Origin: a virus
Taxonomy: Duplodnaviria > Heunggongvirae > Uroviricota > Caudoviricetes
Strand: one strand, 5' to 3'
Virus record (IMG/VR): IMGVR_UViG_2734482585_000012
Length of the DNA: 40,561 nt
Part shown: positions 1 to 40,561 of the stretch, in pieces
Position numbering within the stretch: the first letter of the stretch is position 1
How the letters are laid out: the number at the start of each line of letters is the position of its first letter
Made by a program: the position numbers and the translations under genes
Notes under the pieces: generated by a model
What the model saw: only the letters and a program-made list of their open reading frames with translations
Databases searched by the model: none
What the model was told of the DNA's origin: nothing

Positions 1-66
1 CTGCGTGGACTTCAGGTTGTCCTTCGCTTCGCGCGGGGTATGCCCCTTACTGCTGCCTTTACCCAT
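1..66 (-). CDS. J: Tail tip / host-specificity protein J, first 22 codons only (gene continues beyond window start)
   Basis: Reverse complement of 1..66 translates to MGKGSSKGHTPREAKDNLKSTQ, which I recognise as the lambda J N-terminus; SD-like GGAGCGTGAGGA immediately upstream on minus strand. Confidence 0.8.
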   Translation of the reverse strand, partial: MGKGSSKGHTPREAKDNLKSTQ

Positions 67-87
67 TCCTCACGCTCCATAAACGAC

Positions 88-108
88 AAAACCGCCCGCA
101 GGCGGTTT
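88..108 (-). terminator. Hairpin (ACCGCC/GGCGGT stem) followed by U-run on minus-strand transcript, between I and J
   Basis: Seen directly: aaaccgcccgcaggcggttt; minus-strand reading gives stem-loop then TTTTGTCGTTT. Confidence 0.3.
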
Positions 109-126
109 CTCATAAAACATTTTGCA

Positions 127-651
127 TCAGCGACCAATCACCACAACCTGACCACCATCCCCTTCGTCTGCCGTGCTGATCTCCTGAGAAACCACACGTG
201 ACCCCACGCGCATTTCCCCGTACAGAACAGGCAGAACATTACCCTGGGCAACCATGTTATCCAGTGACGAGAAATACGTGTTCTGTTTGCCGTTATCTGT
301 ACTGGCTGCCGTGGGCGTCCTGGCTTTCGGTGCCAGCATCTGCGCCACACCACCCAGGATCATACTGGCCCCTGCTGCATACATACCCGATACAGCCGCG
401 GCCCCCAGCCAGCCCACAGGGTTCCACCATGCCACCGCAATCAGCGCCGCACCCAGCACCGCCTGAAACACACCGCCACTTTTGGCACCCGCCAGACGCG
501 GAACGATGTGGATCACGGCACCATTTGCCAGCGGTTCATTAAGACGGGCAGATAATTCATTTTCGCCTGCATCACGCCCGGCAATGCGCACCTGATACCA
601 GCCGTCGCTCAGTTTCTGACGAAATGCCGGGAGCTGTGTGGCCAGTGCCCG
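127..651 (-). CDS. I: Tail assembly protein I (5' part lost in N-run)
   Basis: ORF 127..945 C-terminal 170 aa (…GENELSARLNEPLANGAVIHIVP…GEMRVGSRVVSQEISTADEGDGG) recognised as lambda gpI family; gene order J-I-K-L-M-H as in lambda. Confidence 0.75.
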   Translation of the reverse strand, partial: RALATQLPAFRQKLSDGWYQVRIAGRDAGENELSARLNEPLANGAVIHIVPRLAGAKSGGVFQAVLGAALIAVAWWNPVGWLGAAAVSGMYAAGASMILGGVAQMLAPKARTPTAASTDNGKQNTYFSSLDNMVAQGNVLPVLYGEMRVGSRVVSQEISTADEGDGGQVVVIGR

Positions 652-914
652 NNNNNNNNNNNNNNNNNNNNNNNNNNNNNNNNNNNNNNNNNNNNNNNNN
701 NNNNNNNNNNNNNNNNNNNNNNNNNNNNNNNNNNNNNNNNNNNNNNNNNNNNNNNNNNNNNNNNNNNNNNNNNNNNNNNNNNNNNNNNNNNNNNNNNNNN
801 NNNNNNNNNNNNNNNNNNNNNNNNNNNNNNNNNNNNNNNNNNNNNNNNNNNNNNNNNNNNNNNNNNNNNNNNNNNNNNNNNNNNNNNNNNNNNNNNNNNN
901 NNNNNNNNNNNNNN
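652..914. other. Assembly gap (263 N)
   Basis: Run of n characters in the sequence. Confidence 1.
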
Positions 915-1345
915 TCATCCTCACGATGAAAATCCGGCATCTCAATCCCCGCCAGATGGTAAGCGTCCCGGAACAGCGTGTAACAGTCCGTCACCCCGTG
1001 CTCAAAGCGCCGCCCGGTGAGATGCGGCACACAGCGGAACTTGTGAATCGCCCCGCGGCAGACCAGCCACCACGACAAATCACTCTGCACCTGCAGCCGC
1101 CGGTCGGCCTCACTCAGCCAGGGCAGACCACCGGGGTGGCTGTGGACCAGCGCCACAATCTCACCCTGCATCTCTGCCTGCAGCCAGTCCTCCGGAGCCA
1201 TCCGGAAATACTCCTCCGGCTCACCGGAAATATTCACGCAGGGAAAATATCTTTCCCCCTCCGGTGTTCTCACCACGAAGCCGCACGACTCCGCTGGCGC
1301 ACATCGCCGGGCGTGCGCCAGAATCGCTGATTCTGTCTGTGTCAT
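915..1345 (-). CDS. K: Tail tip assembly protein K (MPN/JAB plus NlpC/P60-like), 3' end lost in N-run
   Basis: N-terminal 143 aa MTQTESAILAHARRCAPAESCGFVVR…HSHPGG… recognised as lambda gpK family; position between L and I. Confidence 0.8.
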
Positions 1346-1350
1346 GGGAT

Positions 1351-2049
1351 TTACTGCGAAAGTTTGTTAATGGAAAGGAAGCCGCCAAAGTTGCCGACGT
1401 TATTGCGGAACTTACAACCGCTCAGGCATTTGCTGCATTTATCCTTCGTGATATCGGACGTTGGCTGGTCATATTCATCCGCGACAGCCGGACCGTGATA
1501 ACCGCACTCATCACCGCGATAGGTCCAGGTGCAGGTATTAGCAAGCATGATGCGCCCCGGAAAAACAGCGCCGTCCGTTTCCGTCGGCGTGGACAGTACA
1601 AAGGAGGCACTGACCGCGCTCAGTTCGCTGCACTGCTCAATACGCCAGCGGCTGATCACCTCCTGCTCCGGATCGGCGTCACTGTTTCCGTTGACGAAGT
1701 TCACCGCATCCAGAAAACGGGCGTAAACCTTACGCCTGACCACCGTTCCGCCGACCAGACTCTGCAGGTCTTCCGCCATCCCGGTGACCATGCCGTGCAG
1801 ATTAGAGACTTTCAGCGTTGGCCTTGCACTGGCACCTTTGCCGTTCATCTCAAATCCACTCCCCTGAATGGGATAGGCCTGATACTGCCGACTCTGCCAG
1901 GTGACAGACTCTCCTTTCTCGTTCTGCTCATTGCAGAAAAAGTAGCGATCCCCGCCTACCTCGGTCAGGTCGATTTCCCAGAGCACCACGCTGGCCGACT
2001 GCTCCGCACGAATGCATTCATTCAGCGTTTCCTGTTGTATGTCCTGCAT
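1351..2049 (-). CDS. L: Minor tail protein L
   Basis: 232 aa, same length as lambda gpL; Cys-rich C-terminus (CGYHGP…CSKCLSGC); position between M and K. Confidence 0.8.
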   Translation of the reverse strand: MQDIQQETLNECIRAEQSASVVLWEIDLTEVGGDRYFFCNEQNEKGESVTWQSRQYQAYPIQGSGFEMNGKGASARPTLKVSNLHGMVTGMAEDLQSLVGGTVVRRKVYARFLDAVNFVNGNSDADPEQEVISRWRIEQCSELSAVSASFVLSTPTETDGAVFPGRIMLANTCTWTYRGDECGYHGPAVADEYDQPTSDITKDKCSKCLSGCKFRNNVGNFGGFLSINKLSQ

Positions 2050-2387
2050 CAGATCACCACTTCGTCAAACTGACACGAAAAATCGGTATAGGTGATATGT
2101 TCTGTCGCTGACCACGTTCGACACACCACTCTGATTTTTCTGTTAATACCCGGCGGGCGCCAAAAAAAAGATTTATAGCCTTCATGCCGGGCTAAAAATT
2201 TTTCAAATGAATCACGTTCATTCGCCTCAACTTTGAAATCACAGGTGAAAACGCGCAGAGAATGATTAAGTCCATTTGGACTTCGTTGCTCATAACCATC
2301 ACCAAATCTTACAGTTTTTATCGATGGTTTATTTTCTGTTTTCATTCCATCCTCTGGTAACCAGTGAAATTCTTCCGTATTAGCCAC
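2049..2387 (-). CDS. M: Minor tail protein M
   Basis: 112 aa with …[16 protein letters not shown]…[16 protein letters not shown]… resembling lambda gpM; overlaps tape measure stop. Confidence 0.8.
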
Positions 2388-5300
2388 TTAACATTCCCCC
2401 ATCACGTCGCATATTTAACAGATTGCCCTGCACCCGCTGATCAACCATCCCCATAAGTGCTTTTATTGCCTGAGGGCCAATCTCTCCATTCTGGCCGTCA
2501 TTTTGAATAGTGATTTGGTATACAGGGGCATAGGTAATATCTCCGCCTCCATTACCACTTTTACTATTAATAGCTCTGACACCAAGAGAACCATCGGAAG
2601 TTCGTGTTAATGGCATAATGGCTTCCGGTCCAGCCTCACCAAAAACACCAGCCCCTTTTGCAAAAGCAAAAAATTGCGGGGAATCATAAATACCGTTCGA
2701 ATACGTGCTCAATGACGGAGACTCATAAACACCGCCCTTTGCATTCGGAATAAATTTACTAATAGCACTCCCGATAGTTCCTAAAATCCCCCCAGAAGAA
2801 CTGTTACTAATGCTGTCGAAAATCCCAGTAATTGAAGCCTTTAATGCTATTCGACTAAGATCCGAAATCACGGAAGTAGCGAAAGAACGAAAATTTGCCT
2901 TGCCTGTCGTGACAAAATCACCCAGCGCATCGGTCATCCCATCAAACATCTGAGTCGTGGTTGATTTTATCTGCTCACTGATATCCTTAGTGTCATCCAG
3001 CCAGTTATTGAATCCCTGGGAGGCACCACTAACCCAGTCTCCTGCCTGAATATCGAGCTGCTCGTTTTTCTGTCTGACAATTTCTTTTTCCCGTTCCAGA
3101 GCATCATTCAGAGCCTGCATTTTCTCTTGAAAAACATGATCTGACATTCCACGGGATTTATCTGCATAGTCACGTTCAAGTTGCAGACGCTGATTGTTAT
3201 ATCCATGTTCAATCCGCAGTAATTCCTGCTGGCGTTGCTGATTTTTATCGCCAACCCCATAACCAGCAATCTGAATATCATACCCCTGCTGACGATTATC
3301 AATCGAAGCCTGCAATGAATCACGCCATGCTGTTATTTCGGCGGATTCCTTGATTAGCCTGTTATTTTTTTCAATCGCAACATTTTTCTCCATCAACGTG
3401 GTTATTTCTTCCCGGTGTAAGAGAAGCGATTTCTGATCCTGGGTTAATTTCGATGATGGTCGTGACTCTAGGTCGGCAATCCGCTGACGCCACTTAACCA
3501 GTTCCTGTTCAGAGGAACTTAATTTAACGGTCAACTCAGCTTGTGAACTTAGTAACGCATTCTGTTGATTCAGATGATCAATCATTCGTTGGGCTGCATC
3601 ATCAGAATAACCTTTCGCCTTTGGTTGCTTTGGATCTTTATAACGCTCATTTATTTGAGCGATAAGATTATTATATTCTTCCTTTGAATACTGATTCTTT
3701 AGCTTTTCCAGTTTTGCAAGTTCACTAGCTCTCTGCTGCTCCCGGGTCTGATATTGTTTTGAAAAGGCATCTGCTCTCTGTCTGAGTTCAATTCCTTCCT
3801 GTTGTCGCTTGTTGTAATCGTTTATTGATGAATTTAGTACGTCCTGAGCAATTTTTTCTGCTTGAAGTACGCCCAATTGCTGCTTTAATCGTGCCAGCCT
3901 TTTATTTTGAGCTCCGCCATCTCCAATGCCACCTAACCCGAAAACTCCGGGTCGGGTATTTTTTTCTATTTCATCAATTTGACGGAGAACATCTGAGATT
4001 TTTTGATCAAGGGAGGCCTCACGGCCAATATCCAGCATGGAATCCCATGCCCATTTTGCGGAGTCTGCGACAGCTTTCCATGCAGTCTCAAGATAACCAA
4101 GATTTTCTTTAATCTGGTTGGTGCGCTGGATCATTGAGGATGAGTATTCTTCTGTCGCAATGCGGGCGGCCTCCTGCTGGTTCCCTTCATCCTGTAGCGC
4201 CTTAATCTGGTTATAAGTCGCAAGTGTCAGAAAATGGTACTGATCATTAAGTTTTGATATGGCACTGACAGGATCCTTTGCAATTTCATTGAAGTCATTA
4301 ACCAGTTGTTCGGTTGATATTCCTGTTACTTCGCTCGTTTTTACTATCGCTGTCGTCACTTGCTCCAGCGAACTGCTCGCTACCTTTCCCGAACGCACAA
4401 GCTGATTTAATACTGCCGCCGCAGCACCAGTTGTCGAATCAGCCGCATTCCCGGCACGTTGAGCTATATCGCCCAATTGCCCGCTGGTTGTCCCCAACTG
4501 ATTTCCGGTAAGAATAAGAGATTTATTAAATTCGTCCTGCTCCTGAGAGCCTTTATAGTAAGCCAGTCCTAAGACCCCAACGGCTGCTGCGGCCAGGGTA
4601 AAAGGATTAATTAATCCCAGCACATAAGAACCTACACCTTTGATCGCCGGGCCAATCCCACCGAACATATCTTTTAGCTGGCCGCCCTGCTGCATTAACA
4701 CCATAAATGGCGACTGACCAGTGGACAACCCAACAACAATATCCGTCATTTGTACAGGCAACATGCGCATAGCAAAAGCCGTTTGTTTTGCCGACATTCC
4801 GGTTTTGCTTAATTGTGATTGAGTAACCTCAAGCTCACTCCGCATAGCACGAAGTTTTCCAGAAAGCTCCTCATACATTTCAGGAGAAAGCATCCCCTTA
4901 GCTTTTGCTTCATTGAGCTGTTTCTGTTGTTCTACCAGACGATTAAAAGCAGTTCCGACAGGATCAAGTTGAGCAATCAGACGTTGCAAAGCAACAACCT
5001 GTTCATCATGCGCTTTTGCTGCTTCTCGCTCTGCCTGAGCCTCTCCGGTAAGCTCTCGCCGTGTTTCCTGTATTTTTCGGCTATAATTCTCAAACTGAGA
5101 ACCATTTATTTTCCCGGATGCAAACGCAGCATTAAGTTCATCATGCTGTTGTTCAAGATTTCTTAGCGCCGCAGCCAGAGGGTCGATCTTGTCCAGCATT
5201 CTTTGAAAGGCCTGAGCCTGCGCTTCCTGCTGGGCGGCAGCAAGTTTTCCGGCCTTCTCGGCTTCTCTCTGCGCTTGCGCAACCCCGCTCAATTCCTCTG

Positions 5301-5613
5301 TGGTTTCATTAAGTTTACGGACAAGAAATTCATATTCTTCTTTATCAATAAGCCCTTTATCGAAAAATTTCTTTAATTCAGAATAGCGTCGACCGACAGT
5401 ATCAATTGCGGCACCAACTGGATCAATAGCTGCTTTTAATTTTGCGAGCGCGTTCTTCTCATCTTCTGTTGCCTTAGTCACTTTCCCTGCGCTATTTGCA
5501 GCAGTTTCCCCAGCCTGCGTCATTTTGACTAATGAGGAGGTCAGATTGTCAGCATTATTTTTCGCTCCAGTGCTATCAATAATTATTGCGAGACGCGAGG
5601 TTTGCTCTGCCAT
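2380..5613 (-). CDS. H: Tail tape measure protein
   Basis: 1077-aa ORF, long coiled-coil-like Ala/Gln/Glu-rich N-half, hydrophobic central segment, position between chaperone and M; SD AGGAG upstream. Confidence 0.9.
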
Positions 5614-5633
5614 TTATTAAAACTCCTGACAAC

Positions 5634-5660
5634 AAAAAACCCACCGCGAAGTGGGTTTCA
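5634..5660 (-). terminator. Terminator-like hairpin just upstream of tape measure start (minus-strand sense)
   Basis: aaaaaacccaccgcgaagtgggttt: 6-bp stem ACCCAC/GTGGGT, on minus strand followed by TTTTTTGTTGTC. Confidence 0.3.
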
Positions 5661-5778
5661 GGCGACATAATAGTAGATATAGCGATTACGAGGCCACGCA
5701 ATGCTTTTCTCCAGGAGCATCATCGATTTAATTAAAGACACCATCACATCTCTGTAACAGAGTGTACGTAATTAACAA

Positions 5779-6099
5779 CTACACACACTGCTCCTGAAAA
5801 TACTGGTCATCCAGTGCAAAGATCACTGCTTCAAATTCATCGCGCTCAATCAATACCGGATGAGTGGCTAAATATTCATTTATCTCTGTCAGAGATAAAG
5901 GCAAAGGCACCCCAGCCATTCCAGCATAACGTCGGGCACGGGATATTACCGAATAGGCGTACAACAACTCCTTAAGCACCGGGTCTATTTCTGGTTCCGG
6001 TATCGGTGGCAACCTGAGTTTTTCTCGCTTCCATCTTGCCTTTTCCCCCCTTTCTCCCCCGAACTCCGATAACCACCGCTGGGCAGCTATGGCTTTTTT
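5779..6099 (-). CDS. T: Tail assembly chaperone -1 frameshift extension (gpT-like part of a G-T fusion)
   Basis: The -1 frame is open from the slippery site through ORF 5779..6012 (…KKAIAAQRWLSEFGGERGEKARWKREKLRLPPIPEPEIDP…); frames checked codon by codon. Confidence 0.65.
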   Translation of the reverse strand, partial: KKAIAAQRWLSEFGGERGEKARWKREKLRLPPIPEPEIDPVLKELLYAYSVISRARRYAGMAGVPLPLSLTEINEYLATHPVLIERDEFEAVIFALDDQYFQEQCV

Positions 6100-6548
6100 A
6101 TCGTATCCTGCTTCTGCTGCTCTTTACCCTGGGCGATGCTGGCTGCTTCTGCAAGGATCTGCCAGTACAACTCTGGATTCTGCTTAAGCAGCGCGATCCC
6201 TCGTTCTGCCGTATATTCCAGTGCAACCTCAACACCATTAACCAGTTCACCAACCCCTTTCCAGTCTTTCAGCAGATAACGAGCGGCATTATCAATGAGT
6301 AAATCATCAACAGAATCCACCTCGGAAACCTTTGAAATATCAAACTCCTTCGTTCCGACGTGCAAACTGGCATCCATTTTCTCAATGTGGCGACGGATTA
6401 ATGCATTACGGGAGCGATACTGATCGTTATCGCTGCTTGCCACCAACAGTTTTAACCCGTCTACAGGTTTTAAGTCCTTCATTGGCGTAAACCAGCGTTC
6501 TCCACCAATGATAATTTTCTGATTAAGAATAAACATCCATAACCTCAT
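6087..6548 (-). CDS. G: Tail assembly chaperone (gpG-like)
   Basis: 153-aa ORF directly upstream of tape measure, ending at the slippery site; acidic small protein typical of tail chaperones. Confidence 0.7.
   Translation of the reverse strand: MRLWMFILNQKIIIGGERWFTPMKDLKPVDGLKLLVASSDNDQYRSRNALIRRHIEKMDASLHVGTKEFDISKVSEVDSVDDLLIDNAARYLLKDWKGVGELVNGVEVALEYTAERGIALLKQNPELYWQILAEAASIAQGKEQQKQDTIKKP
6093..6099 (-). promoter_or_regulatory. Programmed -1 ribosomal frameshift slippery heptamer A_AAA_AAG
   Basis: mRNA reads ATA AAA AAG CCA TAG in the chaperone frame; the zero-frame stop is 2 codons after the heptamer, as in lambda G/G-T and dnaX. Confidence 0.65.
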
Positions 6549-6596
6549 TCAATGCGTCCCCCTGTAGGGCAGTACCACAGGAGGAATAACGGAAAA

Positions 6597-7559
6597 TCAA
6601 CTAATCGCCTCAGCACTGGCTTTTGCGATCACGGCAGCCGGGGAATTTTTTTTTCTGGTTATCGTAGGTGCTTCATCTGCTGCGGTAATGCTCAATTGAA
6701 CCTGGATAATGTCGCTATTACCCCCATCAGGCCATTCACCTGACACCTGAACCTTCGGGAAACTGAAAGTGTATGCCCCCTCTCCATTCGAAAGCGTGAA
6801 GCTGAACGGAACTGTTTCTCCAGTCAGTGTTTTACTCCAGATTTCCCACGCGGCTTTAGACCATGAAAGCGTCACCGTACCGGACGGTGTAAAAGTAGTC
6901 GGAATATTTGCTCCTGCATAAGGCGAGCCAGTCCCGATACAACGCTGTGTCTGGAGTTTGTTATCGAACTGAATATCAAAACTGTCGATACAAAAACCGT
7001 TACCTCCGGCAACACCATTCAGGCTTACTGCTGAAACCTCCTTAAACGAATAACGTAGCTTTCCTGCACTATCCACAGGTTCGCCTTTGATAAAATTCGT
7101 ATCATCGGCCTTTGATTCCCAGTCCAGTCCGGCAAAGGTTACGGTCGCTGTAATATCGCCGTCGTTAGGGATCTGCATTTTCCATGAGCCAACCTGCGCT
7201 CCTCTGACGACAGAGGCAATTCCGACATCGGACGCATAGGTCGCCAGAGAAAATGTTATTCGCTCATTCCCCATTGTCAGAGAATCGCCTGACCATTCCG
7301 CGCCGAAACAGGATGCAAGAAAATCATCATGTTGACCCCAGCGAAATTTGGTACCAACATCACCGCCGACATCCACAGTGCCAGGCGTCGCCCCCTGAGC
7401 CATCCGGGAGCCACCAATCTCATTATTTTCGCCTTTATTCTGGGTGGGTTTTACTCCCCAGCTTGTGCGTTTTAATAAACTCCAGTCACCACTTGCTGGC
7501 GTAGTGCCTGCAACCGTCTCCCGGATAAATGCCGAGATAACCTTTGCACCTGAACTCAC
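6597..7559 (-). CDS. Major tail (tube) protein with C-terminal Ig-like domain
   Basis: 320 aa, Gly/Thr/Ser-rich beta-type composition; C-terminal segment (…FPKVQVSGEWPDGGNSDIIQVQLSITAADEAPTI…) looks like a Big_2-type decoration domain; position upstream of chaperone. Confidence 0.75.
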   Translation of the reverse strand: MSSGAKVISAFIRETVAGTTPASGDWSLLKRTSWGVKPTQNKGENNEIGGSRMAQGATPGTVDVGGDVGTKFRWGQHDDFLASCFGAEWSGDSLTMGNERITFSLATYASDVGIASVVRGAQVGSWKMQIPNDGDITATVTFAGLDWESKADDTNFIKGEPVDSAGKLRYSFKEVSAVSLNGVAGGNGFCIDSFDIQFDNKLQTQRCIGTGSPYAGANIPTTFTPSGTVTLSWSKAAWEIWSKTLTGETVPFSFTLSNGEGAYTFSFPKVQVSGEWPDGGNSDIIQVQLSITAADEAPTITRKKNSPAAVIAKASAEAIS

Positions 7560-7585
7560 AGGAGCCTCCTATGTCATTAATTGCG

Positions 7586-7978
7586 CTAGAGCGCGCGATA
7601 TGGAATTTGAAGATTAAGCTGGAACCAGCCATTCTTTTCGCCAACGGCTATTGAGGAAACAGCCTGGTAACTGAGACGATCGTCATCCTGAAACTCAAAC
7701 AGTTCCCGCAATTTATCGGCTGTCTCAGTAATGAGTTTTGAACCAGAACCTGCGGGGACAAATAACTGAATAATGATTATCCCCGTGCGATAAACAACCG
7801 GCCCCGCGCCAATTTCATTAACTCCAGCCTGCCCGGGAATATTACTTAACCGCGCCCAGATTAACTTACCGGAAGGATCGAACGTTGGCCCGTTCGGATA
7901 CAATACGTCTTTTCCATCAATAATCGTCTGTGCCGTCATTCTGGAAATAACCGTATTTCTGATTTCAGTAAACTTCAT
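7586..7978 (-). CDS. Tail terminator protein (gpU-like)
   Basis: 130 aa; N-terminus MKFTEIRNTVISRM resembles lambda gpU MKHTELRAAVLDAL; position immediately before the tail tube gene. Confidence 0.55.
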   Translation of the reverse strand: MKFTEIRNTVISRMTAQTIIDGKDVLYPNGPTFDPSGKLIWARLSNIPGQAGVNEIGAGPVVYRTGIIIIQLFVPAGSGSKLITETADKLRELFEFQDDDRLSYQAVSSIAVGEKNGWFQLNLQIPYRAL

Positions 7979-8355
7979 TTGTAAGCCTGTAAAACACCAT
8001 GAAAAGCGTTGGCATACACGCCAGTTGGCGCTTGTTGTGAATGACCGTTTTCAAGAGCCTCTGCATAAGGAAGGTTATTCTGGATATAAATAACCCCGTA
8101 ATTTGCAGCTTTCGAAATAACCCCGATCCCACGCTGAACAGCAATCGTACCGTTCGGATCCACGTTATCAGATATACCAAAATCGGGATGCTGTAACGAC
8201 ACCAGGTTGTTATTTCTGAAACGTCCGGTATCAACCGGAGCAGCAATATCAATAGCAGTAAGAATCTGCATAGCGATGTAGCGAATCTTCAGCCCTACAT
8301 CTTCCTCAATCATCCCGGCAAATATTGACGGTTCTATATCCCATGCCTTTGCCAT
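7975..8355 (-). CDS. Head-tail joining / tail completion protein (HK97 gp10-like)
   Basis: 126 aa with …VDTGRFRNN…LENGHS… pattern recalled from the HK97 gp10 family; position. Confidence 0.5.
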   Translation of the reverse strand: MAKAWDIEPSIFAGMIEEDVGLKIRYIAMQILTAIDIAAPVDTGRFRNNNLVSLQHPDFGISDNVDPNGTIAVQRGIGVISKAANYGVIYIQNNLPYAEALENGHSQQAPTGVYANAFHGVLQAYK

Positions 8356-8739
8356 TTACGCTCTCCTTAACTGGATAGAGTAAACTGATGCGGAAGGATC
8401 TACACTTGCTGTAATTACCTCGTATCGTTGTAACTGCCTTGATACAGGATCATAAATCTCAATAATATGGTCGACAGCTGGTTTATCCGTAACCTCGCAT
8501 ACCAGAGCGGTTAATTTAAGGTCACCATGCAAAATATTAATCCCATCAATTCTGCCCAGCTTATAACGTGTCAACACGCCTCGCCCGGTATAGATTGCGG
8601 TTGATTCGCCGCCAGTTTCCGTCACAGGATCCCAGTGCCGGTGCGTAACGTAAGAACCAGAAAAATCACTCACGGCGTCCGCTAAATCCTCATCAAAAGC
8701 AGCGGCAACCTCTGACTGAATCTCTTCACGAAGCCCCAT
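8356..8739 (-). CDS. Head-tail adaptor / head closure protein
   Basis: 127-aa ORF in the head-tail joining block; no specific motif recognised. Confidence 0.45.
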   Translation of the reverse strand: MGLREEIQSEVAAAFDEDLADAVSDFSGSYVTHRHWDPVTETGGESTAIYTGRGVLTRYKLGRIDGINILHGDLKLTALVCEVTDKPAVDHIIEIYDPVSRQLQRYEVITASVDPSASVYSIQLRRA

Positions 8740-9134
8740 TATCCCCCCCTCACAACCCTGACTTGTGAGCGACTAAGTCCGTACGGTTTCAGCAGTGCTA
8801 TCGCAAGCTGTAAATCGGGTTCAAGCAATGCAGTGCTGTTTGCTGGCAACTCAGAAAATGATTTCGATACACTGACCCCGTCAGCCGACACGGCTTTACT
8901 GATAACAACGCCAGAATCATTTTTCTGCTGAAACAACTTACCGAATGAGGCAATTCTGGCTGCATATGCTCCCGCAAGTTTTACCTCTTCCGGAATACGG
9001 GATGGGTTAATTTTCAGGTTGAAGCCATTAAGCCAGGCATTAGCCATTAAAACAGCTTTATTTTTAGCGTTCTCACTCGTCCAGGCGTTCCCAAACGCAT
9101 TATCAACGTCATCACAGGTCACGTAAGTGATCAT
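8739..9134 (-). CDS. Head-tail connector protein (gp6-like)
   Basis: 131-aa ORF after capsid block, SD AGGAG upstream; assignment by position. Confidence 0.45.
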   Translation of the reverse strand: MITYVTCDDVDNAFGNAWTSENAKNKAVLMANAWLNGFNLKINPSRIPEEVKLAGAYAARIASFGKLFQQKNDSGVVISKAVSADGVSVSKSFSELPANSTALLEPDLQLAIALLKPYGLSRSQVRVVRGG

Positions 9135-9137
9135 GTG

Positions 9138-9314
9138 TTACTCCTGAGTTTTCCAGCCCATAGCCTTCCAGTTGTCAACTTCATCAGGATGAACATTAGC
9201 GATAGTTGGTGCGCCGGGAAACATCTGATAATCGGTCACCATAACCACTAACTCAATTTGCGTTTTTTGTGCGGCTTCACGCTGTGCTCTTTGCTCTTTA
9301 GTTAATCCGGCCAT
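9138..9314 (-). CDS. Small hypothetical head-region protein (58 aa, not in ORF track)
   Basis: ATG at 9314 (minus) reads MAGLTKEQRAQREAAQKTQIELVVMVTDYQMFPGAPTIANVHPDEVDNWKAMGWKTQE; its stop overlaps the next gene start. Confidence 0.35.
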   Translation of the reverse strand: MAGLTKEQRAQREAAQKTQIELVVMVTDYQMFPGAPTIANVHPDEVDNWKAMGWKTQE

Positions 9315-9332
9315 ATGCCCCCCATTAAAAAT

Positions 9333-9350
9333 GGGGCCGAAGCCCCGTTT
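9333..9350 (-). terminator. GGGGC-TTCG-GCCCC hairpin plus U-run, 10 nt downstream of the capsid stop
   Basis: Seen directly: ggggccgaagcccc; minus strand reads GGGGCTTCGGCCCC then ATTTTTAA. Confidence 0.4.
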
Positions 9351-9356
9351 GAATGT

Positions 9357-10496
9357 TTAACCAAGAATCAGACAACCATGTGCCGGCTTCACTGATGAAA
9401 CACCCCATGCCAGTCCAACTTCATAGCGCACCTGGCGATACTGACGATACAGTGCAATCTGGAACGTAATCCCTGAAATCGGGTCCGTAACATTCATTAC
9501 ATCATCAGCATTATCGCCACCTTCCGGCATTGCCGGAGTACGGGATGCCAGCAGAAACGCGTTGCGATCAAACGCCATATTTGCAGTAAAGGCCCCAACA
9601 ACTGTGATGGCAGTATCATCGGCCAGATCCTGACGCAGTCCGGGCGCTGCAAGAGTAATCAGATTGCTGGTCGCTGCTGCCACAACATACTGATTCGGAT
9701 CACCAGCGAACGTAACAATCTGACCTGCAGAAATACTCCCCGAACCAGTATCAATGGAAATAAGAACATCGCCTTCTTTTTTCTCTCCATTCACGAGATA
9801 ACCAGTTGCAGCAACCTTTGGCGCTCGTTTCACACCTGCCGAACTGTGAATATTGAATCCCTCCAGACGCCCCAACACGCCCTCACGCAGTAGCTGTTCA
9901 GTGCCGGATTCATTCACTTTAAACAATACAGACTGTTTTCCGCGCAAATTAGCAATGGCAGTGGAGCCAAGCACCATCTGCAGATCGGTTGTCGGTGCGC
10001 CGTTATCCTCCAGAACCTGACGAGCCAGAGCAGCATCAGAAAGATCATCTTTAACACCAAACGGCGTTGTCCCTGCGGTTCCCACGGCGCGGGAAGCACC
10101 GAAATACAACGCACCAAGATCAGCCTCAACCTCGTTTGCAAGGGCGCGAAAAGCCTGCTTGAACTGATCAGCCAGAATGGTGTTGTAAGTCCCTGAAGGG
10201 CCAAGAGCCAGTTGTTCTTCACCATTCCATTTAACCGGTGCCATTTTGGATTTAGTAATTTTTACATCAACAGTGCCAATATTTTGATCACCGGTATTCG
10301 GAGCTGACGGCCCCGGTACGATATCTTCGGTTTTCGCCTCAGGCGCAACTGGCGCGGTTACCGTCTGATCTTTTGCTGCGGCGTCAGCTTTTGCGTTTTT
10401 TGCTACCGCAGGGATAAAACCTACCTGCTCACGGGATACAACATCCAGGGCGGTATAAATAGTCGGGATCAACCCGGTCAGGGTATTTCCAGCCAT
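9357..10496 (-). CDS. Major capsid protein
   Basis: 379 aa from internal Met (MAGNTLTGL…) with SD AAGGAA; follows the scaffold gene; Ala/Gly/Thr-rich composition. Confidence 0.7.
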   Translation of the reverse strand: MAGNTLTGLIPTIYTALDVVSREQVGFIPAVAKNAKADAAAKDQTVTAPVAPEAKTEDIVPGPSAPNTGDQNIGTVDVKITKSKMAPVKWNGEEQLALGPSGTYNTILADQFKQAFRALANEVEADLGALYFGASRAVGTAGTTPFGVKDDLSDAALARQVLEDNGAPTTDLQMVLGSTAIANLRGKQSVLFKVNESGTEQLLREGVLGRLEGFNIHSSAGVKRAPKVAATGYLVNGEKKEGDVLISIDTGSGSISAGQIVTFAGDPNQYVVAAATSNLITLAAPGLRQDLADDTAITVVGAFTANMAFDRNAFLLASRTPAMPEGGDNADDVMNVTDPISGITFQIALYRQYRQVRYEVGLAWGVSSVKPAHGCLILG

Positions 10497-10594
10497 AATT
10501 AAATATTCCTTAAAAATTTGCGTAATTGTGAATAGATGGAGTAATGAGCTATCCAGCCCTGACACCAGCTCCCATCCGGAAGCTGACAAATGTG

Positions 10595-11359
10595 TTAATC
10601 AACGATTGTGATACCGTCTTTCAATGCGTTTTGCTTACCTGCAACATCCAGTGCATCAAAAGCAGAGCGTTTCATCGTTTTCTGACCAATATCATGCTGT
10701 GTCGGACGGGAGCCGCCGCCATTGTTGCCACTGGCTTTCAGGATGTAGTCTTTCTGAGGGTAATTTTCGACAAGGAACTCCAGCGCCTCATCAAACTGCG
10801 CCAGTTCGCCAGGCTTCGCGCGGGAATAAATTTTGTTGCCGGAAGCGTCATAAGCAACGATCCTCCCTTCTTCCACTTTGAATGCCTGCCCGAAGCGGGC
10901 TTGTAATAAATCTGCCGGGATCGCAATTTTATCGGCAATATATTTTGAACCCGCAAAACTACCGCCAATCATAGAATCGTAAAGCTGCTTCTCCAGCATC
11001 TGAGAGCGTTGCTTTTCTTCATCTAATTGCTGCTGAAAATTTTTCGTAATTTCTGCCTTAACCTGGTCAACCTGTCCCGCATCGAGCAGCTTTTTCTGGT
11101 CGATTTTTGACAGCATTTCCAGTGCCTCGATCGCCTTCTTCGGGTCTTCGATAGCGGCAAACTTAGCCAGTTTTTCCTCTGCAGCTTCTTTAGCCAGGCG
11201 ATGATTTTTTGCCTCGCCATTAAGCTCTGTAATTTTTTTTGTCGCCAGCGGTGCATCGAAGCCAATTTCTTTACCATCGTCGTGCACATAAACTGGCAGG
11301 CCAGCAGTATCAATTTCTGCGTATTGTTTTCCGTTAATCTCGACCGTTTTCAGTTTCAT
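10595..11359 (-). CDS. Head scaffolding protein
   Basis: 254 aa from MKLKTVEINGK…; highly charged, helical, Lys/Glu/Ala/Gln-rich; position between head morphogenesis protein and capsid. Confidence 0.65.
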   Translation of the reverse strand: MKLKTVEINGKQYAEIDTAGLPVYVHDDGKEIGFDAPLATKKITELNGEAKNHRLAKEAAEEKLAKFAAIEDPKKAIEALEMLSKIDQKKLLDAGQVDQVKAEITKNFQQQLDEEKQRSQMLEKQLYDSMIGGSFAGSKYIADKIAIPADLLQARFGQAFKVEEGRIVAYDASGNKIYSRAKPGELAQFDEALEFLVENYPQKDYILKASGNNGGGSRPTQHDIGQKTMKRSAFDALDVAGKQNALKDGITIVD

Positions 11360-11463
11360 ATTAGTACCTGGTTTAAGTCTTCCGACAGTTACGCTGCTCA
11401 CCATCCGGATCGCAGCAATAAAAAAGGCCACCCGAAGGTAGCCTGTTGTAATAAATGATTTAT

Positions 11464-12579
11464 TTAAATCCCTGCTTTTCTGAATACCTGTGCATCACGC
11501 TCACGGAGCTGCTTCAGCGTCAGCCATTCGCCTTTATCGGTGTAAAATTCATCTGGCGACATACCACCATCCCGAATCAGCTTTGCTCGGCTTTCCCCCA
11601 CAATCTGTTTTTGTCTGGTGTAAGGCTGACGCAAAAACCATTCCCTGTAGGTTGTATCTCCGGCCACCACGCCATCCATGCTGGCCCGCTCAGCCGGGGA
11701 AATATCGCGAACATCAATACCCAGTTCCTTCGCTGATTTCAGAATGAACGTTTCCGTTGAGCGGCAGCAGAAATGAATTTTTCCCGGCCCCTGCAAATAA
11801 GGCACGCTGTGACCTACAGGTTTATTATTCAGCGTATATTTGAGGCGATCCCTGATTCGACATTGTGGCGTAGTACGATTATCAAGCGTTGATAACCATT
11901 GCTTACCCTTAATCAAATCATTATTCGCGCTGGCAAAACTCTCACGGGCAGTAGCAGCAAGATGTCCAACCGCTGTTTTTGCAATGCTGGCCGCATTAGC
12001 CCGGCTCATCTGCAATGCACCATCCTGAAATCCCTTACTGACATGTCCCCGAATTTTTCTTGCGATCTGCTCATTGGTATCCCCCAGCAAAAAACCCTGA
12101 CGCACTGTATTTGTTATGCGTCTGAGCCGATCCGCCTCAAGATCTGAGGCCCACTCACTGAGCAGTCGTCCCTGGAATGGTCGCGCCATTGCAGCGGCAT
12201 AAAGTGCATCAGGAGAGATACCAACCAGAGGGTGAACATCAGCAACAAAATCAGGTAGCATAGAATCAAACAGACTTAACTGATAACCAGCCTCATAAAT
12301 TGCCAGCTCGTTCAGCTCTCCGGAGAGACTGGTAAACATGCTGTTAATAGCAGTGCGGTTAACCTCTCTGACGCTCGCCAGAAGTGACTCCAGGCGCTTA
12401 ACGGTAAAACTACCTGGATCGAGGCTGTCCAGTGCTATCAGCAGGCGAGCAGTAAGTTCCGCATCGCTGTCATTCAGTATTTTCACCATTCTGGCAGCCA
12501 CGCCAGTGCTATAGCGGGATATCCAGACTGCATGAGCAATTGATTCATCACGCAGCCGTTCATTCACGGTTTGCATCAT
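11464..12579 (-). CDS. Head morphogenesis protein (SPP1 gp7 / Mu F-like minor head protein)
   Basis: 371 aa with …LDNRTTPQCR… motif recalled from this family; directly downstream of portal. Confidence 0.75.
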   Translation of the reverse strand: MMQTVNERLRDESIAHAVWISRYSTGVAARMVKILNDSDAELTARLLIALDSLDPGSFTVKRLESLLASVREVNRTAINSMFTSLSGELNELAIYEAGYQLSLFDSMLPDFVADVHPLVGISPDALYAAAMARPFQGRLLSEWASDLEADRLRRITNTVRQGFLLGDTNEQIARKIRGHVSKGFQDGALQMSRANAASIAKTAVGHLAATARESFASANNDLIKGKQWLSTLDNRTTPQCRIRDRLKYTLNNKPVGHSVPYLQGPGKIHFCCRSTETFILKSAKELGIDVRDISPAERASMDGVVAGDTTYREWFLRQPYTRQKQIVGESRAKLIRDGGMSPDEFYTDKGEWLTLKQLRERDAQVFRKAGI

Positions 12580-13966
12580 TGATTTCCATCAGCATTACAC
12601 TCTGATTTTTTAATTCATCGATCACTTCCTCTGGACGGGAATCCTGATCGATAAATTTCAACGCCTGCAACACCCGAACCGCATCAATCTGACGTATATC
12701 ACCGCCCTGACGCAATGACTGAACAGCCAGCGCGGAGGATGAGTCAAACACCTGGGCAGATACATCCAGTTCAGTGCGCACATCCACATTGCCACCGCAA
12801 CTCTCTCCGATCCATTCCGCCATTATCTGGAGAATATTATCGAGGGCATCTTCGAGGGAGTTCGCCATTGTATAAAGCGGCGAGTTTTCCTGCATTCGCT
12901 CTTCATTAGTCTGATCAACAGATTTGGTGGATGTATTTTCAGCACGCAGAAGTTTAGCGCCGGCATGACGCATCTGATTTTCCAGCTTCTCAAGTGATGT
13001 TTCGCCAGATTCTATCGCTGCGCCACTATGTTCAACATATTCGAGGCCATTTTTTGTTCTGTCCTCAAAAATCGTAGCGGTGGATGCACCAACCGTCAGT
13101 TCTTCATTCCTGTCCAGCCCGTAGGCCACCAGCAATGGAACGCGGGCAACATGAAGAATATTGTCCTGCTCGCTCTGGCTTTGCCAGTGCTTGATATTCA
13201 GCAAGCCAAGATTAAGCAATGGCGGTGTACCACGCATAAATCCTGTTTTCTTCGTGTACAGTGTTACCAGAGGAATATCATCACGGCTGGTATTCCATGA
13301 CTCATGAAGCGTCCAGACAGATTCGCCATTAGTGCCTTCGCTACGTCGATAAATTTCAACTCGACGGGGCATAATATGGCGGATCTGCTCCACCTTCTTC
13401 TGCCCGAAATCATCACCATCAATAATGATGACCTCTTTTATACGCAAATCAGTGAGAACAACTTTCCCTTTTTCAACTTTCGATTTCCATCCAATAACCT
13501 GGCGTGGATTCAGCATCGTAACGTACGGACGACCACCGGTCGCGTTTTCATCGGCTTTTGTCCGAATCTCTTTCATATCCGTTCGTGGATAGTCCACCAG
13601 CGCATGTGCCACACCATACTGAAATGCGAGGCTGAAAAATTGCTGCGCCCACACATCCAGTCGGCTCCCCTCCATGTCGATATTTTCTGCATATTCCCTG
13701 ATTTTTGCCGGCGTTTCCTCACTCAATACTGTCGGCTCTGCAAATATGCGCCCAATATTTTGCTTGATGCTTTCTTCATACACAGGAAGTAGCGTAGCCA
13801 CAGACAGGCGTTTTTTATAAGCGTCTTCATCTTCGTTAGGCCATTTTGGGAGATAATTTTCCCCCTGCCTGCGCATTTCAAGCGTACCGCCCATCAGTGC
13901 GTCGTTAATATCCCACGCCTCCAGCATATCGTTATAGTCGAGGTTGGGTGTTGATATATCAGCCAT
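12560..13966 (-). CDS. Portal protein
   Basis: 468-aa ORF directly downstream of terminase large subunit; size and acidic C-terminal region typical of portals. Confidence 0.8.
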   Translation of the reverse strand: MADISTPNLDYNDMLEAWDINDALMGGTLEMRRQGENYLPKWPNEDEDAYKKRLSVATLLPVYEESIKQNIGRIFAEPTVLSEETPAKIREYAENIDMEGSRLDVWAQQFFSLAFQYGVAHALVDYPRTDMKEIRTKADENATGGRPYVTMLNPRQVIGWKSKVEKGKVVLTDLRIKEVIIIDGDDFGQKKVEQIRHIMPRRVEIYRRSEGTNGESVWTLHESWNTSRDDIPLVTLYTKKTGFMRGTPPLLNLGLLNIKHWQSQSEQDNILHVARVPLLVAYGLDRNEELTVGASTATIFEDRTKNGLEYVEHSGAAIESGETSLEKLENQMRHAGAKLLRAENTSTKSVDQTNEERMQENSPLYTMANSLEDALDNILQIMAEWIGESCGGNVDVRTELDVSAQVFDSSSALAVQSLRQGGDIRQIDAVRVLQALKFIDQDSRPEEVIDELKNQSVMLMEINDANRE

Positions 13967-13968
13967 AA

Positions 13969-15279
13969 TTAAATCCGAAGTGATGTGACTCTTCCGGTCG
14001 GTTTGACAATAGGGAATTGCTTAACGATGAAATAACCTCCGGCATCATTCGGGTGATCATTGCCAGATTTTTTATCAGGCTCCCCCTTCTCATCCCAGAC
14101 CTGTTGCTCCAGAGATTCGGCATATAACGGGCAACGCTTCACATTAACTTTATAGCGACGCTCACCATTGGCATTGCAGAACATTGCATTCATTGAGTTA
14201 ACGCGATCTTTTACTGGCGGGTTCGAGCTGTTCACCACAACGTTAAAACCAGCCTGCTTAAGCTGGGCTATATCCGTCGTACTTGCGTTACTTGATTTTC
14301 TGGAATCCCCGGAAGCATCTGGATAAATATAAATTTCCCTCACTTTCCGGTAATCATTCCCATCATACAGCCAGAAGCGTTCTTTAATGATGCGGATCAT
14401 ATCCGGCGTATCGTAGGCATTGATGATTTCAGTTACCGCACATGGAAGCCCCAAACGCAGCACATGGACGATTCCCGCCATCTTTCCAACGTTAAAATCC
14501 ATCCCAATATAAATCGGCTCCCCTGGCTGCTCCACTTCTTCGCAATTATTCAGTTTCCGGTCAAACTGATGGTAAACAGTACCACTTGTCAGGTTAGTAA
14601 ACTGTCCTCGAAGATAGGCTTTAATCAGCTCTGGAGGGTATGATTCAAGAAGCGAAGGAATGTAATCTGCTGGCAGGTTCTTTTCATTATCGAAAGTAGA
14701 TGCCTGCACCAGACCATACAGTGAGGCCAGCTCTGTTTTTTCACGCACGGCTTTAACAAACTGCTCGTAGACAAATTTGAATCCTTCCGGCGTGGTTGTA
14801 ACGTCAATACCGTTGCGAAGTCCATCAATCTTATAACGCATACGTGCAATTATCTTGCGCCACGCCGTTCTGGCTTTTTCCTTCGGCAAAATGTCCAGTT
14901 CATCCACCAACGCATTACCAATTTTGAAACCGACGATCGTTTGTGGCTTCTCCATCGATCTGCAGATAGTGGTTCCCCGATACTGGCGTCCGTAATAAAA
15001 GTGAACCTCTTTATTTCCCTCATTAATTTTTACGTTCAATCCCCAGTCAGCAGCAACTTCTTCCACTGTAGGGTAAAAAATATCGCGAATTTGGGGATAC
15101 GTTGGCGCAAAATATCCCTGATTTATACCTGGATGCTCCCAAATCCCCTTGCATATGCCGCCACACCCAACCCATGTTTTGCCCGAGCCAAAACCAGCAA
15201 TATAGGCTTTAAATTTATGGGGCATTGAAAGAAATCGCGCCTGAGGCACATTAAGCGTCGGAGAGATCATCTTCATCAC
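13969..15279 (-). CDS. Terminase large subunit
   Basis: 436 aa; Walker A-like GFGSGKT near N-terminus; acidic nuclease-type motifs; position. Confidence 0.85.
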   Translation of the reverse strand: MMKMISPTLNVPQARFLSMPHKFKAYIAGFGSGKTWVGCGGICKGIWEHPGINQGYFAPTYPQIRDIFYPTVEEVAADWGLNVKINEGNKEVHFYYGRQYRGTTICRSMEKPQTIVGFKIGNALVDELDILPKEKARTAWRKIIARMRYKIDGLRNGIDVTTTPEGFKFVYEQFVKAVREKTELASLYGLVQASTFDNEKNLPADYIPSLLESYPPELIKAYLRGQFTNLTSGTVYHQFDRKLNNCEEVEQPGEPIYIGMDFNVGKMAGIVHVLRLGLPCAVTEIINAYDTPDMIRIIKERFWLYDGNDYRKVREIYIYPDASGDSRKSSNASTTDIAQLKQAGFNVVVNSSNPPVKDRVNSMNAMFCNANGERRYKVNVKRCPLYAESLEQQVWDEKGEPDKKSGNDHPNDAGGYFIVKQFPIVKPTGRVTSLRI

Positions 15280-16345
15280 TCCTTACTCTGGCATCAACCA
15301 CATTAATATTGATCGCCACAGGCTGGGGATGTTCATTATCTTCCACCGTTTCGATCTCTTTGCGCAGCTTCTGGTTTTCCATTCTGCGCCGTTCAATTTC
15401 CAGTTCCCGTAGCCGCTTATCTGCACATAAAGCCCCGCCAGCAGAAAACAAACGCAACAATTCACGCCGGGCGGCAGCCTTATCCTCCAGCAGGATCTCA
15501 ACGCCGAATTTTCCGAATTTTGCCCCTGCATATAATTGCCGCGCATCCCCATCAAGCAGAGTGGTATCAGCCATATAAAGCTGTCCCGTTCCCTCACCGC
15601 AGCACTTCGGGCAGTCCGGATTGGGTATGGCGTTATCAACAAAGCCGAGGCCTCCATATTCCGGTTCGGGTTTGCCATCTCTGGAAGCCTGCGCCGCTGC
15701 CTTGTCGAATTCTGCTATATCGCGCCACTGGTAGAGATGATTCTCGCCCCAGCAATAACGGCAGTTAACACGGCGAAATTGTGCAAGCTGATTGGGGTCG
15801 GCCAGGACAATAGCCATCAACTGACTCACTAGTAAATCCAGGTCTGCGGTATAGCGTTTCTGGTACTGATTGCGGAAGTAGCTGATAGCGCGAAAAACCC
15901 TGGCATTTCTAAGCATACGACTGGCGTTGCTGTTAGCTGTCGCACCTTGCCCCTCATAACCGGCTAGTCGGTACGCCTCTGTCGGCTTTTTACCCTGAGC
16001 AACAAGCATCGCAAACTTAGCCTGCTGGTCAGAAATGCCGAATTCATCGGGACAGAACGAAAATTCCTCCGCGTCGCCCTCATTCAGGCCCGCATCGAAT
16101 ACTGGCTTTTTTTCCTGAGATTTTTCGTTCCGCTTTTGTGCAGTCTGCGCAGATTTTTTCTGCGCACTTTTTTGCGCAGTTTTGCACATTTCTGTCTGCG
16201 CATTTTTCGGAGTTTTTTTGATGTAACGACGGGCTGTTGCGTAATTCAGTCCCCTTGCTTCACACCATGCCACCGGAGATATACCGGAGCGGGTGTATTC
16301 AGCAATATACTCCTGCTGCAACGCCCCCCAGTCCGGTCTGCTCAT
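15251..16345 (-). CDS. Terminase small subunit (Terminase_2-like core with extra N-terminal HTH and Cys cluster)
   Basis: 364 aa; segment …QQAKFAMLVAQGKKPTEAYRLAGYEGQGATANSNASRMLRNARV… matches the small-terminase signature as I recall it; Cys cluster CRYCWGE…CPKCCGEG; unusually long for TerS. Confidence 0.6.
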   Translation of the reverse strand: MSRPDWGALQQEYIAEYTRSGISPVAWCEARGLNYATARRYIKKTPKNAQTEMCKTAQKSAQKKSAQTAQKRNEKSQEKKPVFDAGLNEGDAEEFSFCPDEFGISDQQAKFAMLVAQGKKPTEAYRLAGYEGQGATANSNASRMLRNARVFRAISYFRNQYQKRYTADLDLLVSQLMAIVLADPNQLAQFRRVNCRYCWGENHLYQWRDIAEFDKAAAQASRDGKPEPEYGGLGFVDNAIPNPDCPKCCGEGTGQLYMADTTLLDGDARQLYAGAKFGKFGVEILLEDKAAARRELLRLFSAGGALCADKRLRELEIERRRMENQKLRKEIETVEDNEHPQPVAININVVDARVRSDEDDLSDA

Positions 16346-16348
16346 CAG

Positions 16349-16600
16349 TTAGTCCTGATTTTTATCCACCCTGAGTAGTTCGCGCAGAGCAAAGGCATCC
16401 CCTTTTCTGGCAAGCTTAAACAATGCCGCTCGTAACTCGGCTTCACCTTTCGCTCTGCCCTTACGGATGGCCGCATAAAAATCTGTCATTGCTTCCCGAT
16501 TTTCTTTCAGTCGGTTCAGATCAACATCCAGAACGTCAGCGATTTGTTGTGCAGTCATCCGGCACGCTGCCAGAGACTCGACTTTCGAATACGGAATCAT
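16349..16600 (-). CDS. Hypothetical small protein (83 aa), possible DNA-binding accessory
   Basis: ORF with weak SD; overlaps the 3' end of the upstream gene by about 65 nt; no motif recognised. Confidence 0.35.
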   Translation of the reverse strand: MIPYSKVESLAACRMTAQQIADVLDVDLNRLKENREAMTDFYAAIRKGRAKGEAELRAALFKLARKGDAFALRELLRVDKNQD

Positions 16601-17468
16601 TTGTCACCCCCATTGATATGCAGGGTGTCTTCTTCCTGTATTTTTCGTGAAGGATTTTTACTGCAGCGTTGTTCCAGGTGACCTGATGGTGAATGCGTTT
16701 ATGACTGGCACCCATAAGTGAGATTTTTACGCACGACGGCGCATACATGACGGAGTAAAAACTTTTAACGTAGGTTCCGGAATCCAGATACAGCTCGGTC
16801 ATTCCGCCGCTGTTTTTCTGCGTCTGTTTCTGCCCTAACTGGACAGCACCGATCGTCATAAACAATTCACCACAGCGACCGAGATTCGTGTACGTATTCA
16901 CATCCTCGTTAATGCGCCCCATGAATGAGAACGGTCGATCAACCGAACAGATAAAGCTGTTCATTGCCTTGCGTTTCACCCACGAAGCATGGCCGCCATT
17001 GTCACCAAGAAAATCCCCGCCCTGCGACATAGCGATGGAAAGAGCAGGTATTGATTCGTAGTACGCAAGCATTTCAGAAAGGATCTCATCCAGTTTCCTT
17101 ATCGGGAAATAGGCCTGGTCATAGTTGCGATCCACCCGAAACTGGAACTCGTGATAATCATCATCGAGCTGAATGAAGTATTTACACCCGACCAGTTTTG
17201 CCTGGTCGAAACAGGCATTACGGGCGTAAAAAATTGAGCGGCGGTCACTAAAATTATCGGCTTCGTCAAAACGACTAGCAATATCGGCTTTGGAAAATAC
17301 CAGCACCTGTTCACCAAATTCAGCCATGTACTGATGCCGTGTCTTATCTTCATCATCAACAACGATAAAAATTTTCCCGGTATAGCCAGCACGACGCAAC
17401 GTCCGGTAAGTCAGAACTTTGTCCGGTCGCCCGTGAGTCAGAATAAAGGCGCAAAAATCATCACGCAT
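16536..17468 (-). CDS. Hypothetical protein with GT-A (family 2-like) glycosyltransferase signatures
   Basis: 310 aa from MRDDFCAFILTHGRPD…; strong SD GGAGGAGG; start overlaps ParB-like stop by 8 nt. Motifs KIFIVVDDEDKT and QLDDDY resemble the GT2 DD/DxD signatures (inference only). Confidence 0.4.
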   Translation of the reverse strand: MRDDFCAFILTHGRPDKVLTYRTLRRAGYTGKIFIVVDDEDKTRHQYMAEFGEQVLVFSKADIASRFDEADNFSDRRSIFYARNACFDQAKLVGCKYFIQLDDDYHEFQFRVDRNYDQAYFPIRKLDEILSEMLAYYESIPALSIAMSQGGDFLGDNGGHASWVKRKAMNSFICSVDRPFSFMGRINEDVNTYTNLGRCGELFMTIGAVQLGQKQTQKNSGGMTELYLDSGTYVKSFYSVMYAPSCVKISLMGASHKRIHHQVTWNNAAVKILHEKYRKKTPCISMGVTNDSVFESRVSGSVPDDCTTNR

Positions 17469-18249
17469 ATTCCTCCTCCCCGCCATGCATGATCTCCACC
17501 ATGCGCTGCGTCATTCGGACAAATCCATTTTCAATAGCCTGCTGATAATCAATGATCACCAGCGCCGACTCCTCGAAAAGGCACTGAATTTCAGCGGGGG
17601 CATGAGCGTAATAGTCCGCAATTCTGCTGAAATTAAACACCGTGTGACGTTCTGCTGCACACAGGAGGAATTTCTCAATATCAGGATCAAGGGACGCCGA
17701 ACGTATCCGGCTGATCAGCTCCTGAGTTTTCGTATCGTCGTACAGTTCACTGATATCCGGTTTACCGCCTGACGGCTCATAAACAGGCGTATCAATTTTC
17801 GTCGTATACGGCTCCTCCTCATTTCCTGTACCGGGCAAAACATCCGTCAACAGTTCATCAATTTCTGCCGGGATGAAGCCTGTCAGGGAGACATCAAAAT
17901 CAGCATTGATTAGGTCCGACAGCTCCATCCGCAACAGATCTTCATCCCAGCCAGCATTCATCGGCAGGCGATTATCTGCCAGGCGGTACGCCTTTTTCTG
18001 CTCATCCGTCAGGCCAGACAGAACAATGACCGGAACAGAATCCATTTTGAGCATTTCAGCCGCCATAACACGACCGTGACCCGCAATAATTTCGCCCTTT
18101 TCGTCAATCAGCACCGGATTAGTCCAGCCGAATTGCTTAATACTTTCTACCAGTTGTGCCACCTGCTCAGTACTGTGCGTCCTGGCGTTGTGCGCATACG
18201 GTGACAATTCTTGTAATGGGCGATAGACTATCTTTAATTTCTCGCTCAT
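17461..18249 (-). CDS. ParB-like nuclease domain protein
   Basis: 262 aa; N-terminal …KIVYRPLQELSPYAHNARTHS…IIAGHGR… resembles the ParB N-terminal (ParBc) domain; likely the intact counterpart of K-12 Rac ynaK/ydaY remnants. Confidence 0.75.
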   Translation of the reverse strand: MSEKLKIVYRPLQELSPYAHNARTHSTEQVAQLVESIKQFGWTNPVLIDEKGEIIAGHGRVMAAEMLKMDSVPVIVLSGLTDEQKKAYRLADNRLPMNAGWDEDLLRMELSDLINADFDVSLTGFIPAEIDELLTDVLPGTGNEEEPYTTKIDTPVYEPSGGKPDISELYDDTKTQELISRIRSASLDPDIEKFLLCAAERHTVFNFSRIADYYAHAPAEIQCLFEESALVIIDYQQAIENGFVRMTQRMVEIMHGGEEEYA

Positions 18250-18386
18250 ACAGCCTTGCTTTATGAATAAAACGCACCCCAGCAGCCAGTGCTACTGGGG
18301 GCGGAGGTGTTGCTGGTAAAGTTAGGTATTGGATCAATGAGTGAGTCAACATAATATTAAACTCACAATTATAAATCAGCCATATA

Positions 18387-19844
18387 TTAGGAGCGCCAAA
18401 AAAAACCTGAAAACAATATAATAACAGGATAAATTTCAAGGCGACCAAGAATCATAGCTATGCACATTAAATATTTTGCAATGTCATTAAGCACTCCGAA
18501 TGACGATGCAGTAGCCCCAAAACCTAATCCCATATTATTAATACATGCAGCCACTGTTGCAAATGATGTAAGAAAATCATATCCCATACCATTTAACACC
18601 AGTATAAAAAACACCGTGAAGAGAGTATAAAGAAAAAAGAAACTCCATACAGACCTCATTACACGATCTGTAACTATCTTCCCTCCTACATTTACACTCA
18701 ACAACGCTCTGGGATGAGAAAGCTGATTTATCTCGTGTTTGCTTTGTTTGAAAAGTATAAGAAATCGAAGTGACTTAATTCCACCACAGGTTGAACCTAT
18801 ACATCCCCCAAAGAAACTTGACAACAGCAAAAACACTATCGTGTGCGTGGGCCAGTTTGCATAATCCTGCGTAGCTAAACCATTATCAGTGAGCATGGAG
18901 CTGGCAAGAAAAAACGAATGAATAAAACTTCCATGCAAGTCATACATACCTATATGCCAGACCTGGAAAGAGGTAACAATGATCACCCCTAAGGCTATTA
19001 ACAGAAAGAAACGAAGTTCAATATCTCTGATTAAAGGTTTTATCGTTTTTCTGCTAATAACAATATACCAAAGAGTGAAGTTGAAAGCCGATAGCAGGGA
19101 AAAAGAACCAGCCACCAGCTCAACCAAATAGTTATTAAAATATCCGATACTCTCGCTATGAGTTGAGAAACCACCAAGCGAAACTGTGGAAATCCCGTGA
19201 CAAATAGCATCAAACAAAGGCATTCCTGCAAGTCTATAACAGACAATACAAGCAATACCTAATAAAGAATAAGTTATCCACAGTGTCCGTGACGTATCGG
19301 CCAGGCGGGGAGTGAGTTTGTCATCCTTAAATGGCCCCGGCATTTCTGACTGATAAAGCTTTGCACCACCAATACCCAATAATGGCAATACTGCAACCGC
19401 CAGAACAATAACTCCTAAACCACCTATAAAATTTAACTGTGACCGATAGTACAAATATGCCCGAGGTAATGAACTAACATCATCAATTACAGTTGCTCCT
19501 GTTGTTGTTATTCCAGAAACCCCTTCAAACAGAGCATCAATGAACGTTAAATTAAGTTCTGAGTCAATCCATAAAGGGAATGCACTAATAACAGAAAACA
19601 AAATCCAAAACATTACAATTATAATAAACCCATCACGGGTACGTAATTGAATGCCAGATTTCTTAGTTGTATACCACGCTCCGCCACCAATGCAAAAAAA
19701 TATAACGAAAGTTATAAAGAAAACGAACAGGCTTTTTTCTTTATAAAACAATGCTACAACCATTGGTGGCAACATTGAAAGACTATAGAGCCAAACCAGG
19801 AACCCACACATATGAGTAACAACTCTTACATGAGATGTATTCAT
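18387..19844 (-). CDS. trkG: TrkG/TrkH-family potassium uptake protein
   Basis: 485 aa from MNTSHVRVVTHMCGF…; polytopic membrane protein; the Rac prophage is known to carry trkG; region visibly AT-rich. Confidence 0.9.
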   Translation of the reverse strand: MNTSHVRVVTHMCGFLVWLYSLSMLPPMVVALFYKEKSLFVFFITFVIFFCIGGGAWYTTKKSGIQLRTRDGFIIIVMFWILFSVISAFPLWIDSELNLTFIDALFEGVSGITTTGATVIDDVSSLPRAYLYYRSQLNFIGGLGVIVLAVAVLPLLGIGGAKLYQSEMPGPFKDDKLTPRLADTSRTLWITYSLLGIACIVCYRLAGMPLFDAICHGISTVSLGGFSTHSESIGYFNNYLVELVAGSFSLLSAFNFTLWYIVISRKTIKPLIRDIELRFFLLIALGVIIVTSFQVWHIGMYDLHGSFIHSFFLASSMLTDNGLATQDYANWPTHTIVFLLLSSFFGGCIGSTCGGIKSLRFLILFKQSKHEINQLSHPRALLSVNVGGKIVTDRVMRSVWSFFFLYTLFTVFFILVLNGMGYDFLTSFATVAACINNMGLGFGATASSFGVLNDIAKYLMCIAMILGRLEIYPVIILFSGFFWRS

Positions 19845-19981
19845 ATCTAAATATTCTTTCAATTATAACCACCTTGCTGCAATATTATGATTATACTGTA
19901 TAAAATTTAACTCCTCTTAGATCTTACTTCACTGTTCCTTATGAAACAATCATCAAAATGAATCATATTGTAGTTAAGATT

Positions 19982-20446
19982 TTACTTTAAACACTGCTCG
20001 GTTATGTATTGCTGAGCACCTTCAAGTTGGGCCTGCATCATTACCAGTCGTTCCCGGAGGGTGAAATAATCCCGTTCAGCGGTGTCTGCCAGTCGGGGGG
20101 AGGCTGCATTATCCACGCCGGAGGCGGTGGTGGCTTCACGCACTGACTGACAGACTGCTTTGATGTGCAACCGACGACGACCAGCGGCAACATCATCACG
20201 CAGAGCATCATTTTCAGCTTTCGCATCAGCTAACTCCTTCGTGTATTTTGCATCGAGCGCAGCAACATCACGCTGACGCATCTGCATGTCAGTAATTGCC
20301 GCGTTCGCCAGCTTCAGTTCTCTGGCATTTTTGTCGCGCTGGGCTTTGTAGGTAATGGCGTTATCACGGTAATGATTAACAGCCCATGACAGGCAGACGA
20401 TGATGCAGATAACCAGAGCGGAGATAATCGCGGTTACTCTGTTCAT
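19982..20446 (-). CDS. Spanin inner-membrane subunit Rz
   Basis: 154 aa from [16 protein letters not shown]… with N-terminal TM and coiled-coil; ATGA overlap with endolysin stop. Confidence 0.85.
20041..20226 (-). CDS. Spanin outer-membrane lipoprotein Rz1 (embedded in Rz, +1 frame)
   Basis: 61 aa, lipobox VVGC, proline-rich (PPPPP…PPP), entirely nested in Rz. Confidence 0.8.
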
Positions 20447-20892
20447 TGCTGACCCCACAAACAGATTTCACGCTCAATCTCACGACGAGTCATGAGACCT
20501 TTCCATTGCTTACCGCCAGCATATGTCCAGCGACGTAGCTGATCACATGCGCCTTTGATATCGCCCTGGTTTATTTTGCGAAGAAGCGTCGATGTTCTGA
20601 AATTGCCAGCACCCACGTTGTAAACGAATGAGTAAAGAGCGCCGCGCGTTGTTTCCGGTATATCGACTTTGATGTACGGGTTAATTTGTCTGGCGACAGT
20701 GGCAAGGTCTTTATTCAAGAGTGTTTTGCATTCTGCTTTGGTATACGTTTTACCGAGCATGATGTCTTTTCCTGTATGCCCGTGACATACAGTCCATACA
20801 CCAACAATATCTTTGTATGGTATGTAGCTGACACCTTCCAGACCATCGTTACCACTTGGGCCAGTGATTAACACTGATGCTATAGCAATTGC
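20443..20892 (-). CDS. SAR endolysin (P21 R-type lysozyme), 5' end in assembly gap
   Basis: Frame stays open upstream of the ORF-track start up to the gap (…[20 protein letters not shown]…), i.e. a glycine/alanine-rich signal-anchor-release segment precedes the lysozyme catalytic region. Confidence 0.8.
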
Positions 20893-21142
20893 NNNNNNNN
20901 NNNNNNNNNNNNNNNNNNNNNNNNNNNNNNNNNNNNNNNNNNNNNNNNNNNNNNNNNNNNNNNNNNNNNNNNNNNNNNNNNNNNNNNNNNNNNNNNNNNN
21001 NNNNNNNNNNNNNNNNNNNNNNNNNNNNNNNNNNNNNNNNNNNNNNNNNNNNNNNNNNNNNNNNNNNNNNNNNNNNNNNNNNNNNNNNNNNNNNNNNNNN
21101 NNNNNNNNNNNNNNNNNNNNNNNNNNNNNNNNNNNNNNNNNN
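20893..21142. other. Assembly gap (250 N)
   Basis: Run of n characters. Confidence 1.
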
Positions 21143-21154
21143 CATGGATTTCAT
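21143..21154 (-). CDS. Holin start (class II/pinholin-like dual-start Met-Lys-Ser-Met), remainder in gap
   Basis: Minus strand reads GGAGGTGAGGCT ATG AAA TCC ATG immediately before the N-run; MKSM dual start recalled from S21-type holins. Confidence 0.5.
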
Positions 21155-21258
21155 AGCCTCACCTCCGCACGGAACGGATGGCATAGTTATTATGTGTAGG
21201 CTTTCAGACACATCAATCAGAGCCTTAATTGATATATATGCTGGAGACGATGCAATAT

Positions 21259-21283
21259 AAAAAGCTCGCCGTAGCGAGCTAAT
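21259..21283 (-). terminator. Intrinsic terminator-like hairpin between lipoprotein gene and lysis cassette
   Basis: agctcgc-cgta-gcgagct perfect 7-bp stem; on minus strand followed by TTTTTATATT. Confidence 0.4.
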
Positions 21284-21405
21284 AAAATGTATTTCTCTGA
21301 TATTATGTTTATTTGTATTAGCTCAGACTTGACATCACAGGTTTCGTATATAGAACATCATCAAATCTGTCAGTTTGCTATGAATGAGATATAGTAATTG
21401 AAGAG

Positions 21406-21801
21406 CTAACCTCGCATGTCAAAGCCAGATTTCTGAAAATCTCTGTAGACTTCCGGATTGTTGAAGGCCGGAAATTTGGCTTTATGAGCTGCGGACTTTA
21501 TCGCTTCGCAATAGGCTTTATCACCGTTACTGGTAGATATTTTTAACGCCGTGCCATCCTGAGAGAATTCCATATGCAACCTGCATTTTTTCCCTTTCCA
21601 GTTATGCGGCTCATCAAGTTTGGCATTAATTGCAGCTCTGATTCCCCGCGCTTGCGCCCCCCATTCATCCTGATCATCCCAGCGTCCTGAACTGCAACTA
21701 CCTGTAGCAGTAGTTTTGTGGCAATCTGAAGGGTGTAAAGGTGTGCATCCCGCAACAAAACCGACCCAAAAAGTCAACATAACGATTTTCTTTAATCCCA
21801 C
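21406..21801 (-). CDS. Lipoprotein with TolA C-terminal (domain III)-like fold
   Basis: 131 aa; signal peptide plus lipobox VAGC; C-terminal region aligns by eye with E. coli TolA domain III, including two conserved Cys. Confidence 0.6.
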   Translation of the reverse strand: MGLKKIVMLTFWVGFVAGCTPLHPSDCHKTTATGSCSSGRWDDQDEWGAQARGIRAAINAKLDEPHNWKGKKCRLHMEFSQDGTALKISTSNGDKAYCEAIKSAAHKAKFPAFNNPEVYRDFQKSGFDMRG

Positions 21802-21951
21802 TTCTTGCTCCTCAATCCATTAAAATCTCAGCAATAGTAGTTGTTACGTCCGCCACTGGCTCAGAGCTGACTATCCGCTAAATTTAGCTCAGTGCCGTAG
21901 CTGTGTCAGAACAAACCTAAGCCGAAACCGTTTATTACAAAACAATAAATA

Positions 21952-22380
21952 TCAGGGTTTAAAATCCAGCACCCCATTTTGAAATACTTTATATACTTCC
22001 GGCGAAGGGGGGGCAGGTATATCAGCATTCTTTATCGCATTCATCGCTTCACGACATAAATCGAGGTCTCCACTTTCTCTTTTAACCTCCAGTAGAAGGC
22101 CATTCGGGGCCATATGCATTCTCAGTGTACACTCTTTTCCTGAATACTTACTCGCATCCCCGAACTGTTTTTCGATGGCGCTCTTGATTTGATGGGCATA
22201 CAGACGGATATCCTCACTAACATCAGAAGTACGTTCAGATGAACTCACATACTGTGTCTCTATTGCTTTATCGGAGTAATATGATGTACGGTCATGATAA
22301 TTTGTCGATACAGCATCAGTGCACCCGATAATAATCCCACTAATAATCAACGTAAGAATTGATGCGCTACGAAAACCCAT
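21952..22380 (-). CDS. Lipoprotein with TolA C-terminal (domain III)-like domain
   Basis: 142 aa; lipobox IIGC; C-terminus …HQIKSAIEKQFGDASKYSGKECTLRMHMAPNGLLLEVK…LCREAMNAIKNADIPAPPSPEVYKVFQNGVLDFKP closely resembles the TolA C-terminus as I recall it. Confidence 0.7.
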   Translation of the reverse strand: MGFRSASILTLIISGIIIGCTDAVSTNYHDRTSYYSDKAIETQYVSSSERTSDVSEDIRLYAHQIKSAIEKQFGDASKYSGKECTLRMHMAPNGLLLEVKRESGDLDLCREAMNAIKNADIPAPPSPEVYKVFQNGVLDFKP

Positions 22381-22971
22381 TTTTCCTCACATATGTCATA
22401 TAGTAAAGGATTATATATACCGTTGTTTTGGACGCTCAAACAGCGAATCAGATCAAATAAAACGCACATTTGTTAACATTTACACAAAGTCTGCGTGGGA
22501 TATTCTGAAAGAATATCCATAATGTGGAGAGAATCTATTGAAGTGCATGGTGCCGGGTGCCTCCCGGTGAACAAAATGTTCGTGATACCTGTCGGCGACA
22601 GAAAAGGTTAATGGTATCACCCCACCGCACAGGGGGATTCACCATGCAGGAGTTTTCTTAGCAAACTCACTGCGCGCCCGGCAACTCCCAACCACATAAA
22701 ATGCGGAGTTTGTGGCATTTATGCATATAACTCGCAGGAATTATCTTAAAAAACTGATGTCGATCCGGATTAAAAAGAAGCAGGTCATCATCAGATGACT
22801 GGAAAAAAGGAAAACAAAAAATACTCATCATACAGTTTTGATTGCAGGGATGAGCCTGCTATGCACAATATGCAGAATATAAGCAAGATAAAAATATGCA
22901 GGCATATTATTTCGGATCTTGTTATTAACACAACCTTTTTAATAATCATTTGGCATACAATAAACCAGCCC

Positions 22972-22997
22972 AAAAAGAACCGCCTAAACAGGCGGTT
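22972..22997 (-). terminator. Terminator-like hairpin (AACCGCC/GGCGGTT) with U-run on minus strand
   Basis: Seen directly: aaccgcctaaacaggcggtt; minus strand followed by CTTTTTG. Confidence 0.3.
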
Positions 22998-23317
22998 GGT
23001 CAATACAAAGGATGCTTCGTCTTTATTATAGTAATCTGAGGCGTCGGGTGTCTTGTATCAGACAACATATTGTCCCGCTAAACAGCGAATTACAAACCAC
23101 CCTGCAATGATCTCTCATCTCATTTTATATGAGTTGACGACATCAGGATAACGCATCATCAGCCCCTGCCAAGAAATATCAAAACTCCCGCCAGCAATGT
23201 GTTATCACAATATTGTAAAAAAAACACAGCACCGAAACTATAACTGGTCTCTGTTATAATTTGGAGCAGAAAGACCAGTTGCCCAACTAGCAGCATTCTC
23301 CCCTGCTTTCCTGACGT

Positions 23318-23344
23318 AAAAAAACCGCATTAAGCGGTTTTTTT
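23318..23344. terminator. Bidirectional intrinsic terminator downstream of Q (candidate tR')
   Basis: aaaaa-aaccgc-attaa-gcggtt-ttttt: 6-bp stem flanked by A-run and T-run, about 80 bp downstream of Q stop on the late strand. Confidence 0.5.
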
Positions 23345-23424
23345 ACGATGTCCATGTCTGCAATCCGCCTCGCGATACAGCTTTGCGAAGCATAGCAAAA
23401 TTGAAGCAGTTTATACGTAAGAAA
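23345..23424 (-). promoter_or_regulatory. Putative late promoter PR' / Q-utilisation region
   Basis: Position between Q stop and tR'; minus strand contains TTGATT-17 bp-TTCAAT; weak call. Confidence 0.25.
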
Positions 23425-23967
23425 TCAAGCCATTTTCTCAGCAAATGATTCACGCATGGGAATATATAGGGCATACTCAGCAACAGCTAACCAATTAGCA
23501 ATCCGTTTTTCGCATGTGCTAAAACACCACTCTGGGTGTGCATCATTTAGCAATTCAGCCATTTTGCGCTTAGTCATCCCCCGCCCTTCATAGCGTTGCC
23601 GGAGAATGCAAATCAATCCTGGATGCTCTGCCAGCACCTCACTTATGACTCGATCAATACATAACGCCTCTGCATCAGTACAATGCGCCAGCCAGCTCTT
23701 TTGCTTGCCGTTGATCATCTCTCGCAAAAACGCTTCCAGCTCAGCTTTCTCTATTCCCGCTTTTTTCATTCTGCGCAGGGCTTCATTAATGGCTGTTTTC
23801 GTCAGTTTTTTGGATGCCAACAACTGATTGAACATATTCCCTGACCTGCCACCGCCAATATACGACCAGCGCCCCCACATACGTAGTTTTCCCTGAATCC
23901 AGACACTTTCCAGCGTGGTGAGGCGAAGGTGTTCTCCGCTTTTTCCTGTATTCGTTGGGTAAATCAT
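23425..23967 (-). CDS. Late-gene antiterminator Q
   Basis: 180 aa with LRMWGRW motif resembling the Q-family signature; position immediately upstream of the late promoter/terminator and lysis genes. Confidence 0.75.
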   Translation of the reverse strand: MIYPTNTGKSGEHLRLTTLESVWIQGKLRMWGRWSYIGGGRSGNMFNQLLASKKLTKTAINEALRRMKKAGIEKAELEAFLREMINGKQKSWLAHCTDAEALCIDRVISEVLAEHPGLICILRQRYEGRGMTKRKMAELLNDAHPEWCFSTCEKRIANWLAVAEYALYIPMRESFAEKMA

Positions 23968-24254
23968 AAATGACCTTTCTTTCTCCAGATTTCTTGTGTG
24001 CGAAAAACCCCTTCAGCATGCATCAGGCGCAATTCTTCTTTGGTGTAATCGCTGGTTTTTACCCGCCCGTCGATTAGATCGTGGCATGAGCTACAGGCTA
24101 TCGCCGCCTGCATATCATGTGGTTTTGTCGCTGTTCCGCACGTCCCCGCCAGCCTGTAATGCGCCAGCACAGAGGTTTCGGGATTGTGATTGCAGTAGCC
24201 AGGGATTCTGATCTGGCACATCTGGCCTTTAGCCGCTTTACGTAAATTCACCAT
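23964..24254 (-). CDS. DUF1364-family Cys-rich nin-region protein (YbcO-like)
   Basis: 96 aa; CQIRIPGYCNHNPETSVLAHYRL…CSSCHD resembles DLP12 YbcO as I recall it. Confidence 0.55.
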   Translation of the reverse strand: MVNLRKAAKGQMCQIRIPGYCNHNPETSVLAHYRLAGTCGTATKPHDMQAAIACSSCHDLIDGRVKTSDYTKEELRLMHAEGVFRTQEIWRKKGHL

Positions 24255-24853
24255 TACGCAAACTCCAGTAGTTGTGCGGCCACATTTTCAACTTCCTCCT
24301 GAGAGGAGAATTTACGGAACAGAATCCAGTTCCACAGCACATTCAGTACAGATTTATAAACCTGCTGAAACTCGACTTCGTCCATATTCGCAAAAGCGAT
24401 GGATTTTGCCCGACGCCCACGGCTACCGTCCGGATAAATATGCTCGGTGTAAAATCCGGCCTGAATGGTTACCCACTCGCGGAAAGCCTCAAACGACTTT
24501 AGCAACGCCGTATCCCGGGTTCTACGAGTCGCAACGGTGTTAAGGTATTGCTCTGCGGCATCACTCAGGGCTGGCGTGTGTTCCCGACCAACTGATTCGC
24601 ACAGGTAATCAACGAAACCAGACAGCAGTTCTCGTTCGCGAGGCGTGATCGCCCCACCGACCGGAGTCCAGTAATCGAATCCCAGTTGCAGGAGTTTGAA
24701 AAAACGCTTGTGGAATGCGTAGTTACGCACACGCTTAAAGTCTGCGTGTATCCACTCACCTATTTTGATTTGATGCAGAAAATCGCAACTCTCCGGCGTC
24801 GCCGGGAGAAGTAAACCAGAAGAGGTTTGTTTGACCAGTTGTATATGCGCCAT
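24254..24853 (-). CDS. Conserved nin-region phage protein, function unknown
   Basis: 199-aa ORF translationally coupled to the downstream gene; no motif recognised. Confidence 0.5.
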   Translation of the reverse strand: MAHIQLVKQTSSGLLLPATPESCDFLHQIKIGEWIHADFKRVRNYAFHKRFFKLLQLGFDYWTPVGGAITPRERELLSGFVDYLCESVGREHTPALSDAAEQYLNTVATRRTRDTALLKSFEAFREWVTIQAGFYTEHIYPDGSRGRRAKSIAFANMDEVEFQQVYKSVLNVLWNWILFRKFSSQEEVENVAAQLLEFA

Positions 24854-25133
24854 TTCTCAATCTCTCGATGGCGCAGCGCAGCAGATGCCAGTTGTTCAGG
24901 CTGACGAATAAAGTATAAATAAACTGGCTATGGTGTAAAGCCCCACATAGCATGAACAAACACTACATATCAAATAGCTGGTACAAGGATAGAAATACGA
25001 CACTTATTATTAAAAACGATTAGATAAATTACATTTTAATGTTATGCAAAAGTTCTTTTTTATCATAACATTTCAATAAAAGCATTACAGATGCAATCAT
25101 CCCGTCATCATCAATTATTTAAGGTGGTTAAAC

Positions 25134-25220
25134 ATGGAAAATAACAAGTTCGCACATCTCGCTCCTTTTTTATCCGTAATCCTTTTCGCTTGTTGTTTTA
25201 TATGGGCATTATTTTTATAA
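25134..25220 (+). CDS. Small hydrophobic peptide (28 aa), candidate membrane peptide
   Basis: Strong SD AAGGTGG 6 nt before ATG; reads MENNKFAHLAPFLSVILFACCFIWALFL; AT-rich moron context; below ORF-track size cutoff. Confidence 0.3.
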   Translation: MENNKFAHLAPFLSVILFACCFIWALFL

Positions 25221-25611
25221 AGTAGCCACATGATAAGTTGCTGGAATCATATTTCCCACTCAAGTCATTAACATTTGATAAGATATATCTAAAAGGACGC
25301 CTTTACATTATTTATGCGTATATAATTTATTTATATACACAGTAAAGGTATCCTGGGAAAATATTTATCGTTAAAAAATACATCATAAATAATTAAGCTG
25401 AAATTTCAGAACACAACTAATACACACAATAAGGTTCAGTAACAGTAATCTATGTGGACTACATCGAGATTTTTTGATTAAACTTTAATAACTTATTCCT
25501 AACACACAGAATGCATAAACTAAAAGTAAAACAAATAGTTATACGAAAAACAACCATATTTATTCTATCTTCTCCTCTAATCAACATATCAATTATGTGT
25601 TTCATAACAGC

Positions 25612-25654
25612 TTGACATAACCCTCCAAAAGATGCATTTTTAATGCATGTTTTG
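25612..25654 (+). promoter_or_regulatory. Promoter (-35 TTGACA) with NsrR-box-like inverted repeat upstream of the yeaR-like gene
   Basis: TTGACA at 25612-25617, then AAAGATGCATTTTTAATGCATGTTTT; close to the NsrR consensus as I recall it (about AAGATGCATTT-N-AAATGCATCTT). Confidence 0.5.
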
Positions 25655-25666
25655 GAGGAGGTGGTT

Positions 25667-26005
25667 ATGACACACAAGAGAATTCCTAAAGATTGGGTAA
25701 TCAAACGCTCAACTCCGTTCTTCACAAAAGAGAACGTACCTTCAGCGTTATTAACACATCATAATACAGCAGCAGGTGTTTTTGGGCAGTTGTGCGTAAT
25801 GGAAGGCACTGTAACATATTATGGTTTTACTGATGAGAATGCTACTGAACCGGAGATAAAAGTAGTCATTAATGCTGGCGCTTTTGCAACAAGCCCACCA
25901 CAATACTGGCACCGTGTTGAACTAAGCGATGATGCTCAGTTTAATATTAACTTTTGGGTCGCTCCAGACTTTTCGGGCGAAAAAGTCTATAGCACCAAAA
26001 AATAG
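25667..26005 (+). CDS. YeaR-like DUF1971 protein (cupin-like; NsrR-regulon paralog)
   Basis: 112 aa from MTHKRIPKDWVIKRSTPFF… with SD GGAGGAGG; resembles E. coli YeaR along its length as I recall it. Confidence 0.75.
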   Translation: MTHKRIPKDWVIKRSTPFFTKENVPSALLTHHNTAAGVFGQLCVMEGTVTYYGFTDENATEPEIKVVINAGAFATSPPQYWHRVELSDDAQFNINFWVAPDFSGEKVYSTKK

Positions 26006-26034
26006 ATGATCATATTAAAAATGCTTTAACAGTC

Positions 26035-26073
26035 AGACCCGGCAGGGCTATCCCCGACGGGTCTCATTTTTGT
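26035..26073 (+). terminator. Intrinsic terminator after the yeaR-like gene
   Basis: agacccg…cgggtct 7-bp stem followed by CATTTTTGT. Confidence 0.5.
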
Positions 26074-26625
26074 AAATATATTGGTTCTACATTGACAGGA
26101 GACTTCAACCATAAGAAGTAATCTGAATACTTGAGCAATAAATTTACTTAAGATTAATGAGCGCACCTTGCCGGACAAAGATAAACCAAGGTAACACCTT
26201 TTTTCTAGCCAGTATGTAATCAATCAGAAAGCCGCTCCATAAGAACAACAGCAAGACAATAAATTGCCATTACAGCCGCAATAGCCAGCGCACATTTGAG
26301 AACCAGCACGACAACCCCCTGTATTAGACGCACACCAGTCCTGATAAATATGAGGCTGTCTCGTCAGTGATTCAATACAACTATTGGGTATAGTTTCTGT
26401 GATTTTATTCTGTAGAAATGGAACACAACAACCAGTCACCACCAGCACTTCCTTAAATGCTCTAAGTCAGAAACAAGCCAACATTTTAGTCCGCTTTGAG
26501 CGATCTGCAGACATTGCTAGCAGCCTTCTGTGTGAATTCTCAGGGAGCAGGTCGGCATAGCATCACGTTGAGGCTCTTACCCTACTTGTTCACACCAACC
26601 CTAACTCCACAGACTGATTCATAAA

Positions 26626-27627
26626 TTAGTAATCTGCGTGTTTCGCACTTTTCAGAAATGCTTTCATATTTTCATTAGGTCGCTCAATTTCGAAGTTACT
26701 TCCATATAACTCTTGTAATTTTGGCCATAACTTACTTAATAACCCTCTCCTGCGATAAAATGGATGTATCCAAACGGTAGATAGGTACGGAGAATTTGCA
26801 TTTGAATTGTTTATTGTGACCAGCCCAACTAAACATTGTCGATAACCACTATTATCCATTGATTGTATTTCTTCGACGAATGGATACGCGATTACATCAG
26901 TCCAACCATGATCGGTTGTATCCCATTGCATTCCGTCATGACATTCCTTCGACTGATAGCGGCGTAAAGCTACACACGCGAGCTTTTGCCAATCTGGAGA
27001 ATTAATTGTGATCTCTTCATCGTATGACGCGCCTATTGGAGCGGGTATTGGTCTGATTAATCCAGCATGGCATTCATCATAGAACTTCATGTTTCCCTCA
27101 GAAACGTTGTGTACGTTGGGTTGCTCCATGTGTGCGCCATTCAAAAATAGCTCTGATAGTAGTGTATCTACACTGTAATCTTTATTGATTATTGTCGGCT
27201 TAGAGTTTTTCTTATTAAGGCCGCGAGTAACGATTTTTTGATCAATGTTAACAACATGGAATAATCCGTCGGGGAGGCTAGCGAACCACGATGGGGCATC
27301 GGACCAGAATAGCATGCCTTTTGTACTTCTTAAGAGTTTAATTAAGTTAATACAAGCTTCTTCACTAGTCTTGCCGTTGATGCGAAGTATGTTAGGACTA
27401 AAGTAATATTCATCCATATCAGGGAATGCAGCTTCGCAAAACTCCTGTACATAATTTAGCACCTGGATTCTACAGAGATCATCATAGCTGGTAATAACTA
27501 AGGGGGTATCTTCATTACTATTATGATTATCAATAATGCAATCTATAGCGAGACTTACTGCTTTGCGTATCACTTCAGTTGAATCTAACGACTCTAAAAA
27601 TTTTGTCTTTCGTGTGCGAATATCCAT
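26626..27627 (-). CDS. Hypothetical protein B of unrecognised two-gene cassette (possible C-terminal GNAT-like region)
   Basis: 333-aa ORF, AT-rich, 15 bp downstream of protein A; C-terminus …CLVGLVTI…WIHPFYRRRGLLSKLWPKLQELYG loosely resembles an acetyltransferase motif A. Confidence 0.6.
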   Translation of the reverse strand: MDIRTRKTKFLESLDSTEVIRKAVSLAIDCIIDNHNSNEDTPLVITSYDDLCRIQVLNYVQEFCEAAFPDMDEYYFSPNILRINGKTSEEACINLIKLLRSTKGMLFWSDAPSWFASLPDGLFHVVNIDQKIVTRGLNKKNSKPTIINKDYSVDTLLSELFLNGAHMEQPNVHNVSEGNMKFYDECHAGLIRPIPAPIGASYDEEITINSPDWQKLACVALRRYQSKECHDGMQWDTTDHGWTDVIAYPFVEEIQSMDNSGYRQCLVGLVTINNSNANSPYLSTVWIHPFYRRRGLLSKLWPKLQELYGSNFEIERPNENMKAFLKSAKHADY

Positions 27628-27642
27628 GTATGACCTGCGCTA

Positions 27643-28665
27643 TTAAAATTCATGAATGAACGGTTTGTCATCTGGTTGCAAAATGGTGGTTTTATTCGTT
27701 GCTACATTTAAACTGTTGTAGAGCATAATTGCCAGGTTCGATGCATTTTCAATCAGCGTTTCAAGATCCTGGTCTGTAATCACTACGAGGTTCCCTTCTT
27801 TATCCTTTCCACCACGATGCACTAAGTGATTTCGATTGAGGGTTGCCAATTCAATAGCTTCTATCGGACAGTCTTTTTGTACTTTTATATCGAATGTAGC
27901 TTCATAGCGGTCGATTACCTTTTTAGTGCTATGCCAGCTTGCACTGATCAAGTGTTCCTTGATTGACCTGATTAGCTCTCCCCTAATTTTCTCGATGGGT
28001 TCACCCTTGAAAGGCAACGCAGCAATATCTTTGCTTACTTTAAATTCAGTCTTACCTTTTTCTATACAATTGGCTATGTAGACATCATCTTTCTCTATAG
28101 AATTAATGAATAGCTCAACATAAAGCGTTTCCAAAGCTGTAATAACATTCGTGTAGAGCAAACTAAGCAAGTGGTTTTTTTGCTGTTGTTCAGTTTTATC
28201 TTTTGCAAGTTTTTTTATTTTATCGATATTATCAATGAATTTTAAATACGGATTACCGGAAGACGTTACAGCGTCGTAGATATCATCATCGTACCAATCA
28301 TCTATATTATTTGAGTTTCCAGACCAGTCAAAACATTGTGTTTGTAATTCATCTACTAATTCCTCAATATACTCAGATTTAACATATTGACCGAAGATGG
28401 ATTGTAGTTCTTCGCTCGCATCATACGGCCCGCCATATATGTAAGCATAGCCACCTTCTCTACTTTCATACGGACAAGCATTTGCCGGATCTTCAAAGTT
28501 TTCAAAGAACCAGTTTTTCATTACTTCGAGTTGATCTTTTTTGCTTATGTATTTTAAAGATTTTAGTGGAACTTTCTTTCCATTAACCTCGAAAACAATT
28601 TTCACGATGTAACGCTCCCTTGTATCAATTGCGCAACTATTATACCACAGCGAAATACAGGGCAT
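27643..28665 (-). CDS. Hypothetical protein A of unrecognised two-gene cassette (candidate HEPN-like C-terminal motif)
   Basis: 340 aa from MPCISLWYN… with strong SD AAGGAGG; C-terminal …LATLNRNHLVHRGGKDKEGN… fits Rx4-6H with polar residue after R; AT-rich. Confidence 0.6.
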   Translation of the reverse strand: MPCISLWYNSCAIDTRERYIVKIVFEVNGKKVPLKSLKYISKKDQLEVMKNWFFENFEDPANACPYESREGGYAYIYGGPYDASEELQSIFGQYVKSEYIEELVDELQTQCFDWSGNSNNIDDWYDDDIYDAVTSSGNPYLKFIDNIDKIKKLAKDKTEQQQKNHLLSLLYTNVITALETLYVELFINSIEKDDVYIANCIEKGKTEFKVSKDIAALPFKGEPIEKIRGELIRSIKEHLISASWHSTKKVIDRYEATFDIKVQKDCPIEAIELATLNRNHLVHRGGKDKEGNLVVITDQDLETLIENASNLAIMLYNSLNVATNKTTILQPDDKPFIHEF

Positions 28666-28803
28666 AACCTGCCTCCTTAAACTAACATACCATGAGCCAG
28701 CAATGTCCGCTATTGGCACAAAGCGGACAACCACGCTAGCTCTCCCCTGTGCCAGAAAAATGTCAATTTACATATGAACTAATGCTCTTTGATCTAGTAA
28801 CGT

Positions 28804-29220
28804 CTATAAATACCGAAGATTTCCTTGATAAAATGCCAGTACACGTTTCATAACTTCACTCTTCCGGCACTCGCGACAGATTATGTTCTGACGCCTGTCA
28901 TAGCGGCGTATTTCTCCGTCTGGTAATGACCAGATAAGGTCAGGATCAACCACAACCGTTTTTTTCACCTTTGCCCTGGATAGTTTTTTGCGGGCGTTTT
29001 TCCAATCCTTACGAGCCTGTTCAGACGGGAATAACCCATAGCCAGAGTTGTATACATCGCCACTGGCAACCAACTCTCTGGCAAGAATGCTCATCAGATA
29101 TCTTGTCGCACCTGTCTTGGCCTCCAGTTGCCTTAACGTCTCGCGCCCACTCTGGCGTACCAACTCAACAACCTGCTCCTTAATTTTTTCACGCTCTTCC
29201 TGTGTAAAAACTTTTGCCAT
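28804..29220 (-). CDS. Hypothetical phage protein (139 aa)
   Basis: SD GGAGG before MAKVFTQEEREK…; basic C-terminus with CRECRK; downstream of replication module. Confidence 0.55.
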   Translation of the reverse strand: MAKVFTQEEREKIKEQVVELVRQSGRETLRQLEAKTGATRYLMSILARELVASGDVYNSGYGLFPSEQARKDWKNARKKLSRAKVKKTVVVDPDLIWSLPDGEIRRYDRRQNIICRECRKSEVMKRVLAFYQGNLRYL

Positions 29221-29235
29221 AAGCGCCTCCGGCAA

Positions 29236-29997
29236 TCACTTTTCCGACACAATACGACTGGAGGAATCGACAATCTGTCGGACAATATCCCGGTGCTTGT
29301 TCAGCTCCCGCAGCGCGGCGCAGACTCGCTCCCACTTCTGGACATGATTTTTCGCCCGACGCAGTTCGCGGTTTGCCATATGCAGCGATGGTAAAACTAG
29401 GTCATCCGCTTGCGTTTCAGTAAACGATGGCAGCGACTGCACAATGTCCGCCACAGTTTCTGTTTTAATATCTTCCTGTGTTGCCGCTTCCTGTACTGGT
29501 AACGCAACACCGGCTGGCTGAGGAAAGGCTTTACCATCAGTTTCCGCTACCGATGCAGCTTTCGGCTCTGCTGGTAAATTATCGCCCGGCATGCAGTAAC
29601 GAAATTTACTGTTCTGGTTTACGCGAATCAGGCGTCCTTTGCTGATTGCCATTGCCAGCGTTGAAGCAACTTTGCGGGATGTTGTACCGAACAGCGTAGC
29701 CAGTTCATCCGCCGTTTGTGGTCCGCGTTGTTCAATCGTCGCGGTTAAATCGCACTCTGAGATTTTCACTACAGTTGCCGTGGTGGTTTCTTCCGGCAGT
29801 TCTGCCTGCATTGGCTGTTCCTGCTGAACGTTGTTATCAGCCACACGCCAGGTGTACGCGCTTTTATCAACGAAACCAGCTTTTTTCAGTTCCCATAGTT
29901 CGTTCAGCACTTCTTCACGACTGATATCAAGTCGCGCAGCAAGTTCTATGGATGTGGCTTTTCCCATTGCTTTCAGTGCGTCAAAAACAGTCTCCAT
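29236..29997 (-). CDS. Conserved phage protein with N-terminal winged-HTH-like region (ydaW-region equivalent)
   Basis: 253 aa from [12 protein letters not shown]… with SD GGGAGGAAAT; follows the DnaC-like gene. Confidence 0.55.
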
Positions 29998-30019
29998 AAA
30001 AATTTCCTCCCGGTAAAAA

Positions 30020-30766
30020 TTACTTCTCAATTCCTGGCTGGACGACATTCGGACGCCAGCTCTCCCAGTTAAAATTCACCCATCGCCCGCCGTTCATGGT
30101 CATGCGATCCATAATCCGCTCGCCGAGCAATGTTTTCATGGCCTCATAGTTCAGGTTTGTCAGCATCCCCACGCTGCGCATCGACGCTGTCCGGCGATCA
30201 ACAATCTGGTGCAGCACCACCTGCTCGTTTTTCGTCTCGCGCTGAATGCCAATTTCATCAAGAACCAGCAGATCCACTTCGCACAGCTCCCGCAAAAATT
30301 TTTCGCCTGACTGCCCGTCGTCATAGCTGGCGTGCAGGGCGCTCATAACATCAGCCACGGTAACCACAATCACTGTCTGACCGTCTTTCAGCAGGCGATT
30401 CCCGATAGCTGCCGCTAAGTGGTTCTTCCCGGTACCAGGTTTTCCGCTGAACGCAAAATTTGTACACCCGGTCATCAGTTCATCAGCGATGGATTTCGCC
30501 TGACTCAACGCGTATCGCTGCGCTTCGTTCTGCACCTGGTAATTCGAAAACGAGCATTTGCGGTGCAATGGCTGGATGCCAGAGCGATTCAGAATTTTTT
30601 CCACCCGCAACTGACGATTCTGACGGTTGATCTCCTCACAACGTTTCTGGCCTTCGGAAAGTTGCCACTCGCGCCACTCCGCTACCGTCTTGAATGGCGC
30701 GGTTACATGTGACGGGGCCAGTCTGCGGATACGTTCAAGAACGTCGCCTGTCGCAATATTTTTCAT
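30020..30766 (-). CDS. ydaV: DnaC-like replication helicase loader (YdaV-like)
   Basis: 248 aa; Walker [16 protein letters not shown] and Walker [10 protein letters not shown]; position after ydaU-like gene. Confidence 0.85.
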
Positions 30767-30772
30767 GGTCAG

Positions 30773-31630
30773 TTACCCCCTGAAGCCTGGCGGGATCGCA
30801 CTATCCGGTAACGAGACGGTGTTAACCTGTCGGAGTAACGTCTCAGGTCGAACACCTTTCGGCGCGAACAAGCCCTGGTATTCATTGGCGATGCTGTGTC
30901 GAATCACCTGCTCAGGTGAAAAACCCTGCTGGCGGAATTTTTCCAGCTCCCGTATCGCCCCGTTAGCGCCCTGCTCCGTTCGAATCGGTTTTCGCAATGC
31001 CTGGCGAAATTCAACCCACTCACGCCAAAGCGAGACAGAAATCCAGTTCGGCAAAGCAATATCCAGAGGGTCAAACTTTTTGACACCTCGATTCCCCCGG
31101 GGGGGATTTAGGGGGGGATCTGTTTTTAGATCTTTATCTGTATCTTTATTAGTTGCCTTTGTGTTGACATCATGTTCAAACACCACTTCAACATCTGTTT
31201 GAACACCTGTTAAATTTCTCTCTTGTTTTGTTTGAACATCTGCTTCCTTTCTGCTTCTTCTGGCCTGAACAGATGCTTTTCCTGCGGCTGATTTTTTGGT
31301 TAATTTTTCCCTGACTGATGCCAGATCTTCCTCAATCCGAAGATGCACCCATTCCTCGCCGTTATCGCAAAAAAACTCCTGCAAGGATGGTTCAACATCA
31401 GCCCATCGCTCGTTAGTCAGACGGGCAATTTTTGCCAGCCTGTTTTTAGGTATTGGCTTTCCTGTTTGCCAGTAATTGAACATCAGCAACAAATACGCAC
31501 CATGCTCCTCTGCTGACAAATGCATGGTGTCAGCCAGGTAATCAGCTATGTACAGTTGCATGTATGGTAATGCGGCCATAATTGCCCCGTATGATGCTGC
31601 CCGGTGGCTTAGAATAAGCACAAACAGCAT
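30773..31630 (-). CDS. ydaU: Replication initiation-associated protein (YdaU-like, DUF1376)
   Basis: 285 aa, same length as K-12 YdaU; position between ydaT and the DnaC-like gene. Confidence 0.65.
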   Translation of the reverse strand: MLFVLILSHRAASYGAIMAALPYMQLYIADYLADTMHLSAEEHGAYLLLMFNYWQTGKPIPKNRLAKIARLTNERWADVEPSLQEFFCDNGEEWVHLRIEEDLASVREKLTKKSAAGKASVQARRSRKEADVQTKQERNLTGVQTDVEVVFEHDVNTKATNKDTDKDLKTDPPLNPPRGNRGVKKFDPLDIALPNWISVSLWREWVEFRQALRKPIRTEQGANGAIRELEKFRQQGFSPEQVIRHSIANEYQGLFAPKGVRPETLLRQVNTVSLPDSAIPPGFRG

Positions 31631-31642
31631 GGAAACTTTTGC

Positions 31643-32065
31643 TTAATGAACAATGACAGAATCGTCGGAAGACCCGCCGCCGCTGAAATGCGCTTTCCGG
31701 TAAACGGCTTGGACTGCATCATCATGCGCATCAATTGCCGTACTTAACGCTTCCTGCGCCGCCAGTAATGCACGGCGTTCCAGGGTATCGAAGATGCAGA
31801 GTCGGTGACGCAGCTCGCGCGGAAGGATTGCCAGAATTGCTGGGATCAGCTTCTGAATTTTTTCTCTTTGCGTTTTCGTTTCACCTTTCAACCAACGGTG
31901 ATAGATATTCTGCTGATTATTCCAGTCCTTGCCTGGTACCAGGGGCAATTCGCCGCCCCCCTGGCGCAGATATTCTTCAGTAATGGCATTGGCTACCCAT
32001 GCCTGCCCTTTTTCGGCTGCCAGGGCTAACAACACTGACTCGATGTGCTCATGCTTGATTTTCAT
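31643..32065 (-). CDS. ydaT: YdaT-like protein (toxic when derepressed in K-12 Rac)
   Basis: 140 aa, same length and position as Rac ydaT; ATGA-coupled to ydaS. Confidence 0.65.
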   Translation of the reverse strand: MKIKHEHIESVLLALAAEKGQAWVANAITEEYLRQGGGELPLVPGKDWNNQQNIYHRWLKGETKTQREKIQKLIPAILAILPRELRHRLCIFDTLERRALLAAQEALSTAIDAHDDAVQAVYRKAHFSGGGSSDDSVIVH

Positions 32066-32316
32066 GAATCAACTCCCATCAGCTTTTTCGTAGTAGTTTT
32101 ATTTCTGCCAATAGTTAAAATTACATCAGCAGAAAATAATCCGTTTGATGCATGAGCGATTTTTTCAGCGTAATTTGTTTCGCCGGTATATTCTGTGCGA
32201 GGCAATTTTCCGTTATCCATCCATTTGTAGATTGCTCTTTGGCTGACACCACAAACGTCGGCCACAACAGAAACGCGAACAGTTTTGATTACATCTTCAA
32301 GTGTTTTCTGGTTCAT
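32062..32316 (-). CDS. ydaS: Cro-like HTH protein YdaS
   Basis: 84 aa from MNQKTLEDVIK… with SD GAGGGTG; HTH segment VADVCGVSQRAIYKWM; divergent from racR. The longer ORF-track start would overlap racR. Confidence 0.65.
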   Translation of the reverse strand: MNQKTLEDVIKTVRVSVVADVCGVSQRAIYKWMDNGKLPRTEYTGETNYAEKIAHASNGLFSADVILTIGRNKTTTKKLMGVDS

Positions 32317-32395
32317 ATCACCCTCACAATGTGAACTTTGAGTACATGCTATAACAGAACTGACAGTACATTCAAGAGTGAATATCATTGAACTT
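32317..32395. promoter_or_regulatory. Divergent racR / ydaS promoter-operator region
   Basis: About 80-bp intergenic between divergent repressor-like genes with repeated TGAACT / GTACAT elements; inferred by analogy with lambdoid immunity regions. Confidence 0.35.
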
Positions 32396-32815
32396 ATGGT
32401 TCATGAAGATAAAGCGCGTAAAGAGTTCGCCAGTAGGCTTGCGCTAGCCTGTGAAAACGCTGGTTATGAACAACATGGAAGGCAGGCAGAAATTGCCCGT
32501 CGAATGAAATTAACACCAAAAGCGGTTAGCAAATGGTTTAATGGCGAAACAATTCCTCGCCGAGAGAAATTAAGGGAATTAGCAACACTCATTGGAACAA
32601 CACCAACCTATCTTTTGGGAGAGGATACAGAAGAAAGTGGACAGGTACGTTTCTATCAGGAGTTAAATCCAAGACAAAAAATCATCATTGACCTTCTGGA
32701 CGAGCTCCCTGACAGTGAGACAGATGAACTTTTAAAAACTCTTGAGGAGAAAAAACAGAAGTACAATGCAATTTACGAAGAGCTAGCACGAAAGAAAAAA
32801 CAAAAAGCCTCTTAA
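32396..32815 (+). CDS. racR: Prophage repressor RacR (XRE-family HTH)
   Basis: ORF 32378..32815 (GTG) or ATG at 32396; HTH GRQAEIARRMKLTPKAVSKWFNGE; position divergent from ydaS/ydaT. Confidence 0.75.
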   Translation: MVHEDKARKEFASRLALACENAGYEQHGRQAEIARRMKLTPKAVSKWFNGETIPRREKLRELATLIGTTPTYLLGEDTEESGQVRFYQELNPRQKIIIDLLDELPDSETDELLKTLEEKKQKYNAIYEELARKKKQKAS

Positions 32816-33105
32816 ACCAGCATAAATCCGGTAGCGTCCCCCTCCGGGTTTGTGCTTCACTTTATCCCATCTCATTTTTTTACACACAAAATGTACTTAT
32901 AGTACTTTACATCAATGAACACAAAGTACATTATATACCTACCAACCCACCCCGCCCCACAGAACGCAGGGCAATACTTCGAGTTACCAGGCAGTGGTCA
33001 GGGGTTAAGTAGCCAGCCCGAGGCGTATGAACATGACGGCAGGGTTCAGATTTTGCAGTGCAGCAGGTTTCAGTTCCGCCACCCGGCGTTAAGGGGAGAG
33101 ATAAG

Positions 33106-33240
33106 ATGGTGCATTACGAAGTAGTTCAGTATTTGATGGATTGTTGCGGTATCACTTACAACCAGGCTGTGCAGGCTTTACGCAGCAACGACTGGGATCT
33201 CTGGCAGGCAGAAGTCGCTATACACAGCAACAAGATGTGA
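33106..33240 (+). CDS. ydaG: YdaG-like small protein (44 aa)
   Basis: SD AAGGGGAG before ATG; MVHYEVVQYLMDCCGITYNQAVQALRSNDWDLWQAEVAIHSNKM. Confidence 0.5.
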   Translation: MVHYEVVQYLMDCCGITYNQAVQALRSNDWDLWQAEVAIHSNKM

Positions 33241-33250
33241 GATTCGCAAA

Positions 33251-33406
33251 ATGCAAAAAATCGACCTCGGCAACAACGAATCCCTGGTGTGCGGCGTGTT
33301 CCCCAACCAGGATGGAACGTTCACTGCCATGACGTATACCAAAAGCAAAACATTTAAAACCGAAACTGGTGCGCGCCGATGGTTGGAGAAGCACACAGTA
33401 AGCTAA
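33251..33406 (+). CDS. ydaF: YdaF-like small protein (51 aa)
   Basis: ATG at 33251; MQKIDLGNNESLVCGVFPNQDGTFTAMTYTKSKTFKTETGARRWLEKHTVS; weak SD. Confidence 0.4.
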   Translation: MQKIDLGNNESLVCGVFPNQDGTFTAMTYTKSKTFKTETGARRWLEKHTVS

Positions 33407-33891
33407 CGATTAAAACGTCTACTCCTGCTGTTCCAGAATAACTTCATAAAATGGGAGTATTTTTCGGTGACGAGATAATAAGAACAGTTTGCGCTATCAC
33501 TCTGATGTTGAATGATGCCCTTCCGTTCTAATTTTTTCATAACCGGGTTACGGCAAGGAGAAGTGATAATAAGATTTCCTGTTTTAAGGAAATCTTTAAA
33601 TACAGCGATTTCTTTCTCAGATAAACGAAGCAATACTCGTTGCTCTGGTAGTAATGAATAATGCTTTTGAATATGTGCTCGCAATCTTGAGAAGGAAATG
33701 GCGACCACGAAAGAAAAGGCAAAAACGATAATCTGAAAGAGCCAAGGTATTTCAGTATAAGCATTGAATGCGACAGTAAACTCTTTCGGTATCAGCCAGA
33801 GAGTGAGACCAAAAATGATAATCGTATACATAAGTATTTCGAGTGGCTCGTTAGCAAAAAGTTTCAACAATGGAGTAAATACATCCAACAT
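33403..33891 (-). CDS. sieB: Superinfection exclusion protein B
   Basis: 162 aa from MLDVFTPLLKLF… with two TM segments; same length and position as Rac SieB. Confidence 0.8.
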   Translation of the reverse strand: MLDVFTPLLKLFANEPLEILMYTIIIFGLTLWLIPKEFTVAFNAYTEIPWLFQIIVFAFSFVVAISFSRLRAHIQKHYSLLPEQRVLLRLSEKEIAVFKDFLKTGNLIITSPCRNPVMKKLERKGIIQHQSDSANCSYYLVTEKYSHFMKLFWNSRSRRFNR

Positions 33892-34332
33892 ATCAATAAC
33901 TCTCAACTGTAAGGGTATTGAAATGTTAACACAAGCTCTCGCTGTAGGGGTATAGCCGAGACCACCGAAGCCCGGAGGTGGTGAAATAAAACCGGGCACA
34001 ACACGAAGGCGCATTTCCGATATCCATAAAGAGTCGGTCTTGTCTGTTAAATTTAAATGGTGGGAGTGCGCCTCCGGTTGTAAATAACGACATTGCTGTG
34101 TGTAGTCCTGGCGGCATCAGTTTTTTTCTTGAAGTTCGGCTGATGTCCGCCCTTTTTAAAGTGAATTTTGTGATGCGGTGAATGCGGCTAAGCGCACGTG
34201 GCACAGTTAAAAGTCATGTTAGTCCTTATTGGTTTGGGTGGGAAAGCCGACTGTAATTGTTAACTGGTTGCAGTCACCTGGAGGCACCAGGCACCGCATC
34301 AACAAAGTTCATTTGTAAAAATGGAGATAATT

Positions 34333-34554
34333 ATGATTGCACATCACTTCGGAACTGATGAAATACCACGTCAGTGTGTGACTCCTGGCGATTATGTTCT
34401 TCATGAAGGCCGGACATATATTGCCTCGGCAAACAATATTAAAAAGCGAAAACTATATATTCGTAACCTGACCACAAAAACATGCATTACTGACCGCATG
34501 ATTAAAGTCTTCCTCGGTCGTGATGGTTTACCTGTAAAGGCGGAGTCATGGTGA
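34333..34554 (+). CDS. kilR: Cell-division inhibitor KilR
   Basis: 73 aa [46 protein letters not shown]… recognised as Rac KilR. Confidence 0.85.
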
Positions 34555-34724
34555 TGACTAAGAAAATAAAATGTGCTTACCACCTTTGCAAAAAAGACGT
34601 TGAAGAAAGCAAAGCTATTGAAAGAATGCTTCACTTCATGCACGGGATTTTATCAAAAGACGAACCGAGAAAATATTGCAGTGAAGCTTGTGCCGAAAAA
34701 GACCAGATGGCACATGAACTTTAA
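34554..34724 (+). CDS. ydaE: YdaE-like small Cys-rich (zinc-binding) protein
   Basis: 56 aa [14 protein letters not shown]…KYCSEACAEKDQMAHEL; start overlaps kilR stop. Confidence 0.6.
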   Translation: MTKKIKCAYHLCKKDVEESKAIERMLHFMHGILSKDEPRKYCSEACAEKDQMAHEL

Positions 34725-34798
34725 TTAATTGACTATTCGAAACTGAATTTATGCCAGAAATGGCAGGTATTCGCTCAACCTTAATTAAGGAGAAAAAC

Positions 34799-35074
34799 AT
34801 GATTACCAATTATGAAGCCACTGTTGTAACTACCGATGACATTGTTCACGAGGTGAATCTGGAAGGAAAGCGCATTGGCTACGTAATTAAAACAGAAAAT
34901 AAAGAAACCCCATTCACTGTGGTTGATATCGATGGTCCATCAGGCAACGTAAAAACACTTGATGAAGGTGTCAAAAAAATGTGCCTGGTGCATATCGGAA
35001 AGAATCTGCCCGCAGAAAAAAAAGCCGAATTTCTGGCAACTCTAATTGCAATGAAATTAAAAGGTGAAATCTGA
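34799..35074 (+). CDS. racC: RacC protein
   Basis: 91 aa from MITNYEATVV… with SD AAGGAG; position before recE. Confidence 0.65.
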   Translation: MITNYEATVVTTDDIVHEVNLEGKRIGYVIKTENKETPFTVVDIDGPSGNVKTLDEGVKKMCLVHIGKNLPAEKKAEFLATLIAMKLKGEI

Positions 35075-35175
35075 AAGAAATAGCCTGCGTATGGCGCAGG
35101 CTATGAACAGTGTGTATCCGGCAAGATCATTCACTGAACAAAACGAATTTTAATCTGAGTTGAGGTTAAAAAACA

Positions 35176-37776
35176 ATGAGCACAAAACCACTCTTCCTGT
35201 TACGGAAAGCGAAAAAATCATCCGGTGAACCTGACGTCGTCCTGTGGGCAAGCAACGATTTTGAATCGACCTGTGCCACTCTGGACTACCTGATCGTTAA
35301 GTCAGGTAAAAAACTGAGCAGCTATTTTAAAGCTGTTGCCACGAATTTTCCTGTCGTTAATGACCTGCCCGCTGAAGGTGAGATCGATTTTACCTGGAGT
35401 GAACGCTATCAACTCAGCAAAGACTCCATGACATGGGAACTAAAACCGGGAGCAGCACCAGACAACGCTCACTATCAAGGCAATACCAACGTCAACGGCG
35501 AAGACATGACTGAGATTGAGGAGAATATGCTACTCCCAATTTCTGGCCAGGAACTGCCCATTCGTTGGCTTGCTCAACACGGCAGCGAAAAACCGGTAAC
35601 GCACGTTTCACGCGACGGACTCCAGGCATTACACATTGCTCGGGCTGAAGAACTACCGGCTGTTACTGCCCTGGCTGTTTCCCACAAAACCAGCCTGCTC
35701 GACCCGCTGGAAATTCGCGAACTCCACAAACTGGTTCGTGACACTGACAAAGTTTTCCCTAATCCTGGTAATTCAAACCTGGGACTGATAACTGCTTTTT
35801 TCGAAGCATACCTGAACGCTGACTACACCGATCGAGGACTGCTGACAAAAGAGTGGATGAAGGGTAATCGTGTTTCACACATCACTCGCACGGCTTCCGG
35901 TGCTAATGCTGGCGGCGGAAACCTCACCGATCGCGGCGAAGGTTTCGTACACGATCTGACGTCACTGGCGCGGGACGTAGCCACTGGCGTACTGGCCCGT
36001 TCAATGGATCTGGACATCTATAACCTTCATCCGGCACACGCTAAACGCATTGAGGAAATTATCGCTGAAAATAAACCGCCCTTTTCTGTTTTCCGCGACA
36101 AATTCATCACCATGCCTGGCGGGCTGGATTATTCCCGCGCCATCGTGGTTGCGTCCGTAAAAGAAGCACCAATTGGGATCGAGGTCATCCCCGCGCACGT
36201 CACTGAATATCTGAACAAAGTACTGACTGAAACCGATCATGCCAACCCTGATCCGGAAATCGTGGATATTGCCTGCGGTCGCTCCTCTGCCCCGATGCCG
36301 CAGCGAGTAACAGAAGAAGGAAAACAGGATGATGAAGAAAAACCGCAACCATCTGGAACAACGGCAGTTGAACAGGGAGAGGCTGAAACAATGGAACCGG
36401 ACGCAACTGAACATCATCAGGACACGCAGCCGCTGGATGCTCAGTCACAGGTAAATTCTGTTGATGCGAAATATCAGGAACTGCGGGCAGAACTCCATGA
36501 AGCCCGGAAAAACATTCCATCAAAAAATCCTGTCGATGCCGATAAATTGCTTGCTGCATCACGTGGTGAATTTGTTGACGGAATTAGCGACCCGAACGAT
36601 CCGAAATGGGTAAAGGGGATCCAGACTCGCGATTGTGTGTACCAGAACCAGCCAGAAACGGAAAAAACCAGCCCGGATATGAATCAACCTGAGCCAGTAG
36701 TGCAACAGGAACCGGAAATAGCCTGCAATGCCTGCGGCCAGACTGGCGGGGATAACTGCCCTGACTGTGGTGCGGTGATGGGCGACGCAACATACCAGGA
36801 AACATTCGATGAAGAGAGTCAGGTTGAAGCTAAGGAAAATGATCCGGAGGAAATGGAAGGCGCTGAACATCCGCACAATGAGAATGCTGGCAGCGATCCG
36901 CATCGCGATTGCAGTGATGAAACTGGCGAAGTCGCAGATCCCGTAATCGTAGAAGACATAGAGCCAGGTATTTATTACGGAATTTCGAATGAGAATTACC
37001 ACGCGGGTCCCGGTGTCAGTAAGTCTCAGCTCGATGACATTGCTGATACTCCGGCACTGTATTTGTGGCGTAAAAATGCCCCCGTGGACACCACAAAGAC
37101 AAAAACGCTCGATTTAGGAACCGCTTTCCACTGCCGGGTACTTGAGCCGGAAGAATTCAGTAACCGCTTTATCGTAGCACCTGAATTTAACCGCCGGACA
37201 AACTCCGGAAAAGAAGAAGAGAAAGCGTTTCTGAGGGAATGCGCAAGCACAGGAAAAACGGTTATCACTGCCGAAGAAGGCCGGAAAATTGAACTCATGT
37301 ATCAGAGCGTTATGGCTTTGCCGCTGGGGCAATGGCTTGTTGAAAGCGCCGGACACGCTGAATCATCAATTTACTGGGAAGATCCTGAAACAGCAATTTT
37401 GTGTCGGTGCCGTCCGGACAAAATTATCCCTGAATTTCACTGGATCATGGACGTGAAAACTACGGCGGATATTCAACGATTCAAAACCGCTTATTACGAC
37501 TACCGCTATCACGTTCAGGATGCATTCTACAGTGACGGTTATGAAGCACAGTTTGGAGTGCAGCCAACTTTCGTTTTTCTGGTTGCCAGCACAACTATTG
37601 AATGCGGACGTTATCCGGTTGAAATTTTCATGATGGGCGAAGAAGCAAAACTGGCAGGTCAGCTGGAATATCACCGCAATCTGCGAACCCTGGCTGACTG
37701 CCTCAATACCGATGAATGGCCAGCTATTAAGACGTTATCACTGCCCCGCTGGGCTAAGGAATATGCAAATGACTAA
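35176..37776 (+). CDS. recE: Exodeoxyribonuclease VIII (RecE)
   Basis: 866 aa, same length as K-12 RecE; C-terminal nuclease region; immediately precedes recT with overlapping start. Confidence 0.9.
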
Positions 37777-38578
37777 GCAACCACCAATCGCAAAAGCCGA
37801 TCTGCAAAAAACTCAGGGAAACCGTGCACCAGCAGCAATTAAAAATAACGACGTGATTAGTTTTATTAACCAGCCATCAATGAAAGAGCAACTGGCAGCA
37901 GCTCTTCCACGCCATATGACGGCTGAACGTATGATCCGTATCGCCACCACAGAAATTCGTAAAGTTCCGGCGTTAGGAAACTGTGACACTATGAGTTTTG
38001 TCAGTGCAATCGTACAGTGTTCACAGCTCGGACTTGAGCCCGGTAGCGCCCTCGGTCATGCATATTTACTGCCTTTTGGTAATAAAAACGAAAAGAGCGG
38101 TAAAAAAAACGTTCAGCTAATCATTGGCTATCGCGGCATGATTGATCTGGCTCGCCGTTCAGGTCAAATCGCCAGCCTGTCAGCCCGTGTTGTCCGTGAA
38201 GGTGACGAGTTTAATTTCGAATTTGGCCTTGATGAAAAGTTAATACACCGCCCAGGAGAAAACGAAGATGCCCCTGTTACCCACGTCTATGCTGTCGCAA
38301 GACTGAAAGACGGAGGTACTCAGTTTGAAGTTATGACGCGCAAACAGATTGAGCTGGTGCGCAGCCAGAGTAAAGCTGGTAATAACGGGCCGTGGGTAAC
38401 TCACTGGGAAGAAATGGCAAAGAAAACGGCTATTCGTCGCCTGTTCAAATATCTGCCCGTATCAATTGAGATCCAGCGTGCAGTATCAATGGATGAAAAG
38501 GAACCACTGACAATCGATCCTGCAGATTCCTCTGTATTAACCGGGGAATACAGTGTAATCGATAATTCAGAGGAATAA
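37769..38578 (+). CDS. recT: Single-strand annealing recombinase RecT
   Basis: 269 aa from [14 protein letters not shown]…; recognised as RecT; start overlaps recE stop. Confidence 0.9.
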
Positions 38579-38633
38579 TTCAGCCTGGCGGTGTAATGCA
38601 CCGCCAACTTGAAATATTTTTATGAGAAAAATT

Positions 38634-38783
38634 ATGAGATATGACAATGTTAAACCATGTCCATTTTGTGGTTGTCCATCAGTAACGGTGAAAGCCATTT
38701 CAGGATATTACCGAGCGAAGTGTAACGGATGCGAATCCCGAACCGGTTATGGTGGAAGTGAAAAAGAAGCACTCGAACGATGA
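38634..38783 (+). CDS. ralR: Restriction alleviation protein RalR/Lar-like (49-aa ORF ending at TGA)
   Basis: MRYDNVKPCPFCGCPSVTVKAISGYYRAKCNGCESRTGYGGSEKEALER; Cys4 zinc-ribbon; coordinates approximate (my reading of this line conflicts by 1 nt with the ORF track). Confidence 0.5.
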   Translation: MRYDNVKPCPFCGCPSVTVKAISGYYRAKCNGCESRTGYGGSEKEALER

Positions 38784-38820
38784 AATAAACGAACCACTGG
38801 AAATAATAATGGAGGTGTTC

Positions 38821-39009
38821 ATGTATAAAATTACCGCCACTATTGAAAAGGAAGGTGGCACTCCTACTAACTGGACAAGATATTCAAAATCTAAACTAAC
38901 GAAATCAGAATGCGAAAAAATGCTCTCAGGTAAAAAAGAAGCAGGCGTTTCCAGAGAGCAGAAAGTAAAACTGATAAATTTTAATTGCGAGAAACTTCAG
39001 TCCTCGTGA
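38821..39009 (+). CDS. ydaC: YdaC-like small protein
   Basis: 62 aa from MYKITATIEKEGG… with SD GGAGGTG; within ORF 38749..39009. Confidence 0.5.
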   Translation: MYKITATIEKEGGTPTNWTRYSKSKLTKSECEKMLSGKKEAGVSREQKVKLINFNCEKLQSS

Positions 39010-39108
39010 ATTGCATTGTATTCAAATTAAAACTTCATAGCTGATTATTAATAATCAACATCGGGCGTCAATTTAAGTCTAACATTGGCGCCTGCCAGAG
39101 GTGATGCG

Positions 39109-39324
39109 ATGGCACAAGTAATCTTTAATGAAGAGTGGATGGTTGAATACGGCCTGATGCTTCGCACTGGTCTGGGGGCCAGACAAATTGAAGCATACCG
39201 CCAGAACTGTTGGGTGGAAGGCTTCCACTTCAAACGAGTATCTCCTTTAGGGAAGCCAGACAGTAAGCGAGGGATTATCTGGTATAACTATCCAAAGATA
39301 AATCAGTTTATCAAAGACTCATGA
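39109..39324 (+). CDS. xisR: Excisionase (XisR/YdaQ-like)
   Basis: 71 aa from [15 protein letters not shown]… with SD GAGGTG; directly upstream of integrase. Confidence 0.7.
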
Positions 39325-39325
39325 T

Positions 39326-40561
39326 ATGTCTAAATTACCAACAGGTGTCGAGATTCGAGGTAAATACATTCGCATCTGGTTCATGTTTCGAGGAAAACGA
39401 TGTCGGGAAACATTGAAAGGCTGGGAGGTTACTAACAGTAACATTAAAAAAGCCGGGAATTTAAGAGCGTTGATAGTTCATGAAATCAATTCCGGTGAGT
39501 TTGAGTATTTAAGACGTTTTCCCCAGTCCAGCACTGGGGCAAAAATGGTGACAACGAGGGTCATAAAAACGTTCGGGGAGCTTTGTGATATCTGGACAAA
39601 AATTAAAGAAACAGAGTTAACAACAAACACAATGAAGAAAACGAAATCACAATTAAAAACACTCAGGATAATAATTTGTGAGAGTACTCCGATATCGCAT
39701 ATTCGTTATAGCGATATCTTAAACTACCGGAATGAACTGCTGCATGGAGAAACGCTTTACCTGGATAATCCAAGATCCAACAAAAAAGGAAGAACCGTGC
39801 GCACAGTTGATAACTATATCGCCCTGCTCTGTTCGTTGTTACGTTTTGCGTATCAGTCGGGATTTATATCAACCAAACCATTTGAAGGAGTAAAGAAATT
39901 ACAGAGAAACAGAATAAAGCCTGACCCGTTATCTAAAACAGAATTCAATGCATTAATGGAAAGTGAAAAAGGACAGAGCCAGAACTTGTGGAAATTTGCC
40001 GTATACTCCGGGCTTCGTCACGGGGAACTGGCTGCTCTGGCGTGGGAGGATGTGGATTTCGAGAAGGGAGTTGTGAATGTCAGAAGAAACCTGACGATAC
40101 TGGATATGTTCGGTCCCCCAAAAACAAATGCGGGGATCCGGACGGTAACACTACTGCAGCCTGCTCTTGAAGCACTGAAGGAGCAATACAAACTGACCGG
40201 GCATCATCGCAAAAGCGAAATCACTTTTTATCATCGGGAGTACGGCAGAACCGAAAAGCAAAAACTGCATTTTGTTTTCATGCCCAGAGTGTGTAACGGA
40301 AAACAGAAACCTTATTACTCGGTAAGCAGTTTGGGTGCGAGATGGAATGCAGCAGTAAAACGTGCTGGTATTCGCCGCCGTAATCCGTACCATACGCGGC
40401 ATACTTTTGCCTGCTGGCTGTTGACGGCAGGAGCGAACCCGGCGTTTATAGCCAGCCAGATGGGGCATGAAACTGCGCAGATGGTGTATGAAATTTACGG
40501 TATGTGGATTGATGACATGAACGACGAACAGGTAGCCATGTTGAATGCGCGGTTATCGTAG
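39326..40561 (+). CDS. intR: Tyrosine integrase IntR
   Basis: 411 aa; C-terminal catalytic region …RHGELAALAWEDVD…HTRHTFACWLL…; stop at the window end, so att site lies beyond the window. Confidence 0.9.
   Translation: MSKLPTGVEIRGKYIRIWFMFRGKRCRETLKGWEVTNSNIKKAGNLRALIVHEINSGEFEYLRRFPQSSTGAKMVTTRVIKTFGELCDIWTKIKETELTTNTMKKTKSQLKTLRIIICESTPISHIRYSDILNYRNELLHGETLYLDNPRSNKKGRTVRTVDNYIALLCSLLRFAYQSGFISTKPFEGVKKLQRNRIKPDPLSKTEFNALMESEKGQSQNLWKFAVYSGLRHGELAALAWEDVDFEKGVVNVRRNLTILDMFGPPKTNAGIRTVTLLQPALEALKEQYKLTGHHRKSEITFYHREYGRTEKQKLHFVFMPRVCNGKQKPYYSVSSLGARWNAAVKRAGIRRRNPYHTRHTFACWLLTAGANPAFIASQMGHETAQMVYEIYGMWIDDMNDEQVAMLNARLS

Follow-up and report, generated by a model that had tools for sequence, protein, structure and literature searches.

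We propose that the 40.5-kb window, by which we mean the whole stretch of viral DNA analysed here, is about three quarters of a full-length Rac-type lambdoid prophage of ~52.5 kb, predicted from its sequence to be a temperate siphovirus of the Rac family inserted at the 5' end of ttcA; we put the probability of this reading at roughly 0.8. The gene order is lambda-like. It starts with int-xis, recET-kil, sieB, the repressor, cro- and cII-like genes and the O-like and DnaC-like replication genes. Next come cargo, nin, Q, the late leader, holin, endolysin, Rz/Rz1, trkG and a ParB-like/TAGT pair, and the order then runs from TerS-TerL through portal, head, connector, tail tube, G/GT and tape measure to M-L-K-I-J. 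Beyond the window, as seen in the prophage of Escherichia coli NCTC10444, the order continues with lom, stf, tfa and sitABCD.

A sequence-only reading had described the window as an apparently intact Rac-like prophage. Everything readable bears this out: about 50 ORFs are undisrupted, and no frameshift or stop was found in any essential gene; the parts that are masked or lie outside were seen intact in NCTC10444 only. The window had also been equated with the prophage. It does contain most of the element, but it does not include the rest of J, lom, stf, tfa (fibre genes), the sitABCD cargo or either att copy. Likewise, the set of lysis, terminase, portal, capsid and tail genes was said to look complete; its readable ORFs are intact, but the N gaps mask the holin and part of each of I, K and the endolysin.

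Extent of the element and its reference prophage

The window starts with the first 22 codons of J (1-66, minus strand), whose translation MGKGSSKGHTPREAKDNLKSTQ is the gpJ start of NCTC10444, and reaches to the stop codon of intR at its other end. Two runs of N interrupt it. The first (652-914, 263 N) stands for 333 bp of reference sequence at the I/K junction and is 70 nt shorter than the true sequence in relatives, and the second (20893-21142, 250 N) hides the start of the endolysin gene and all but a small part of the 71-aa essD-type holin of the reference. The holin aside, the masked residues number 8 in I, 104 in K and 16 in the endolysin. In E. coli genomes, the reference sequence for either gap occurs in several copies, with a median of 2 places per genome in each case and up to 7 places for the first gap and 9 for the second. 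Together with the short first run, this would suit a scaffolding artefact in which two lambdoid prophages were joined across the gaps, in prophage-repeated sequence. We hold such a chimera to be extremely improbable, because complete genomes such as NCTC10444 show the same order, with 99.9% identity flanking both gaps.

The NCTC10444 prophage (NZ_LR134092.1, about 2711375-2763910) is 99.9% identical to the window. Over the readable part, the window differs from this fully assembled prophage by 25 SNPs and one intergenic 1-bp indel; it is collinear with it through both N gaps, and with finished genomes. The NCTC10444 prophage and many near-identical copies are the same element as the window, with no substantial difference between them, and the late half of the window was found in 691 of 5,426 complete E. 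coli genomes (~13%). In NCTC10444, J, lom, the fibre genes, the holin and the att sites are all present and annotated intact, and the completeness that we ascribe to the source element is extrapolated from this 99.9% identical genome. In the literature, the Rac family comprises lambdoid prophages that occupy ttcA and have the Rac left arm in common. They insert into the 5' end of the gene; their att repeat is 43 bp long and imperfect, and a ttcC remnant marks the distal end. In the NCTC10444 prophage, intR directly abuts ttcA and the ttcC att copy lies between uspF and sitA.

Tail, head and packaging genes

These genes are all on the minus strand. Tail assembly protein I (127-651) is visible over its C-terminal 174 aa, its N-terminus falling in the N gap, and the visible part equals the reference, with no stops; the N-terminal 143 aa of tail protein K, a C40 peptidase (915-1345), are visible and identical to the reference. 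The minor tail proteins L (1351-2049) and M (2049-2387; phrog_14, minor tail protein) are intact and equal to the reference, and the tape measure protein of 1077 aa (2380-5613) is intact. Between tape measure and tail tube lie the overlapping ORFs and −1 slippery heptamer of a lambda-type G/GT arrangement. Tail assembly chaperone G (153 aa, 6090-6548) matches the tail assembly chaperone family phrog_313 (E=4e-46), frame analysis gives T as its −1 frameshift extension (open frame 6123-5782), and the heptamer A-AAA-AAG is at 6099-6093. Judged by its sequence, the programmed frameshift site is canonical.

The tail tube protein (6597-7559; phrog_290) is named from the RefSeq annotation of the identical reference protein. 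Next to it, 7586-9314 encodes tail terminator, tail completion, head closure and head-tail adaptor proteins and a 58-aa ORF (phrog_179, 169, 161, 493 and 1514). The capsid/scaffold pair (9357-11359) consists of a major capsid protein of the P22-coat family (9357-10496; phrog_283, PF11651), whose closest relative among the named non-prophage phages of the collection is HK639 (75% amino acid identity), and a scaffold-like protein (10595-11359; phrog_784/206). Profile matches identify a Mu-F-like minor head protein, the portal (DUF4055), TerL (Terminase_6N/6C) and TerS in 11464-16345. The T4-type TerL, the Mu-F-like head protein and the P22-family coat suggest that packaging would be of the headful type.

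Just upstream of terS, in the late operon, the minus-strand block 16349-18249 comprises a 69-aa ORF, a solitary TAGT-family (GT-A) glycosyltransferase (16536-17486; PF20691, E=4e-34) and an intact ParB-like protein of 262 aa (17461-18249; phrog_620 over its full length, PF02195). YnaK of K-12 is the first 86 aa of this ParB-like protein (98.8% identical). No hydroxymethylase and no alpha- or beta-glucosyltransferase was found in the window. TAGT-like genes at 40-46% identity occur in tailed viruses of Lactobacillus, Nocardia, Vibrio and haloarchaea; in several of these viruses (phi jlb1, HHTV-2 and Ld25A) the neighbouring gene is annotated as ParB-like, and in two it is within about 1 kb of the left genome end. 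Solitary TAGT homologues, with no defined function, have been reported in 288 of 753 phage genomes (2026 paper, PMC13216743). We may speculate that the pair performs a packaging-linked glycosylation, of unknown kind, of DNA (or the virion) in a lambdoid coliphage, with ynaK as its relic, although we regard this as unlikely.

Lysis, late control and cargo

The potassium transporter gene trkG (18387-19844, minus strand; product 99.6% identical to K-12 TrkG) is cargo between the lysis and packaging genes. The lysis block (19982-20892, minus strand) contains the Rz spanin (19982-20446; phrog_13), the Rz1 lipoprotein embedded in it (20041-20226, from translation) and the endolysin (from 20443), of which the C-terminal 149 aa are visible and the N-terminus is hydrophobic and signal-anchor-like. 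Lysis would probably rely on a phage-21-type small holin and a signal-anchored endolysin. Two tandem TolA-C-terminal-like paralogues of 124 and 142 aa (21406-22380, minus strand) each match phrog_5772 over the full length (PF06519). A Q-like antiterminator (DUF1133), a DUF1364 HNH-like protein and a NinB-like DUF1367 protein are encoded at 23425-24853 on the minus strand (phrog_753, 131 and 319; PF06576, PF06530). A match to the STnc100 sRNA family (22491-22677, minus strand; Rfam RF02076, 86.6 bits for a gathering score of 47) lies within the late leader, downstream of Q. In the cargo block (25667-28734), Pfam and PHROG recognise a DUF1971 gene (25667-26005, plus strand) and assign no function to two minus-strand genes (26626-27627 and 27643-28734); PADLOC gave no match in this block.

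Replication, immunity and left arm

Family searches identify, in 28804-31630 on the minus strand, a Ren-like DUF977 protein, a full-length DUF1627 protein, the DnaC-like loader YdaV and the O-like initiator YdaU, whose gene contains five TTGAACATCTGY iteron-like repeats (31187-31487). The adjoining immunity region (31643-32938) encodes on its minus strand the CII-like YdaT, 99.3% identical to K-12 YdaT, and an Sp10-type Cro-like protein of 84 aa (32062-32316), and on its plus strand an Sp10-type repressor of 139 aa (32396-32815) with an HTH_3 domain at residues 29-73. The repressor gave no match to an S24 (LexA-like) peptidase domain and is too short for one. Operator-like GAAC-N6-AGTACAT repeats lie on either side of its gene (32332-32377 and 32891-32938). 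The lysogenic switch would consist of a short HTH repressor acting on repeated sites that flank its own gene.

The Rac hallmark genes listed in the sequence-only reading were present for the most part: intR, recE/recT, kilR, sieB, ydaT, ydaU/ydaV and trkG are 98.3-99.6% identical to K-12, but racR and ydaS are absent. Their best alignments cover 33 aa of the repressor (E=0.003) and 18 aa of the Cro-like protein (E=1.0), an HTH-level resemblance only, and positions 32072-32939 (868 bp) have no DNA homology to the K-12 racR-ydaS region. The RacR/YdaS pair varies within the Rac family as the literature uses that name.

In the left arm, ydaG, ydaF, sieB (minus strand), kilR, ydaE, racC, recE and recT (33106-38578) are intact, and the proteins tested are 98.5-99.4% identical to those of K-12 (RecE 99.2%, RecT 98.5%, KilR 98.6%, SieB 99.4%); racC is in a DNA block 98.7% identical to K-12. 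Two genes in 38634-39009 carry stops: the ralR toxin gene has W50*, giving 49 aa versus 64 in K-12, and rcbA is cut short by R63*, a stop that K-12 lacks. The RalA antitoxin sRNA is intact (38827-39005, minus strand; Rfam RF02694, 225 bits), as are the excisionase XisR (DUF1233) and the tyrosine integrase IntR (Arm-DNA-bind_2 and Phage_integrase) at 39109-40561 on the plus strand, IntR being 98.8% identical to K-12 over 411 aa. No N-like antiterminator was recognised in the window, where the pL leader has no unusual RNA structure, and annotations and family searches revealed no antirepressor gene in it.

Induction and comparison with other Rac-like prophages

The window had been presented as a possibly inducible form. 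In the SOS sense this is doubtful, because the repressor has an HTH_3 domain only and the same immunity region is found in Sp10, which is reported not to be inducible by mitomycin C (PMC2669165). Sp10/CP-933R are the Rac-like prophages of E. coli O157:H7 (Sakai/EDL933), at the same ttcA site, and Sp10 is 99.2% identical in DNA to window positions 31645-40561 (ydaT, cro-like, repressor, sieB, kil, recET, xis, int). It differs in its late region, with an annotated prohead protease/portal head module and a lambda-like terminase; it also has tRNA genes, an antirepressor among the lysis genes and other cargo, and lacks trkG. The Sp10 repressor is likewise reported to have no peptidase domain, and Sp10 to excise spontaneously and move to K-12 at low frequency (PMC2669165). 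Since the repressor of the window has no autocleavage domain, derepression would be SOS-independent, and induction would occur at low frequency, either spontaneously or triggered in trans, as has been described for Sp10. As a consequence, a mitomycin C test is predicted to under-report activity and may be negative even if the phage works.

The same features bear on whether the prophage, although structurally complete, is functionally cryptic (domesticated) and forms no infectious particles. Its ORFs would then have been kept by recent ancestry or by selection on trkG, sitABCD, recET, kilR and sieB, the cause being regulatory defects, lost antitermination or lesions in the unseen parts. The absence of a peptidase domain and of any recognised antirepressor or N-like gene is consistent with such a state, as are the nonsense changes in ralR and rcbA, and no particles were observed for Sp10, whose immunity region is the same, when it was lysogenic in K-12 (PMC2669165). 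In addition, identity to K-12 Rac in the shared blocks (98.3-99.9%) is not above that of the flanking core genes (98.7-99.1%), so that vertical inheritance is possible and conservation alone is no proof of recent phage-mediated spread. However, some 50 ORFs, the 1077-aa tape measure gene and the frameshift site among them, remain undisrupted; Sp10 does transfer to K-12, and KingRac, a roughly 47-kb active Rac-related prophage at ttcA, makes tailed particles, is only weakly mitomycin-inducible and takes the place of K-12 Rac in the gut of mice (Frazao et al. 2019, PMC6731689). Moreover, six independent IMG/VR contigs contain the predicted attP junction (int side, core, sit side), and one of them, a 50.5-kb metagenome contig, also carries a window-type TerL at 99.3% identity; tandem double lysogens could be the source of these junctions instead of excised circles. 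The best-matching "phage" records are in-silico prophages or carry host flank, and are therefore no proof of virions. Altogether, we consider the cryptic state possible but unlikely, and favour a temperate phage. If active, it would be a common E. coli vehicle for trkG and the virulence-associated sitABCD transporter.

Rac-like prophages of full size are common and have been annotated and described before (PMC4632033, PMC5917428, PMC6731689); the published examples include transferable ones (Sp10/CP-933R, Jobling 2016, KingRac 2019), and the novelty implied for the window is not supported. KingRac's marker gene is asd (PMC6731689); no gene is annotated asd in the window, and the likeness to KingRac is judged by its description. 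Escherichia phage Rac-SA53 (KU052037; a full-sized Rac-like LT-II prophage, Jobling 2016) has the same ttcA attachment and intR, and matches the window at 83-96% identity in the left arm and in the nin and Q regions. It differs in its dicA/dicC-type immunity, in carrying LT-IIa and pertussis-like toxin genes as cargo, and in its late module, which is unrelated and includes genes for a baseplate and tail fibres.

Relationship to the Rac prophage of K-12

K-12 Rac (MG1655 1411899-1434958) has the architecture of the window minus three deletions, plus IS5 (in lom) and a different immunity and distal cargo. The integrase is the same, and so is the ttcA site, as seen in the NCTC10444 reference. As had been stated, K-12 Rac has no head genes, and its lysis and tail genes are fragmentary: window positions 6439-17995, with the packaging, head and tail tube genes, and 20427-29547, with S, R, Q, nin and cargo, are missing, and a third deletion runs from the tape measure C-terminus through J. 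The three deletions are clean and measure 9.1, 11.6 and 8.4 kb (29.0 kb in sum). Outside them, the DNA is closely conserved, at 98.7% identity for the left arm from intR to ydaG, 98.3% for ydaT-ydaU-ydaV, 99.3% for rzpR/rzoR-trkG-ynaK and 99.9% for ydaY-ynaA. Several odd K-12 ORFs find their counterpart here. YdaW is the first 151 aa of the full-length DUF1627 protein, YdaY is the 3' part of G (100% identical over 116 aa), and ynaA corresponds to the first 312 aa of the tape measure, fused to lom. By sequence comparison, the three deletions left ydaW, ynaK, ydaY and ynaA behind as truncated or fused stumps, which gives a clean account of the K-12 "fossil" Rac.

The description of the window as ancestor-like suits the left arm and the late region, but not the immunity module and distal cargo, which are different cassettes. 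Taken literally, it would make this very sequence the source from which K-12 Rac arose through deletions alone. The four collinear blocks and the three clean junctions would fit such a descent, which is nevertheless very unlikely and already contradicted by the swapped immunity and cargo: the 868-bp immunity region, with its Sp10-type pair, is non-homologous to racR-ydaS, and the distal end of the reference carries sitABCD where K-12 has pinR-ynaE. Furthermore, stf identity is just 84-94%, and the stops in ralR and rcbA have no equivalent in K-12. On this sequence comparison, the window is a mosaic relative of K-12 Rac, not its progenitor. We also noted that PGAP transfers the truncated K-12 gene models to intact genes in other strains, with ynaK flagged as a pseudogene and ydaY called short.

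A known kind of prophage with a complete-looking late region

The feature in the window is real, and its kind is already known. Sp10 of O157 Sakai and CP-933R are documented Rac-like prophages of full size at ttcA (PMC4632033; PMC2669165), and the LT-II toxin prophages, Rac-SA53 among them, are placed in the same group (Jobling, cited in PMC5917428). The element studied here is annotated in hundreds of RefSeq genomes. In a megablast search of 5,426 complete E. coli genomes, the window was collinear with positions 2723177-2763809 of E. coli NCTC10444 (NZ_LR134092.1) at 99.9% identity. Compared base by base over all readable positions, the two sequences differ by 25 substitutions and one intergenic 1-bp indel; the NCTC10444 prophage serves here as the reference element. 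It measures about 52.5 kb, and an imperfect repeat of 43 bp marks each end: one copy sits at the 5' end of ttcA and immediately follows intR, the other is the ttcC remnant between uspF and sitA. The left end of the window falls 66 nt into J (− strand) and its right end exactly at the intR stop codon. Beyond these limits are the remainder of J, lom, a 3-kb tail fibre gene, tfaR, the sitABCD iron/manganese transporter operon and both att copies, so the window represents about three quarters of the prophage. The sequence-only reading, mostly right in what it observed and partly right in how it interpreted this, had taken the whole of 1-40561 for an apparently intact Rac-like prophage; a complete-looking gene set is indeed there, but the window is not the whole element. 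No tRNA genes were found in it. At a coverage of at least 80%, the late half (1-20000) is present in 691 of the 5,426 genomes and the early half in just 47, a difference explained by the mosaic early regions of lambdoid phages.

Two runs of N interrupt the 40,561 bases, at 652-914 and 20893-21142. The reference sequence matching either run is multi-copy in E. coli genomes, with a median of 2 places per genome in both cases and up to 7 and 9 places, respectively, and the first run falls 70 nt short of the true sequence in all relatives. We infer that both are repeat-induced scaffold gaps or masks. As the order and identity of the sequence flanking both gaps match finished genomes, the scaffold is not chimeric.

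To assess gene integrity, we projected the models that RefSeq gives for the genes of the reference onto the window. All fully readable coding sequences are open, and their proteins are identical to those of the reference except for the tape measure (1 aa) and DUF1627 (2 aa). What is visible of I, K and the endolysin is free of stops and equals the reference, and the second N run covers the whole of the 71-aa holin. The proposal of a complete-looking set of lysis, terminase, portal, capsid and tail genes is thus borne out for everything readable, the holin being masked and the remainder of J lying outside. According to PHROG and Pfam scans, the packaging and head genes encode TerS, TerL (Terminase_6N/6C), a portal, a Mu-F-like head protein, a scaffold and a capsid of the P22-coat family; among the named non-prophage phages of the collection, the lambdoid HK639 comes nearest to this capsid protein (75% identity). 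Adaptor, head closure, tail completion, tail terminator, tail tube, tape measure, M and L form the connector and tail, and lysis and late control are represented by Rz with an embedded Rz1 and a Q-like antiterminator. The same scans recognised NinB-like and HNH-like proteins in the nin region, an O-like initiator and a DnaC-like loader for replication, a CII-like YdaT, an HTH repressor and a cro-like protein for immunity, and SieB, an excisionase and an integrase. Within the O-like gene are five TTGAACATCTGY repeats, a position that would be expected for an origin.

Two gene models of the reference had to be corrected. The gene annotated as "YdaY" (119 aa) is a 153-aa tail assembly chaperone G (6548-6090; region 6087-6548). 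An open −1 frame spans 6123 to 5782, and the canonical slippery heptamer A-AAA-AAG stands at 6099-6093; judged from the sequence, this is the lambda G/GT arrangement, and the RefSeq/PGAP annotation gives no GT frameshift product. The ORF labelled "ynaK pseudogene" (17461-18249) is in fact unbroken; its product is a ParB-like protein of 262 aa with a phrog_620 match over its full length. For ydaY and ynaK, the RefSeq/PGAP models appear to inherit the truncated genes of K-12. Between the late leader and the holin lie two tandem TolA C-terminal-domain paralogues (21406-22380, − strand), one of which carries a tolA pseudogene label in RefSeq. Each has a full-length phrog_5772 match, so that a single broken gene is ruled out.

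Relation to K-12 Rac

BLASTN revealed four collinear blocks between the window and MG1655. They comprise the 3' part of the G chaperone gene and the 5' end of the tape measure gene (ydaY and ynaA in K-12; 4679-6438, 99.9% identity), ynaK, trkG and rzoR/rzpR (17996-20426, 99.3%), the 5' part of ydaW together with ydaV, ydaU and ydaT (29548-32071, 98.3%), and ydaG through intR (32940-40561, 98.7%). YdaW, YnaK, YdaY and YnaA of K-12 align as cut-down pieces of full-length window proteins. Sized against the full reference element, three deletions separate K-12 Rac from it. The first (9,123 bp) runs from the rest of DUF1627 to Q, the holin, the endolysin and the start of Rz, and the third (8,368 bp) from codon 313 of the tape measure through M, L, K, I and J into lom. 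The second (11,557 bp) extends from the rest of the ParB-like gene into G and spans all packaging, head, connector and tail tube genes, in agreement with the statement that K-12 Rac lacks the head genes. Together these deletions amount to 29.0 kb and account for the difference between 52.5 kb and the 23.1 kb of K-12 Rac. Long microhomology at the junctions was rejected: only about 2 nt are common at each of the two in-window junctions, as judged by eye in a comparison whose one side was misaligned by 2 nt.

The late region of the window is the cognate of the K-12 Rac remnants; Sp10 and Rac-SA53, the two sequenced relatives compared, both lack it. The sequence-only reading had also suggested a possibly ancestor-like form. 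The element is complete-looking, but it is not the literal ancestor of K-12 Rac, since an 868-bp immunity region and the distal cargo differ. At the distal end, K-12 Rac has pinR-ynaE where the reference has sitABCD. K-12 Rac also carries an additional IS5 in lom. Sequence identity does not discriminate between vertical descent and recent transfer, as the flanking core genes of NCTC10444 and K-12 are 98.7-99.1% identical and the shared prophage blocks are no more similar. Relative to K-12, two accessory genes in the region 38634-39009 carry stop codons, the type I toxin gene ralR (W50*, TGG to TGA at codon 50) and rcbA (R63*, AGA to TGA at codon 63), and the RalA antitoxin sRNA is intact (Rfam, 225 bits).

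Immunity and regulation

BLASTN against MG1655 gave no K-12 DNA homologous to the 868 bp that separate ydaT from ydaG, and the 139-aa repressor and 84-aa cro-like protein encoded there resemble RacR and YdaS only at the HTH level; the assignment of racR and ydaS to this DNA was therefore wrong. Instead, window positions 31645-40561 are 99.2% identical to Sp10, immunity cassette included. The Sp10 repressor does not possess the peptidase domain required for SOS induction (Asadulghani et al., PMC2669165), and HTH_3 is the sole domain in the 139-aa repressor. Sp10 circular DNA was detectable without mitomycin C and was lower, not higher, after treatment; a marked Sp10 was transferred to K-12 at low efficiency and integrated adjoining Rac, and no particles were seen from the K-12 lysogen (PMC2669165). 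The suggestion that the prophage may be inducible thus probably fails as far as SOS induction is concerned.

Three copies of a GAAC-N6-AGTACAT motif surround the repressor gene: two in the interval that separates it from the cro gene (32332-32377), and a third, accompanied by an inverted partner, some 100 bp beyond its downstream end (32891-32938). These repeats look like operators. A scan of the repressor-flanking sites for sigma-70-like promoters gave a PRM-like match facing the repressor gene (32360-32388, + strand) and a pL-like match facing ydaG and int (32906-32934, + strand), each overlapping an operator-like site, and no cro-ward promoter. Family scans recognised no N-like antiterminator in the window, and a put-like antiterminator RNA was discarded, since the sequence downstream of the putative pL folds no better than its shuffled versions (z=+1.6). 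Besides RalA, the only Rfam match in the window is an STnc100 sRNA (22491-22677, − strand, 86.6 bits). It falls within a stretch of about 1 kb without annotation that lies downstream of the Q-like gene, and probably belongs to the leader transcript of the late promoter.

Evidence on activity and mobility

Among the relatives, KingRac, likewise a full-size Rac-like prophage at ttcA, is active: this phage of 46.8 kb produces particles, is induced only weakly by mitomycin and displaces K-12 Rac in the mouse gut (PMC6731689), and it has been proposed to mediate transduction of the adjacent chromosome (PMC12251178). For the present element, a search of IMG/VR gave six contigs with the predicted attP junction (int-side arm, core, sit-side arm), each with phage DNA on both sides. 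One of them, the 50,494-bp metagenome contig IMGVR_UViG_3300039370_000009, carries in addition a window-type ParB/TAGT/TerS/TerL region at 99.3% identity. Such junctions fit excised circles, concatemers or headful-permuted genomes, and tandem double lysogens would give the same junction; we thus regard them as supportive of activity, not as decisive. In NCTC10444, the virulence-associated operon sitABCD is part of the element bounded by the att copies (L001, a stretch outside the window, 6376-10227), and its sequence directly adjoins the attP-type junction in four of the six contigs (L009-L012; positions 1468-5679 of L012). This suggests that sitABCD is mobile phage cargo; no paper linking it to Rac-type prophages was found in the literature searched.

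Two sets of database records were considered as proof of virions and set aside. The vB_EcoS-xxxRx "phage" records derive from work on phages that had been located in clinical-isolate genomes, and we took them as prophage predictions, not as sequenced virions. The record "Salmonella phage SPF_0923" (ON032529.1), a "complete phage genome" of 35.5 kb, includes E. coli host flank: it starts in Rz and runs through trkG, the whole late region and sitABCD to the chromosomal genes uspF, ompN and the pyruvate-flavodoxin oxidoreductase gene. Either it is a prophage fragment under a wrong label, or it is the footprint left by headful packaging in situ.

Accessory genes

The sole lead with some novelty is a pair directly upstream of terS (16536-18249, − strand), in which the intact 262-aa ParB-like gene is followed by a solitary TAGT-family glycosyltransferase gene (PF20691, E=4e-34). 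The window contains no hydroxymethylase and no alpha- or beta-glucosyltransferase, and the function of solitary TAGTs is undefined (PMC13216743). Relatives of the TAGT-like gene at 40-46% identity occur in Lactobacillus, Nocardia, Vibrio and haloarchaeal (HHTV-2) viruses, and a ParB-like gene is annotated beside it in phi jlb1, HHTV-2 and Ld25A. The TAGT-like protein had no match among PDB sequences.

Between the replication and nin genes, two adjoining cargo genes (26626-28734, − strand) encode proteins of 333 and 363 aa with sub-threshold Pfam matches only, to GNAT and to a HEPN/RES-N-terminal-domain; an uncharacterised accessory or conflict module is one possibility. An assignment to known defence systems was rejected for these two genes, the DUF1971 gene, sieB and others, as PADLOC gave no meaningful match. 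The DUF1971 gene (25667-26005, + strand) lies on the strand opposite to its neighbours, with about 0.6-0.8 kb free of annotated genes on each side, and the only indel relative to NCTC10444 (1 bp, at 25650) is located just upstream of it.

What the first reader, a model, noticed from the sequence alone, without database searches (positions are those of the whole stretch)
16536..18249. ParB-like nuclease gene translationally coupled to a GT-A-like putative glycosyltransferase next to terminase
The ParB-like gene (17461..18249) overlaps by 8 nt the start of a 310-aa protein with strong SD GGAGGAGG. That protein carries FCAFILTHGRPD, KIFIVVDDEDKT and QLDDDY, resembling the GT2-type nucleotide-sugar-binding and DxD signatures. 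ParB-like nucleases next to terminase usually pair with DNA methylases; a glycosyltransferase-like partner could indicate DNA or other modification, or anti-restriction. Only fragments of this region survive in K-12 Rac.
Basis: inference. Interest (0 to 1): 0.55.

Follow-up and report, generated by a model that had tools for sequence, protein, structure and literature searches.

The report
ParB-partnered phage glycosyltransferase without a hydroxylase
An E. coli Rac-like prophage carries, just before its DNA-packaging genes, a sugar-transferring enzyme of the family that decorates phage DNA, coupled to a ParB-like helper protein; the same gene pair occurs in viruses of many bacteria and of archaea, yet nothing nearby makes the modified base such enzymes normally need, so its target is unknown.

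Summary
On the minus strand a 262-aa ParB-fold gene (17461..18249) overlaps by 8 nt the start of a 310-aa gene (16536..17468) behind a GGAGGAGG ribosome-binding site.

The 310-aa protein is a GT-A glycosyltransferase of Pfam TAGT (TET-associated glycosyltransferase, E 3.7e-34). RefSeq already names it "GREB1-related protein".

The partner has a ParB-CTPase-fold N-domain, a disordered acidic linker and an uncharacterised helical C-domain (CTD). It has no DNA-binding HTH.

The pair is a conserved, mobile two-gene module, usually directly upstream of the terminase. It was present in 85/85 related loci, in Lactobacillus, Nocardia and Porphyromonas phages, in a haloarchaeal virus, and in prophages of more than 12 bacterial phyla. 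The CTD is the constant partner: some lineages keep only CTD plus GT.

No TET/JBP dioxygenase or hydroxymethylase was found in the window, in the fully annotated 31.8-kb genome of phage c5 (plus a Pfam scan of five of its unassigned ORFs), or among the commonest neighbour families.

Best reading (about 0.45): a ParB-type adaptor loads or activates the GT on phage DNA late in infection. The acceptor is unknown.

It is a new variant of a known kind, moderately interesting and directly testable in E. coli.

The parts
17461..18249 (-). Full-length ynaK-type ParB/Srx-fold partner protein (262 aa, pI 4.5)
   Evidence: PF02195 ParB_N at 29.3 bits (cutoff 26.3) and phrog_620 1.7e-90. The model matches ParB-CDP, Noc, PadC, MxParB and KorB.
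17845..18249 (-). ParB-CTPase-fold N-domain (residues 1-135), with box II written IIAGHGR
   Evidence: The profile alignment to Noc/ParB pairs GHGR with GERR. R23, R60 and N93 are kept, and the catalytic Glu is His58 (conservation).
17485..17829 (-). Conserved YTxKIxxPxYEP motif plus helical C-terminal domain (residues 141-255): the GT-specific partner domain, which has no Pfam or PDB match
   Evidence: It is found alone upstream of the GT in Vibrio phages (1.7e-36) and in 12 genome loci. 28/28 phage records with this domain have the GT next to it. No family or structure match was found.
17472..17479 (-). Shine-Dalgarno GGAGGAGG for the GT, inside the ParB coding region
   Evidence: Read directly from the sequence.
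17461..17468 (-). 8-nt overlap ATGCGTGA (GT start codon and ParB stop codon)
   Evidence: Equivalent overlaps of 4-29 nt occur in distant phages.
16536..17468 (-). TAGT-family GT-A glycosyltransferase (310 aa); the last ~20 residues are an E. coli-specific tail
   Evidence: PF20691 E 3.7e-34 over residues 8-222; phrog_842 7.5e-104; RefSeq name 'GREB1-related protein'; GT-A fold; homologues end near residue 288.
17157..17165 (-). Codons for D102-D103-D104, the DxD metal/NDP-sugar motif
   Evidence: Invariant. It matches the R...DDD...ED motif of phage DNA GT-A enzymes (bioRxiv 10.1101/2023.12.21.572611).
18277..18300 (-). Terminator-like hairpin after the trkG moron, just upstream of the ParB start
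   Evidence: 10-bp stem with 7 GC pairs and a T-rich tail. No convincing promoter lies between it and the ParB gene.
16349..16600 (-). Small conserved ORF (69-83 aa) between the GT and TerS; it overlaps the GT 3' end
   Evidence: phrog_309 (TerS segment) 8.3e-23. An ~85-aa homologue follows the GT in 15 enterobacterial loci.
15251..16345 (-). Terminase small subunit
   Evidence: PF03592 and phrog_51.
13969..15279 (-). Terminase large subunit
   Evidence: PF03237 and PF17289.

Best explanation
The two genes form a late-expressed phage module. A TAGT-family GT-A glycosyltransferase works together with a dedicated partner protein. The partner's helical C-domain, with its YTxKIxxPxYEP motif, binds or activates the GT. 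Its ParB-CTPase-fold N-domain acts as an NTP-gated adaptor that holds the enzyme on double-stranded phage DNA. The phage genome would then be glycosylated around the time of packaging, which would hide it from host nucleases in the next cell. Shown here: family and fold of both proteins, conserved catalytic residues, translational coupling, and strict conservation of the pair and of the CTD-GT partnership across bacteria and archaea. Inferred: that DNA is the acceptor, that ParB activates or loads the GT, the late timing, and the protective role. The acceptor atom is unknown, because no 5-hydroxymethylpyrimidine-forming enzyme accompanies the module.
For: (1) GT identity: PF20691 E 3.7e-34, GT-A fold, and invariant R14, DDD and E188-D189 matching the active-site motif of phage DNA GT-A enzymes and JGT. 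Characterised TAGT members act on DNA: the T6 second glucosyltransferase (PMC13390438) and the 5hmC GTs (PMC8256090).
(2) Partner identity: a ParB-CTPase fold with the phosphate-binding R23, R60 and N93 kept. This N-domain type is the one fused to DNA methyltransferases in prophages.
(3) Partner architecture: N-domain, disordered linker and helical CTD with no HTH. This is the architecture of ParB176, an obligatory activator of a phage thymine dioxygenase on dsDNA (PMC13229309), and of DpdB, which assists the DNA transglycosylase DpdA (PMC10164549).
(4) Linkage: 85/85 loci carry the pair. In 80 loci from more than 12 phyla, every locus with enough upstream sequence has a CTD-bearing gene upstream of the GT. 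CTD and GT co-occur in 28/28 phage genomes.
(5) Position: the pair lies directly before the terminase genes in E. coli, Lactobacillus, Nocardia and Porphyromonas phages, and a few kb upstream of the large terminase gene in a haloarchaeal virus.
(6) Relatives are fused or adjacent to sugar-tailoring or hypermodification-type enzymes: a second TAGT, SAM methyltransferase, sulfotransferase, P-loop kinase-like domain, and NDP-sugar epimerase/dehydratase or nucleotidyltransferase.
Against: No TET/JBP, thymidylate-synthase-like hydroxymethylase or C5-methyltransferase was found. This holds for the prophage (RefSeq annotation; Pfam on unknown ORFs), for the fully annotated 31.8-kb genome of phage c5 (Pfam on five of its unassigned ORFs), for three fully Pfam-annotated neighbourhoods, and for the 25 commonest families of two neighbour surveys. 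So the only acceptors known for this family are absent. The partner is strongly acidic (pI 4.0-4.9) and lacks a DNA-binding domain. [quoted passage not shown] One TAGT-domain protein, GREB1, glycosylates a protein (PMC7968844). The C-terminal third of the GT model is low confidence.
Confidence: 0.45

Rival explanations
1. The GT glycosylates a protein, not DNA. The most economical version is that its strictly co-inherited partner is the substrate: a Tyr, Thr or Ser in the invariant YTxKIxxPxYEP[ST] motif of the disordered linker would be modified, as in dedicated GT-substrate pairs. Alternatively it modifies a packaging or virion protein encoded next door.
For: The motif is rich in hydroxyl residues, lies in a predicted disordered segment, and is conserved from E. 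coli prophages to archaeal viruses. The CTD protein, not the ParB N-domain, is the constant partner. No DNA acceptor-making enzyme was found. The TAGT-domain protein GREB1 O-GlcNAcylates a protein. Structural neighbours include the protein and peptide GTs glycogenin, ColGalT1, SunS and ThuS.
Against: All characterised viral and kinetoplastid TAGT members act on DNA. The ParB N-domain type is the one fused to DNA methylases. In Vibrio phages the CTD-GT pair sits among primase, exonuclease and helicase genes. A conserved linear motif is equally expected for a docking peptide.
Confidence: 0.22
2. The module does glycosylate 5hmC or 5hmU (or an already glucosylated base), but the acceptor is supplied from elsewhere. 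The source could be an unrecognised, highly divergent oxygenase in the phage, or the DNA of co-infecting hydroxymethylated phages.
For: Family precedent. O'Toole et al. report thousands of 5mYOX-like contigs that lack a TET/JBP Pfam annotation. My neighbour surveys list only the 25 commonest families.
Against: Small, complete genomes leave little room. The c5 genome (31.8 kb) has no unassigned ORF longer than 208 aa outside the structural genes, and none gave an oxygenase hit even at E 0.1. The module lies in late or packaging operons of virulent and temperate phages alike. Acting on a competitor's DNA would not explain the universal linkage to the phage's own terminase.
Confidence: 0.13
3. 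The ParB-like protein is primarily a packaging accessory factor, for example in pac/cos-site recognition or nicking alongside the terminase. The GT would then have a separate, non-nucleic-acid role, such as acting on a small molecule or a cell-envelope precursor.
For: The position before TerS is constant. The historical 'ParB-like nuclease' annotation persists. HNH or ParB-type genes beside terminases are common (own knowledge).
Against: The GT-CTD partnership persists without the ParB N-domain and away from the terminase. Translational coupling is conserved across phyla. No nuclease motif was identified. The protein is acidic and lacks a DNA-binding domain.
Confidence: 0.08

Closest known systems
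Phage C5-MT / 5mYOX(TET) / GT-A DNA hypermodification clusters (Burke 2021, PMC8256090; bioRxiv 10.1101/2023.12.21.572611)
   Same: Same GT family and fold (TAGT-type GT-A with the R...DDD...ED motif). These clusters are also phage-encoded, are often near ParB and terminase genes, and sometimes carry tandem GTs and sugar-tailoring enzymes.
   Different: Those clusters include the methyltransferase and/or dioxygenase that make 5hmC or 5hmU. None is found here. The GT here has an obligate CTD partner that those papers do not describe.
ParB-dependent phage thymine dioxygenases (5mYOX176/ParB176; O'Toole 2026, PMC13229309)
   Same: A phage ParB homologue with a nucleotide-binding N-domain, a disordered linker and a C-terminal domain, without a DNA-binding domain. 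It is encoded next to a DNA-modifying enzyme that it serves.
   Different: The client enzyme is a glycosyltransferase, not a dioxygenase. With tblastn, the CTD here is found only next to TAGT genes. Homology of the two CTDs could not be tested because no ParB176 sequence is held.
T2/T6 beta-glucosyl-HMC-alpha-glucosyltransferase
   Same: Same Pfam family (TAGT) according to PMC13390438. PHROG 842 carries this name and matches the window protein at 7.5e-104.
   Different: The T-even enzyme adds a second glucose to glucosyl-5hmC, which is made pre-replicatively. T2 and T6 were not among the tblastn matches at E <= 1e-3, and the T4-like Aeromonas phage 65 homologue is only 22% identical. No ParB/CTD partner was seen in that phage group.
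Kinetoplastid base-J glucosyltransferase (JGT) and GREB1
   Same: TAGT-type GT-A catalytic domain (own knowledge of Iyer et al. 2013; for the JGT structural match to phage GT-A enzymes).
   Different: These are eukaryotic. JGT needs JBP-made 5hmU, and GREB1 acts on a protein. Neither has a ParB partner.
Prophage ParB-N6/N4 DNA methyltransferase fusions near terminase (phrog_498; PMC12704722)
   Same: A closely similar ParB N-domain (6e-51 over residues 3-141), the same genomic niche, and the presumed logic of delivering a DNA-modifying enzyme.
   Different: There the enzyme is fused and is a methyltransferase. Here the enzyme is a separate GT, tied to the ParB protein through a dedicated CTD.
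DpdA/DpdB 7-deazaguanine DNA modification (PMC10164549)
   Same: A ParB-fold NTPase with an alpha-helical C-domain cooperates with a DNA base-modifying enzyme.
   Different: DpdB is larger and forms a positively charged tunnel. Its partner is a transglycosylase that swaps bases, within a bacterial restriction-modification system.

Membership tests
TAGT (PF20691) GT-A glycosyltransferases | Profile match above the curated cutoff | tested here: met
   118.9 bits against a 27.5 cutoff, residues 8-222.
TAGT (PF20691) GT-A glycosyltransferases | GT-A Rossmann-like fold with a DxD motif and the R...DDD...ED active-site residues | tested here: met
   Model residues 1-150 have pLDDT mostly above 85. 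Foldseek gives probability 1.0 to SpsA, ColGalT1, glycogenin and GnT-I. R14, D102-104 and E188-D189 are invariant.
TAGT (PF20691) GT-A glycosyltransferases | Genomic association with a TET/JBP dioxygenase or another source of 5-hydroxymethylpyrimidine | tested here: not met
   None was found in the prophage, in phage c5, in three Pfam-annotated neighbourhoods, or among the top 25 families of two surveys.
TAGT (PF20691) GT-A glycosyltransferases | Transfers sugar to a hydroxymethylated or glycosylated DNA base | not testable with these tools
   Needs biochemistry or LC-MS.
ParB-CTPase / ParB_N (PF02195) fold | Profile and fold match | tested here: met
   29.3 bits against a 26.3 cutoff. Foldseek gives probability 1.0 to 6sdk, 7nfu, 6ryk and 7bnk.
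ParB-CTPase / ParB_N (PF02195) fold | Box II GxxR arginine and the other phosphate-binding residues | tested here: met
   IIAGHGR aligns with IIAGERR. R23, R60 and N93 are conserved.
Canonical chromosome/plasmid-partition ParB | Catalytic Glu of GERR, an HTH DNA-binding domain, and a ParA partner | tested here: not met
   The Glu is replaced by a nearly invariant His58. No HTH is predicted after the N-domain. TIGR00180 scores 38.1, below its 58.45 cutoff. No parA is annotated in the prophage.
ParB-activated DNA-modification enzymes (5mYOX/ParB type) | A ParB with N-domain, linker and CTD but no DNA-binding domain, encoded beside its client enzyme | tested here: met
   Architecture from the model. 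Adjacency and coupling.
ParB-activated DNA-modification enzymes (5mYOX/ParB type) | The client is a 5-methylpyrimidine dioxygenase, and its activity on dsDNA depends on ParB | tested here: not met
   The client is a GT. Dependence on ParB cannot be tested here.
ParB-like nuclease | Demonstrable nuclease motif or activity | tested here: inconclusive
   No nuclease family matched. The label comes from annotation history only.

The most novel reading that the evidence does not exclude
The ParB/CTD-TAGT module installs a sugar on DNA that has not been hydroxymethylated first. The target could be an exocyclic amine or another position of a canonical base, or a backbone or terminal group. That would be a new class of post-replicative DNA glycosylation, present in prophages of about one in six complete E. 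coli genomes and in viruses of many bacterial phyla and haloarchaea.
Probability: 0.18. Interest if true: 0.9.

Novelty: new variant of a known kind. Interest (0 to 1): 0.58.

Why it matters
DNA glycosylation by phages is a major counter-defence and a source of biotechnology enzymes. All known routes first build a hydroxymethyl (or hydroxy) pyrimidine.

Here a TAGT enzyme with intact catalytic residues is inherited with a dedicated ParB-type partner but without any such route. The pair is about 40-47% identical between an E. coli prophage, Lactobacillus phages and a haloarchaeal virus.

Either there is an unrecognised acceptor chemistry on DNA, or a DNA-GT family has been turned to another target.

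The published survey of phage GTs set aside the roughly 65% of GT contigs that lack a 5mYOX or ThyS neighbour. This module gives a defined, abundant, E. coli-tractable representative of that fraction. It also gives a second kind of client enzyme for the emerging idea that phage ParB-fold proteins are adaptors for DNA-modifying enzymes.

Tried and rejected
- Anti-phage defence system: PADLOC gave nothing for the GT and only the MTase_II N-domain for ParB. The module also occurs in virulent phages and in late operons, so I rejected this.
- ParB-GT fusion proteins as Rosetta-stone evidence: none were found among the 150 best family representatives. The long proteins are instead GT fusions to methyltransferase, sulfotransferase, kinase-like or second-GT domains.
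- Hidden oxygenase: Pfam at E <= 0.1 on the unassigned ORFs of phage c5 and of the window found none.
- parS-like palindromes around the module: only short, weak inverted repeats turned up, so I did not pursue this.
- Identifying the CTD by sequence: there was no PDB or Pfam match. The only signal was a recurrent sub-threshold hit to PF23887.
- Sequence search of the GT against the PDB found nothing.
- The AFDB Foldseek library was unavailable, so similarity to JGT or GREB1 models was not measured.
- Iyer et al. 2013 (NAR), which defined TAGT, is not in the held library. Statements about it rest on my own knowledge and on citations.
- No sequences of ParB176 or 5mYOX were available in supplements.
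- A regex search for the sugar-nucleotide enzymes seen did not locate their loci.
Full report
**Observation.** The window is a Rac-like lambdoid prophage of E. coli. The 2-kb region is 100% identical to strain EC2, and at least 80% of it is present in 867 of 5,426 complete E. coli genomes.

On the minus strand the gene order is as follows:

- lysis genes
- the trkG moron (18387..19862)
- a 262-aa ParB-like gene (17461..18249)
- a 310-aa gene (16536..17468)
- a small ORF (16349..16600)
- TerS (15251..16345)
- TerL (13969..15279)
- portal and head genes

The sequence shows GGAGGAGG at 17472..17479, the ATG at 17466..17468 and the ParB stop at 17461..17463.

The three quoted peptide motifs are present, and their key residues are invariant among homologues.

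K-12 Rac retains only about 84 codons of the ParB gene (ynaK). The GT and the whole packaging and head region are deleted, and ydaY is a different gene.

**What the 310-aa protein is.**

- It matches Pfam PF20691, the TET-associated glycosyltransferase (TAGT) family, at E 3.7e-34 over residues 8-222.
- It matches PHROG 842 at 7.5e-104. RefSeq names it "GREB1-related protein".
- An AlphaFold model is confident for residues 1-150 and poor beyond residue 217.
- The model matches GT-A enzymes in the PDB: SpsA, ColGalT1, glycogenin, SunS/ThuS and GnT-I, all at probability about 1.0.
- Against viral models, every top hit is a TAGT protein.
- R14, D38/D41, D68-E69-x-D71-N72, D102-D103-D104, E188-D189 and H260-H261 are invariant in close homologues. 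The R, DDD, D and HH positions remain invariant out to Lactobacillus, Nocardia, Porphyromonas, Vibrio and haloarchaeal virus homologues.
- This is the R...DDD...ED motif described for phage DNA GT-A enzymes and for base-J glucosyltransferase.
- The family is large: 1,505 clusters at 50% identity with E <= 1e-3, of which 712 have E <= 1e-30.

So the glycosyltransferase call is sound, but the family is TAGT rather than GT2.

**What the 262-aa protein is.**

- Residues 1-135 are a ParB-CTPase/Srx fold. PF02195 scores just above its cutoff. Foldseek matches ParB-CDP, Noc, PadC, M. xanthus ParB and KorB.
- A profile alignment places IIAGHGR on the ParB box II IIAGERR. The phosphate-binding R23, R60 and N93 are kept, while the catalytic Glu is a nearly invariant His.
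- This N-domain most resembles the one fused to DNA methyltransferases in prophages (phrog_498 6e-51; PADLOC MTase_II 1.5e-38; PMC12704722).
- After a variable acidic linker comes an invariant YTxKIxxPxYEP motif and a helical C-domain (CTD, about residues 170-255).
- There is no HTH, no ParA partner, and no support for the "nuclease" label.
- The protein is acidic in every lineage, with pI 4.0-4.9.

**The pair is a conserved module, and the CTD is the constant partner.**

- In all 85 loci first fetched (GT identity 57-100%), a ParB homologue ends at or overlaps the GT start.
- The same overlapping pair precedes the terminase genes in several distant phages:
  - L. gasseri phage phi jlb1;
  - L. 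delbrueckii phage c5, where the two are the first genes after cos;
  - Nocardia phage NTR1;
  - Porphyromonas phages.
- In haloarchaeal virus HHTV-2 the same pair is present a few kb upstream of TerL.
- The full-length partner proteins match the window protein at 8e-63 to 7e-59.
- Identity between the window and the jlb1, c5 and HHTV-2 proteins is 40-45% for the GT, 41-42% for the N-domain and 46-47% for the CTD.
- In 195-kb Vibrio phages the gene before the GT is only 139 aa. It matches residues 141-248 alone, at E 1.7e-36, and sits in a replication module.
- A scan of one genome per species gave 80 loci from more than 12 phyla. They sort as follows:

| Loci | Arrangement upstream of the GT |
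|---|---|
| 57 | N-domain and CTD in one ORF, directly upstream |
| 2 | N-domain and CTD split into two ORFs |
| 12 | CTD-only gene (5 of these in truncated loci) |
| 5 | ParB upstream, with a second TAGT paralogue inserted between it and the GT |
| 1 | CTD-only gene, with a SAM methyltransferase inserted |
| 3 | uninformative |

- In 50,697 phage genomes the CTD is found in 28 records, and each time the GT lies immediately downstream.
- The CTD has no Pfam or PDB match.

**Context and relatives.**

- A terminator-like hairpin (18277..18300) follows trkG, and no convincing promoter precedes the ParB gene. Expression with the late operon is therefore inferred.
- Relatives of the GT are fused to SAM methyltransferase, sulfotransferase, P-loop-kinase-like or second-TAGT domains.
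- Neighbours in some loci include NDP-sugar epimerase/dehydratase and nucleotidyltransferase genes.
- Together these features point to an active glycan-building enzyme.

**The missing piece.** Known TAGT enzymes use 5hmC, 5hmU or a sugar already attached to them. I found no TET/JBP, hydroxymethylase or C5-methyltransferase in any of the following:

- the prophage;
- phage c5, in the annotation of its whole genome and a Pfam scan of five of its unassigned ORFs;
- three neighbourhoods with full Pfam lists;
- the 25 commonest families of two neighbour surveys.

The last test shows only that such enzymes are not common near the pair, not that they are never present. The NEB survey likewise found about 65% of GT contigs without a 5mYOX or ThyS neighbour, and set them aside.

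**Mechanism.** The best-supported reading is a ParB-type adaptor that loads or activates a DNA glycosyltransferase late in infection. Two experimental precedents support it. ParB176 is required by a phage thymine dioxygenase on dsDNA and has the same domain layout. DpdB is a ParB-fold ATPase with a helical C-domain that assists the DNA transglycosylase DpdA.

I give this about 0.45, because the acceptor is unexplained. The rivals are:

- protein glycosylation, possibly of the partner's own conserved hydroxyl-rich motif (0.22);
- an acceptor supplied by an unrecognised oxygenase or by other phages (0.13);
- a packaging accessory role for the ParB-like protein, with an unrelated GT function (0.08).

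**Novelty and verdict.** Both proteins belong to known families and are already named in RefSeq. The ParB-GT neighbourhood has been noted in general terms.

What appears new:

- the hydroxylase-less ParB/CTD-TAGT module as a defined unit;
- its strict CTD-GT partnership;
- its breadth from E. coli prophages to archaeal viruses.

I classify it as a new variant of a known kind, with interest about 0.58. The most novel reading not excluded is direct glycosylation of DNA that has not first been hydroxymethylated (probability about 0.18).

Noticed in passing
window 18387..19862 (-) and 18277..18300 (-): The trkG potassium-transporter moron sits between the lysis cassette and the ParB gene. It is followed by its own strong terminator-like hairpin, so late transcripts would have to read through it to reach the ParB, GT and terminase genes.
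   Followed up: partly
window 16536..16600 (-): The E. coli GT carries a ~20-aa C-terminal tail that homologues lack; they end near residue 288. The tail overlaps the next ORF by 65 nt (23 nt using the RefSeq start). That ~69-85-aa ORF resembles a segment of a TerS family (phrog_309) and is conserved after the GT in enterobacterial loci.
   Followed up: partly
window 16135..16220: There are tandem TCTGCGCA-containing repeats inside the 5' part of the TerS gene. On the coding strand they encode an AQK-rich low-complexity stretch. They could be a pac-type recognition site or simply coding repeats.
   Followed up: no
window 26626..27627 (-) and 27643..28734 (-): Two adjacent unannotated genes of 333 and 363 aa give only weak hints: a GNAT acetyltransferase (E 9e-4) and a HEPN/RES N-terminal domain (E 2e-4). 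They may be a moron or a defence-like pair in the early region.
   Followed up: no
window about 20890..21200: A run of N (masked sequence) interrupts the holin/lysozyme region, so ORFs there are unreliable.
   Followed up: no
window 21406..21801 (-) and 21952..22380 (-): Two prophage genes encode TolA C-terminal-domain proteins (PF06519, 2.4e-23 for the second). They may be superinfection or colicin-related decoys.
   Followed up: no
P0266, P0292, P0297; P0246, P0255, P0279, P0267; P0286; P0263, P0274; loci L101, L102, L111, L112, L164: Relatives of the GT occur as fusions with a Walker-A kinase-like N-domain, a class I SAM methyltransferase, a sulfotransferase or a second TAGT domain. Some loci insert a second TAGT or the same methyltransferase between the partner gene and the GT.
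   Followed up: partly
L003 15837..16894 and L004 8659..9716: In one metagenomic phage carrying the module, two GT2-family glycosyltransferase genes follow the capsid genes. This resembles the virion-glycosylation cassettes of mycobacteriophages, and it is a separate system from the ParB-TAGT pair.
   Followed up: no
and one search hit lists (e.g. P0027, P0041, P0200, P0230): Many E. coli entries are chimeric proteins in which a truncated GT or ParB is joined to tail-fibre, Lom or terminase segments. This suggests recurrent Rac-type internal deletions with breakpoints inside these two genes.
   Followed up: no

Follow-up and report, generated by a model that had tools for sequence, protein, structure and literature searches.

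Why would a prophage carry two small lipoprotein genes whose products end in what looks like a copy of a host envelope protein? The window analysed here, that is, the whole stretch of 40,561 nt, holds a Rac-like Escherichia coli prophage in which an earlier note, made from the sequence alone, had described two tandem ORFs between Q and the lysis cassette and had likened their C-terminal parts to TolA domain III (TolAIII). We examined the locus, the two proteins and their relatives, and asked which function best accounts for them.

The gene pair and its surroundings

Both ORFs are indeed present on the minus strand, between a gene for a Q-like late antiterminator and the lysis genes. The features of the region are as follows:

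19982-20458, minus strand: Rz-like spanin gene (PHROG 13, E 1.5e-78)
20041-20226, minus strand: Rz1-like lipoprotein ORF (ORF call)
from 20443, minus strand: endolysin gene (PHROG 7, E 1.4e-67), the 5′ end of which enters the run of N; the lysis context covers 19982-20874
20893-21142, no strand: run of N masking the holin gene, directly downstream of the pair
21263-21280, minus strand: intrinsic-terminator-like hairpin, AGCTCGC-TACG-GCGAGCT followed by a T-run (consensus scan and sequence)
21406-21801, minus strand: 131-aa lipoprotein ORF (ORF call, PF06519, TolAIII structures, Foldseek, dN/dS)
21952-22380, minus strand: 142-aa lipoprotein ORF (ORF call, PF06519, TolAIII structures, AlphaFold2, dN/dS)
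22410-22439, minus strand: sigma-70 promoter-like site, TTGAGC-18 nt-TATAAT (consensus scan, 10/12 matches)
22491-22677, minus strand: Rfam RF02076 (STnc100) match, scoring 86.6 bits where the gathering score is 47 (E 2.3e-17)
23425-23967, minus strand: Q-like late antiterminator gene (DUF1133; PHROG 753, 'anti-termination protein Q-like', E 2e-79), upstream context

The Q-like gene is named DUF1133 family protein by PGAP. At the other end, the masked holin gene is probably essD, judging by homology to a near-identical locus (L005) that has essD, rrrD and a lysis protein at the position of the run of N. The 142-aa ORF starts with ATG and has GAGGA 4 nt 5′ of it; the 131-aa ORF starts with GTG, with GAGGAG 6 nt 5′, and the plasmid copies of this gene have ATG where the prophage copy has GTG.

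The promoter-like site precedes the start codon of the 142-aa gene by about 30 nt. Phage mEp460_ev081 keeps this site, as do two loci (L018 and L019) in which the −10 hexamer has one change; the scan that found it relied on the consensus only and returned 11 promoter-like sites against 7.4 expected by chance. The terminator-like hairpin is placed between the 131-aa gene and the holin region. Directly upstream of the 142-aa gene, the STnc100 element accompanies this gene in other prophages, and homology to L018, L019 and L002 spans the region from the 142-aa stop codon through the element.

The Q-to-holin slot itself is used behind three Q types, and its contents vary: downstream of Q genes of the DUF1133 and Antiterm types, it may be filled by both genes, by the 142-aa gene without its partner or by different cargo, for instance nanS-p-like genes. 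As expected of a moron, the pair is present in some and absent from other phages that are otherwise similar, at a junction of functional modules. Together with the promoter-like site upstream and the terminator-like hairpin downstream, this position agrees with the late-expressed moron site proposed earlier. Stx phages carry tRNA genes in the Q-to-S gap, and none were found here. No SOS box (CTGT-N8-ACAG) occurs anywhere in the window, which rules out an SOS control like that of colicin operons.

Two lipoproteins ending in TolA domain III

The 142-aa protein consists of a signal peptide, a lipobox (IIGC, Cys20), a linker of about 32 residues modelled with low confidence, and a copy of TolAIII (residues ~53-142). 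In the 131-aa protein, signal peptide and lipobox (VAGC, Cys19) are followed by a linker (residues 20-44) that is conserved and contains Cys, and by a diverged TolAIII (residues ~45-131). Their N-termini, MGFRSASILTLIISGIIIGC followed by TD and MGLKKIVMLTFWVGFVAGC followed by TP, respectively, have the positive n-region, the hydrophobic h-region and the lipobox [LVI][ASTVI][GAS]C within the first 15-35 residues that define lipoproteins. In sampled members of both families the lipobox Gly-Cys is invariant, also between differing signal peptides, save for one member of the 131-aa family with Cys-Cys; the lipobox together with PLHPS was matched by 112 of the 121 members of that family. Both proteins are predicted to be lipidated. 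Residue +2 is Thr in each prophage protein, in keeping with the lipoboxes and non-Asp +2 residues previously read from the sequence, and Ala in the plasmid copies; by the +2 rule alone, both would be sorted to the outer membrane. Linkers of 25-32 residues separate lipobox and domain. The proteins had been called secreted, a term that does not fit since they are expected to be tethered to the membrane and not free.

Sequence, Pfam profile and predicted fold all bore out the likeness to TolAIII. Against PF06519 (TolA C-terminal), which has a gathering cut-off of 25 bits, the 142-aa and 131-aa proteins scored 82.6 bits (E 2.4e-23) and 54.6 bits (E 1.3e-14), both far above the cut-off, and against the solved E. 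coli TolAIII chains (1s62, 3qdp, 2x9a, 1tol) they gave E-values of 5e-28 and 5e-9, respectively. BLASTP aligned the 142-aa protein with residues 336-421 of E. coli TolA without gaps (52/86 identities, 60%), and its C-terminal end coincides with the last residue of TolA; the alignment of the two ends that the earlier note had given (...IPAPPSPEVYKVFQNGVLDFKP against TolA ...IPKPPSQAVYEVFKNAPLDFKP) was correct. The 131-aa protein shares 26/77 identities (34%) with TolA. C363 and C388 of TolA, the two Cys said to be conserved, align with C84 and C109 of the 142-aa protein and with C73 and C98 of the 131-aa protein. AlphaFold2 predicted for both domains helices on a three-stranded sheet, with a pLDDT of about 90 (above 90 for the 142-aa protein). 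When the models were superposed by Foldseek on solved TolAIII, a check that had been suggested at the outset, the target-normalised TM-score was 0.96 (rmsd 0.6 Å) for the 142-aa protein on 2x9a_B and 0.92 (rmsd 1.1 Å) for the 131-aa protein on 3qdp.

Neither protein is TolA proper: both are without the domain I anchor and the long domain II and lie outside the tol-pal operon. Their scores against the TolA equivalog NF007065 (107.8 bits for the 142-aa and 53.7 bits for the 131-aa protein) are below its cut-off of 213, and the matches are limited to positions 293-386 and 304-382 of the 387 in the profile. Against TIGR02794 (cut-off 59.45), the 131-aa protein fell below with 47.2 and the 142-aa protein scored above with 75.6, through its C-terminal domain alone. 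Both match a single PHROG, phrog_5772 (PHROG 5772), annotated 'unknown function'. No defence-system model of PADLOC-DB 2.0 matched either protein at E up to 1, ruling out a known defence system.

Two edges of TolAIII have been defined as ligand interfaces, that of β3 for g3p, ColN and TolB and that of β2 for colicin A (PMC3365938, PMC4339652). In ungapped alignment, the β3 edge of TolA (A415-K420, APLDFK) corresponds to GVLDFK in the 142-aa protein and the β2 edge (L375-P380, LLDIKP) to LLEVKR, and of the three cation-pi lysines two remain (K379 as K100 and K396 as K117; K368 is H89). None of the three colicin A-site lysines is kept in the 131-aa protein (E78, S89, H106), whose β2 edge reads ALKIST and whose β3 edge reads SGFDMR. 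The C-terminal helix-and-strand segment is among the best-conserved parts of the 131-aa family, and its linker (residues 20-44), with two Cys more, equals the domain in conservation (mean top-residue frequency 0.96). This linker also contains a candidate TolB-box-like motif, SSGRWDDQDEWG, to be compared with DGSGWSSENNPWG of ColE9; AlphaFold2 puts the second half of the motif in helix 1, which argues against a disordered epitope.

Selection and distribution

Both genes are under purifying selection, with dN/dS values of 0.26-0.39 overall and 0.09-0.35 in the domain for the 142-aa gene, and of 0.08-0.15 for the 131-aa gene, the range across genera being 0.06-0.15. For this reason, the RefSeq label of the 142-aa ORF looks wrong: in strain ECCHD184, PGAP treats the locus as a pseudogene ('tolA, incomplete, missing N-terminus') and annotates the last 261 nt only. 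The RefSeq start of the 131-aa gene is shortened. Taken at face value, the pseudogene flag would suggest that the genes are debris, the decaying fragments of a captured tolA. We consider this very improbable: besides the dN/dS values, even alleles of as little as 66% identity retain a full-length 142-aa-type ORF together with its start codon, its Shine-Dalgarno sequence, its signal peptide and the Gly-Cys of the lipobox, and in ~780 complete genomes the gene is nearly identical. Its poly-C(7) tract (22008-22014 of the window) has 7 C in 78/78 readable loci from IMG/VR viral contigs, which further speaks against decay and rules out phase variation at the tract; the C-terminal frameshifts seen there in two database proteins (P0010 and P0015) are therefore probably assembly errors.

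Of 5426 complete E. coli genomes, 898 have the 142-aa family, in each case in the Q-to-holin slot, where Q genes of several types precede it; the gene is almost confined to prophages. A single phage among 50,697 phage records, mEp460_ev081, carries the genes, so the family is mainly prophage-borne. The 131-aa family also occurs on IncI-complex plasmids (IncI/K/B/O conjugative plasmids carry the gene adjoining the relaxase), on pO157 and, on the chromosome, as a lone gene amid ordinary metabolic genes, in a conserved, non-mobile neighbourhood of several Enterobacter and Citrobacter genomes. Homology between the prophage cassette and the plasmid and chromosomal copies covers the ORF plus ~35 nt only. 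More widely, the protein universe contains dozens of distinct short clusters with TolAIII only, secreted or lipidated.

The chromosomal copies invite the view that these are envelope housekeeping or adaptor proteins, passengers on mobile elements with a function unrelated to colicins, phages or TolB; the 131-aa family especially would have a periplasmic partner of its own, met through the TolAIII-like fold and the Cys-rich linker. The very strong selection across genera, the loss of the colicin A-site residues, the many short TolAIII-only clusters and a linker conserved like the domain, which is unusual for a passive tether, are all consistent with it. We nevertheless regard it as unlikely: the independent capture of so tight a cassette by no fewer than three types of mobile element in E. 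coli (prophage, IncI-complex plasmids and pO157) argues for a host-independent benefit, and its 142-aa partner copies TolA closely and is nearly confined to prophages.

Analogous genes occur in Klebsiella, where ColRNAI bacteriocin plasmids and IncR plasmids (L012, L013) encode lipoproteins with a TolA C-terminal domain (CTD). Like the prophage proteins, these are borne by mobile elements and combine a lipobox (LTAC or ITAC), a linker and a PF06519 domain, but they are 27-35% identical to the 131-aa protein. The ColRNAI plasmid gene stands in tandem with a gene for a secreted TonB_C domain protein and adjoins a cloacin-like bacteriocin operon, whereas the IncR plasmid gene adjoins a thioredoxin-fold gene. 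A 'TolA protein' on a cloacin-like Klebsiella plasmid has been mentioned in passing in print, and one paper calls a ciprofloxacin-induced gene of CP-933O 'TolA'-type, the homology being putative. Full-text literature on TolA-like, prophage, plasmid and exclusion topics yielded no functional study of these lipoproteins.

Possible functions: decoys for Tol-dependent invaders or modulators of Tol-Pal

We tentatively favour the hypothesis that both proteins act as tethered decoys and catch Tol-dependent colicins and filamentous phages, which we hold to be quite possible while stopping short of calling it probable. Each lipoprotein would present a free TolAIII on a flexible tether in the periplasm, where the translocation domains of group A colicins and the g3p-N1 domain of filamentous phages seek the tip of TolA. 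Invaders would bind the tethered copy in place of host TolA and, because this copy is uncoupled from the TolQR motor, import is proposed to stall, which would leave the lysogen tolerant of Tol-dependent colicins and resistant to Ff/If-type phages. The build of the pair is moron-like, and the genes are probably expressed from their own promoter in the lysogen, with read-through from the late promoter after induction. Expression in the lysogen, binding of g3p or colicins, and protection are inferred.

Several lines of evidence argue for such decoys. By alignment, the 142-aa protein keeps the β3 and the β2 ligand edge of TolAIII. There is no doubt about the homology to TolAIII and the fold, the lipobox Gly-Cys is invariant but for one sampled sequence, dN/dS is below 0.4, and the succession of promoter-like site, two genes and terminator-like hairpin fits a moron. 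The same architecture recurs on other mobile elements exposed to the same threats, bacteriocin plasmids included. Pili of IncI/K/B/O plasmids are receptors for If1-type filamentous phages, and the binding of If1-type g3p to TolA is represented by PDB 2x9a. The Klebsiella tandem of TolA-CTD and TonB-CTD covers both colicin import routes, which is hard to fit by Tol-Pal physiology alone. In addition, Levengood-Freyermuth et al. (1993) reportedly obtained colicin-tolerant cells with periplasmic TolAIII.

Other observations weigh against decoys. The 131-aa protein has lost all three colicin A-site lysines, and the existence of its family as a lone chromosomal gene in Enterobacter and Citrobacter is as compatible with a physiological role as with defence. 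Since colicins kill with single-hit kinetics, a decoy must catch nearly every colicin molecule. If1 has been propagated on IncI1 hosts, so protection can be neither absolute nor universal among IncI1 plasmids. Finally, a TolAIII copy that still binds the N-terminus of TolB should disturb Tol-Pal, at a cost; overproduced periplasmic TolAIII causes leakage of periplasmic proteins and serves as a laboratory means of making cells leak (PMC6195910).

The main rival of the decoy hypothesis is modulation of Tol-Pal. The tethered TolAIII would bind the N-terminus of TolB on TolB-Pal in competition with TolA and switch off Pal mobilisation locally, giving a weaker outer membrane and more vesicles; under strong late-promoter transcription just ahead of the holin gene, this would aid late lysis and the release of phage and cargo. 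The genes do precede the lysis cassette directly, within the late transcript that depends on Q. TolB shares the β3 edge with g3p and ColN, and of the ligand sites this one is kept best in both proteins (GVLDFK and SGFDMR); the conservation of the C-terminal helix-and-strand segment in the 131-aa family points the same way, as does the leakage just described. However, the family is kept on plasmids and at conserved chromosomal positions, where constitutive membrane damage would be costly, and the promoter-like and terminator-like signals of the pair suggest expression outside lysis. Many lambdoid phages with the same set of holin, endolysin and spanin are without these genes, and the TonB-CTD of the Klebsiella tandem is left unexplained. 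We judge modulation of Tol-Pal rather unlikely.

If the decoy hypothesis is correct, it may extend beyond this prophage, though we advance the wider form with more doubt: mobile elements of Enterobacterales, namely prophages, conjugative and virulence plasmids and bacteriocin plasmids, would share an undescribed defence strategy, the export of motor-uncoupled copies of host periplasmic import hubs. What is exported would be a lipoprotein form of TolA domain III, joined on some plasmids by the C-terminal domain of TonB. Immediately inside the outer membrane, such copies would trap bacteriocins that depend on Tol or Ton and filamentous phages that depend on pili, and the two paralogues of the prophage would widen the range of invaders caught.

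Were the proteins decoys, roughly a sixth of sequenced E. coli strains would owe to a mobile element a broad tolerance to group A colicins and Ff/If-type phages, and pO157 and many IncI-complex plasmids would confer the same tolerance. This would bear on colicin ecology in the gut, on colicin- and phage-based antimicrobials and on phage display hosts, and would add a 'co-receptor decoy' to the known exclusion mechanisms. Were they modulators of Tol-Pal, they would be natural regulators of outer-membrane stability and vesiculation, of a kind that the field has asked for (PMC7391070). Either way, a real and common gene pair has been hidden by a RefSeq pseudogene label on the 142-aa gene and a shortened start on the 131-aa gene.

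Among known systems, the closest in structure is E. coli TolA domain III (1s62, 3qdp, 1tol, 2x9a), with which the prophage proteins share PF06519, a predicted fold of three helices with a three-stranded sheet, the disulfide Cys and the position of the C-terminus. The identity is 60% for the 142-aa protein, which keeps the β3 and β2 edges. Unlike TolA, they have a lipoprotein signal peptide and a short linker in place of domains I and II, and without the inner-membrane anchor and the long helical domain II they have no link to the TolQR motor. Moreover, they are encoded in a prophage late region and not in the tol-pal operon, and the 131-aa protein is only 34% identical and without the colicin A-site lysines.

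In kind, the pair would resemble Llp of T5, Cor of phi80, N15 and HK022, and TraT of F, small outer-membrane lipoproteins that a resident mobile element expresses and that shield the host from phages arriving later; Llp and Cor give protection from colicin M as well. These act by blocking an outer-membrane receptor (FhuA, OmpA) and not as copies of a periplasmic co-receptor, which is what the prophage proteins appear to be. No sequence relation to Llp or Cor was seen, phrog_5772 being the sole PHROG match.

In proposed action, the nearest precedents are the g3p of a resident filamentous phage, which according to Boeke et al. (1982) reportedly blocks TolA, and recombinant periplasmic TolAIII. 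Both involve the same pair of partners, g3p-N1 or a colicin with TolAIII, and in both titration of one partner leads to colicin tolerance and phage exclusion. The difference is that the former is a phage protein acting on host TolA and the latter a laboratory construct, whereas here a natural gene would supply surplus tethered tips.

A gene pair for predicted lipoproteins in the late region of a Rac-type prophage

The window is a lambdoid prophage of the Rac type. With trkG directly after the Rz/Rz1 genes and RalA by the recET end, the element can be identified as a more complete relative of Rac in K-12; its near-identical locus L005 carries the recET/ralR/xis/int module. The Rac prophage of K-12 lacks the Q-to-lysis segment, and K-12 therefore lacks the TolA-like genes described here. 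The minus-strand order is Q, STnc100, promoter-like site, 142-aa gene, 131-aa gene, hairpin, holin, endolysin and Rz/Rz1.

Features of the late region and of the recET end
18387-19862, minus: trkG (PGAP name from L005)
21263-21280, minus: terminator-like hairpin (consensus match only)
21406-21801, minus: 131-aa lipoprotein ORF, GTG start
21670-21744, minus: linker of the 131-aa protein, residues 20-44, TPLHPSDCHKTTATGSCSSGRWDDQ, with two extra cysteines
21952-22380, minus: 142-aa lipoprotein ORF, ATG start
22410-22439, minus: promoter-like site TTGAGC-18-TATAAT (consensus match only)
22491-22677, minus: Rfam sRNA family STnc100 (RF02076), matched over its full length at 86.6 bits (gathering score 47)
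23425-23967, minus: Q-like antiterminator (PHROG 753)
38827-39005, minus: RalA antitoxin sRNA

The gene pair occupies the stx/nanS-p slot of lambdoid phages. The earlier note had placed it at a moron site between Q and the lysis genes, which agrees with Q upstream and holin, endolysin and Rz/Rz1 downstream; the genes are arranged as in a moron, with a putative promoter and terminator. The STnc100 match, separated from Q by ~750 nt of non-coding DNA, lies directly 5′ of the 142-aa gene and accompanies it in three other prophages (L002, L018 and L019). It may be a late-operon leader or short terminated transcript, or a prophage sRNA. Runs of N occupy 652-914 (263 bases) and 20893-21142 (250 bases), the latter covering the endolysin 5′ end and masking the holin gene, which is essD in L005; ORFs called across it (e.g. 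20849-21211) were rejected as artefacts. Elsewhere, adjacent 333-aa and 363-aa ORFs (26626-28734, minus strand) with weak Pfam hints only (GNAT; HEPN/RES N-terminal domain) occupy a variable slot flanked by the replication genes and the nin-like region, and may form a defence cassette. The same slot holds 7 kb of transporter/LysR cargo in the otherwise near-identical ECCHD184 prophage.

Good ribosome-binding sites precede both genes, which are separated by a 150-nt spacer: GAGGA lies 4 nt 5′ of the ATG and GAGGAG 6 nt 5′ of the GTG. PGAP starts the 131-aa gene at an internal ATG, giving 124 aa; we favour the longer start because plasmid homologues have an ATG exactly where the prophage copy has GTG. 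The lipoprotein signal peptides claimed for both ORFs are typical ones, MGFRSASILTLIISGIIIGC|TD in the 142-aa and MGLKKIVMLTFWVGFVAGC|TP in the 131-aa protein. Under the Lol +2 rule, Thr at this position predicts sorting of both to the outer membrane.

Likeness to TolA domain III

Both C-terminal domains match Pfam PF06519 (82.6 bits for the 142-aa and 54.6 bits for the 131-aa protein; threshold 25) and solved E. coli TolA domain III (TolAIII) chains (E = 5e-28 and 5e-9, respectively). BLASTP alignments to TolA 334-421 are ungapped, with 52/86 (60%) and 26/77 (34%) identities; both proteins keep the disulfide cysteines and end at the residue equivalent to P421. AlphaFold2 models, with pLDDT of ~90 in the domain and low confidence over the N-terminal 40-50 residues, superpose on TolAIII with target-normalised TM-scores of 0.96 (142-aa on 2x9a_B, rmsd 0.6 Å) and 0.92 (131-aa on 3qdp, rmsd 1.1 Å). 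The profile, PDB and BLASTP matches bear out the likeness, including the alignment the earlier note had quoted, and the structure predictions concur.

RefSeq labels the last 261 nt of the 142-aa ORF a tolA pseudogene fragment, a label that we consider mistaken. The 142-codon frame and the lipobox Gly-Cys persist in alleles at 91% and 66% identity, whose signal peptides differ yet are valid. The dN/dS is 0.26-0.39 for the 142-aa family (0.09-0.35 in the domain) and 0.08-0.15 for the more strongly constrained 131-aa family. That the ORFs are non-functional debris is very unlikely.

Colicin A binds TolA β2 (L375-P380), with cation-π contacts to K368, K379 and K396 (PMC3365938). Strand β3 (A415-K420) is the binding site of g3p-N1, colicin N and the TolB N-terminus, with backbone hydrogen bonding at D418 and K420 as the main contact (PMC4339652, PMC7391070).

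Ligand-binding positions in TolA, the 142-aa protein and the 131-aa protein
β2 (colicin A edge): LLDIKP; LLEVKR; ALKIST
Cation-π positions: K368/K379/K396; H89/K100/K117; E78/S89/H106
β3 (g3p/colicin N/TolB edge): APLDFK; GVLDFK; SGFDMR

Judged by these residues, the 142-aa protein appears to keep both edges and the 131-aa protein at most β3. The main rival to a decoy role is interference with Tol-Pal, in which titration of the TolB N-terminus would leave the outer membrane weaker during late infection. In favour of this reading, laboratories use periplasmic TolAIII to render E. coli leaky; we nevertheless consider it rather improbable.

Distribution and relatives on other elements

Of 5426 complete E. 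coli genomes, ~780 carry the 1.2-kb pair at ≥99% identity and 898 the 142-aa family, all alleles included, nearly every copy of which is chromosomal; among the 50,697 phage genomes deposited, only one has the pair. The two genes are adjacent in all 77 IMG/VR contigs with room. In one of these (among L024-L103) the spacing is ~1.35 kb rather than ~150 nt, which may reflect an insertion sequence. The same Q-to-holin slot, downstream of other Q types (PF03589-type, DUF1133-type), also holds diverged 142-aa alleles unaccompanied by the 131-aa gene. The latter looks like a separately acquired cassette, since its homology to relatives elsewhere ends at the ORF plus ~35 nt.

The 131-aa family has a far wider range (368 clusters). 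It lies directly 3′ of the relaxase gene on IncI1/B/O and IncK conjugative plasmids, close to toxB on pO157-type plasmids and, on the chromosomes of Enterobacter and Citrobacter, alone amid ordinary metabolic genes. On pO157-type IncF plasmids, including the EHEC virulence plasmid (L022 6965-7396 and L023 5965-6396; 88% amino-acid identity), it is flanked by a psiB/psiA/hok leading-region remnant and toxB. A conserved motif precedes these genes, GCTCTGACAGAGCTATGGTACTGAG on plasmids (L003, L004, L022) and TTCTGACACAGCTACGGCACTGAGC in the prophage (21887-21912, minus strand); it contains the palindrome GCTCTG-A-CAGAGC and could be an operator or RNA hairpin.

Across genera the linker of the 131-aa protein is as conserved as the folded domain (mean top-residue frequency 0.96; dN/dS of signal peptide plus linker 0.07-0.18); the 142-aa family linker, in contrast, evolves fast (0.39-0.78). 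Such conservation is unexpected of a passive tether. Together with the conserved chromosomal copies, this Cys-rich linker speaks for a third reading, an envelope function of another, unspecified kind, which we regard as unlikely.

Klebsiella has remoter lipoproteins of the same architecture, encoded by IncR plasmids and by bacteriocin plasmids of the 10-kb ColRNAI type. On one of the latter (K. pneumoniae, 10,060 bp, NZ_CP031718.1; L012 1512-2245), a TolA-CTD lipoprotein gene (lipobox LTAC; PF06519 E = 2.4e-24) is followed by one for a TonB_C domain protein (PF03544 E = 8.9e-11) that is secreted and bears a signal peptide. The tandem adjoins a cloacin-like bacteriocin, immunity and lysis operon; with this pair, a single bacteriocin plasmid has copies of both hubs of colicin import. 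On IncR plasmid L013 (5217-6246) the TolA-CTD lipoprotein gene (lipobox ITAC) lies directly 3′ of a thioredoxin-fold (DsbA/TraF-like) gene, and on IncK plasmid L004 a DsbC-family gene lies near its counterpart; these neighbours may have to do with the disulfide bond of the domain. Searched exhaustively, 1.84 billion cluster representatives yielded 333 relatives. The best 150 of these include 68 short proteins that stand alone; lipoboxes are present in at least 41 of the 68, and ordinary signal peptides in others. As such relatives abound, TolAIII exported on its own, with the remainder of TolA absent, is a widespread, unstudied architecture.

Proposed function and comparison with TolA

Our best reading of both lipoproteins, held tentatively, is that of tethered decoys. 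TolA tips suspended from the outer membrane, with no connection to TolQR, would trap the translocation domains of colicins, and g3p-N1, when they appear in the periplasm. We infer this from the preservation of ligand edges and of the predicted lipid anchor, and from the arrangement as a moron. In addition, the genes have been captured repeatedly by elements that make their hosts targets of pilus-specific filamentous phages or that occur among bacteriocin producers, and one bacteriocin plasmid pairs TolA-CTD with TonB-CTD. The decoy hypothesis, though inferred, is sharp, and the pair is a common one.

RefSeq product names already reveal the similarity to TolA. The family carries the PHROG number 5772 and the annotation 'unknown function'; PADLOC gave no match for it, and no functional work on it was found in the literature. 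In this family TolAIII is reused as a lipoprotein on mobile elements. The 142-aa and 131-aa proteins are not TolA: both miss the NF007065 cut-off and match full-length TolA models over the last ~80-95 positions only. TolA has an inner-membrane anchor and a long helical domain II, whereas these proteins have neither and, unlike TolA, are encoded in a prophage.

What the first reader, a model, noticed from the sequence alone, without database searches (positions are those of the whole stretch)
25612..26073. yeaR-like moron that retains an NsrR-type operator (nitric-oxide-responsive cargo)
A plus-strand gene convergent with the surrounding phage genes encodes a 112-aa YeaR-like DUF1971 protein with SD GGAGGAGG and its own terminator. 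Upstream, a -35 TTGACA is followed by the inverted repeat AAAGATGCATTTTTAATGCATGTTTT, close to the NsrR box found at hmp/ytfE/yeaR promoters. This suggests the prophage carries a host-regulated, nitrosative-stress-inducible gene.
Basis: partly seen in the sequence, partly recalled or inferred. Interest (0 to 1): 0.55.

Follow-up and report, generated by a model that had tools for sequence, protein, structure and literature searches.

The report
Prophage gene with NsrR nitric-oxide switch
A Rac-like E. coli prophage carries a small stress gene, the counterpart of Salmonella's nitric-oxide-resistance gene STM1808, whose promoter is overlapped by a near-perfect binding site for the host's nitric-oxide sensor NsrR, so the phage most likely gives its host an extra NO-inducible defence gene; this is a new example of a known kind of regulation, not a new mechanism.

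Summary
The gene at 25667-26005 (+) encodes a 112-aa DUF1971 protein (Pfam E 2.3e-26). A perfect -35 (TTGACA) sits 11 nt upstream of AAGATGCATTTTTAATGCATGTT (25629-25651). With a weight matrix built from 26 published E. coli NsrR sites, this box scores 26.6 bits. That is second only to ytfE and above hmp and yeaR. The next best site in the window scores 12.1, and none of 2 million random 23-mers reaches it.

One refinement: the protein is only 41% identical to YeaR. It is 79-82% identical to the STM1808 / V. fischeri '3DL3' lineage. In 51 of 52 Enterobacteriaceae species the chromosomal ortholog has the same NsrR box at the same distance from a -35 hexamer, although synonymous sites are saturated. 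The operator therefore travelled with the gene and is under selection. E. coli K-12 lacks that ortholog; 466 of 5,426 complete E. coli genomes have it, on Rac-like prophages.

Best explanation: a moron repressed by host NsrR and de-repressed by NO. No binding or expression data exist.

Two further points. The window's operator allele is rare; about 63% of copies have a weakened left half-site. In this allele the palindrome extends to 17-3-17 and covers part of the ribosome-binding site, which remains unexplained.

The parts
25612..25617 (+). -35 hexamer TTGACA (perfect consensus)
   Evidence: Read. A -35-like hexamer lies 11-12 nt upstream of the NsrR box in 50 of 50 distinct ortholog promoters.
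25635..25640 (+). Predicted -10 hexamer CATTTT (3 of 6 matches, with A2 and T6), 17-nt spacer. It occupies positions 7-12 of the NsrR box.
   Evidence: The same position reads TATTTT, TATATT or CATATT in orthologs. The generic scan did not flag it. The transcription start, inferred at about 25647, has not been measured.
25629..25651 (.). NsrR operator, 11-1-11 inverted repeat AAGATGCATTT-T-TAATGCATGTT
   Evidence: Scores 26.6 bits (27.8 with uniform background). It ranks second only to ytfE and is unique in the window. It is conserved in 51 of 52 enterobacterial orthologs.
25622..25658 (.). Extended 17-3-17 palindrome CCTCCAAAAGATGCATT/AATGCATGTTTTGGAGG. The right arm covers the first GGAGG of the ribosome-binding site.
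   Evidence: As RNA it folds at -22.9 kcal/mol, z -4.85. The arms co-vary among E. coli alleles. Its function is unexplained.
25654..25661 (+). Shine-Dalgarno GGAGGAGG, 5-8 nt upstream of the ATG
25667..26005 (+). CDS, 112 aa, DUF1971 protein of the STM1808/3DL3 lineage (stop codon included)
   Evidence: Pfam E 2.3e-26; PDB 3DL3 E 3.5e-59; 79-82% identity to enterobacterial orthologs; His32 and His82 invariant; RefSeq annotates the same start.
26035..26071 (+). Terminator-like hairpin (26035-26064) plus T-run (26067-26071)
   Evidence: Folds at -17.7 kcal/mol, z -2.4. A diverged version of the hairpin is kept in the phage 666R9 allele although the flanks differ. The generic scan did not flag it.
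25222..25611 (.). AT-rich upstream spacer (26-31% GC), found only in prophages that carry the DUF1971 gene. The approximate left limit of the cargo cassette is 25221.
   Evidence: Phage vB_EcoS-683R6 shares 24254-25221 and then carries different cargo. GC profile.

Best explanation
This is a phage moron, a self-contained cargo cassette with its own promoter, operator, gene and terminator. It sits in opposite orientation inside the early-right/nin region of a Rac-like lambdoid prophage integrated at ttcA.

The gene encodes the E. coli-prophage version of the STM1808-type DUF1971 protein. Its sigma-70 promoter (TTGACA, 17 nt, CATTTT) has its -10 hexamer and predicted start site buried in a near-consensus 11-1-11 NsrR operator.

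In an unstressed lysogen the host's iron-sulfur repressor NsrR should occupy the operator and block RNA polymerase. Nitric oxide, from host iNOS or from nitrate/nitrite respiration, nitrosylates the NsrR cluster and releases the repressor. A short-leader mRNA of about 20 nt with a strong ribosome-binding site is then made.

By analogy with STM1808, the protein would help the lysogen grow under nitrosative stress.

Shown here:
- the sequence elements;
- the PWM rank of the box;
- family membership of the protein;
- conservation of operator and promoter geometry across species;
- the cargo status of the gene.

Inferred: NsrR binding, NO induction, the transcription start and the phenotype.
For: 1. 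Operator strength. The box scores 26.6 bits, above all published E. coli sites except ytfE. The next best site in the window scores 12.1, and 0 of 2,000,000 random 23-mers reach it.

2. Phylogenetic footprint. Of 52 Enterobacteriaceae species loci, 51 have a box of 20.7-30.4 bits lying 15-27 nt upstream of the ATG. In the same loci only 5 of 568,534 background positions reach 20 bits. Synonymous sites between the prophage gene and these orthologs are saturated (pS 0.70-0.93).

3. Promoter geometry. A -35-like hexamer lies 11-12 nt upstream of the box in 50 of 50 distinct promoters, which places the -10 in the left half-site.

4. Protein. It is Pfam DUF1971, 77-82% identical to its orthologs, and closest in the PDB to 3DL3 (E 3.5e-59). 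The Salmonella ortholog lies directly after nhaB-dsbB, the position of STM1808. STM1808 is listed as an NsrR-regulon gene with a role in virulence (PMC7527575). dN/dS between two prophage alleles is 0.04.

5. NsrR is an NO-sensitive [Fe-S] repressor (PMC5320621). Rodionov et al. predicted tehB-homolog genes as NsrR targets in enterobacteria and Photobacterium (PMC1274295).

6. Cargo status. The gene is antiparallel to its neighbours, lies in a low-GC island, is absent from the same slot in phages 683R6 and Rac-SA53, and is present in the phage genomes vB_EcoS-666R9, vB_EcoS-673R7 and vB_EcoS-613R10.

7. The core palindrome is unique in the window, so it is not one of a set of phage-repressor operators.
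Against: - There is no experimental datum for this locus: no transcription start, no ChIP, no expression data.
- The -10 is weak (3 of 6 matches), and the generic promoter scan did not call it.
- The operator is the most variable stretch of the locus among E. coli copies. About 63% of copies carry AACACGCATTT in the left half (20.7 bits or less), and some fall to 15.7. Tight NsrR control may therefore not hold, or may not be selected, in most lysogens.
- The AT-rich surroundings (26-31% GC) could be silenced by H-NS whatever NsrR does.
- The biochemical role of DUF1971 is unknown.
- The STM1808 phenotype and zinc-binding data come from Karlinsey et al. 2012, which I could not open. I cite it from memory and through PMC7527575.
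Confidence: 0.75

Rival explanations
1. The long palindrome works mainly at the RNA level. A CCUCC stretch pairs with the Shine-Dalgarno GGAGG, so transcripts that enter from upstream are translationally silent. The NsrR resemblance would then be secondary, or only one of two layers of control.
For: The 17-3-17 hairpin folds at -22.9 kcal/mol, z -4.85, with 0 of 200 shuffles as stable. Among E. coli alleles the outer arms change together (CCTCC..GGAGG, CCTCA..TGAGG, CCCTCA..TGGGAGG), and every allele keeps a hairpin of -10 to -27 kcal/mol that includes CCUC:GAGG. Citrobacter orthologs show 10 of 10 extra pairs outside the box, with two-sided covariation between species.
Against: - The conserved -35 and spacing put the start site at about 25647, inside the right arm. 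Transcripts from the gene's own promoter therefore lack the left arm, and the resulting leader is unstructured (-5.5 kcal/mol, z +0.96).
- Kluyvera, Leclercia and Klebsiella orthologs keep the box but have no extension (0-4 of 10 pairs against 2.6 expected).
- Where the extension exists, it does not reach the ribosome-binding site in Citrobacter or Kluyvera.
- Inside the box, specific bases are conserved, not just pairing. The AAGATG/CATGTT mismatch is kept in many species.
- No plus-strand gene or promoter lies upstream to supply read-through transcripts.
- Clustered symmetric changes are also what quasi-palindrome template-switch mutation produces without any function (established knowledge).
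Confidence: 0.12
2. The operator is an inherited relic that no longer controls anything. The gene would be constitutively expressed, or kept silent by H-NS on the AT-rich island, and the box is decaying in the prophage.
For: Substitutions among E. coli alleles are concentrated in the operator. There are 5-9 changes within about 32 bp, against about 4% divergence upstream and 9% at synonymous sites. The commonest allele class has a degraded left half-site, and a T-to-A change creates a consensus TATAAT 4 nt downstream of the old -10. The upstream region is 26-31% GC.
Against: - The window allele scores higher than hmp, hcp and yeaR.
- Even the degraded alleles keep an intact right half-site (12.1 bits) and a total of 20.7 bits, comparable with hmp at 20.3. 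Single half-sites are reported to function (PMC5320621).
- About 37% of copies, or nearly all of them, keep 25.7-28.6 bits.
- The coding sequence is under purifying selection.
Confidence: 0.1
3. The palindrome is the operator of a different protein: a phage-encoded repressor, or another Rrf2-family or palindrome-binding host factor such as IscR.
For: Palindromes between -35 and the ATG are generic repressor sites. The extension beyond 23 bp is not explained by the known NsrR footprint.
Against: - The core is unique in the 40.5-kb prophage. No other copy has fewer than 3 mismatches, and the total of 6 matches compares with 4.7 expected. Phage repressor operators normally come in sets.
- The same box is conserved in front of chromosomal, non-phage orthologs in about 50 species.
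- It matches the NsrR matrix position by position.
- From my own knowledge, it does not resemble the published IscR type 1 or type 2 motifs. I did not test this with a matrix.
Confidence: 0.03

Closest known systems
STM1808 of Salmonella enterica serovar Typhimurium, an NsrR-regulon DUF1971 protein (Karlinsey et al. 2012, Mol Microbiol 85:1179; cited from memory and through PMC7527575)
   Same: The proteins belong to the same lineage: 79% identity and 112-113 aa, with His32 and His82 conserved. The promoter plan is also the same: a -35 hexamer, 11-12 nt, then an NsrR box containing the -10, then a short leader.
   Different: STM1808 is a chromosomal gene fixed after nhaB-dsbB in Salmonella, Citrobacter and Klebsiella. 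The gene studied here is carried by a Rac-like prophage in a species whose chromosome has umuDC-hlyE at that position. The box lies 15 nt from the ATG here, against 25-27 nt there. Synonymous sites are saturated, so this is not a recent copy of any sampled ortholog.
yeaR-yoaG operon of E. coli K-12 (repressed by NsrR, activated by NarL; Lin, Bledsoe and Stewart 2007, cited through PMC5320621)
   Same: The product is a DUF1971 protein (PDB 3BB6, E 1.6e-24). An NsrR 11-1-11 box lies in the promoter.
   Different: Identity is only 41%. The yeaR box (AAATGGTATTTAAAATGCAAATT, 22.2 bits) lies about 66 nt upstream of the ATG and is followed by a long leader. No yoaG partner is present here, and no NarL heptamers were seen by eye. 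The two promoters are not alignable.
Vibrio (Aliivibrio) fischeri 'tellurite resistance protein B', PDB 3DL3
   Same: It is the closest solved structure. The alignment covers the full length at E 3.5e-59, with about 77-80% identity.
   Different: The Vibrio, Aliivibrio and Shewanella orthologs have no E. coli-type NsrR box upstream (scores 12.2 or below). Two Photobacterium loci do have one (28.5 and 18.3 bits).
N-terminal DUF1971 domain of Haemophilus influenzae TehB (PDB 3M70)
   Same: It shares the same domain (E 5.4e-11; NCBIfam TehB 49 bits).
   Different: The score is far below the TehB equivalog cut-off of 303 bits, and the methyltransferase domain is missing. The 'TehB family protein' label in some RefSeq records is therefore a misnomer for this gene.
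Host-regulated prophage morons, for example lambda bor/lom, Gifsy-2 sodCI and Fur-controlled stx (own knowledge)
   Same: These are also autonomous promoter-gene-terminator cassettes inside a prophage, expressed in the lysogen under a host regulator.
   Different: The regulator here would be NsrR and the signal nitric oxide. I found no paper describing such a case. DUF1971 genes occur in only 3 of 50,697 phage records.

Membership tests
NsrR operator (E. coli NsrR regulon site) | [quoted passage not shown] | tested here: met
   The box scores 26.6 bits (27.8 with uniform background). The left half scores 15.6, equal to ytfE, and the right half 12.1. It ranks second among 26 published sites.
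NsrR operator (E. coli NsrR regulon site) | Position compatible with repression, overlapping the core promoter or start site | tested here: met
   The box spans from 11 nt downstream of the -35 to 15 nt upstream of the ATG, and the -10 occupies box positions 7-12. The same geometry holds in 50 of 50 ortholog promoters. No transcription start has been measured, and the generic scan did not call the promoter.
NsrR operator (E. coli NsrR regulon site) | Conservation in front of orthologous genes in species that have NsrR | tested here: met
   51 of 52 Enterobacteriaceae loci score 20.7 bits or more, while synonymous sites are saturated.
NsrR operator (E. coli NsrR regulon site) | Binding by holo-NsrR and de-repression by NO or in an nsrR mutant | not testable with these tools
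   This needs EMSA or ChIP plus reporter or RNA-seq experiments.
DUF1971 / STM1808-type protein | Full-length match to Pfam PF09313 above the gathering score | tested here: met
   E 2.3e-26, 92 bits against a cut-off of 23.1, profile positions 1-80 of 80.
DUF1971 / STM1808-type protein | Closer to the STM1808/3DL3 lineage than to YeaR or TehB | tested here: met
   79-82% identity to enterobacterial STM1808-type proteins against 41% to YeaR. PDB matches: 3DL3 E 3.5e-59, 3BB6 E 1.6e-24, 3M70 E 5.4e-11. The Salmonella ortholog lies after nhaB-dsbB. Equating that gene with locus tag STM1808 rests on my knowledge of the LT2 gene numbering.
DUF1971 / STM1808-type protein | His32 and His82, reported as zinc ligands needed for NO resistance (Karlinsey 2012, from memory) | tested here: met
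   Both residues are invariant in an 18-sequence alignment that includes the window protein. Metal binding itself cannot be tested here.
Phage moron | Own promoter and own terminator, transcribed independently of the phage operons | tested here: inconclusive
   The consensus -35, conserved geometry and a hairpin with a T-run are present, and the gene is antiparallel to the early-right operon. Both signals are predictions, and the generic scans missed both.
Phage moron | Dispensable insertion: related phages lack it at the same position | tested here: met
   Phage 683R6 shares DUF1367 and 24254-25221 and then carries an S8 peptidase and an FtsH-like gene. Rac-SA53 shares only 24254-24918. The region is a low-GC island.
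Phage moron | Expression in the lysogen with a benefit to the host | not testable with these tools
   No transcriptome or phenotype data are available.
yeaR-yoaG operon | Orthology to YeaR, a yoaG partner gene, and the yeaR promoter layout | tested here: not met
   Identity is 41%. No second gene precedes the terminator. The box-to-ATG distance is 15 nt against about 66 nt, and the promoters are not alignable.

The most novel reading that the evidence does not exclude
The near-consensus NsrR site may be more than a switch for one gene. NsrR is scarce enough that multicopy operators de-repress its regulon; repressor titration has been used as an assay for NsrR targets (PMC5320621). When the prophage replicates after induction, tens to hundreds of copies of one of the strongest NsrR sites in the cell could soak up NsrR. 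That would switch on the host's whole NO-defence regulon (hmp, ytfE, hcp) during lytic growth in an NO-rich, inflamed gut. Operator strength would then be under selection, which could explain why this stretch is the most variable part of the locus. The extended, co-varying palindrome could be part of the same story or a second, RNA-level layer.
Probability: 0.1. Interest if true: 0.6.

Novelty: new member of a known kind. Interest (0 to 1): 0.4.

Why it matters
Nitric oxide is a main weapon of the inflamed gut, the urinary tract and macrophages. In Salmonella the chromosomal counterpart of this gene contributes to NO resistance and systemic infection.

E. coli K-12 has no such gene on its chromosome. 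About 8.6% of complete E. coli genomes (466 of 5,426), and Shigella, carry one on a Rac-like temperate phage, together with the host-readable NO switch.

If this is confirmed, it would be a clear case of a phage transferring a ready-wired member of a host stress regulon, promoter and operator included. Lysogeny would then give an NO-inducible fitness trait without any new regulator.

The natural operator alleles range from 15.7 to 28.6 bits. They offer a ready-made series for studying how NsrR affinity tunes expression.

The mechanism itself is standard: a repressor site overlapping the -10.

Tried and rejected
- **Chance match.** Rejected by the PWM statistics.
- **Descent from chromosomal yeaR.** Rejected. 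Identity is 41% and the promoter layout differs.
- **Phage-repressor operator.** Rejected. The core palindrome is unique in the window and is conserved at non-phage loci.
- **Known RNA family over the palindrome or the flanking non-coding DNA.** None found. The only hit was a meaningless mir-616 match at E 0.12.
- **Fur co-regulation.** The Kluyvera/Leclercia-group orthologs have a Fur-box-like element (13-17 of 19 matches) 64-66 nt upstream of the ATG. The window has none (11 of 19, equal to the shuffle mean), so the prophage copy did not keep it.
- **NarL or FNR sites.** None seen by eye upstream of the -35. I did not test this with matrices.
- **Anti-phage defence role.** No PADLOC hit for the DUF1971 protein or its two right-hand neighbours.
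- **Recent donor species.** None identified. Synonymous sites are saturated against every sampled ortholog, and the gene's 41% GC fits none of the closest enterobacterial relatives.
- **Literature.** I found no paper linking NsrR to a prophage DUF1971 gene. Karlinsey 2012 and Lin 2007 are not held in the library.
- **Generic promoter and terminator scans.** They found nothing on the plus strand here. The promoter and terminator calls rest on comparative geometry and on folding.

Full report

Yes. The sequence shows these elements:
- TTGACA at 25612-25617.
- The inverted repeat within 25627-25652.
- GGAGGAGG at 25654-25661.
- An ATG at 25667, opening a 112-codon frame whose stop ends at 26005.
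- A GC-rich hairpin at 26035-26064 followed by TTTTT at 26067-26071. It folds at -17.7 kcal/mol, z -2.4.

The protein matches Pfam DUF1971 over the whole profile (E 2.3e-26, 92 bits against a cut-off of 23.1). RefSeq annotates the same start in identical E. coli genomes.

The generic scans flagged neither the promoter nor the terminator. The -10 matches only 3 of 6, and the terminator stem has an internal loop.

**2. Is the NsrR resemblance more than chance?**

I built an 11-1-11 palindromic weight matrix from the 26 distinct NsrR sites in Table 4 of the CFT073 ChIP-seq study (PMC5320621).

- The 23-mer AAGATGCATTTTTAATGCATGTT (25629-25651) is not in the training set. It scores 26.6 bits.
- The training sites score 30.1 (ytfE), 23.8 (hcp), 23.6 (tehA), 22.2 (yeaR) and 19.4 (hmp).
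- The next best site in the 40.5-kb window scores 12.1.
- None of 2,000,000 random 23-mers reaches 26.6, whether drawn with window composition (maximum 17.4) or with AT-rich intergenic composition (maximum 22.6).
- Restricting the training set to the 19 sites with ChIP or other experimental support gives the same picture (25.5 bits).
- The left half-site is identical to that of ytfE (15.6 bits). The right half-site scores 12.1.
- The core palindrome is unique in the window, so it is not one of a set of phage-repressor operators.

**3. What is the gene?**

It is only 41% identical to K-12 YeaR. Its close relatives (73-82% identity) are 111-114-aa proteins found in:
- Kluyvera, Leclercia, Citrobacter, Klebsiella, Raoultella and Salmonella;
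- Vibrio, Aliivibrio, Photobacterium and Shewanella.

The closest solved structure is V. fischeri 3DL3 (E 3.5e-59). YeaR (3BB6) scores E 1.6e-24, and the DUF1971 domain of H. influenzae TehB (3M70) scores E 5.4e-11.

In Salmonella the ortholog lies immediately after nhaB-dsbB. By my knowledge of the LT2 numbering (STM1806, STM1807), that makes it STM1808. STM1808 is listed as an NsrR-regulon gene with a role in virulence (PMC7527575, citing Karlinsey et al. 2012). I could not open the primary paper. From memory, it reports STM1808 as a zinc protein whose His32 and His82 are needed for NO resistance. Both histidines are invariant in my alignment.

E. coli K-12 has umuDC-hlyE after dsbB and no such gene.

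**4. Did the operator come with the gene?**

I fetched 80 species loci and scanned the 250 nt upstream of each ortholog.

- Of the 52 Enterobacteriaceae loci, 51 have a box of 20.7-30.4 bits lying 15-27 nt from the ATG. The exception, a Leclercia, has a 1-nt deletion in the spacer.
- In the same loci, only 5 of 568,534 background positions reach 20 bits.
- Of the 28 loci from Vibrionaceae, Shewanella and Oceanospirillales, only two Photobacterium loci have a box (28.5 and 18.3 bits). This agrees with an earlier prediction for a tehB homolog in Photobacterium and in enterobacteria (PMC1274295).

A -35-like hexamer (TTTACA, TTGACG, TTGCCT and similar) lies 11-12 nt upstream of the box in 50 of 50 distinct promoters. 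Box positions 7-12 (TATTTT, TATATT or CATATT) therefore serve as the -10. The window fits this plan exactly: TTGACA, then 11 nt, then the box, with CATTTT as the -10 after a 17-nt spacer.

Synonymous sites between the prophage gene and all orthologs are saturated (pS 0.70-0.93). Retention of the 23-bp box and its spacing is therefore a real phylogenetic footprint.

By contrast, the yeaR promoter has its box about 66 nt from the ATG, followed by a long leader, and cannot be aligned with this one. 'Retains an NsrR operator' is thus correct relative to the STM1808 lineage, not relative to yeaR.

**5. Is it phage cargo?**

The window is a complete-looking Rac-like prophage at ttcA. It runs from intR, xisR, ralR/RalA, recET, kilR and sieB, through the immunity region, ydaTUV, the Q-like gene, lysis genes and trkG, to terminase, capsid and tail genes.

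- The early-right operon runs on the minus strand. The DUF1971 gene is the only plus-strand gene in its neighbourhood.
- It sits in a low-GC island at about 24850-28700. The gene is 41% GC and the upstream spacer 31%.
- Phage vB_EcoS-683R6 shares the DUF1367 gene and the spacer up to 25221, and then carries an S8 peptidase and an FtsH-like gene instead. Rac-SA53 shares only up to 24918.
- The gene is present in 466 of 5,426 complete E. coli genomes.
- It is present in three phage genomes from UK E. coli. These are the only 3 of 50,697 phage records with any DUF1971 homolog.
- PHROGs holds it as family 34268, of unknown function.
- Unlike the Kluyvera-group orthologs, the prophage copy has neither the Fur-box-like element upstream of the -35 nor the small downstream gene.

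**6. Most likely mechanism**

NsrR is an NO-sensitive [Fe-S] repressor (PMC5320621). A dimer on 25629-25651 would cover the -10 and the predicted start at about 25647. NO would release it, giving an mRNA with a leader of about 20 nt that is unstructured (-5.5 kcal/mol, z +0.96) and carries a strong ribosome-binding site.

The sequence anatomy, the PWM rank and the comparative conservation are shown here. NsrR binding, NO induction, the start site and the benefit to the lysogen are inferred. I put this explanation at 0.75.

**7. Complications**

(a) The operator is the most variable part of the locus among E. coli copies.
- The window allele is rare: 5 genomes are identical over 85 nt and 17 more are near-identical. 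One of these near-identical alleles makes the 17-3-17 palindrome perfect (28.6 bits).
- About 104 genomes carry AAGGTGCATTTATAATGCATGTT (26.6 bits).
- About 288 genomes carry AACACGCATTTATAATGCATGTT or close variants (20.7 bits, and down to 15.7).
- The window-type box is the one most like the chromosomal orthologs. K. intermedia differs at a single base from the perfect-palindrome allele. I therefore infer that it is ancestral.
- In the derived alleles, a T-to-A change destroys T6 of the old -10 and creates TATAAT 4 nt downstream. This may have remodelled the promoter.

(b) The palindrome extends beyond the 23-bp box, and the arms co-vary among alleles. Citrobacter, Yokenella and Raoultella planticola orthologs also have 8-10 extra pairs, with two-sided changes between species. 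Kluyvera and Klebsiella do not.

As RNA the window's hairpin (-22.9 kcal/mol, z -4.85) would mask the first GGAGG. However, the predicted start lies inside the right arm, and no upstream plus-strand transcription is evident.

Quasi-palindrome template switching, which is mutational and needs no function, is the simplest account. I leave the point unexplained.

**8. Novelty and score**

The regulator, the operator type, the protein family and the moron concept are all known. STM1808 is an established NsrR target.

What appears to be undescribed is that a temperate phage carries this regulon member, operator included, into E. coli, whose chromosome lacks it. The natural operator allele series also appears to be new.

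I rate this a new member of a known kind, with interest 0.4.

Noticed in passing
window 25622-25658; L027, L030, L033, L050 (Citrobacter), L061, L074: In some clades the NsrR box sits inside a much longer palindrome, with compensatory changes on both arms between species and between E. coli alleles. Other clades (Kluyvera, Klebsiella) keep only the 23-bp box. Template-switch mutation, extra protein contacts and an RNA hairpin all remain possible.
   Followed up: partly
window 26205-26515, with ORF 26220-26333 (-): This unannotated element is 91.6% identical to phages Tritos, Evi and mEp460. In Tritos it lies about 200 nt from hokD. It contains a 37-aa hydrophobic ORF (MRLIQGVVVLVLKCALAIAAVMAIYCLAVVLMERLSD) with no Pfam or NCBIfam hit, possibly a type I toxin-like peptide.
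   Followed up: partly
window 26626-27627 (-) and 27643-28734 (-): These are two cargo genes of unknown function (PHROG 16994 and 17908). They have sub-threshold GNAT (E 9e-4) and HEPN_RES_NTD1 (E 1.9e-4) hits and no PADLOC hit. In related phages the same slot holds an S8 peptidase with an FtsH-like gene, or Hok with KilA-N. The slot is a variable cargo site and possibly a defence hot spot.
   Followed up: partly
L005-L026 (Kluyvera, Leclercia, Pseudescherichia, Silvania, Buttiauxella), 64-66 nt upstream of the ATG: A Fur-box-like element (GATAATGAGATTTATTATC, 13-17 of 19 matches) sits just upstream of the -35 in this clade. This suggests dual Fur and NsrR control of the chromosomal orthologs. 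The element is absent from the prophage copy and from the Citrobacter/Klebsiella/Salmonella clade. In the same clade a small conserved gene follows the DUF1971 gene.
   Followed up: partly
window 25639-25644 in other E. coli alleles (L084, L085, L002, L004): Most E. coli copies carry a T-to-A change in the operator spacer. It creates a perfect TATAAT 21 nt from the -35 and removes T6 of the ancestral -10, which may have remodelled the promoter.
   Followed up: no
window 38827-39005 (-) and 22491-22677 (-): Rfam matches above the gathering score: RalA antitoxin sRNA (225 bits), next to ralR, and STnc100 (86.6 bits), between the Q-like gene and the lysis genes.
   Followed up: no
window 652-914 and 20893-21142: Two runs of N (masked sequence). 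By alignment to NCTC10444, the second falls in the rrrD/essD lysis region.
   Followed up: no
window 24854-25666: This 813-nt spacer between DUF1367 and the DUF1971 gene is unusually long and AT-rich (31% GC overall, 26% at 25250-25549). It has no convincing ORF and no Rfam hit, and is a candidate H-NS target.
   Followed up: no
E. coli genomes: Some RefSeq records name this 112-aa protein 'TehB family protein'. It scores only 49 bits against the TehB equivalog (cut-off 303) and lacks the methyltransferase domain, so the name is misleading. Two of the 471 matching places are on records labelled plasmid.
   Followed up: no

Follow-up and report, generated by a model that had tools for sequence, protein, structure and literature searches.

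HepS is a solo HEPN abortive-infection anticodon nuclease of the Gifsy-1 prophage of Salmonella that has no conserved partner gene, is shorter than 250 aa, and carries the motif R100-H105 (Sargen et al., Nature 2026, PMC13043305). A two-domain architecture, in which a HEPN/RES-NTD1 domain (PF18870) is joined to a HEPN domain of the MAE_18760 / Ribo L-PSP type (PF18735), was assigned to a predicted conflict system by Anantharaman et al. 2013 (PMC3710099). The exemplar of NTD1 is KPK_1764 of Klebsiella pneumoniae, and that work predicted catalytic activity for the NTD1-HEPN family together with a distant kinship to AbiD/AbiF (PMC3710099). Here, we describe a two-gene cassette in a virus of the Caudoviricetes (IMG/VR record IMGVR_UViG_2734482585_000012), whose whole stretch of 40,561 nt is referred to as the window. 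Gene A encodes a protein that shares the two-domain architecture of the NTD1-HEPN proteins and is a member at the family level, and gene B encodes a protein with a predicted GNAT fold. On balance, the two genes probably form an anti-phage defence cassette consisting of an abortive-infection-type HEPN RNase and a largely autonomous acetyltransferase. They are read as a phage-defence module because they constitute a mobile cassette bounded by repeats that also bracket known anti-phage systems.

Gene structure and composition of the cassette

The whole mobile cassette, as delimited by the homology limits between copies, spans 26489..28728 on the minus strand and comprises an L repeat, a leader, gene A, gene B, a 3' tail, and an R repeat. 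It sits in a Rac-type prophage of E. coli, with the replication genes on one side and the nin/Q genes on the other, and is flanked by ydaT/ydaU/DnaC/DUF1627/DUF977 and DUF1367/DUF1364/DUF1133 in the PGAP annotation of an identical prophage. A first-pass annotation, made from the letters of the DNA, had described two co-oriented minus-strand ORFs 15 bp apart in an AT-rich stretch, and both the coordinates and the skewed composition were reproduced. Gene B extends over 26626..27627 and gene A ends at 27643, with an intergenic gap of 15 nt (27628-27642). The GC content is 0.361 for gene A (GC3 0.346) and 0.391 for gene B (GC3 0.356) compared with 0.47-0.53 (GC3 0.47-0.63) for the neighbouring backbone genes and ~0.50 in the flanks, and that of the whole cassette is 0.390 versus 0.453 for the window. 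The two peptides quoted at that stage, LATLNRNHLVHRGG in A and WIHPFYRRRGLLSKLWPKLQELYG in B, are present.

Gene A had been proposed as a protein of 340 aa with a strong Shine-Dalgarno sequence. The longest ATG-started form (27643..28665, 340 aa) does exist and AAGGAGG lies 6 nt before its ATG at 28665, but the start is probably the GTG at 28605, 60 nt downstream, which yields 320 aa, because this GTG is the start chosen by PGAP and found in family members. Three other cassette copies have ATA in place of the ATG at 28665, and a conserved extended -10 sequence, TGGTATAAT (28647-28639), lies downstream of this ATG. This predicted promoter element (28639..28647, minus strand), read from the sequence, is kept as TGGTA[T/C]AAT in cassette copies elsewhere and is also retained in derivatives that have been reduced to B by deletion. 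A scan for -35/-10 promoters and terminators gave nothing above shuffled expectation, no terminator, and no report of the element. The cassette is probably transcribed in the lysogen from this extended -10 promoter of its own. No Rfam family was found within 24800-29000.

Domains of the two proteins

The domain calls for both proteins rest on family-level matches and predicted folds, because the window proteins score below the Pfam gathering cut-offs. Gene A in its 320-aa form (27643..28605, minus strand) is defined by its ORF, the PGAP start, its family, an AlphaFold2 (AF2) model, and dN/dS, and it encodes a HEPN/RES-NTD1 plus HEPN protein. The family has more than 120 cluster representatives, and homologues reach down to ~26% identity. 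Residues ~1-100 (28306..28605, minus strand) correspond to HEPN/RES N-terminal domain 1; PF18870 scores 22.2 bits on the window protein (E 1.9e-4; gathering score 27.4) and is matched by 52 of 55 family members at E < 0.01, with a conserved core of WFxxNFEDPxxxxPYESREGGYxYIYGGPY. Residues ~140-308 (27682..28188, minus strand) form a HEPN domain of the RiboL-PSP / MAE_18760 type. For this domain the window protein has no PF18735 match at E <= 1, while 28 of the 55 homologues do match (best E 7e-11), and a precomputed PF18735 annotation is attached to many homologues. The Rx4H motif, R258 N H L V H263 followed by the invariant R264 (27817..27834, minus strand; codons read), was located in the alignment of 55 sequences, in which R258, H263, R264, E159, and W224-H225 are invariant down to 26% identity. 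The Rx4-6H motif with a polar residue after the arginine, which the first-pass annotation had pointed out in A, is therefore a family-wide feature. The AF2 model of A (pLDDT 87) shows the all-alpha up-down helical bundle of the HEPN superfamily, and the closest structural relatives of the HEPN domain include HEPN-MNT toxins. A profile of the A family against all PDB sequences returned nothing significant.

Gene B (26626..27627, minus strand) encodes 333 aa in which an orphan N-terminal domain is followed by a C-terminal GNAT acyltransferase fold, as supported by the ORF, the family, the AF2 model (pLDDT 90.6, pTM 0.83), and dN/dS. The family comprises 66 cluster representatives, and homologues reach down to about 26-38% identity, a range that is given jointly for A and B. 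Residues 1-190 (27058..27627, minus strand) form an alpha/beta domain that has no Pfam match and is restricted to the B family. A phmmer search of this domain against 1.84 billion representatives gave 20 matches, all of them full-length B-family proteins or fragments, so that B represents a very narrow orphan family of 20 representatives among 1.84 billion clusters. A role of the domain as a shared adaptor fused to other effectors was rejected, the domain being confined to B. Its resemblance to HAT1 is weak and full-length.

Residues ~191-333 of B (26629..27057, minus strand) adopt the alpha/beta GNAT fold in the model, which ends after alpha4 without the usual C-terminal strands. On the window protein, the Pfam family Acetyltransf_1 reaches 19.9 bits (cut-off 20.7), and it matches 17 of 45 members. 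The end of B had earlier been likened loosely to GNAT motif A, and the fold predicted for this part is that of a GNAT. In the motif A region (R292 R R G295 L L297; 26737..26754, minus strand), R292 is invariant across the family alignment; several homologues have R or Q in place of G295, and the final position holds L or M where G or A would be usual. The acetyl-CoA loop is thus non-canonical. Because the family does not keep the motif A glycine and the fold stops short of the usual C-terminal strands, catalysis by B is uncertain. The best structural matches of B are protein lysine or N-terminal acetyltransferases (ATAT, ESCO1, NatD, HAT1, MYST), and the B-family profile found nothing significant among all PDB sequences.

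Both genes are currently annotated as hypothetical proteins only. PHROGs 17908 and 16994, the A/B matches, are both of 'unknown function', an NCBIfam scan of A and B gave only noise, and PADLOC 2.0 has no model for either protein (best E-value for A 0.01, a spurious PglX fragment; no match for B). The first-pass annotation had recognised no structural, replication, lysis, or known Rac gene in either protein. The outcomes named there as counting against its reading, such as confident homology of both proteins to non-defence phage functions or predicted structures lacking HEPN or acetyltransferase folds, did not occur. When the literature was queried with protein accessions, the repeat sequence, and the concept itself, no earlier description and no paper naming A or B came up.

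Mobility, boundary repeats and genomic setting

Comparison of unrelated contexts, namely a Serratia chromosome, metagenomic islands, and other prophages, shows that A and B move between them as a single unit bounded by inverted hairpin repeats of 30-46 nt. Homology between copies extends from ~124 bp upstream of the GTG of A to ~137 bp past the stop of B. The 5' boundary is an L-type repeat, GTCCGCTTTGTGCCAATAGCGGACATTGCT (28699..28728, minus strand), a hairpin of dyad symmetry whose ATTGCT tail faces the cassette interior, and the 3' boundary is an R-type repeat, GTCCGCTTTGAGCGATCTGCAGACATTGCT (26489..26518, plus strand), which is inverted relative to L. Both have the 30-nt form GTCCGC-N12-GCGGAC-ATTGCT, and the motif occurs exactly twice in the window versus 0 expected. 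The best inverted repeat in the region is 46 nt long and pairs 28696-28741 with 26476-26521. Cassettes with different cargo have a conserved L-type repeat at their 5' edge, and the R-type repeat terminates cassettes carrying 3HP, PD-T7-1, DRT-UG17, Dsr1, and others. The same repeats bracket Gabija, Dsr1 (E-value 1e-290), DRT-UG17 (RT_UG17, 1e-155), PD-T7-1 (3e-69), 3HP, and AbiH, several of these at the same prophage hotspot. Cassette units are also found in tandem, and in one locus Gabija (GajA 9e-205, GajB 7e-123) directly adjoins A and B (L032). Two unknown genes with Rx4H-like motifs are likewise repeat-bounded. The hairpins were also considered as RNA structures, a candidate that was rejected: fold z-scores are weak (-2.0, -0.5), and a stem-independent collection displays sequence conservation with no compensatory covariation.

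Irrespective of A and B, the repeats provide a simple sequence tag for finding defence cargo and a hypothesis on how prophages and chromosomal islands exchange defence genes. Tentatively, they may be the recombination sites of an undescribed cassette-exchange system, integron-like with another site architecture, that shuffles defence modules (A and B, Gabija, Dsr1, DRT-UG17, PD-T7-1, 3HP, AbiH, and unknowns) between lambdoid-prophage hotspots and Enterobacterales chromosomal islands; A and B would then be a new defence system with the GNAT protein acting by protein acetylation. We know of no case in which protein acetylation has yet been found as a mechanism in anti-phage immunity.

The pair is not obligate. 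Most A-family members, at 74% identity or less, have neither B nor any other conserved neighbour, most B-family members have no A, and clustering of the neighbours of ~60 A-only and 10 B-only loci gave no obligate partner of either protein beyond local synteny. Of the proposed architecture of a HEPN RNase with a second enzyme, the pairing of HEPN and GNAT at this locus stands, but its obligate form is weakened because A and B are each alone in most of their families. These observations bear on an obligate two-component or type VII-like toxin-antitoxin system, in which A would be a constitutively toxic HEPN RNase that B blocks or licenses by acetylation, by analogy with MNT proteins AMPylating HEPN toxins, until infection lifts the block. 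Such a system would suit the close coupling of the genes, which are separated by 15 bp or, in L033 and L034, overlap by 4 nt, have a single promoter region, and show similar dS in most loci, and it would suit the structural kinship of the HEPN domain with HEPN-MNT toxins. Among copies in which A has at least 84% identity, A was always accompanied by at least the 5' part of B, whereas gene A was deleted independently at least twice with the promoter and B kept, which is the asymmetry to be expected of toxin and antidote. However, strain SF-173 has an identical intact A although IS1 truncates B at residue 187 and so removes the GNAT domain, and the strict toxin-antitoxin reading is down-weighted for this reason. 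The solitary members of both families count against it as well, as does the N-terminal domain of B, which occurs only in B and therefore has no tie to HEPN proteins in general. We consider a toxin-antitoxin system of this kind unlikely. One further copy has an IS1-truncated A beside an intact B.

Related prophages carry AbiH, 3HP, PD-T7-1, SMEK with a methyltransferase, an AAA ATPase, or other cargo at exactly the position of the cassette, and this cargo is swapped with A and B at the same break points. The first-pass placement in a lambdoid cargo hotspot was thus confirmed. Hok/Gef, KilA-N, DUF551, and methyltransferase genes occur in the hotspot too, and guilt by association with it is not proof of defence. 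Where A homologues occur solo, they are found with an ApeA_NTD1 protein as neighbour in a P2-type hotspot, in the int-xis interval, and next to P4-type integrases, and they adjoin AbiH, Abi_alpha, DpnII-type REase, and PRTase-CE genes. The non-defence cargo of the hotspot (Hok/Gef, KilA-N, DUF551) and the missing PADLOC match would fit an accessory 'moron', as would the resemblance of B to eukaryotic-type protein acetyltransferases, which phages could use to modify host factors. It could serve in counter-defence or host modulation, where the GNAT protein would act on a small molecule or on a protein of the host or of a phage and the HEPN protein would take part in RNA processing or bind without catalysis, or it could be a selfish addiction module with no effect beyond its own maintenance. 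A non-defence element of either sort is quite improbable in view of the Rx4H motif, which is invariant in the A family, the placement of this family beside Abi and restriction genes in defence islands, P2 hotspots, and int-xis hotspots, and a boundary architecture common to the cassette and at least six validated defence systems.

Across seven divergent loci, dN/dS is far below 1 for both genes, at 0.12-0.19 for A and 0.20-0.42 for B with dS up to 0.65. The cassette is present in 209 of 5426 complete E. coli genomes (~4%), including ExPEC/APEC lineages such as S88 and IHE3034 and the type strain ATCC 11775, and A and B are intact in ~205 of these 209. Decaying remnants or mis-called ORFs with no present function, as the hypothetical-only annotation and the few copies interrupted by IS elements or frameshifts might suggest, are effectively refuted by this selection and hardly credible given the intact copies, the confident predicted folds, and the many invariant residues.

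Proposed action and comparison with known systems

As an anti-phage defence cassette, A and B would be self-contained, horizontally mobile cargo in the replication/nin hotspot of a Rac-type prophage. A would be the main effector, a HEPN ribonuclease whose Rx4H active site is presumably formed across a dimer, and its HEPN/RES-NTD1 domain would most likely restrain the nuclease or sense the trigger. Upon infection by another phage, A may cleave tRNA or mRNA so that translation stops and the infection aborts, as with HepS or AbiD/AbiF-type proteins. B, which would be co-transcribed with A, is a putative acyltransferase with a GNAT fold, of the kind that acetylates proteins, and with an N-terminal domain peculiar to its family; it may act as a second effector, sensor, or modulator rather than as an indispensable antitoxin. 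If the phenotype is confirmed, a defence cassette carried by ~4% of complete E. coli genomes would be added, the HEPN/RES-NTD1 domain, predicted in 2013, would gain its first experimental handle, and with B an acetyltransferase-type component would be known from a prophage defence cassette for the first time.

The setting of the cassette is like the P2/P4 and other prophage defence hotspots, in which interchangeable defence cargo occupies a fixed position in the phage genome (Rousset et al. 2022, PMC9122126); inverted repeats or palindromes are not mentioned in that work. As in integron cassette arrays, cargo units follow one another in tandem, with short repeated sites marking their limits. 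Unlike integrons, which have one attC per cassette, an R''/R' core GTTRRRY, and IntI, the units described here have two inverted dyad-symmetric 30-nt repeats of another consensus, and no integron integrase intI was found in the annotated regions around the cassettes.

B resembles the GNAT toxins TacAT, AtaRT, and KacAT in having a GNAT fold on a mobile element, and the translation-blocking acetylation of these toxins offers a plausible route by which B could abort infection. They are ~160-180 aa long with an adjacent RHH antitoxin, whereas B has 333 aa, an orphan N-terminal domain, and no RHH neighbour; an RHH antitoxin has no match at the cassette, and the gene upstream of B encodes the HEPN protein A. 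B differs from them also in that protein lysine or N-terminal acetyltransferases are its best structural matches.

Unlike the HEPN-MNT (HepT/MntA) type VII systems, the partner of A has a GNAT fold and is not a minimal nucleotidyltransferase, and a profile scan of A and B detected no NTase in the cassette. Furthermore, A is extended by an additional N-terminal domain, its family as a whole does not share the partnership, and A can do without the catalytic domain of its partner. The purely computational description of the NTD1-HEPN proteins (PMC3710099) lists ParB or ParA/Soj as neighbours but no GNAT, and it is silent on phenotype, prophage hotspots, and boundary repeats. A and HepS are both HEPN proteins with an Rx4-6H motif, and both are encoded by lambdoid prophages in the accessory region that follows the replication genes. 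Unlike HepS, A has 320 aa, an additional N-terminal HEPN/RES-NTD1 domain, the motif at R258-H263, and a GNAT gene with which it is probably co-transcribed. The description of the HepS family as stand-alone HEPN proteins of less than 250 aa sets A apart from that family by its size and added domain, and by analogy HepS is the best functional model for A.

The two genes and their products

The window is an E. coli lambdoid prophage of the Rac type. Strain FORC_081 contains an identical stretch annotated with recET, kilR, sieB, ralR, ydaT, ydaU, DnaC, DUF1627 and DUF977, followed by two 'hypothetical proteins', DUF1971, DUF1367, DUF1364, DUF1133, the lysis genes and trkG. Gene B, encoding a GNAT-fold protein, is a 333-aa ORF on the minus strand (26626..27627), and gene A, encoding a predicted HEPN/RES-NTD1 plus HEPN protein, ends at 27643 on the same strand, 15 nt away. 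The first-pass annotation had placed both ORFs correctly, and the peptides it quoted are found in the translated proteins. Its claim of AT-richness holds in a GC and GC3 comparison with the flanks, in which A and B have GC of 0.361 and 0.391 and GC3 of 0.35-0.36, against 0.47-0.53 and 0.47-0.63 in nearby backbone genes. Both are real genes: in comparison with seven diverged copies (dS <=0.65), dN/dS ranges from 0.12 to 0.19 in A and from 0.20 to 0.42 in B.

The Shine-Dalgarno sequence AAGGAGG previously noted before ATG 28665 is present, 6 nt upstream, but the 340-aa product read from this codon is probably wrong. The most likely start of A is GTG 28605 (320 aa), because it is the PGAP choice, A homologues begin at this position, ATG 28665 is replaced by ATA in three other cassette copies, and a putative extended -10 element conserved among copies, TGGTATAAT (28647-28639, minus strand), lies between the two codons.

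Other AT-rich tracts were observed in the window. Between the nin genes and the cassette, a very AT-rich non-coding stretch (25001-25500, GC 0.278) is followed by a plus-strand DUF1971/TehB-like gene (25643-26005); this may be an extra cargo piece. Further sharply AT-rich islands at 501-1000, 19501-20000 and 21001-21500 (GC 0.27-0.32), one of them adjoining trkG (18387-19862), could be more morons.

The Pfam family HEPN_RES_NTD1 scores 22 bits against window A, below its cut-off of 27.4, and matches 52 of 55 aligned A homologues (87-26% identity); HEPN_RiboL-PSP matches 28 of the 55, with a best E of 7e-11. The HEPN motif proposed earlier corresponds to R258-x4-H263(-R264), which is invariant across this alignment, as are E159 and W224-H225. 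The AF2 model of A has a pLDDT of 87. A computational study of 2013 described the architecture of HEPN/RES-NTD1 with a MAE_18760 or Ribo L-PSP-type HEPN, predicting that it has catalytic residues and is distantly linked to AbiD/AbiF (PMC3710099). The A family was computationally predicted before, and a literature search found no experimental work on this architecture. NTD1 is also borne by other effectors, among them RES and ABC ATPase proteins (PMC3710099). Proteins of the viral contigs L163-L171 have just this domain in common with A (profile positions ~5-130) and differ in their C-terminal parts, which would fit NTD1 as a portable regulatory module.

Window B scores 19.9 bits against Acetyltransf_1 (cut-off 20.7), and the family matches 17 of 45 B homologues. 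The AF2 model of B (pLDDT 90.6, pTM 0.83) retrieves two-domain HAT1 and then MYST enzymes as top Foldseek hits, and its best structural matches lean to protein acetyltransferases, namely ATAT-2, ESCO1, NatD, HAT1 and Tip60; both lines support the original GNAT reading. The GNAT domain stops after alpha4. Because motif A is non-canonical, with R292 invariant, G295 variable and L or M at the final position, acetyltransferase activity is uncertain, though plausible. Invariant residues are numerous in the N-terminal alpha/beta domain of 190 residues, which, searched alone against 1.84 billion representatives, gave only 20 hits, all B-family proteins or fragments; B is a narrow orphan family. Neither family has a relative among PDB sequences by profile search, neither protein has a match among PADLOC models, and both are listed in PHROGs as 'unknown function' only.

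Linkage and separation of A and B

Genomic, metagenomic and viral loci of both families were searched with family HMMs. A-B adjacency is restricted to loci whose A shares ~84% identity or more with that of the window. In paired loci the A-B order is constant, the gap is the same few nt in most copies (in L033 and L034 the two reading frames are contiguous or overlap), and dS is similar for A and B in most. Both genes occur in the same 209 complete E. coli genomes, A being truncated in 4. All A homologues at <=74% identity are without B, and 10 of 12 genomic B loci are without A; neighbour clustering revealed no alternative conserved partner of either. The suggested pair of a HEPN RNase and a second enzyme thus stands as an adjacent, co-inherited unit at that level of identity, although each family occurs alone elsewhere.

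A homologues on their own occupy positions typical of cargo. In a P2-like phage the gene is flanked by gpA and Ogr/portal/terminase and adjoins an ApeA_NTD1 protein; elsewhere it is flanked by an integrase and an excisionase-like HTH gene, or neighbours P4-type integrases, a DUF1367 nin gene, or AbiH, Abi_alpha, DpnII-type REase and PRTase-CE genes. The regions with solo B are variable; B there is close to HerA-like and Tse2-like genes or follows a P4-alpha-type primase. Three B-only loci (L008, L120 and L121; B 86% identical) arose from the A+B cassette by deletion. L008 and L120 (5817-6001 in each) retain the 5' repeat, the A leader and the last ~60 nt of A fused before B, and L121 (5876-6001) has a different junction; A has therefore been lost at least twice independently, B keeping the predicted promoter. 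Natural IS knock-outs also exist: in E. coli SF-173, B is interrupted by IS1 after about residue 187 and A is intact and identical, and in AHB12 IS1 truncates A and leaves B intact. In two other strains, IS2 and ISSen4 lie upstream of or around A.

From the linkage data, solo loci, deletions and SF-173, A and B are co-inherited in the window lineage, tolerating A requires no B GNAT domain, and each gene functions elsewhere without its partner. The operon structure and the asymmetry that B is found without A would agree with a toxin-antitoxin pair, obligate or type VII-like, with B acetylating A, but the solo members of both families and the intact A beside a split B in SF-173 make this reading unlikely.

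Boundary repeats and their cargo

Paired loci in unrelated contexts (a Serratia grimesii chromosome, metagenomes of soil and rhizosphere, and different prophages) lose homology to the window ~124 bp before the GTG of A and ~137 bp past the stop of B. The 5' edge carries the repeat GTCCGCTTTGTGCCAATAGCGGACATTGCT (28728-28699, minus strand) and the 3' edge the same motif inverted (26489-26518). These edges (28696-28741 and 26476-26521) form the best inverted repeat of the region, 46 nt with 72% complementarity, and the 40.5-kb window has exactly two occurrences of the motif, against 0 expected in shuffled sequence. By this comparison of flanks the cassette is discrete and mobile as a unit. The hotspot's right flank (26205-26503), towards hokD in relatives, is conserved among prophages with differing cargo; it contains a putative 74-aa ORF (26224-26448, minus strand) of doubtful coding status.

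The consensus is a dyad-symmetric 30 nt, GTCCGC-N12-GCGGAC-ATTGCT, in two flavours: L, with loop GTGCCA, 5' of the cargo, and R, with loop GAGCGA, 3' of it. The ATTGCT tail faces inward in both, and in tandem arrays an R is followed by the next L after 38-46 bp (13 distinct junctions). Besides the window, repeats occur at L007, L008, L030-L035, L121 and L172-L220, and in 929 of 5426 E. coli genomes at a low copy of 1-3 sites each; inspected examples lie immediately after the DUF977 gene in Rac/Qin-type prophages. The repeats are treated as putative sequence-specific boundary or recombination sites because their stems are conserved in sequence without compensatory change, a scan found no U-tract terminator, Rfam has no family at them, and no description was found in the literature, including Rousset et al. 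2022, where such repeats are not mentioned.

A+B is repeat-bounded in the window and at many loci, and B alone has a repeat on each side in L121. The proposal of a cargo hotspot is supported by 3HP (Hp1 5e-41, Hp2), which sits at the same DUF977 hotspot with L and R repeats on both sides. Other repeat-bounded cargo comprises PD-T7-1 (3e-69; L174, L188), DRT RT_UG17 (1e-155; L176, L193), Dsr1 (1e-290; L183, L211), an AriA/PtuA-like ATPase with a methylase (L206), AbiH with a partner gene (L098, L219) and Gabija (GajA 9e-205, GajB 7e-123), directly adjoining A+B in L032. In L032 (134-6679), a chromosomal island adjoining ychF contains several units in tandem, in the order L, GajA-GajB, L, A-B, R, a gene for 263 aa, R, L, an empty unit of ~200 bp and R, then a transposase, probably IS110-like by its N-terminal sequence, and part of an integrase. 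Two repeat-bounded ORFs with no PADLOC match but with Rx4H-like motifs, of 436 aa in L190 (882-2192 of the re-oriented sub-region; RNAIVH motif) and 466 aa in L182 (553-1953 of its sub-region; RSKIVH motif), are possible further HEPN defence genes.

Proposed function and known systems

We consider it fairly probable that A and B form a defence cassette expressed in the lysogen from its own promoter. A would act as an abortive-infection-type HEPN RNase with NTD1 as its regulatory or sensing part, and B as a co-transcribed, largely autonomous acyltransferase serving as second effector, sensor or modulator. What the data establish are the genes, their domains, the conserved active-site motif, selection, mobility, the position in the hotspot and the boundary repeats in common with other cassettes; the enzymatic activities, promoter, trigger and phenotype are inferred. 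A non-defence moron or counter-defence function appears rather improbable, and non-functional remnants are excluded by the dN/dS values.

Neither PADLOC 2.0 nor the searchable literature contains the A+B combination. HEPN abortive-infection proteins in prophage hotspots are already known, and the more unusual result is the L/R repeat architecture common to many defence cassettes, which would be of wider interest if the repeats mark a dedicated exchange mechanism. For a defence role of A, the nearest precedent in function is the solo HEPN anticodon nuclease HepS, from the equivalent accessory region of Gifsy-1; HepS is made constitutively and is auto-inhibited, and a phage tail-tip protein triggers it (PMC13043305).
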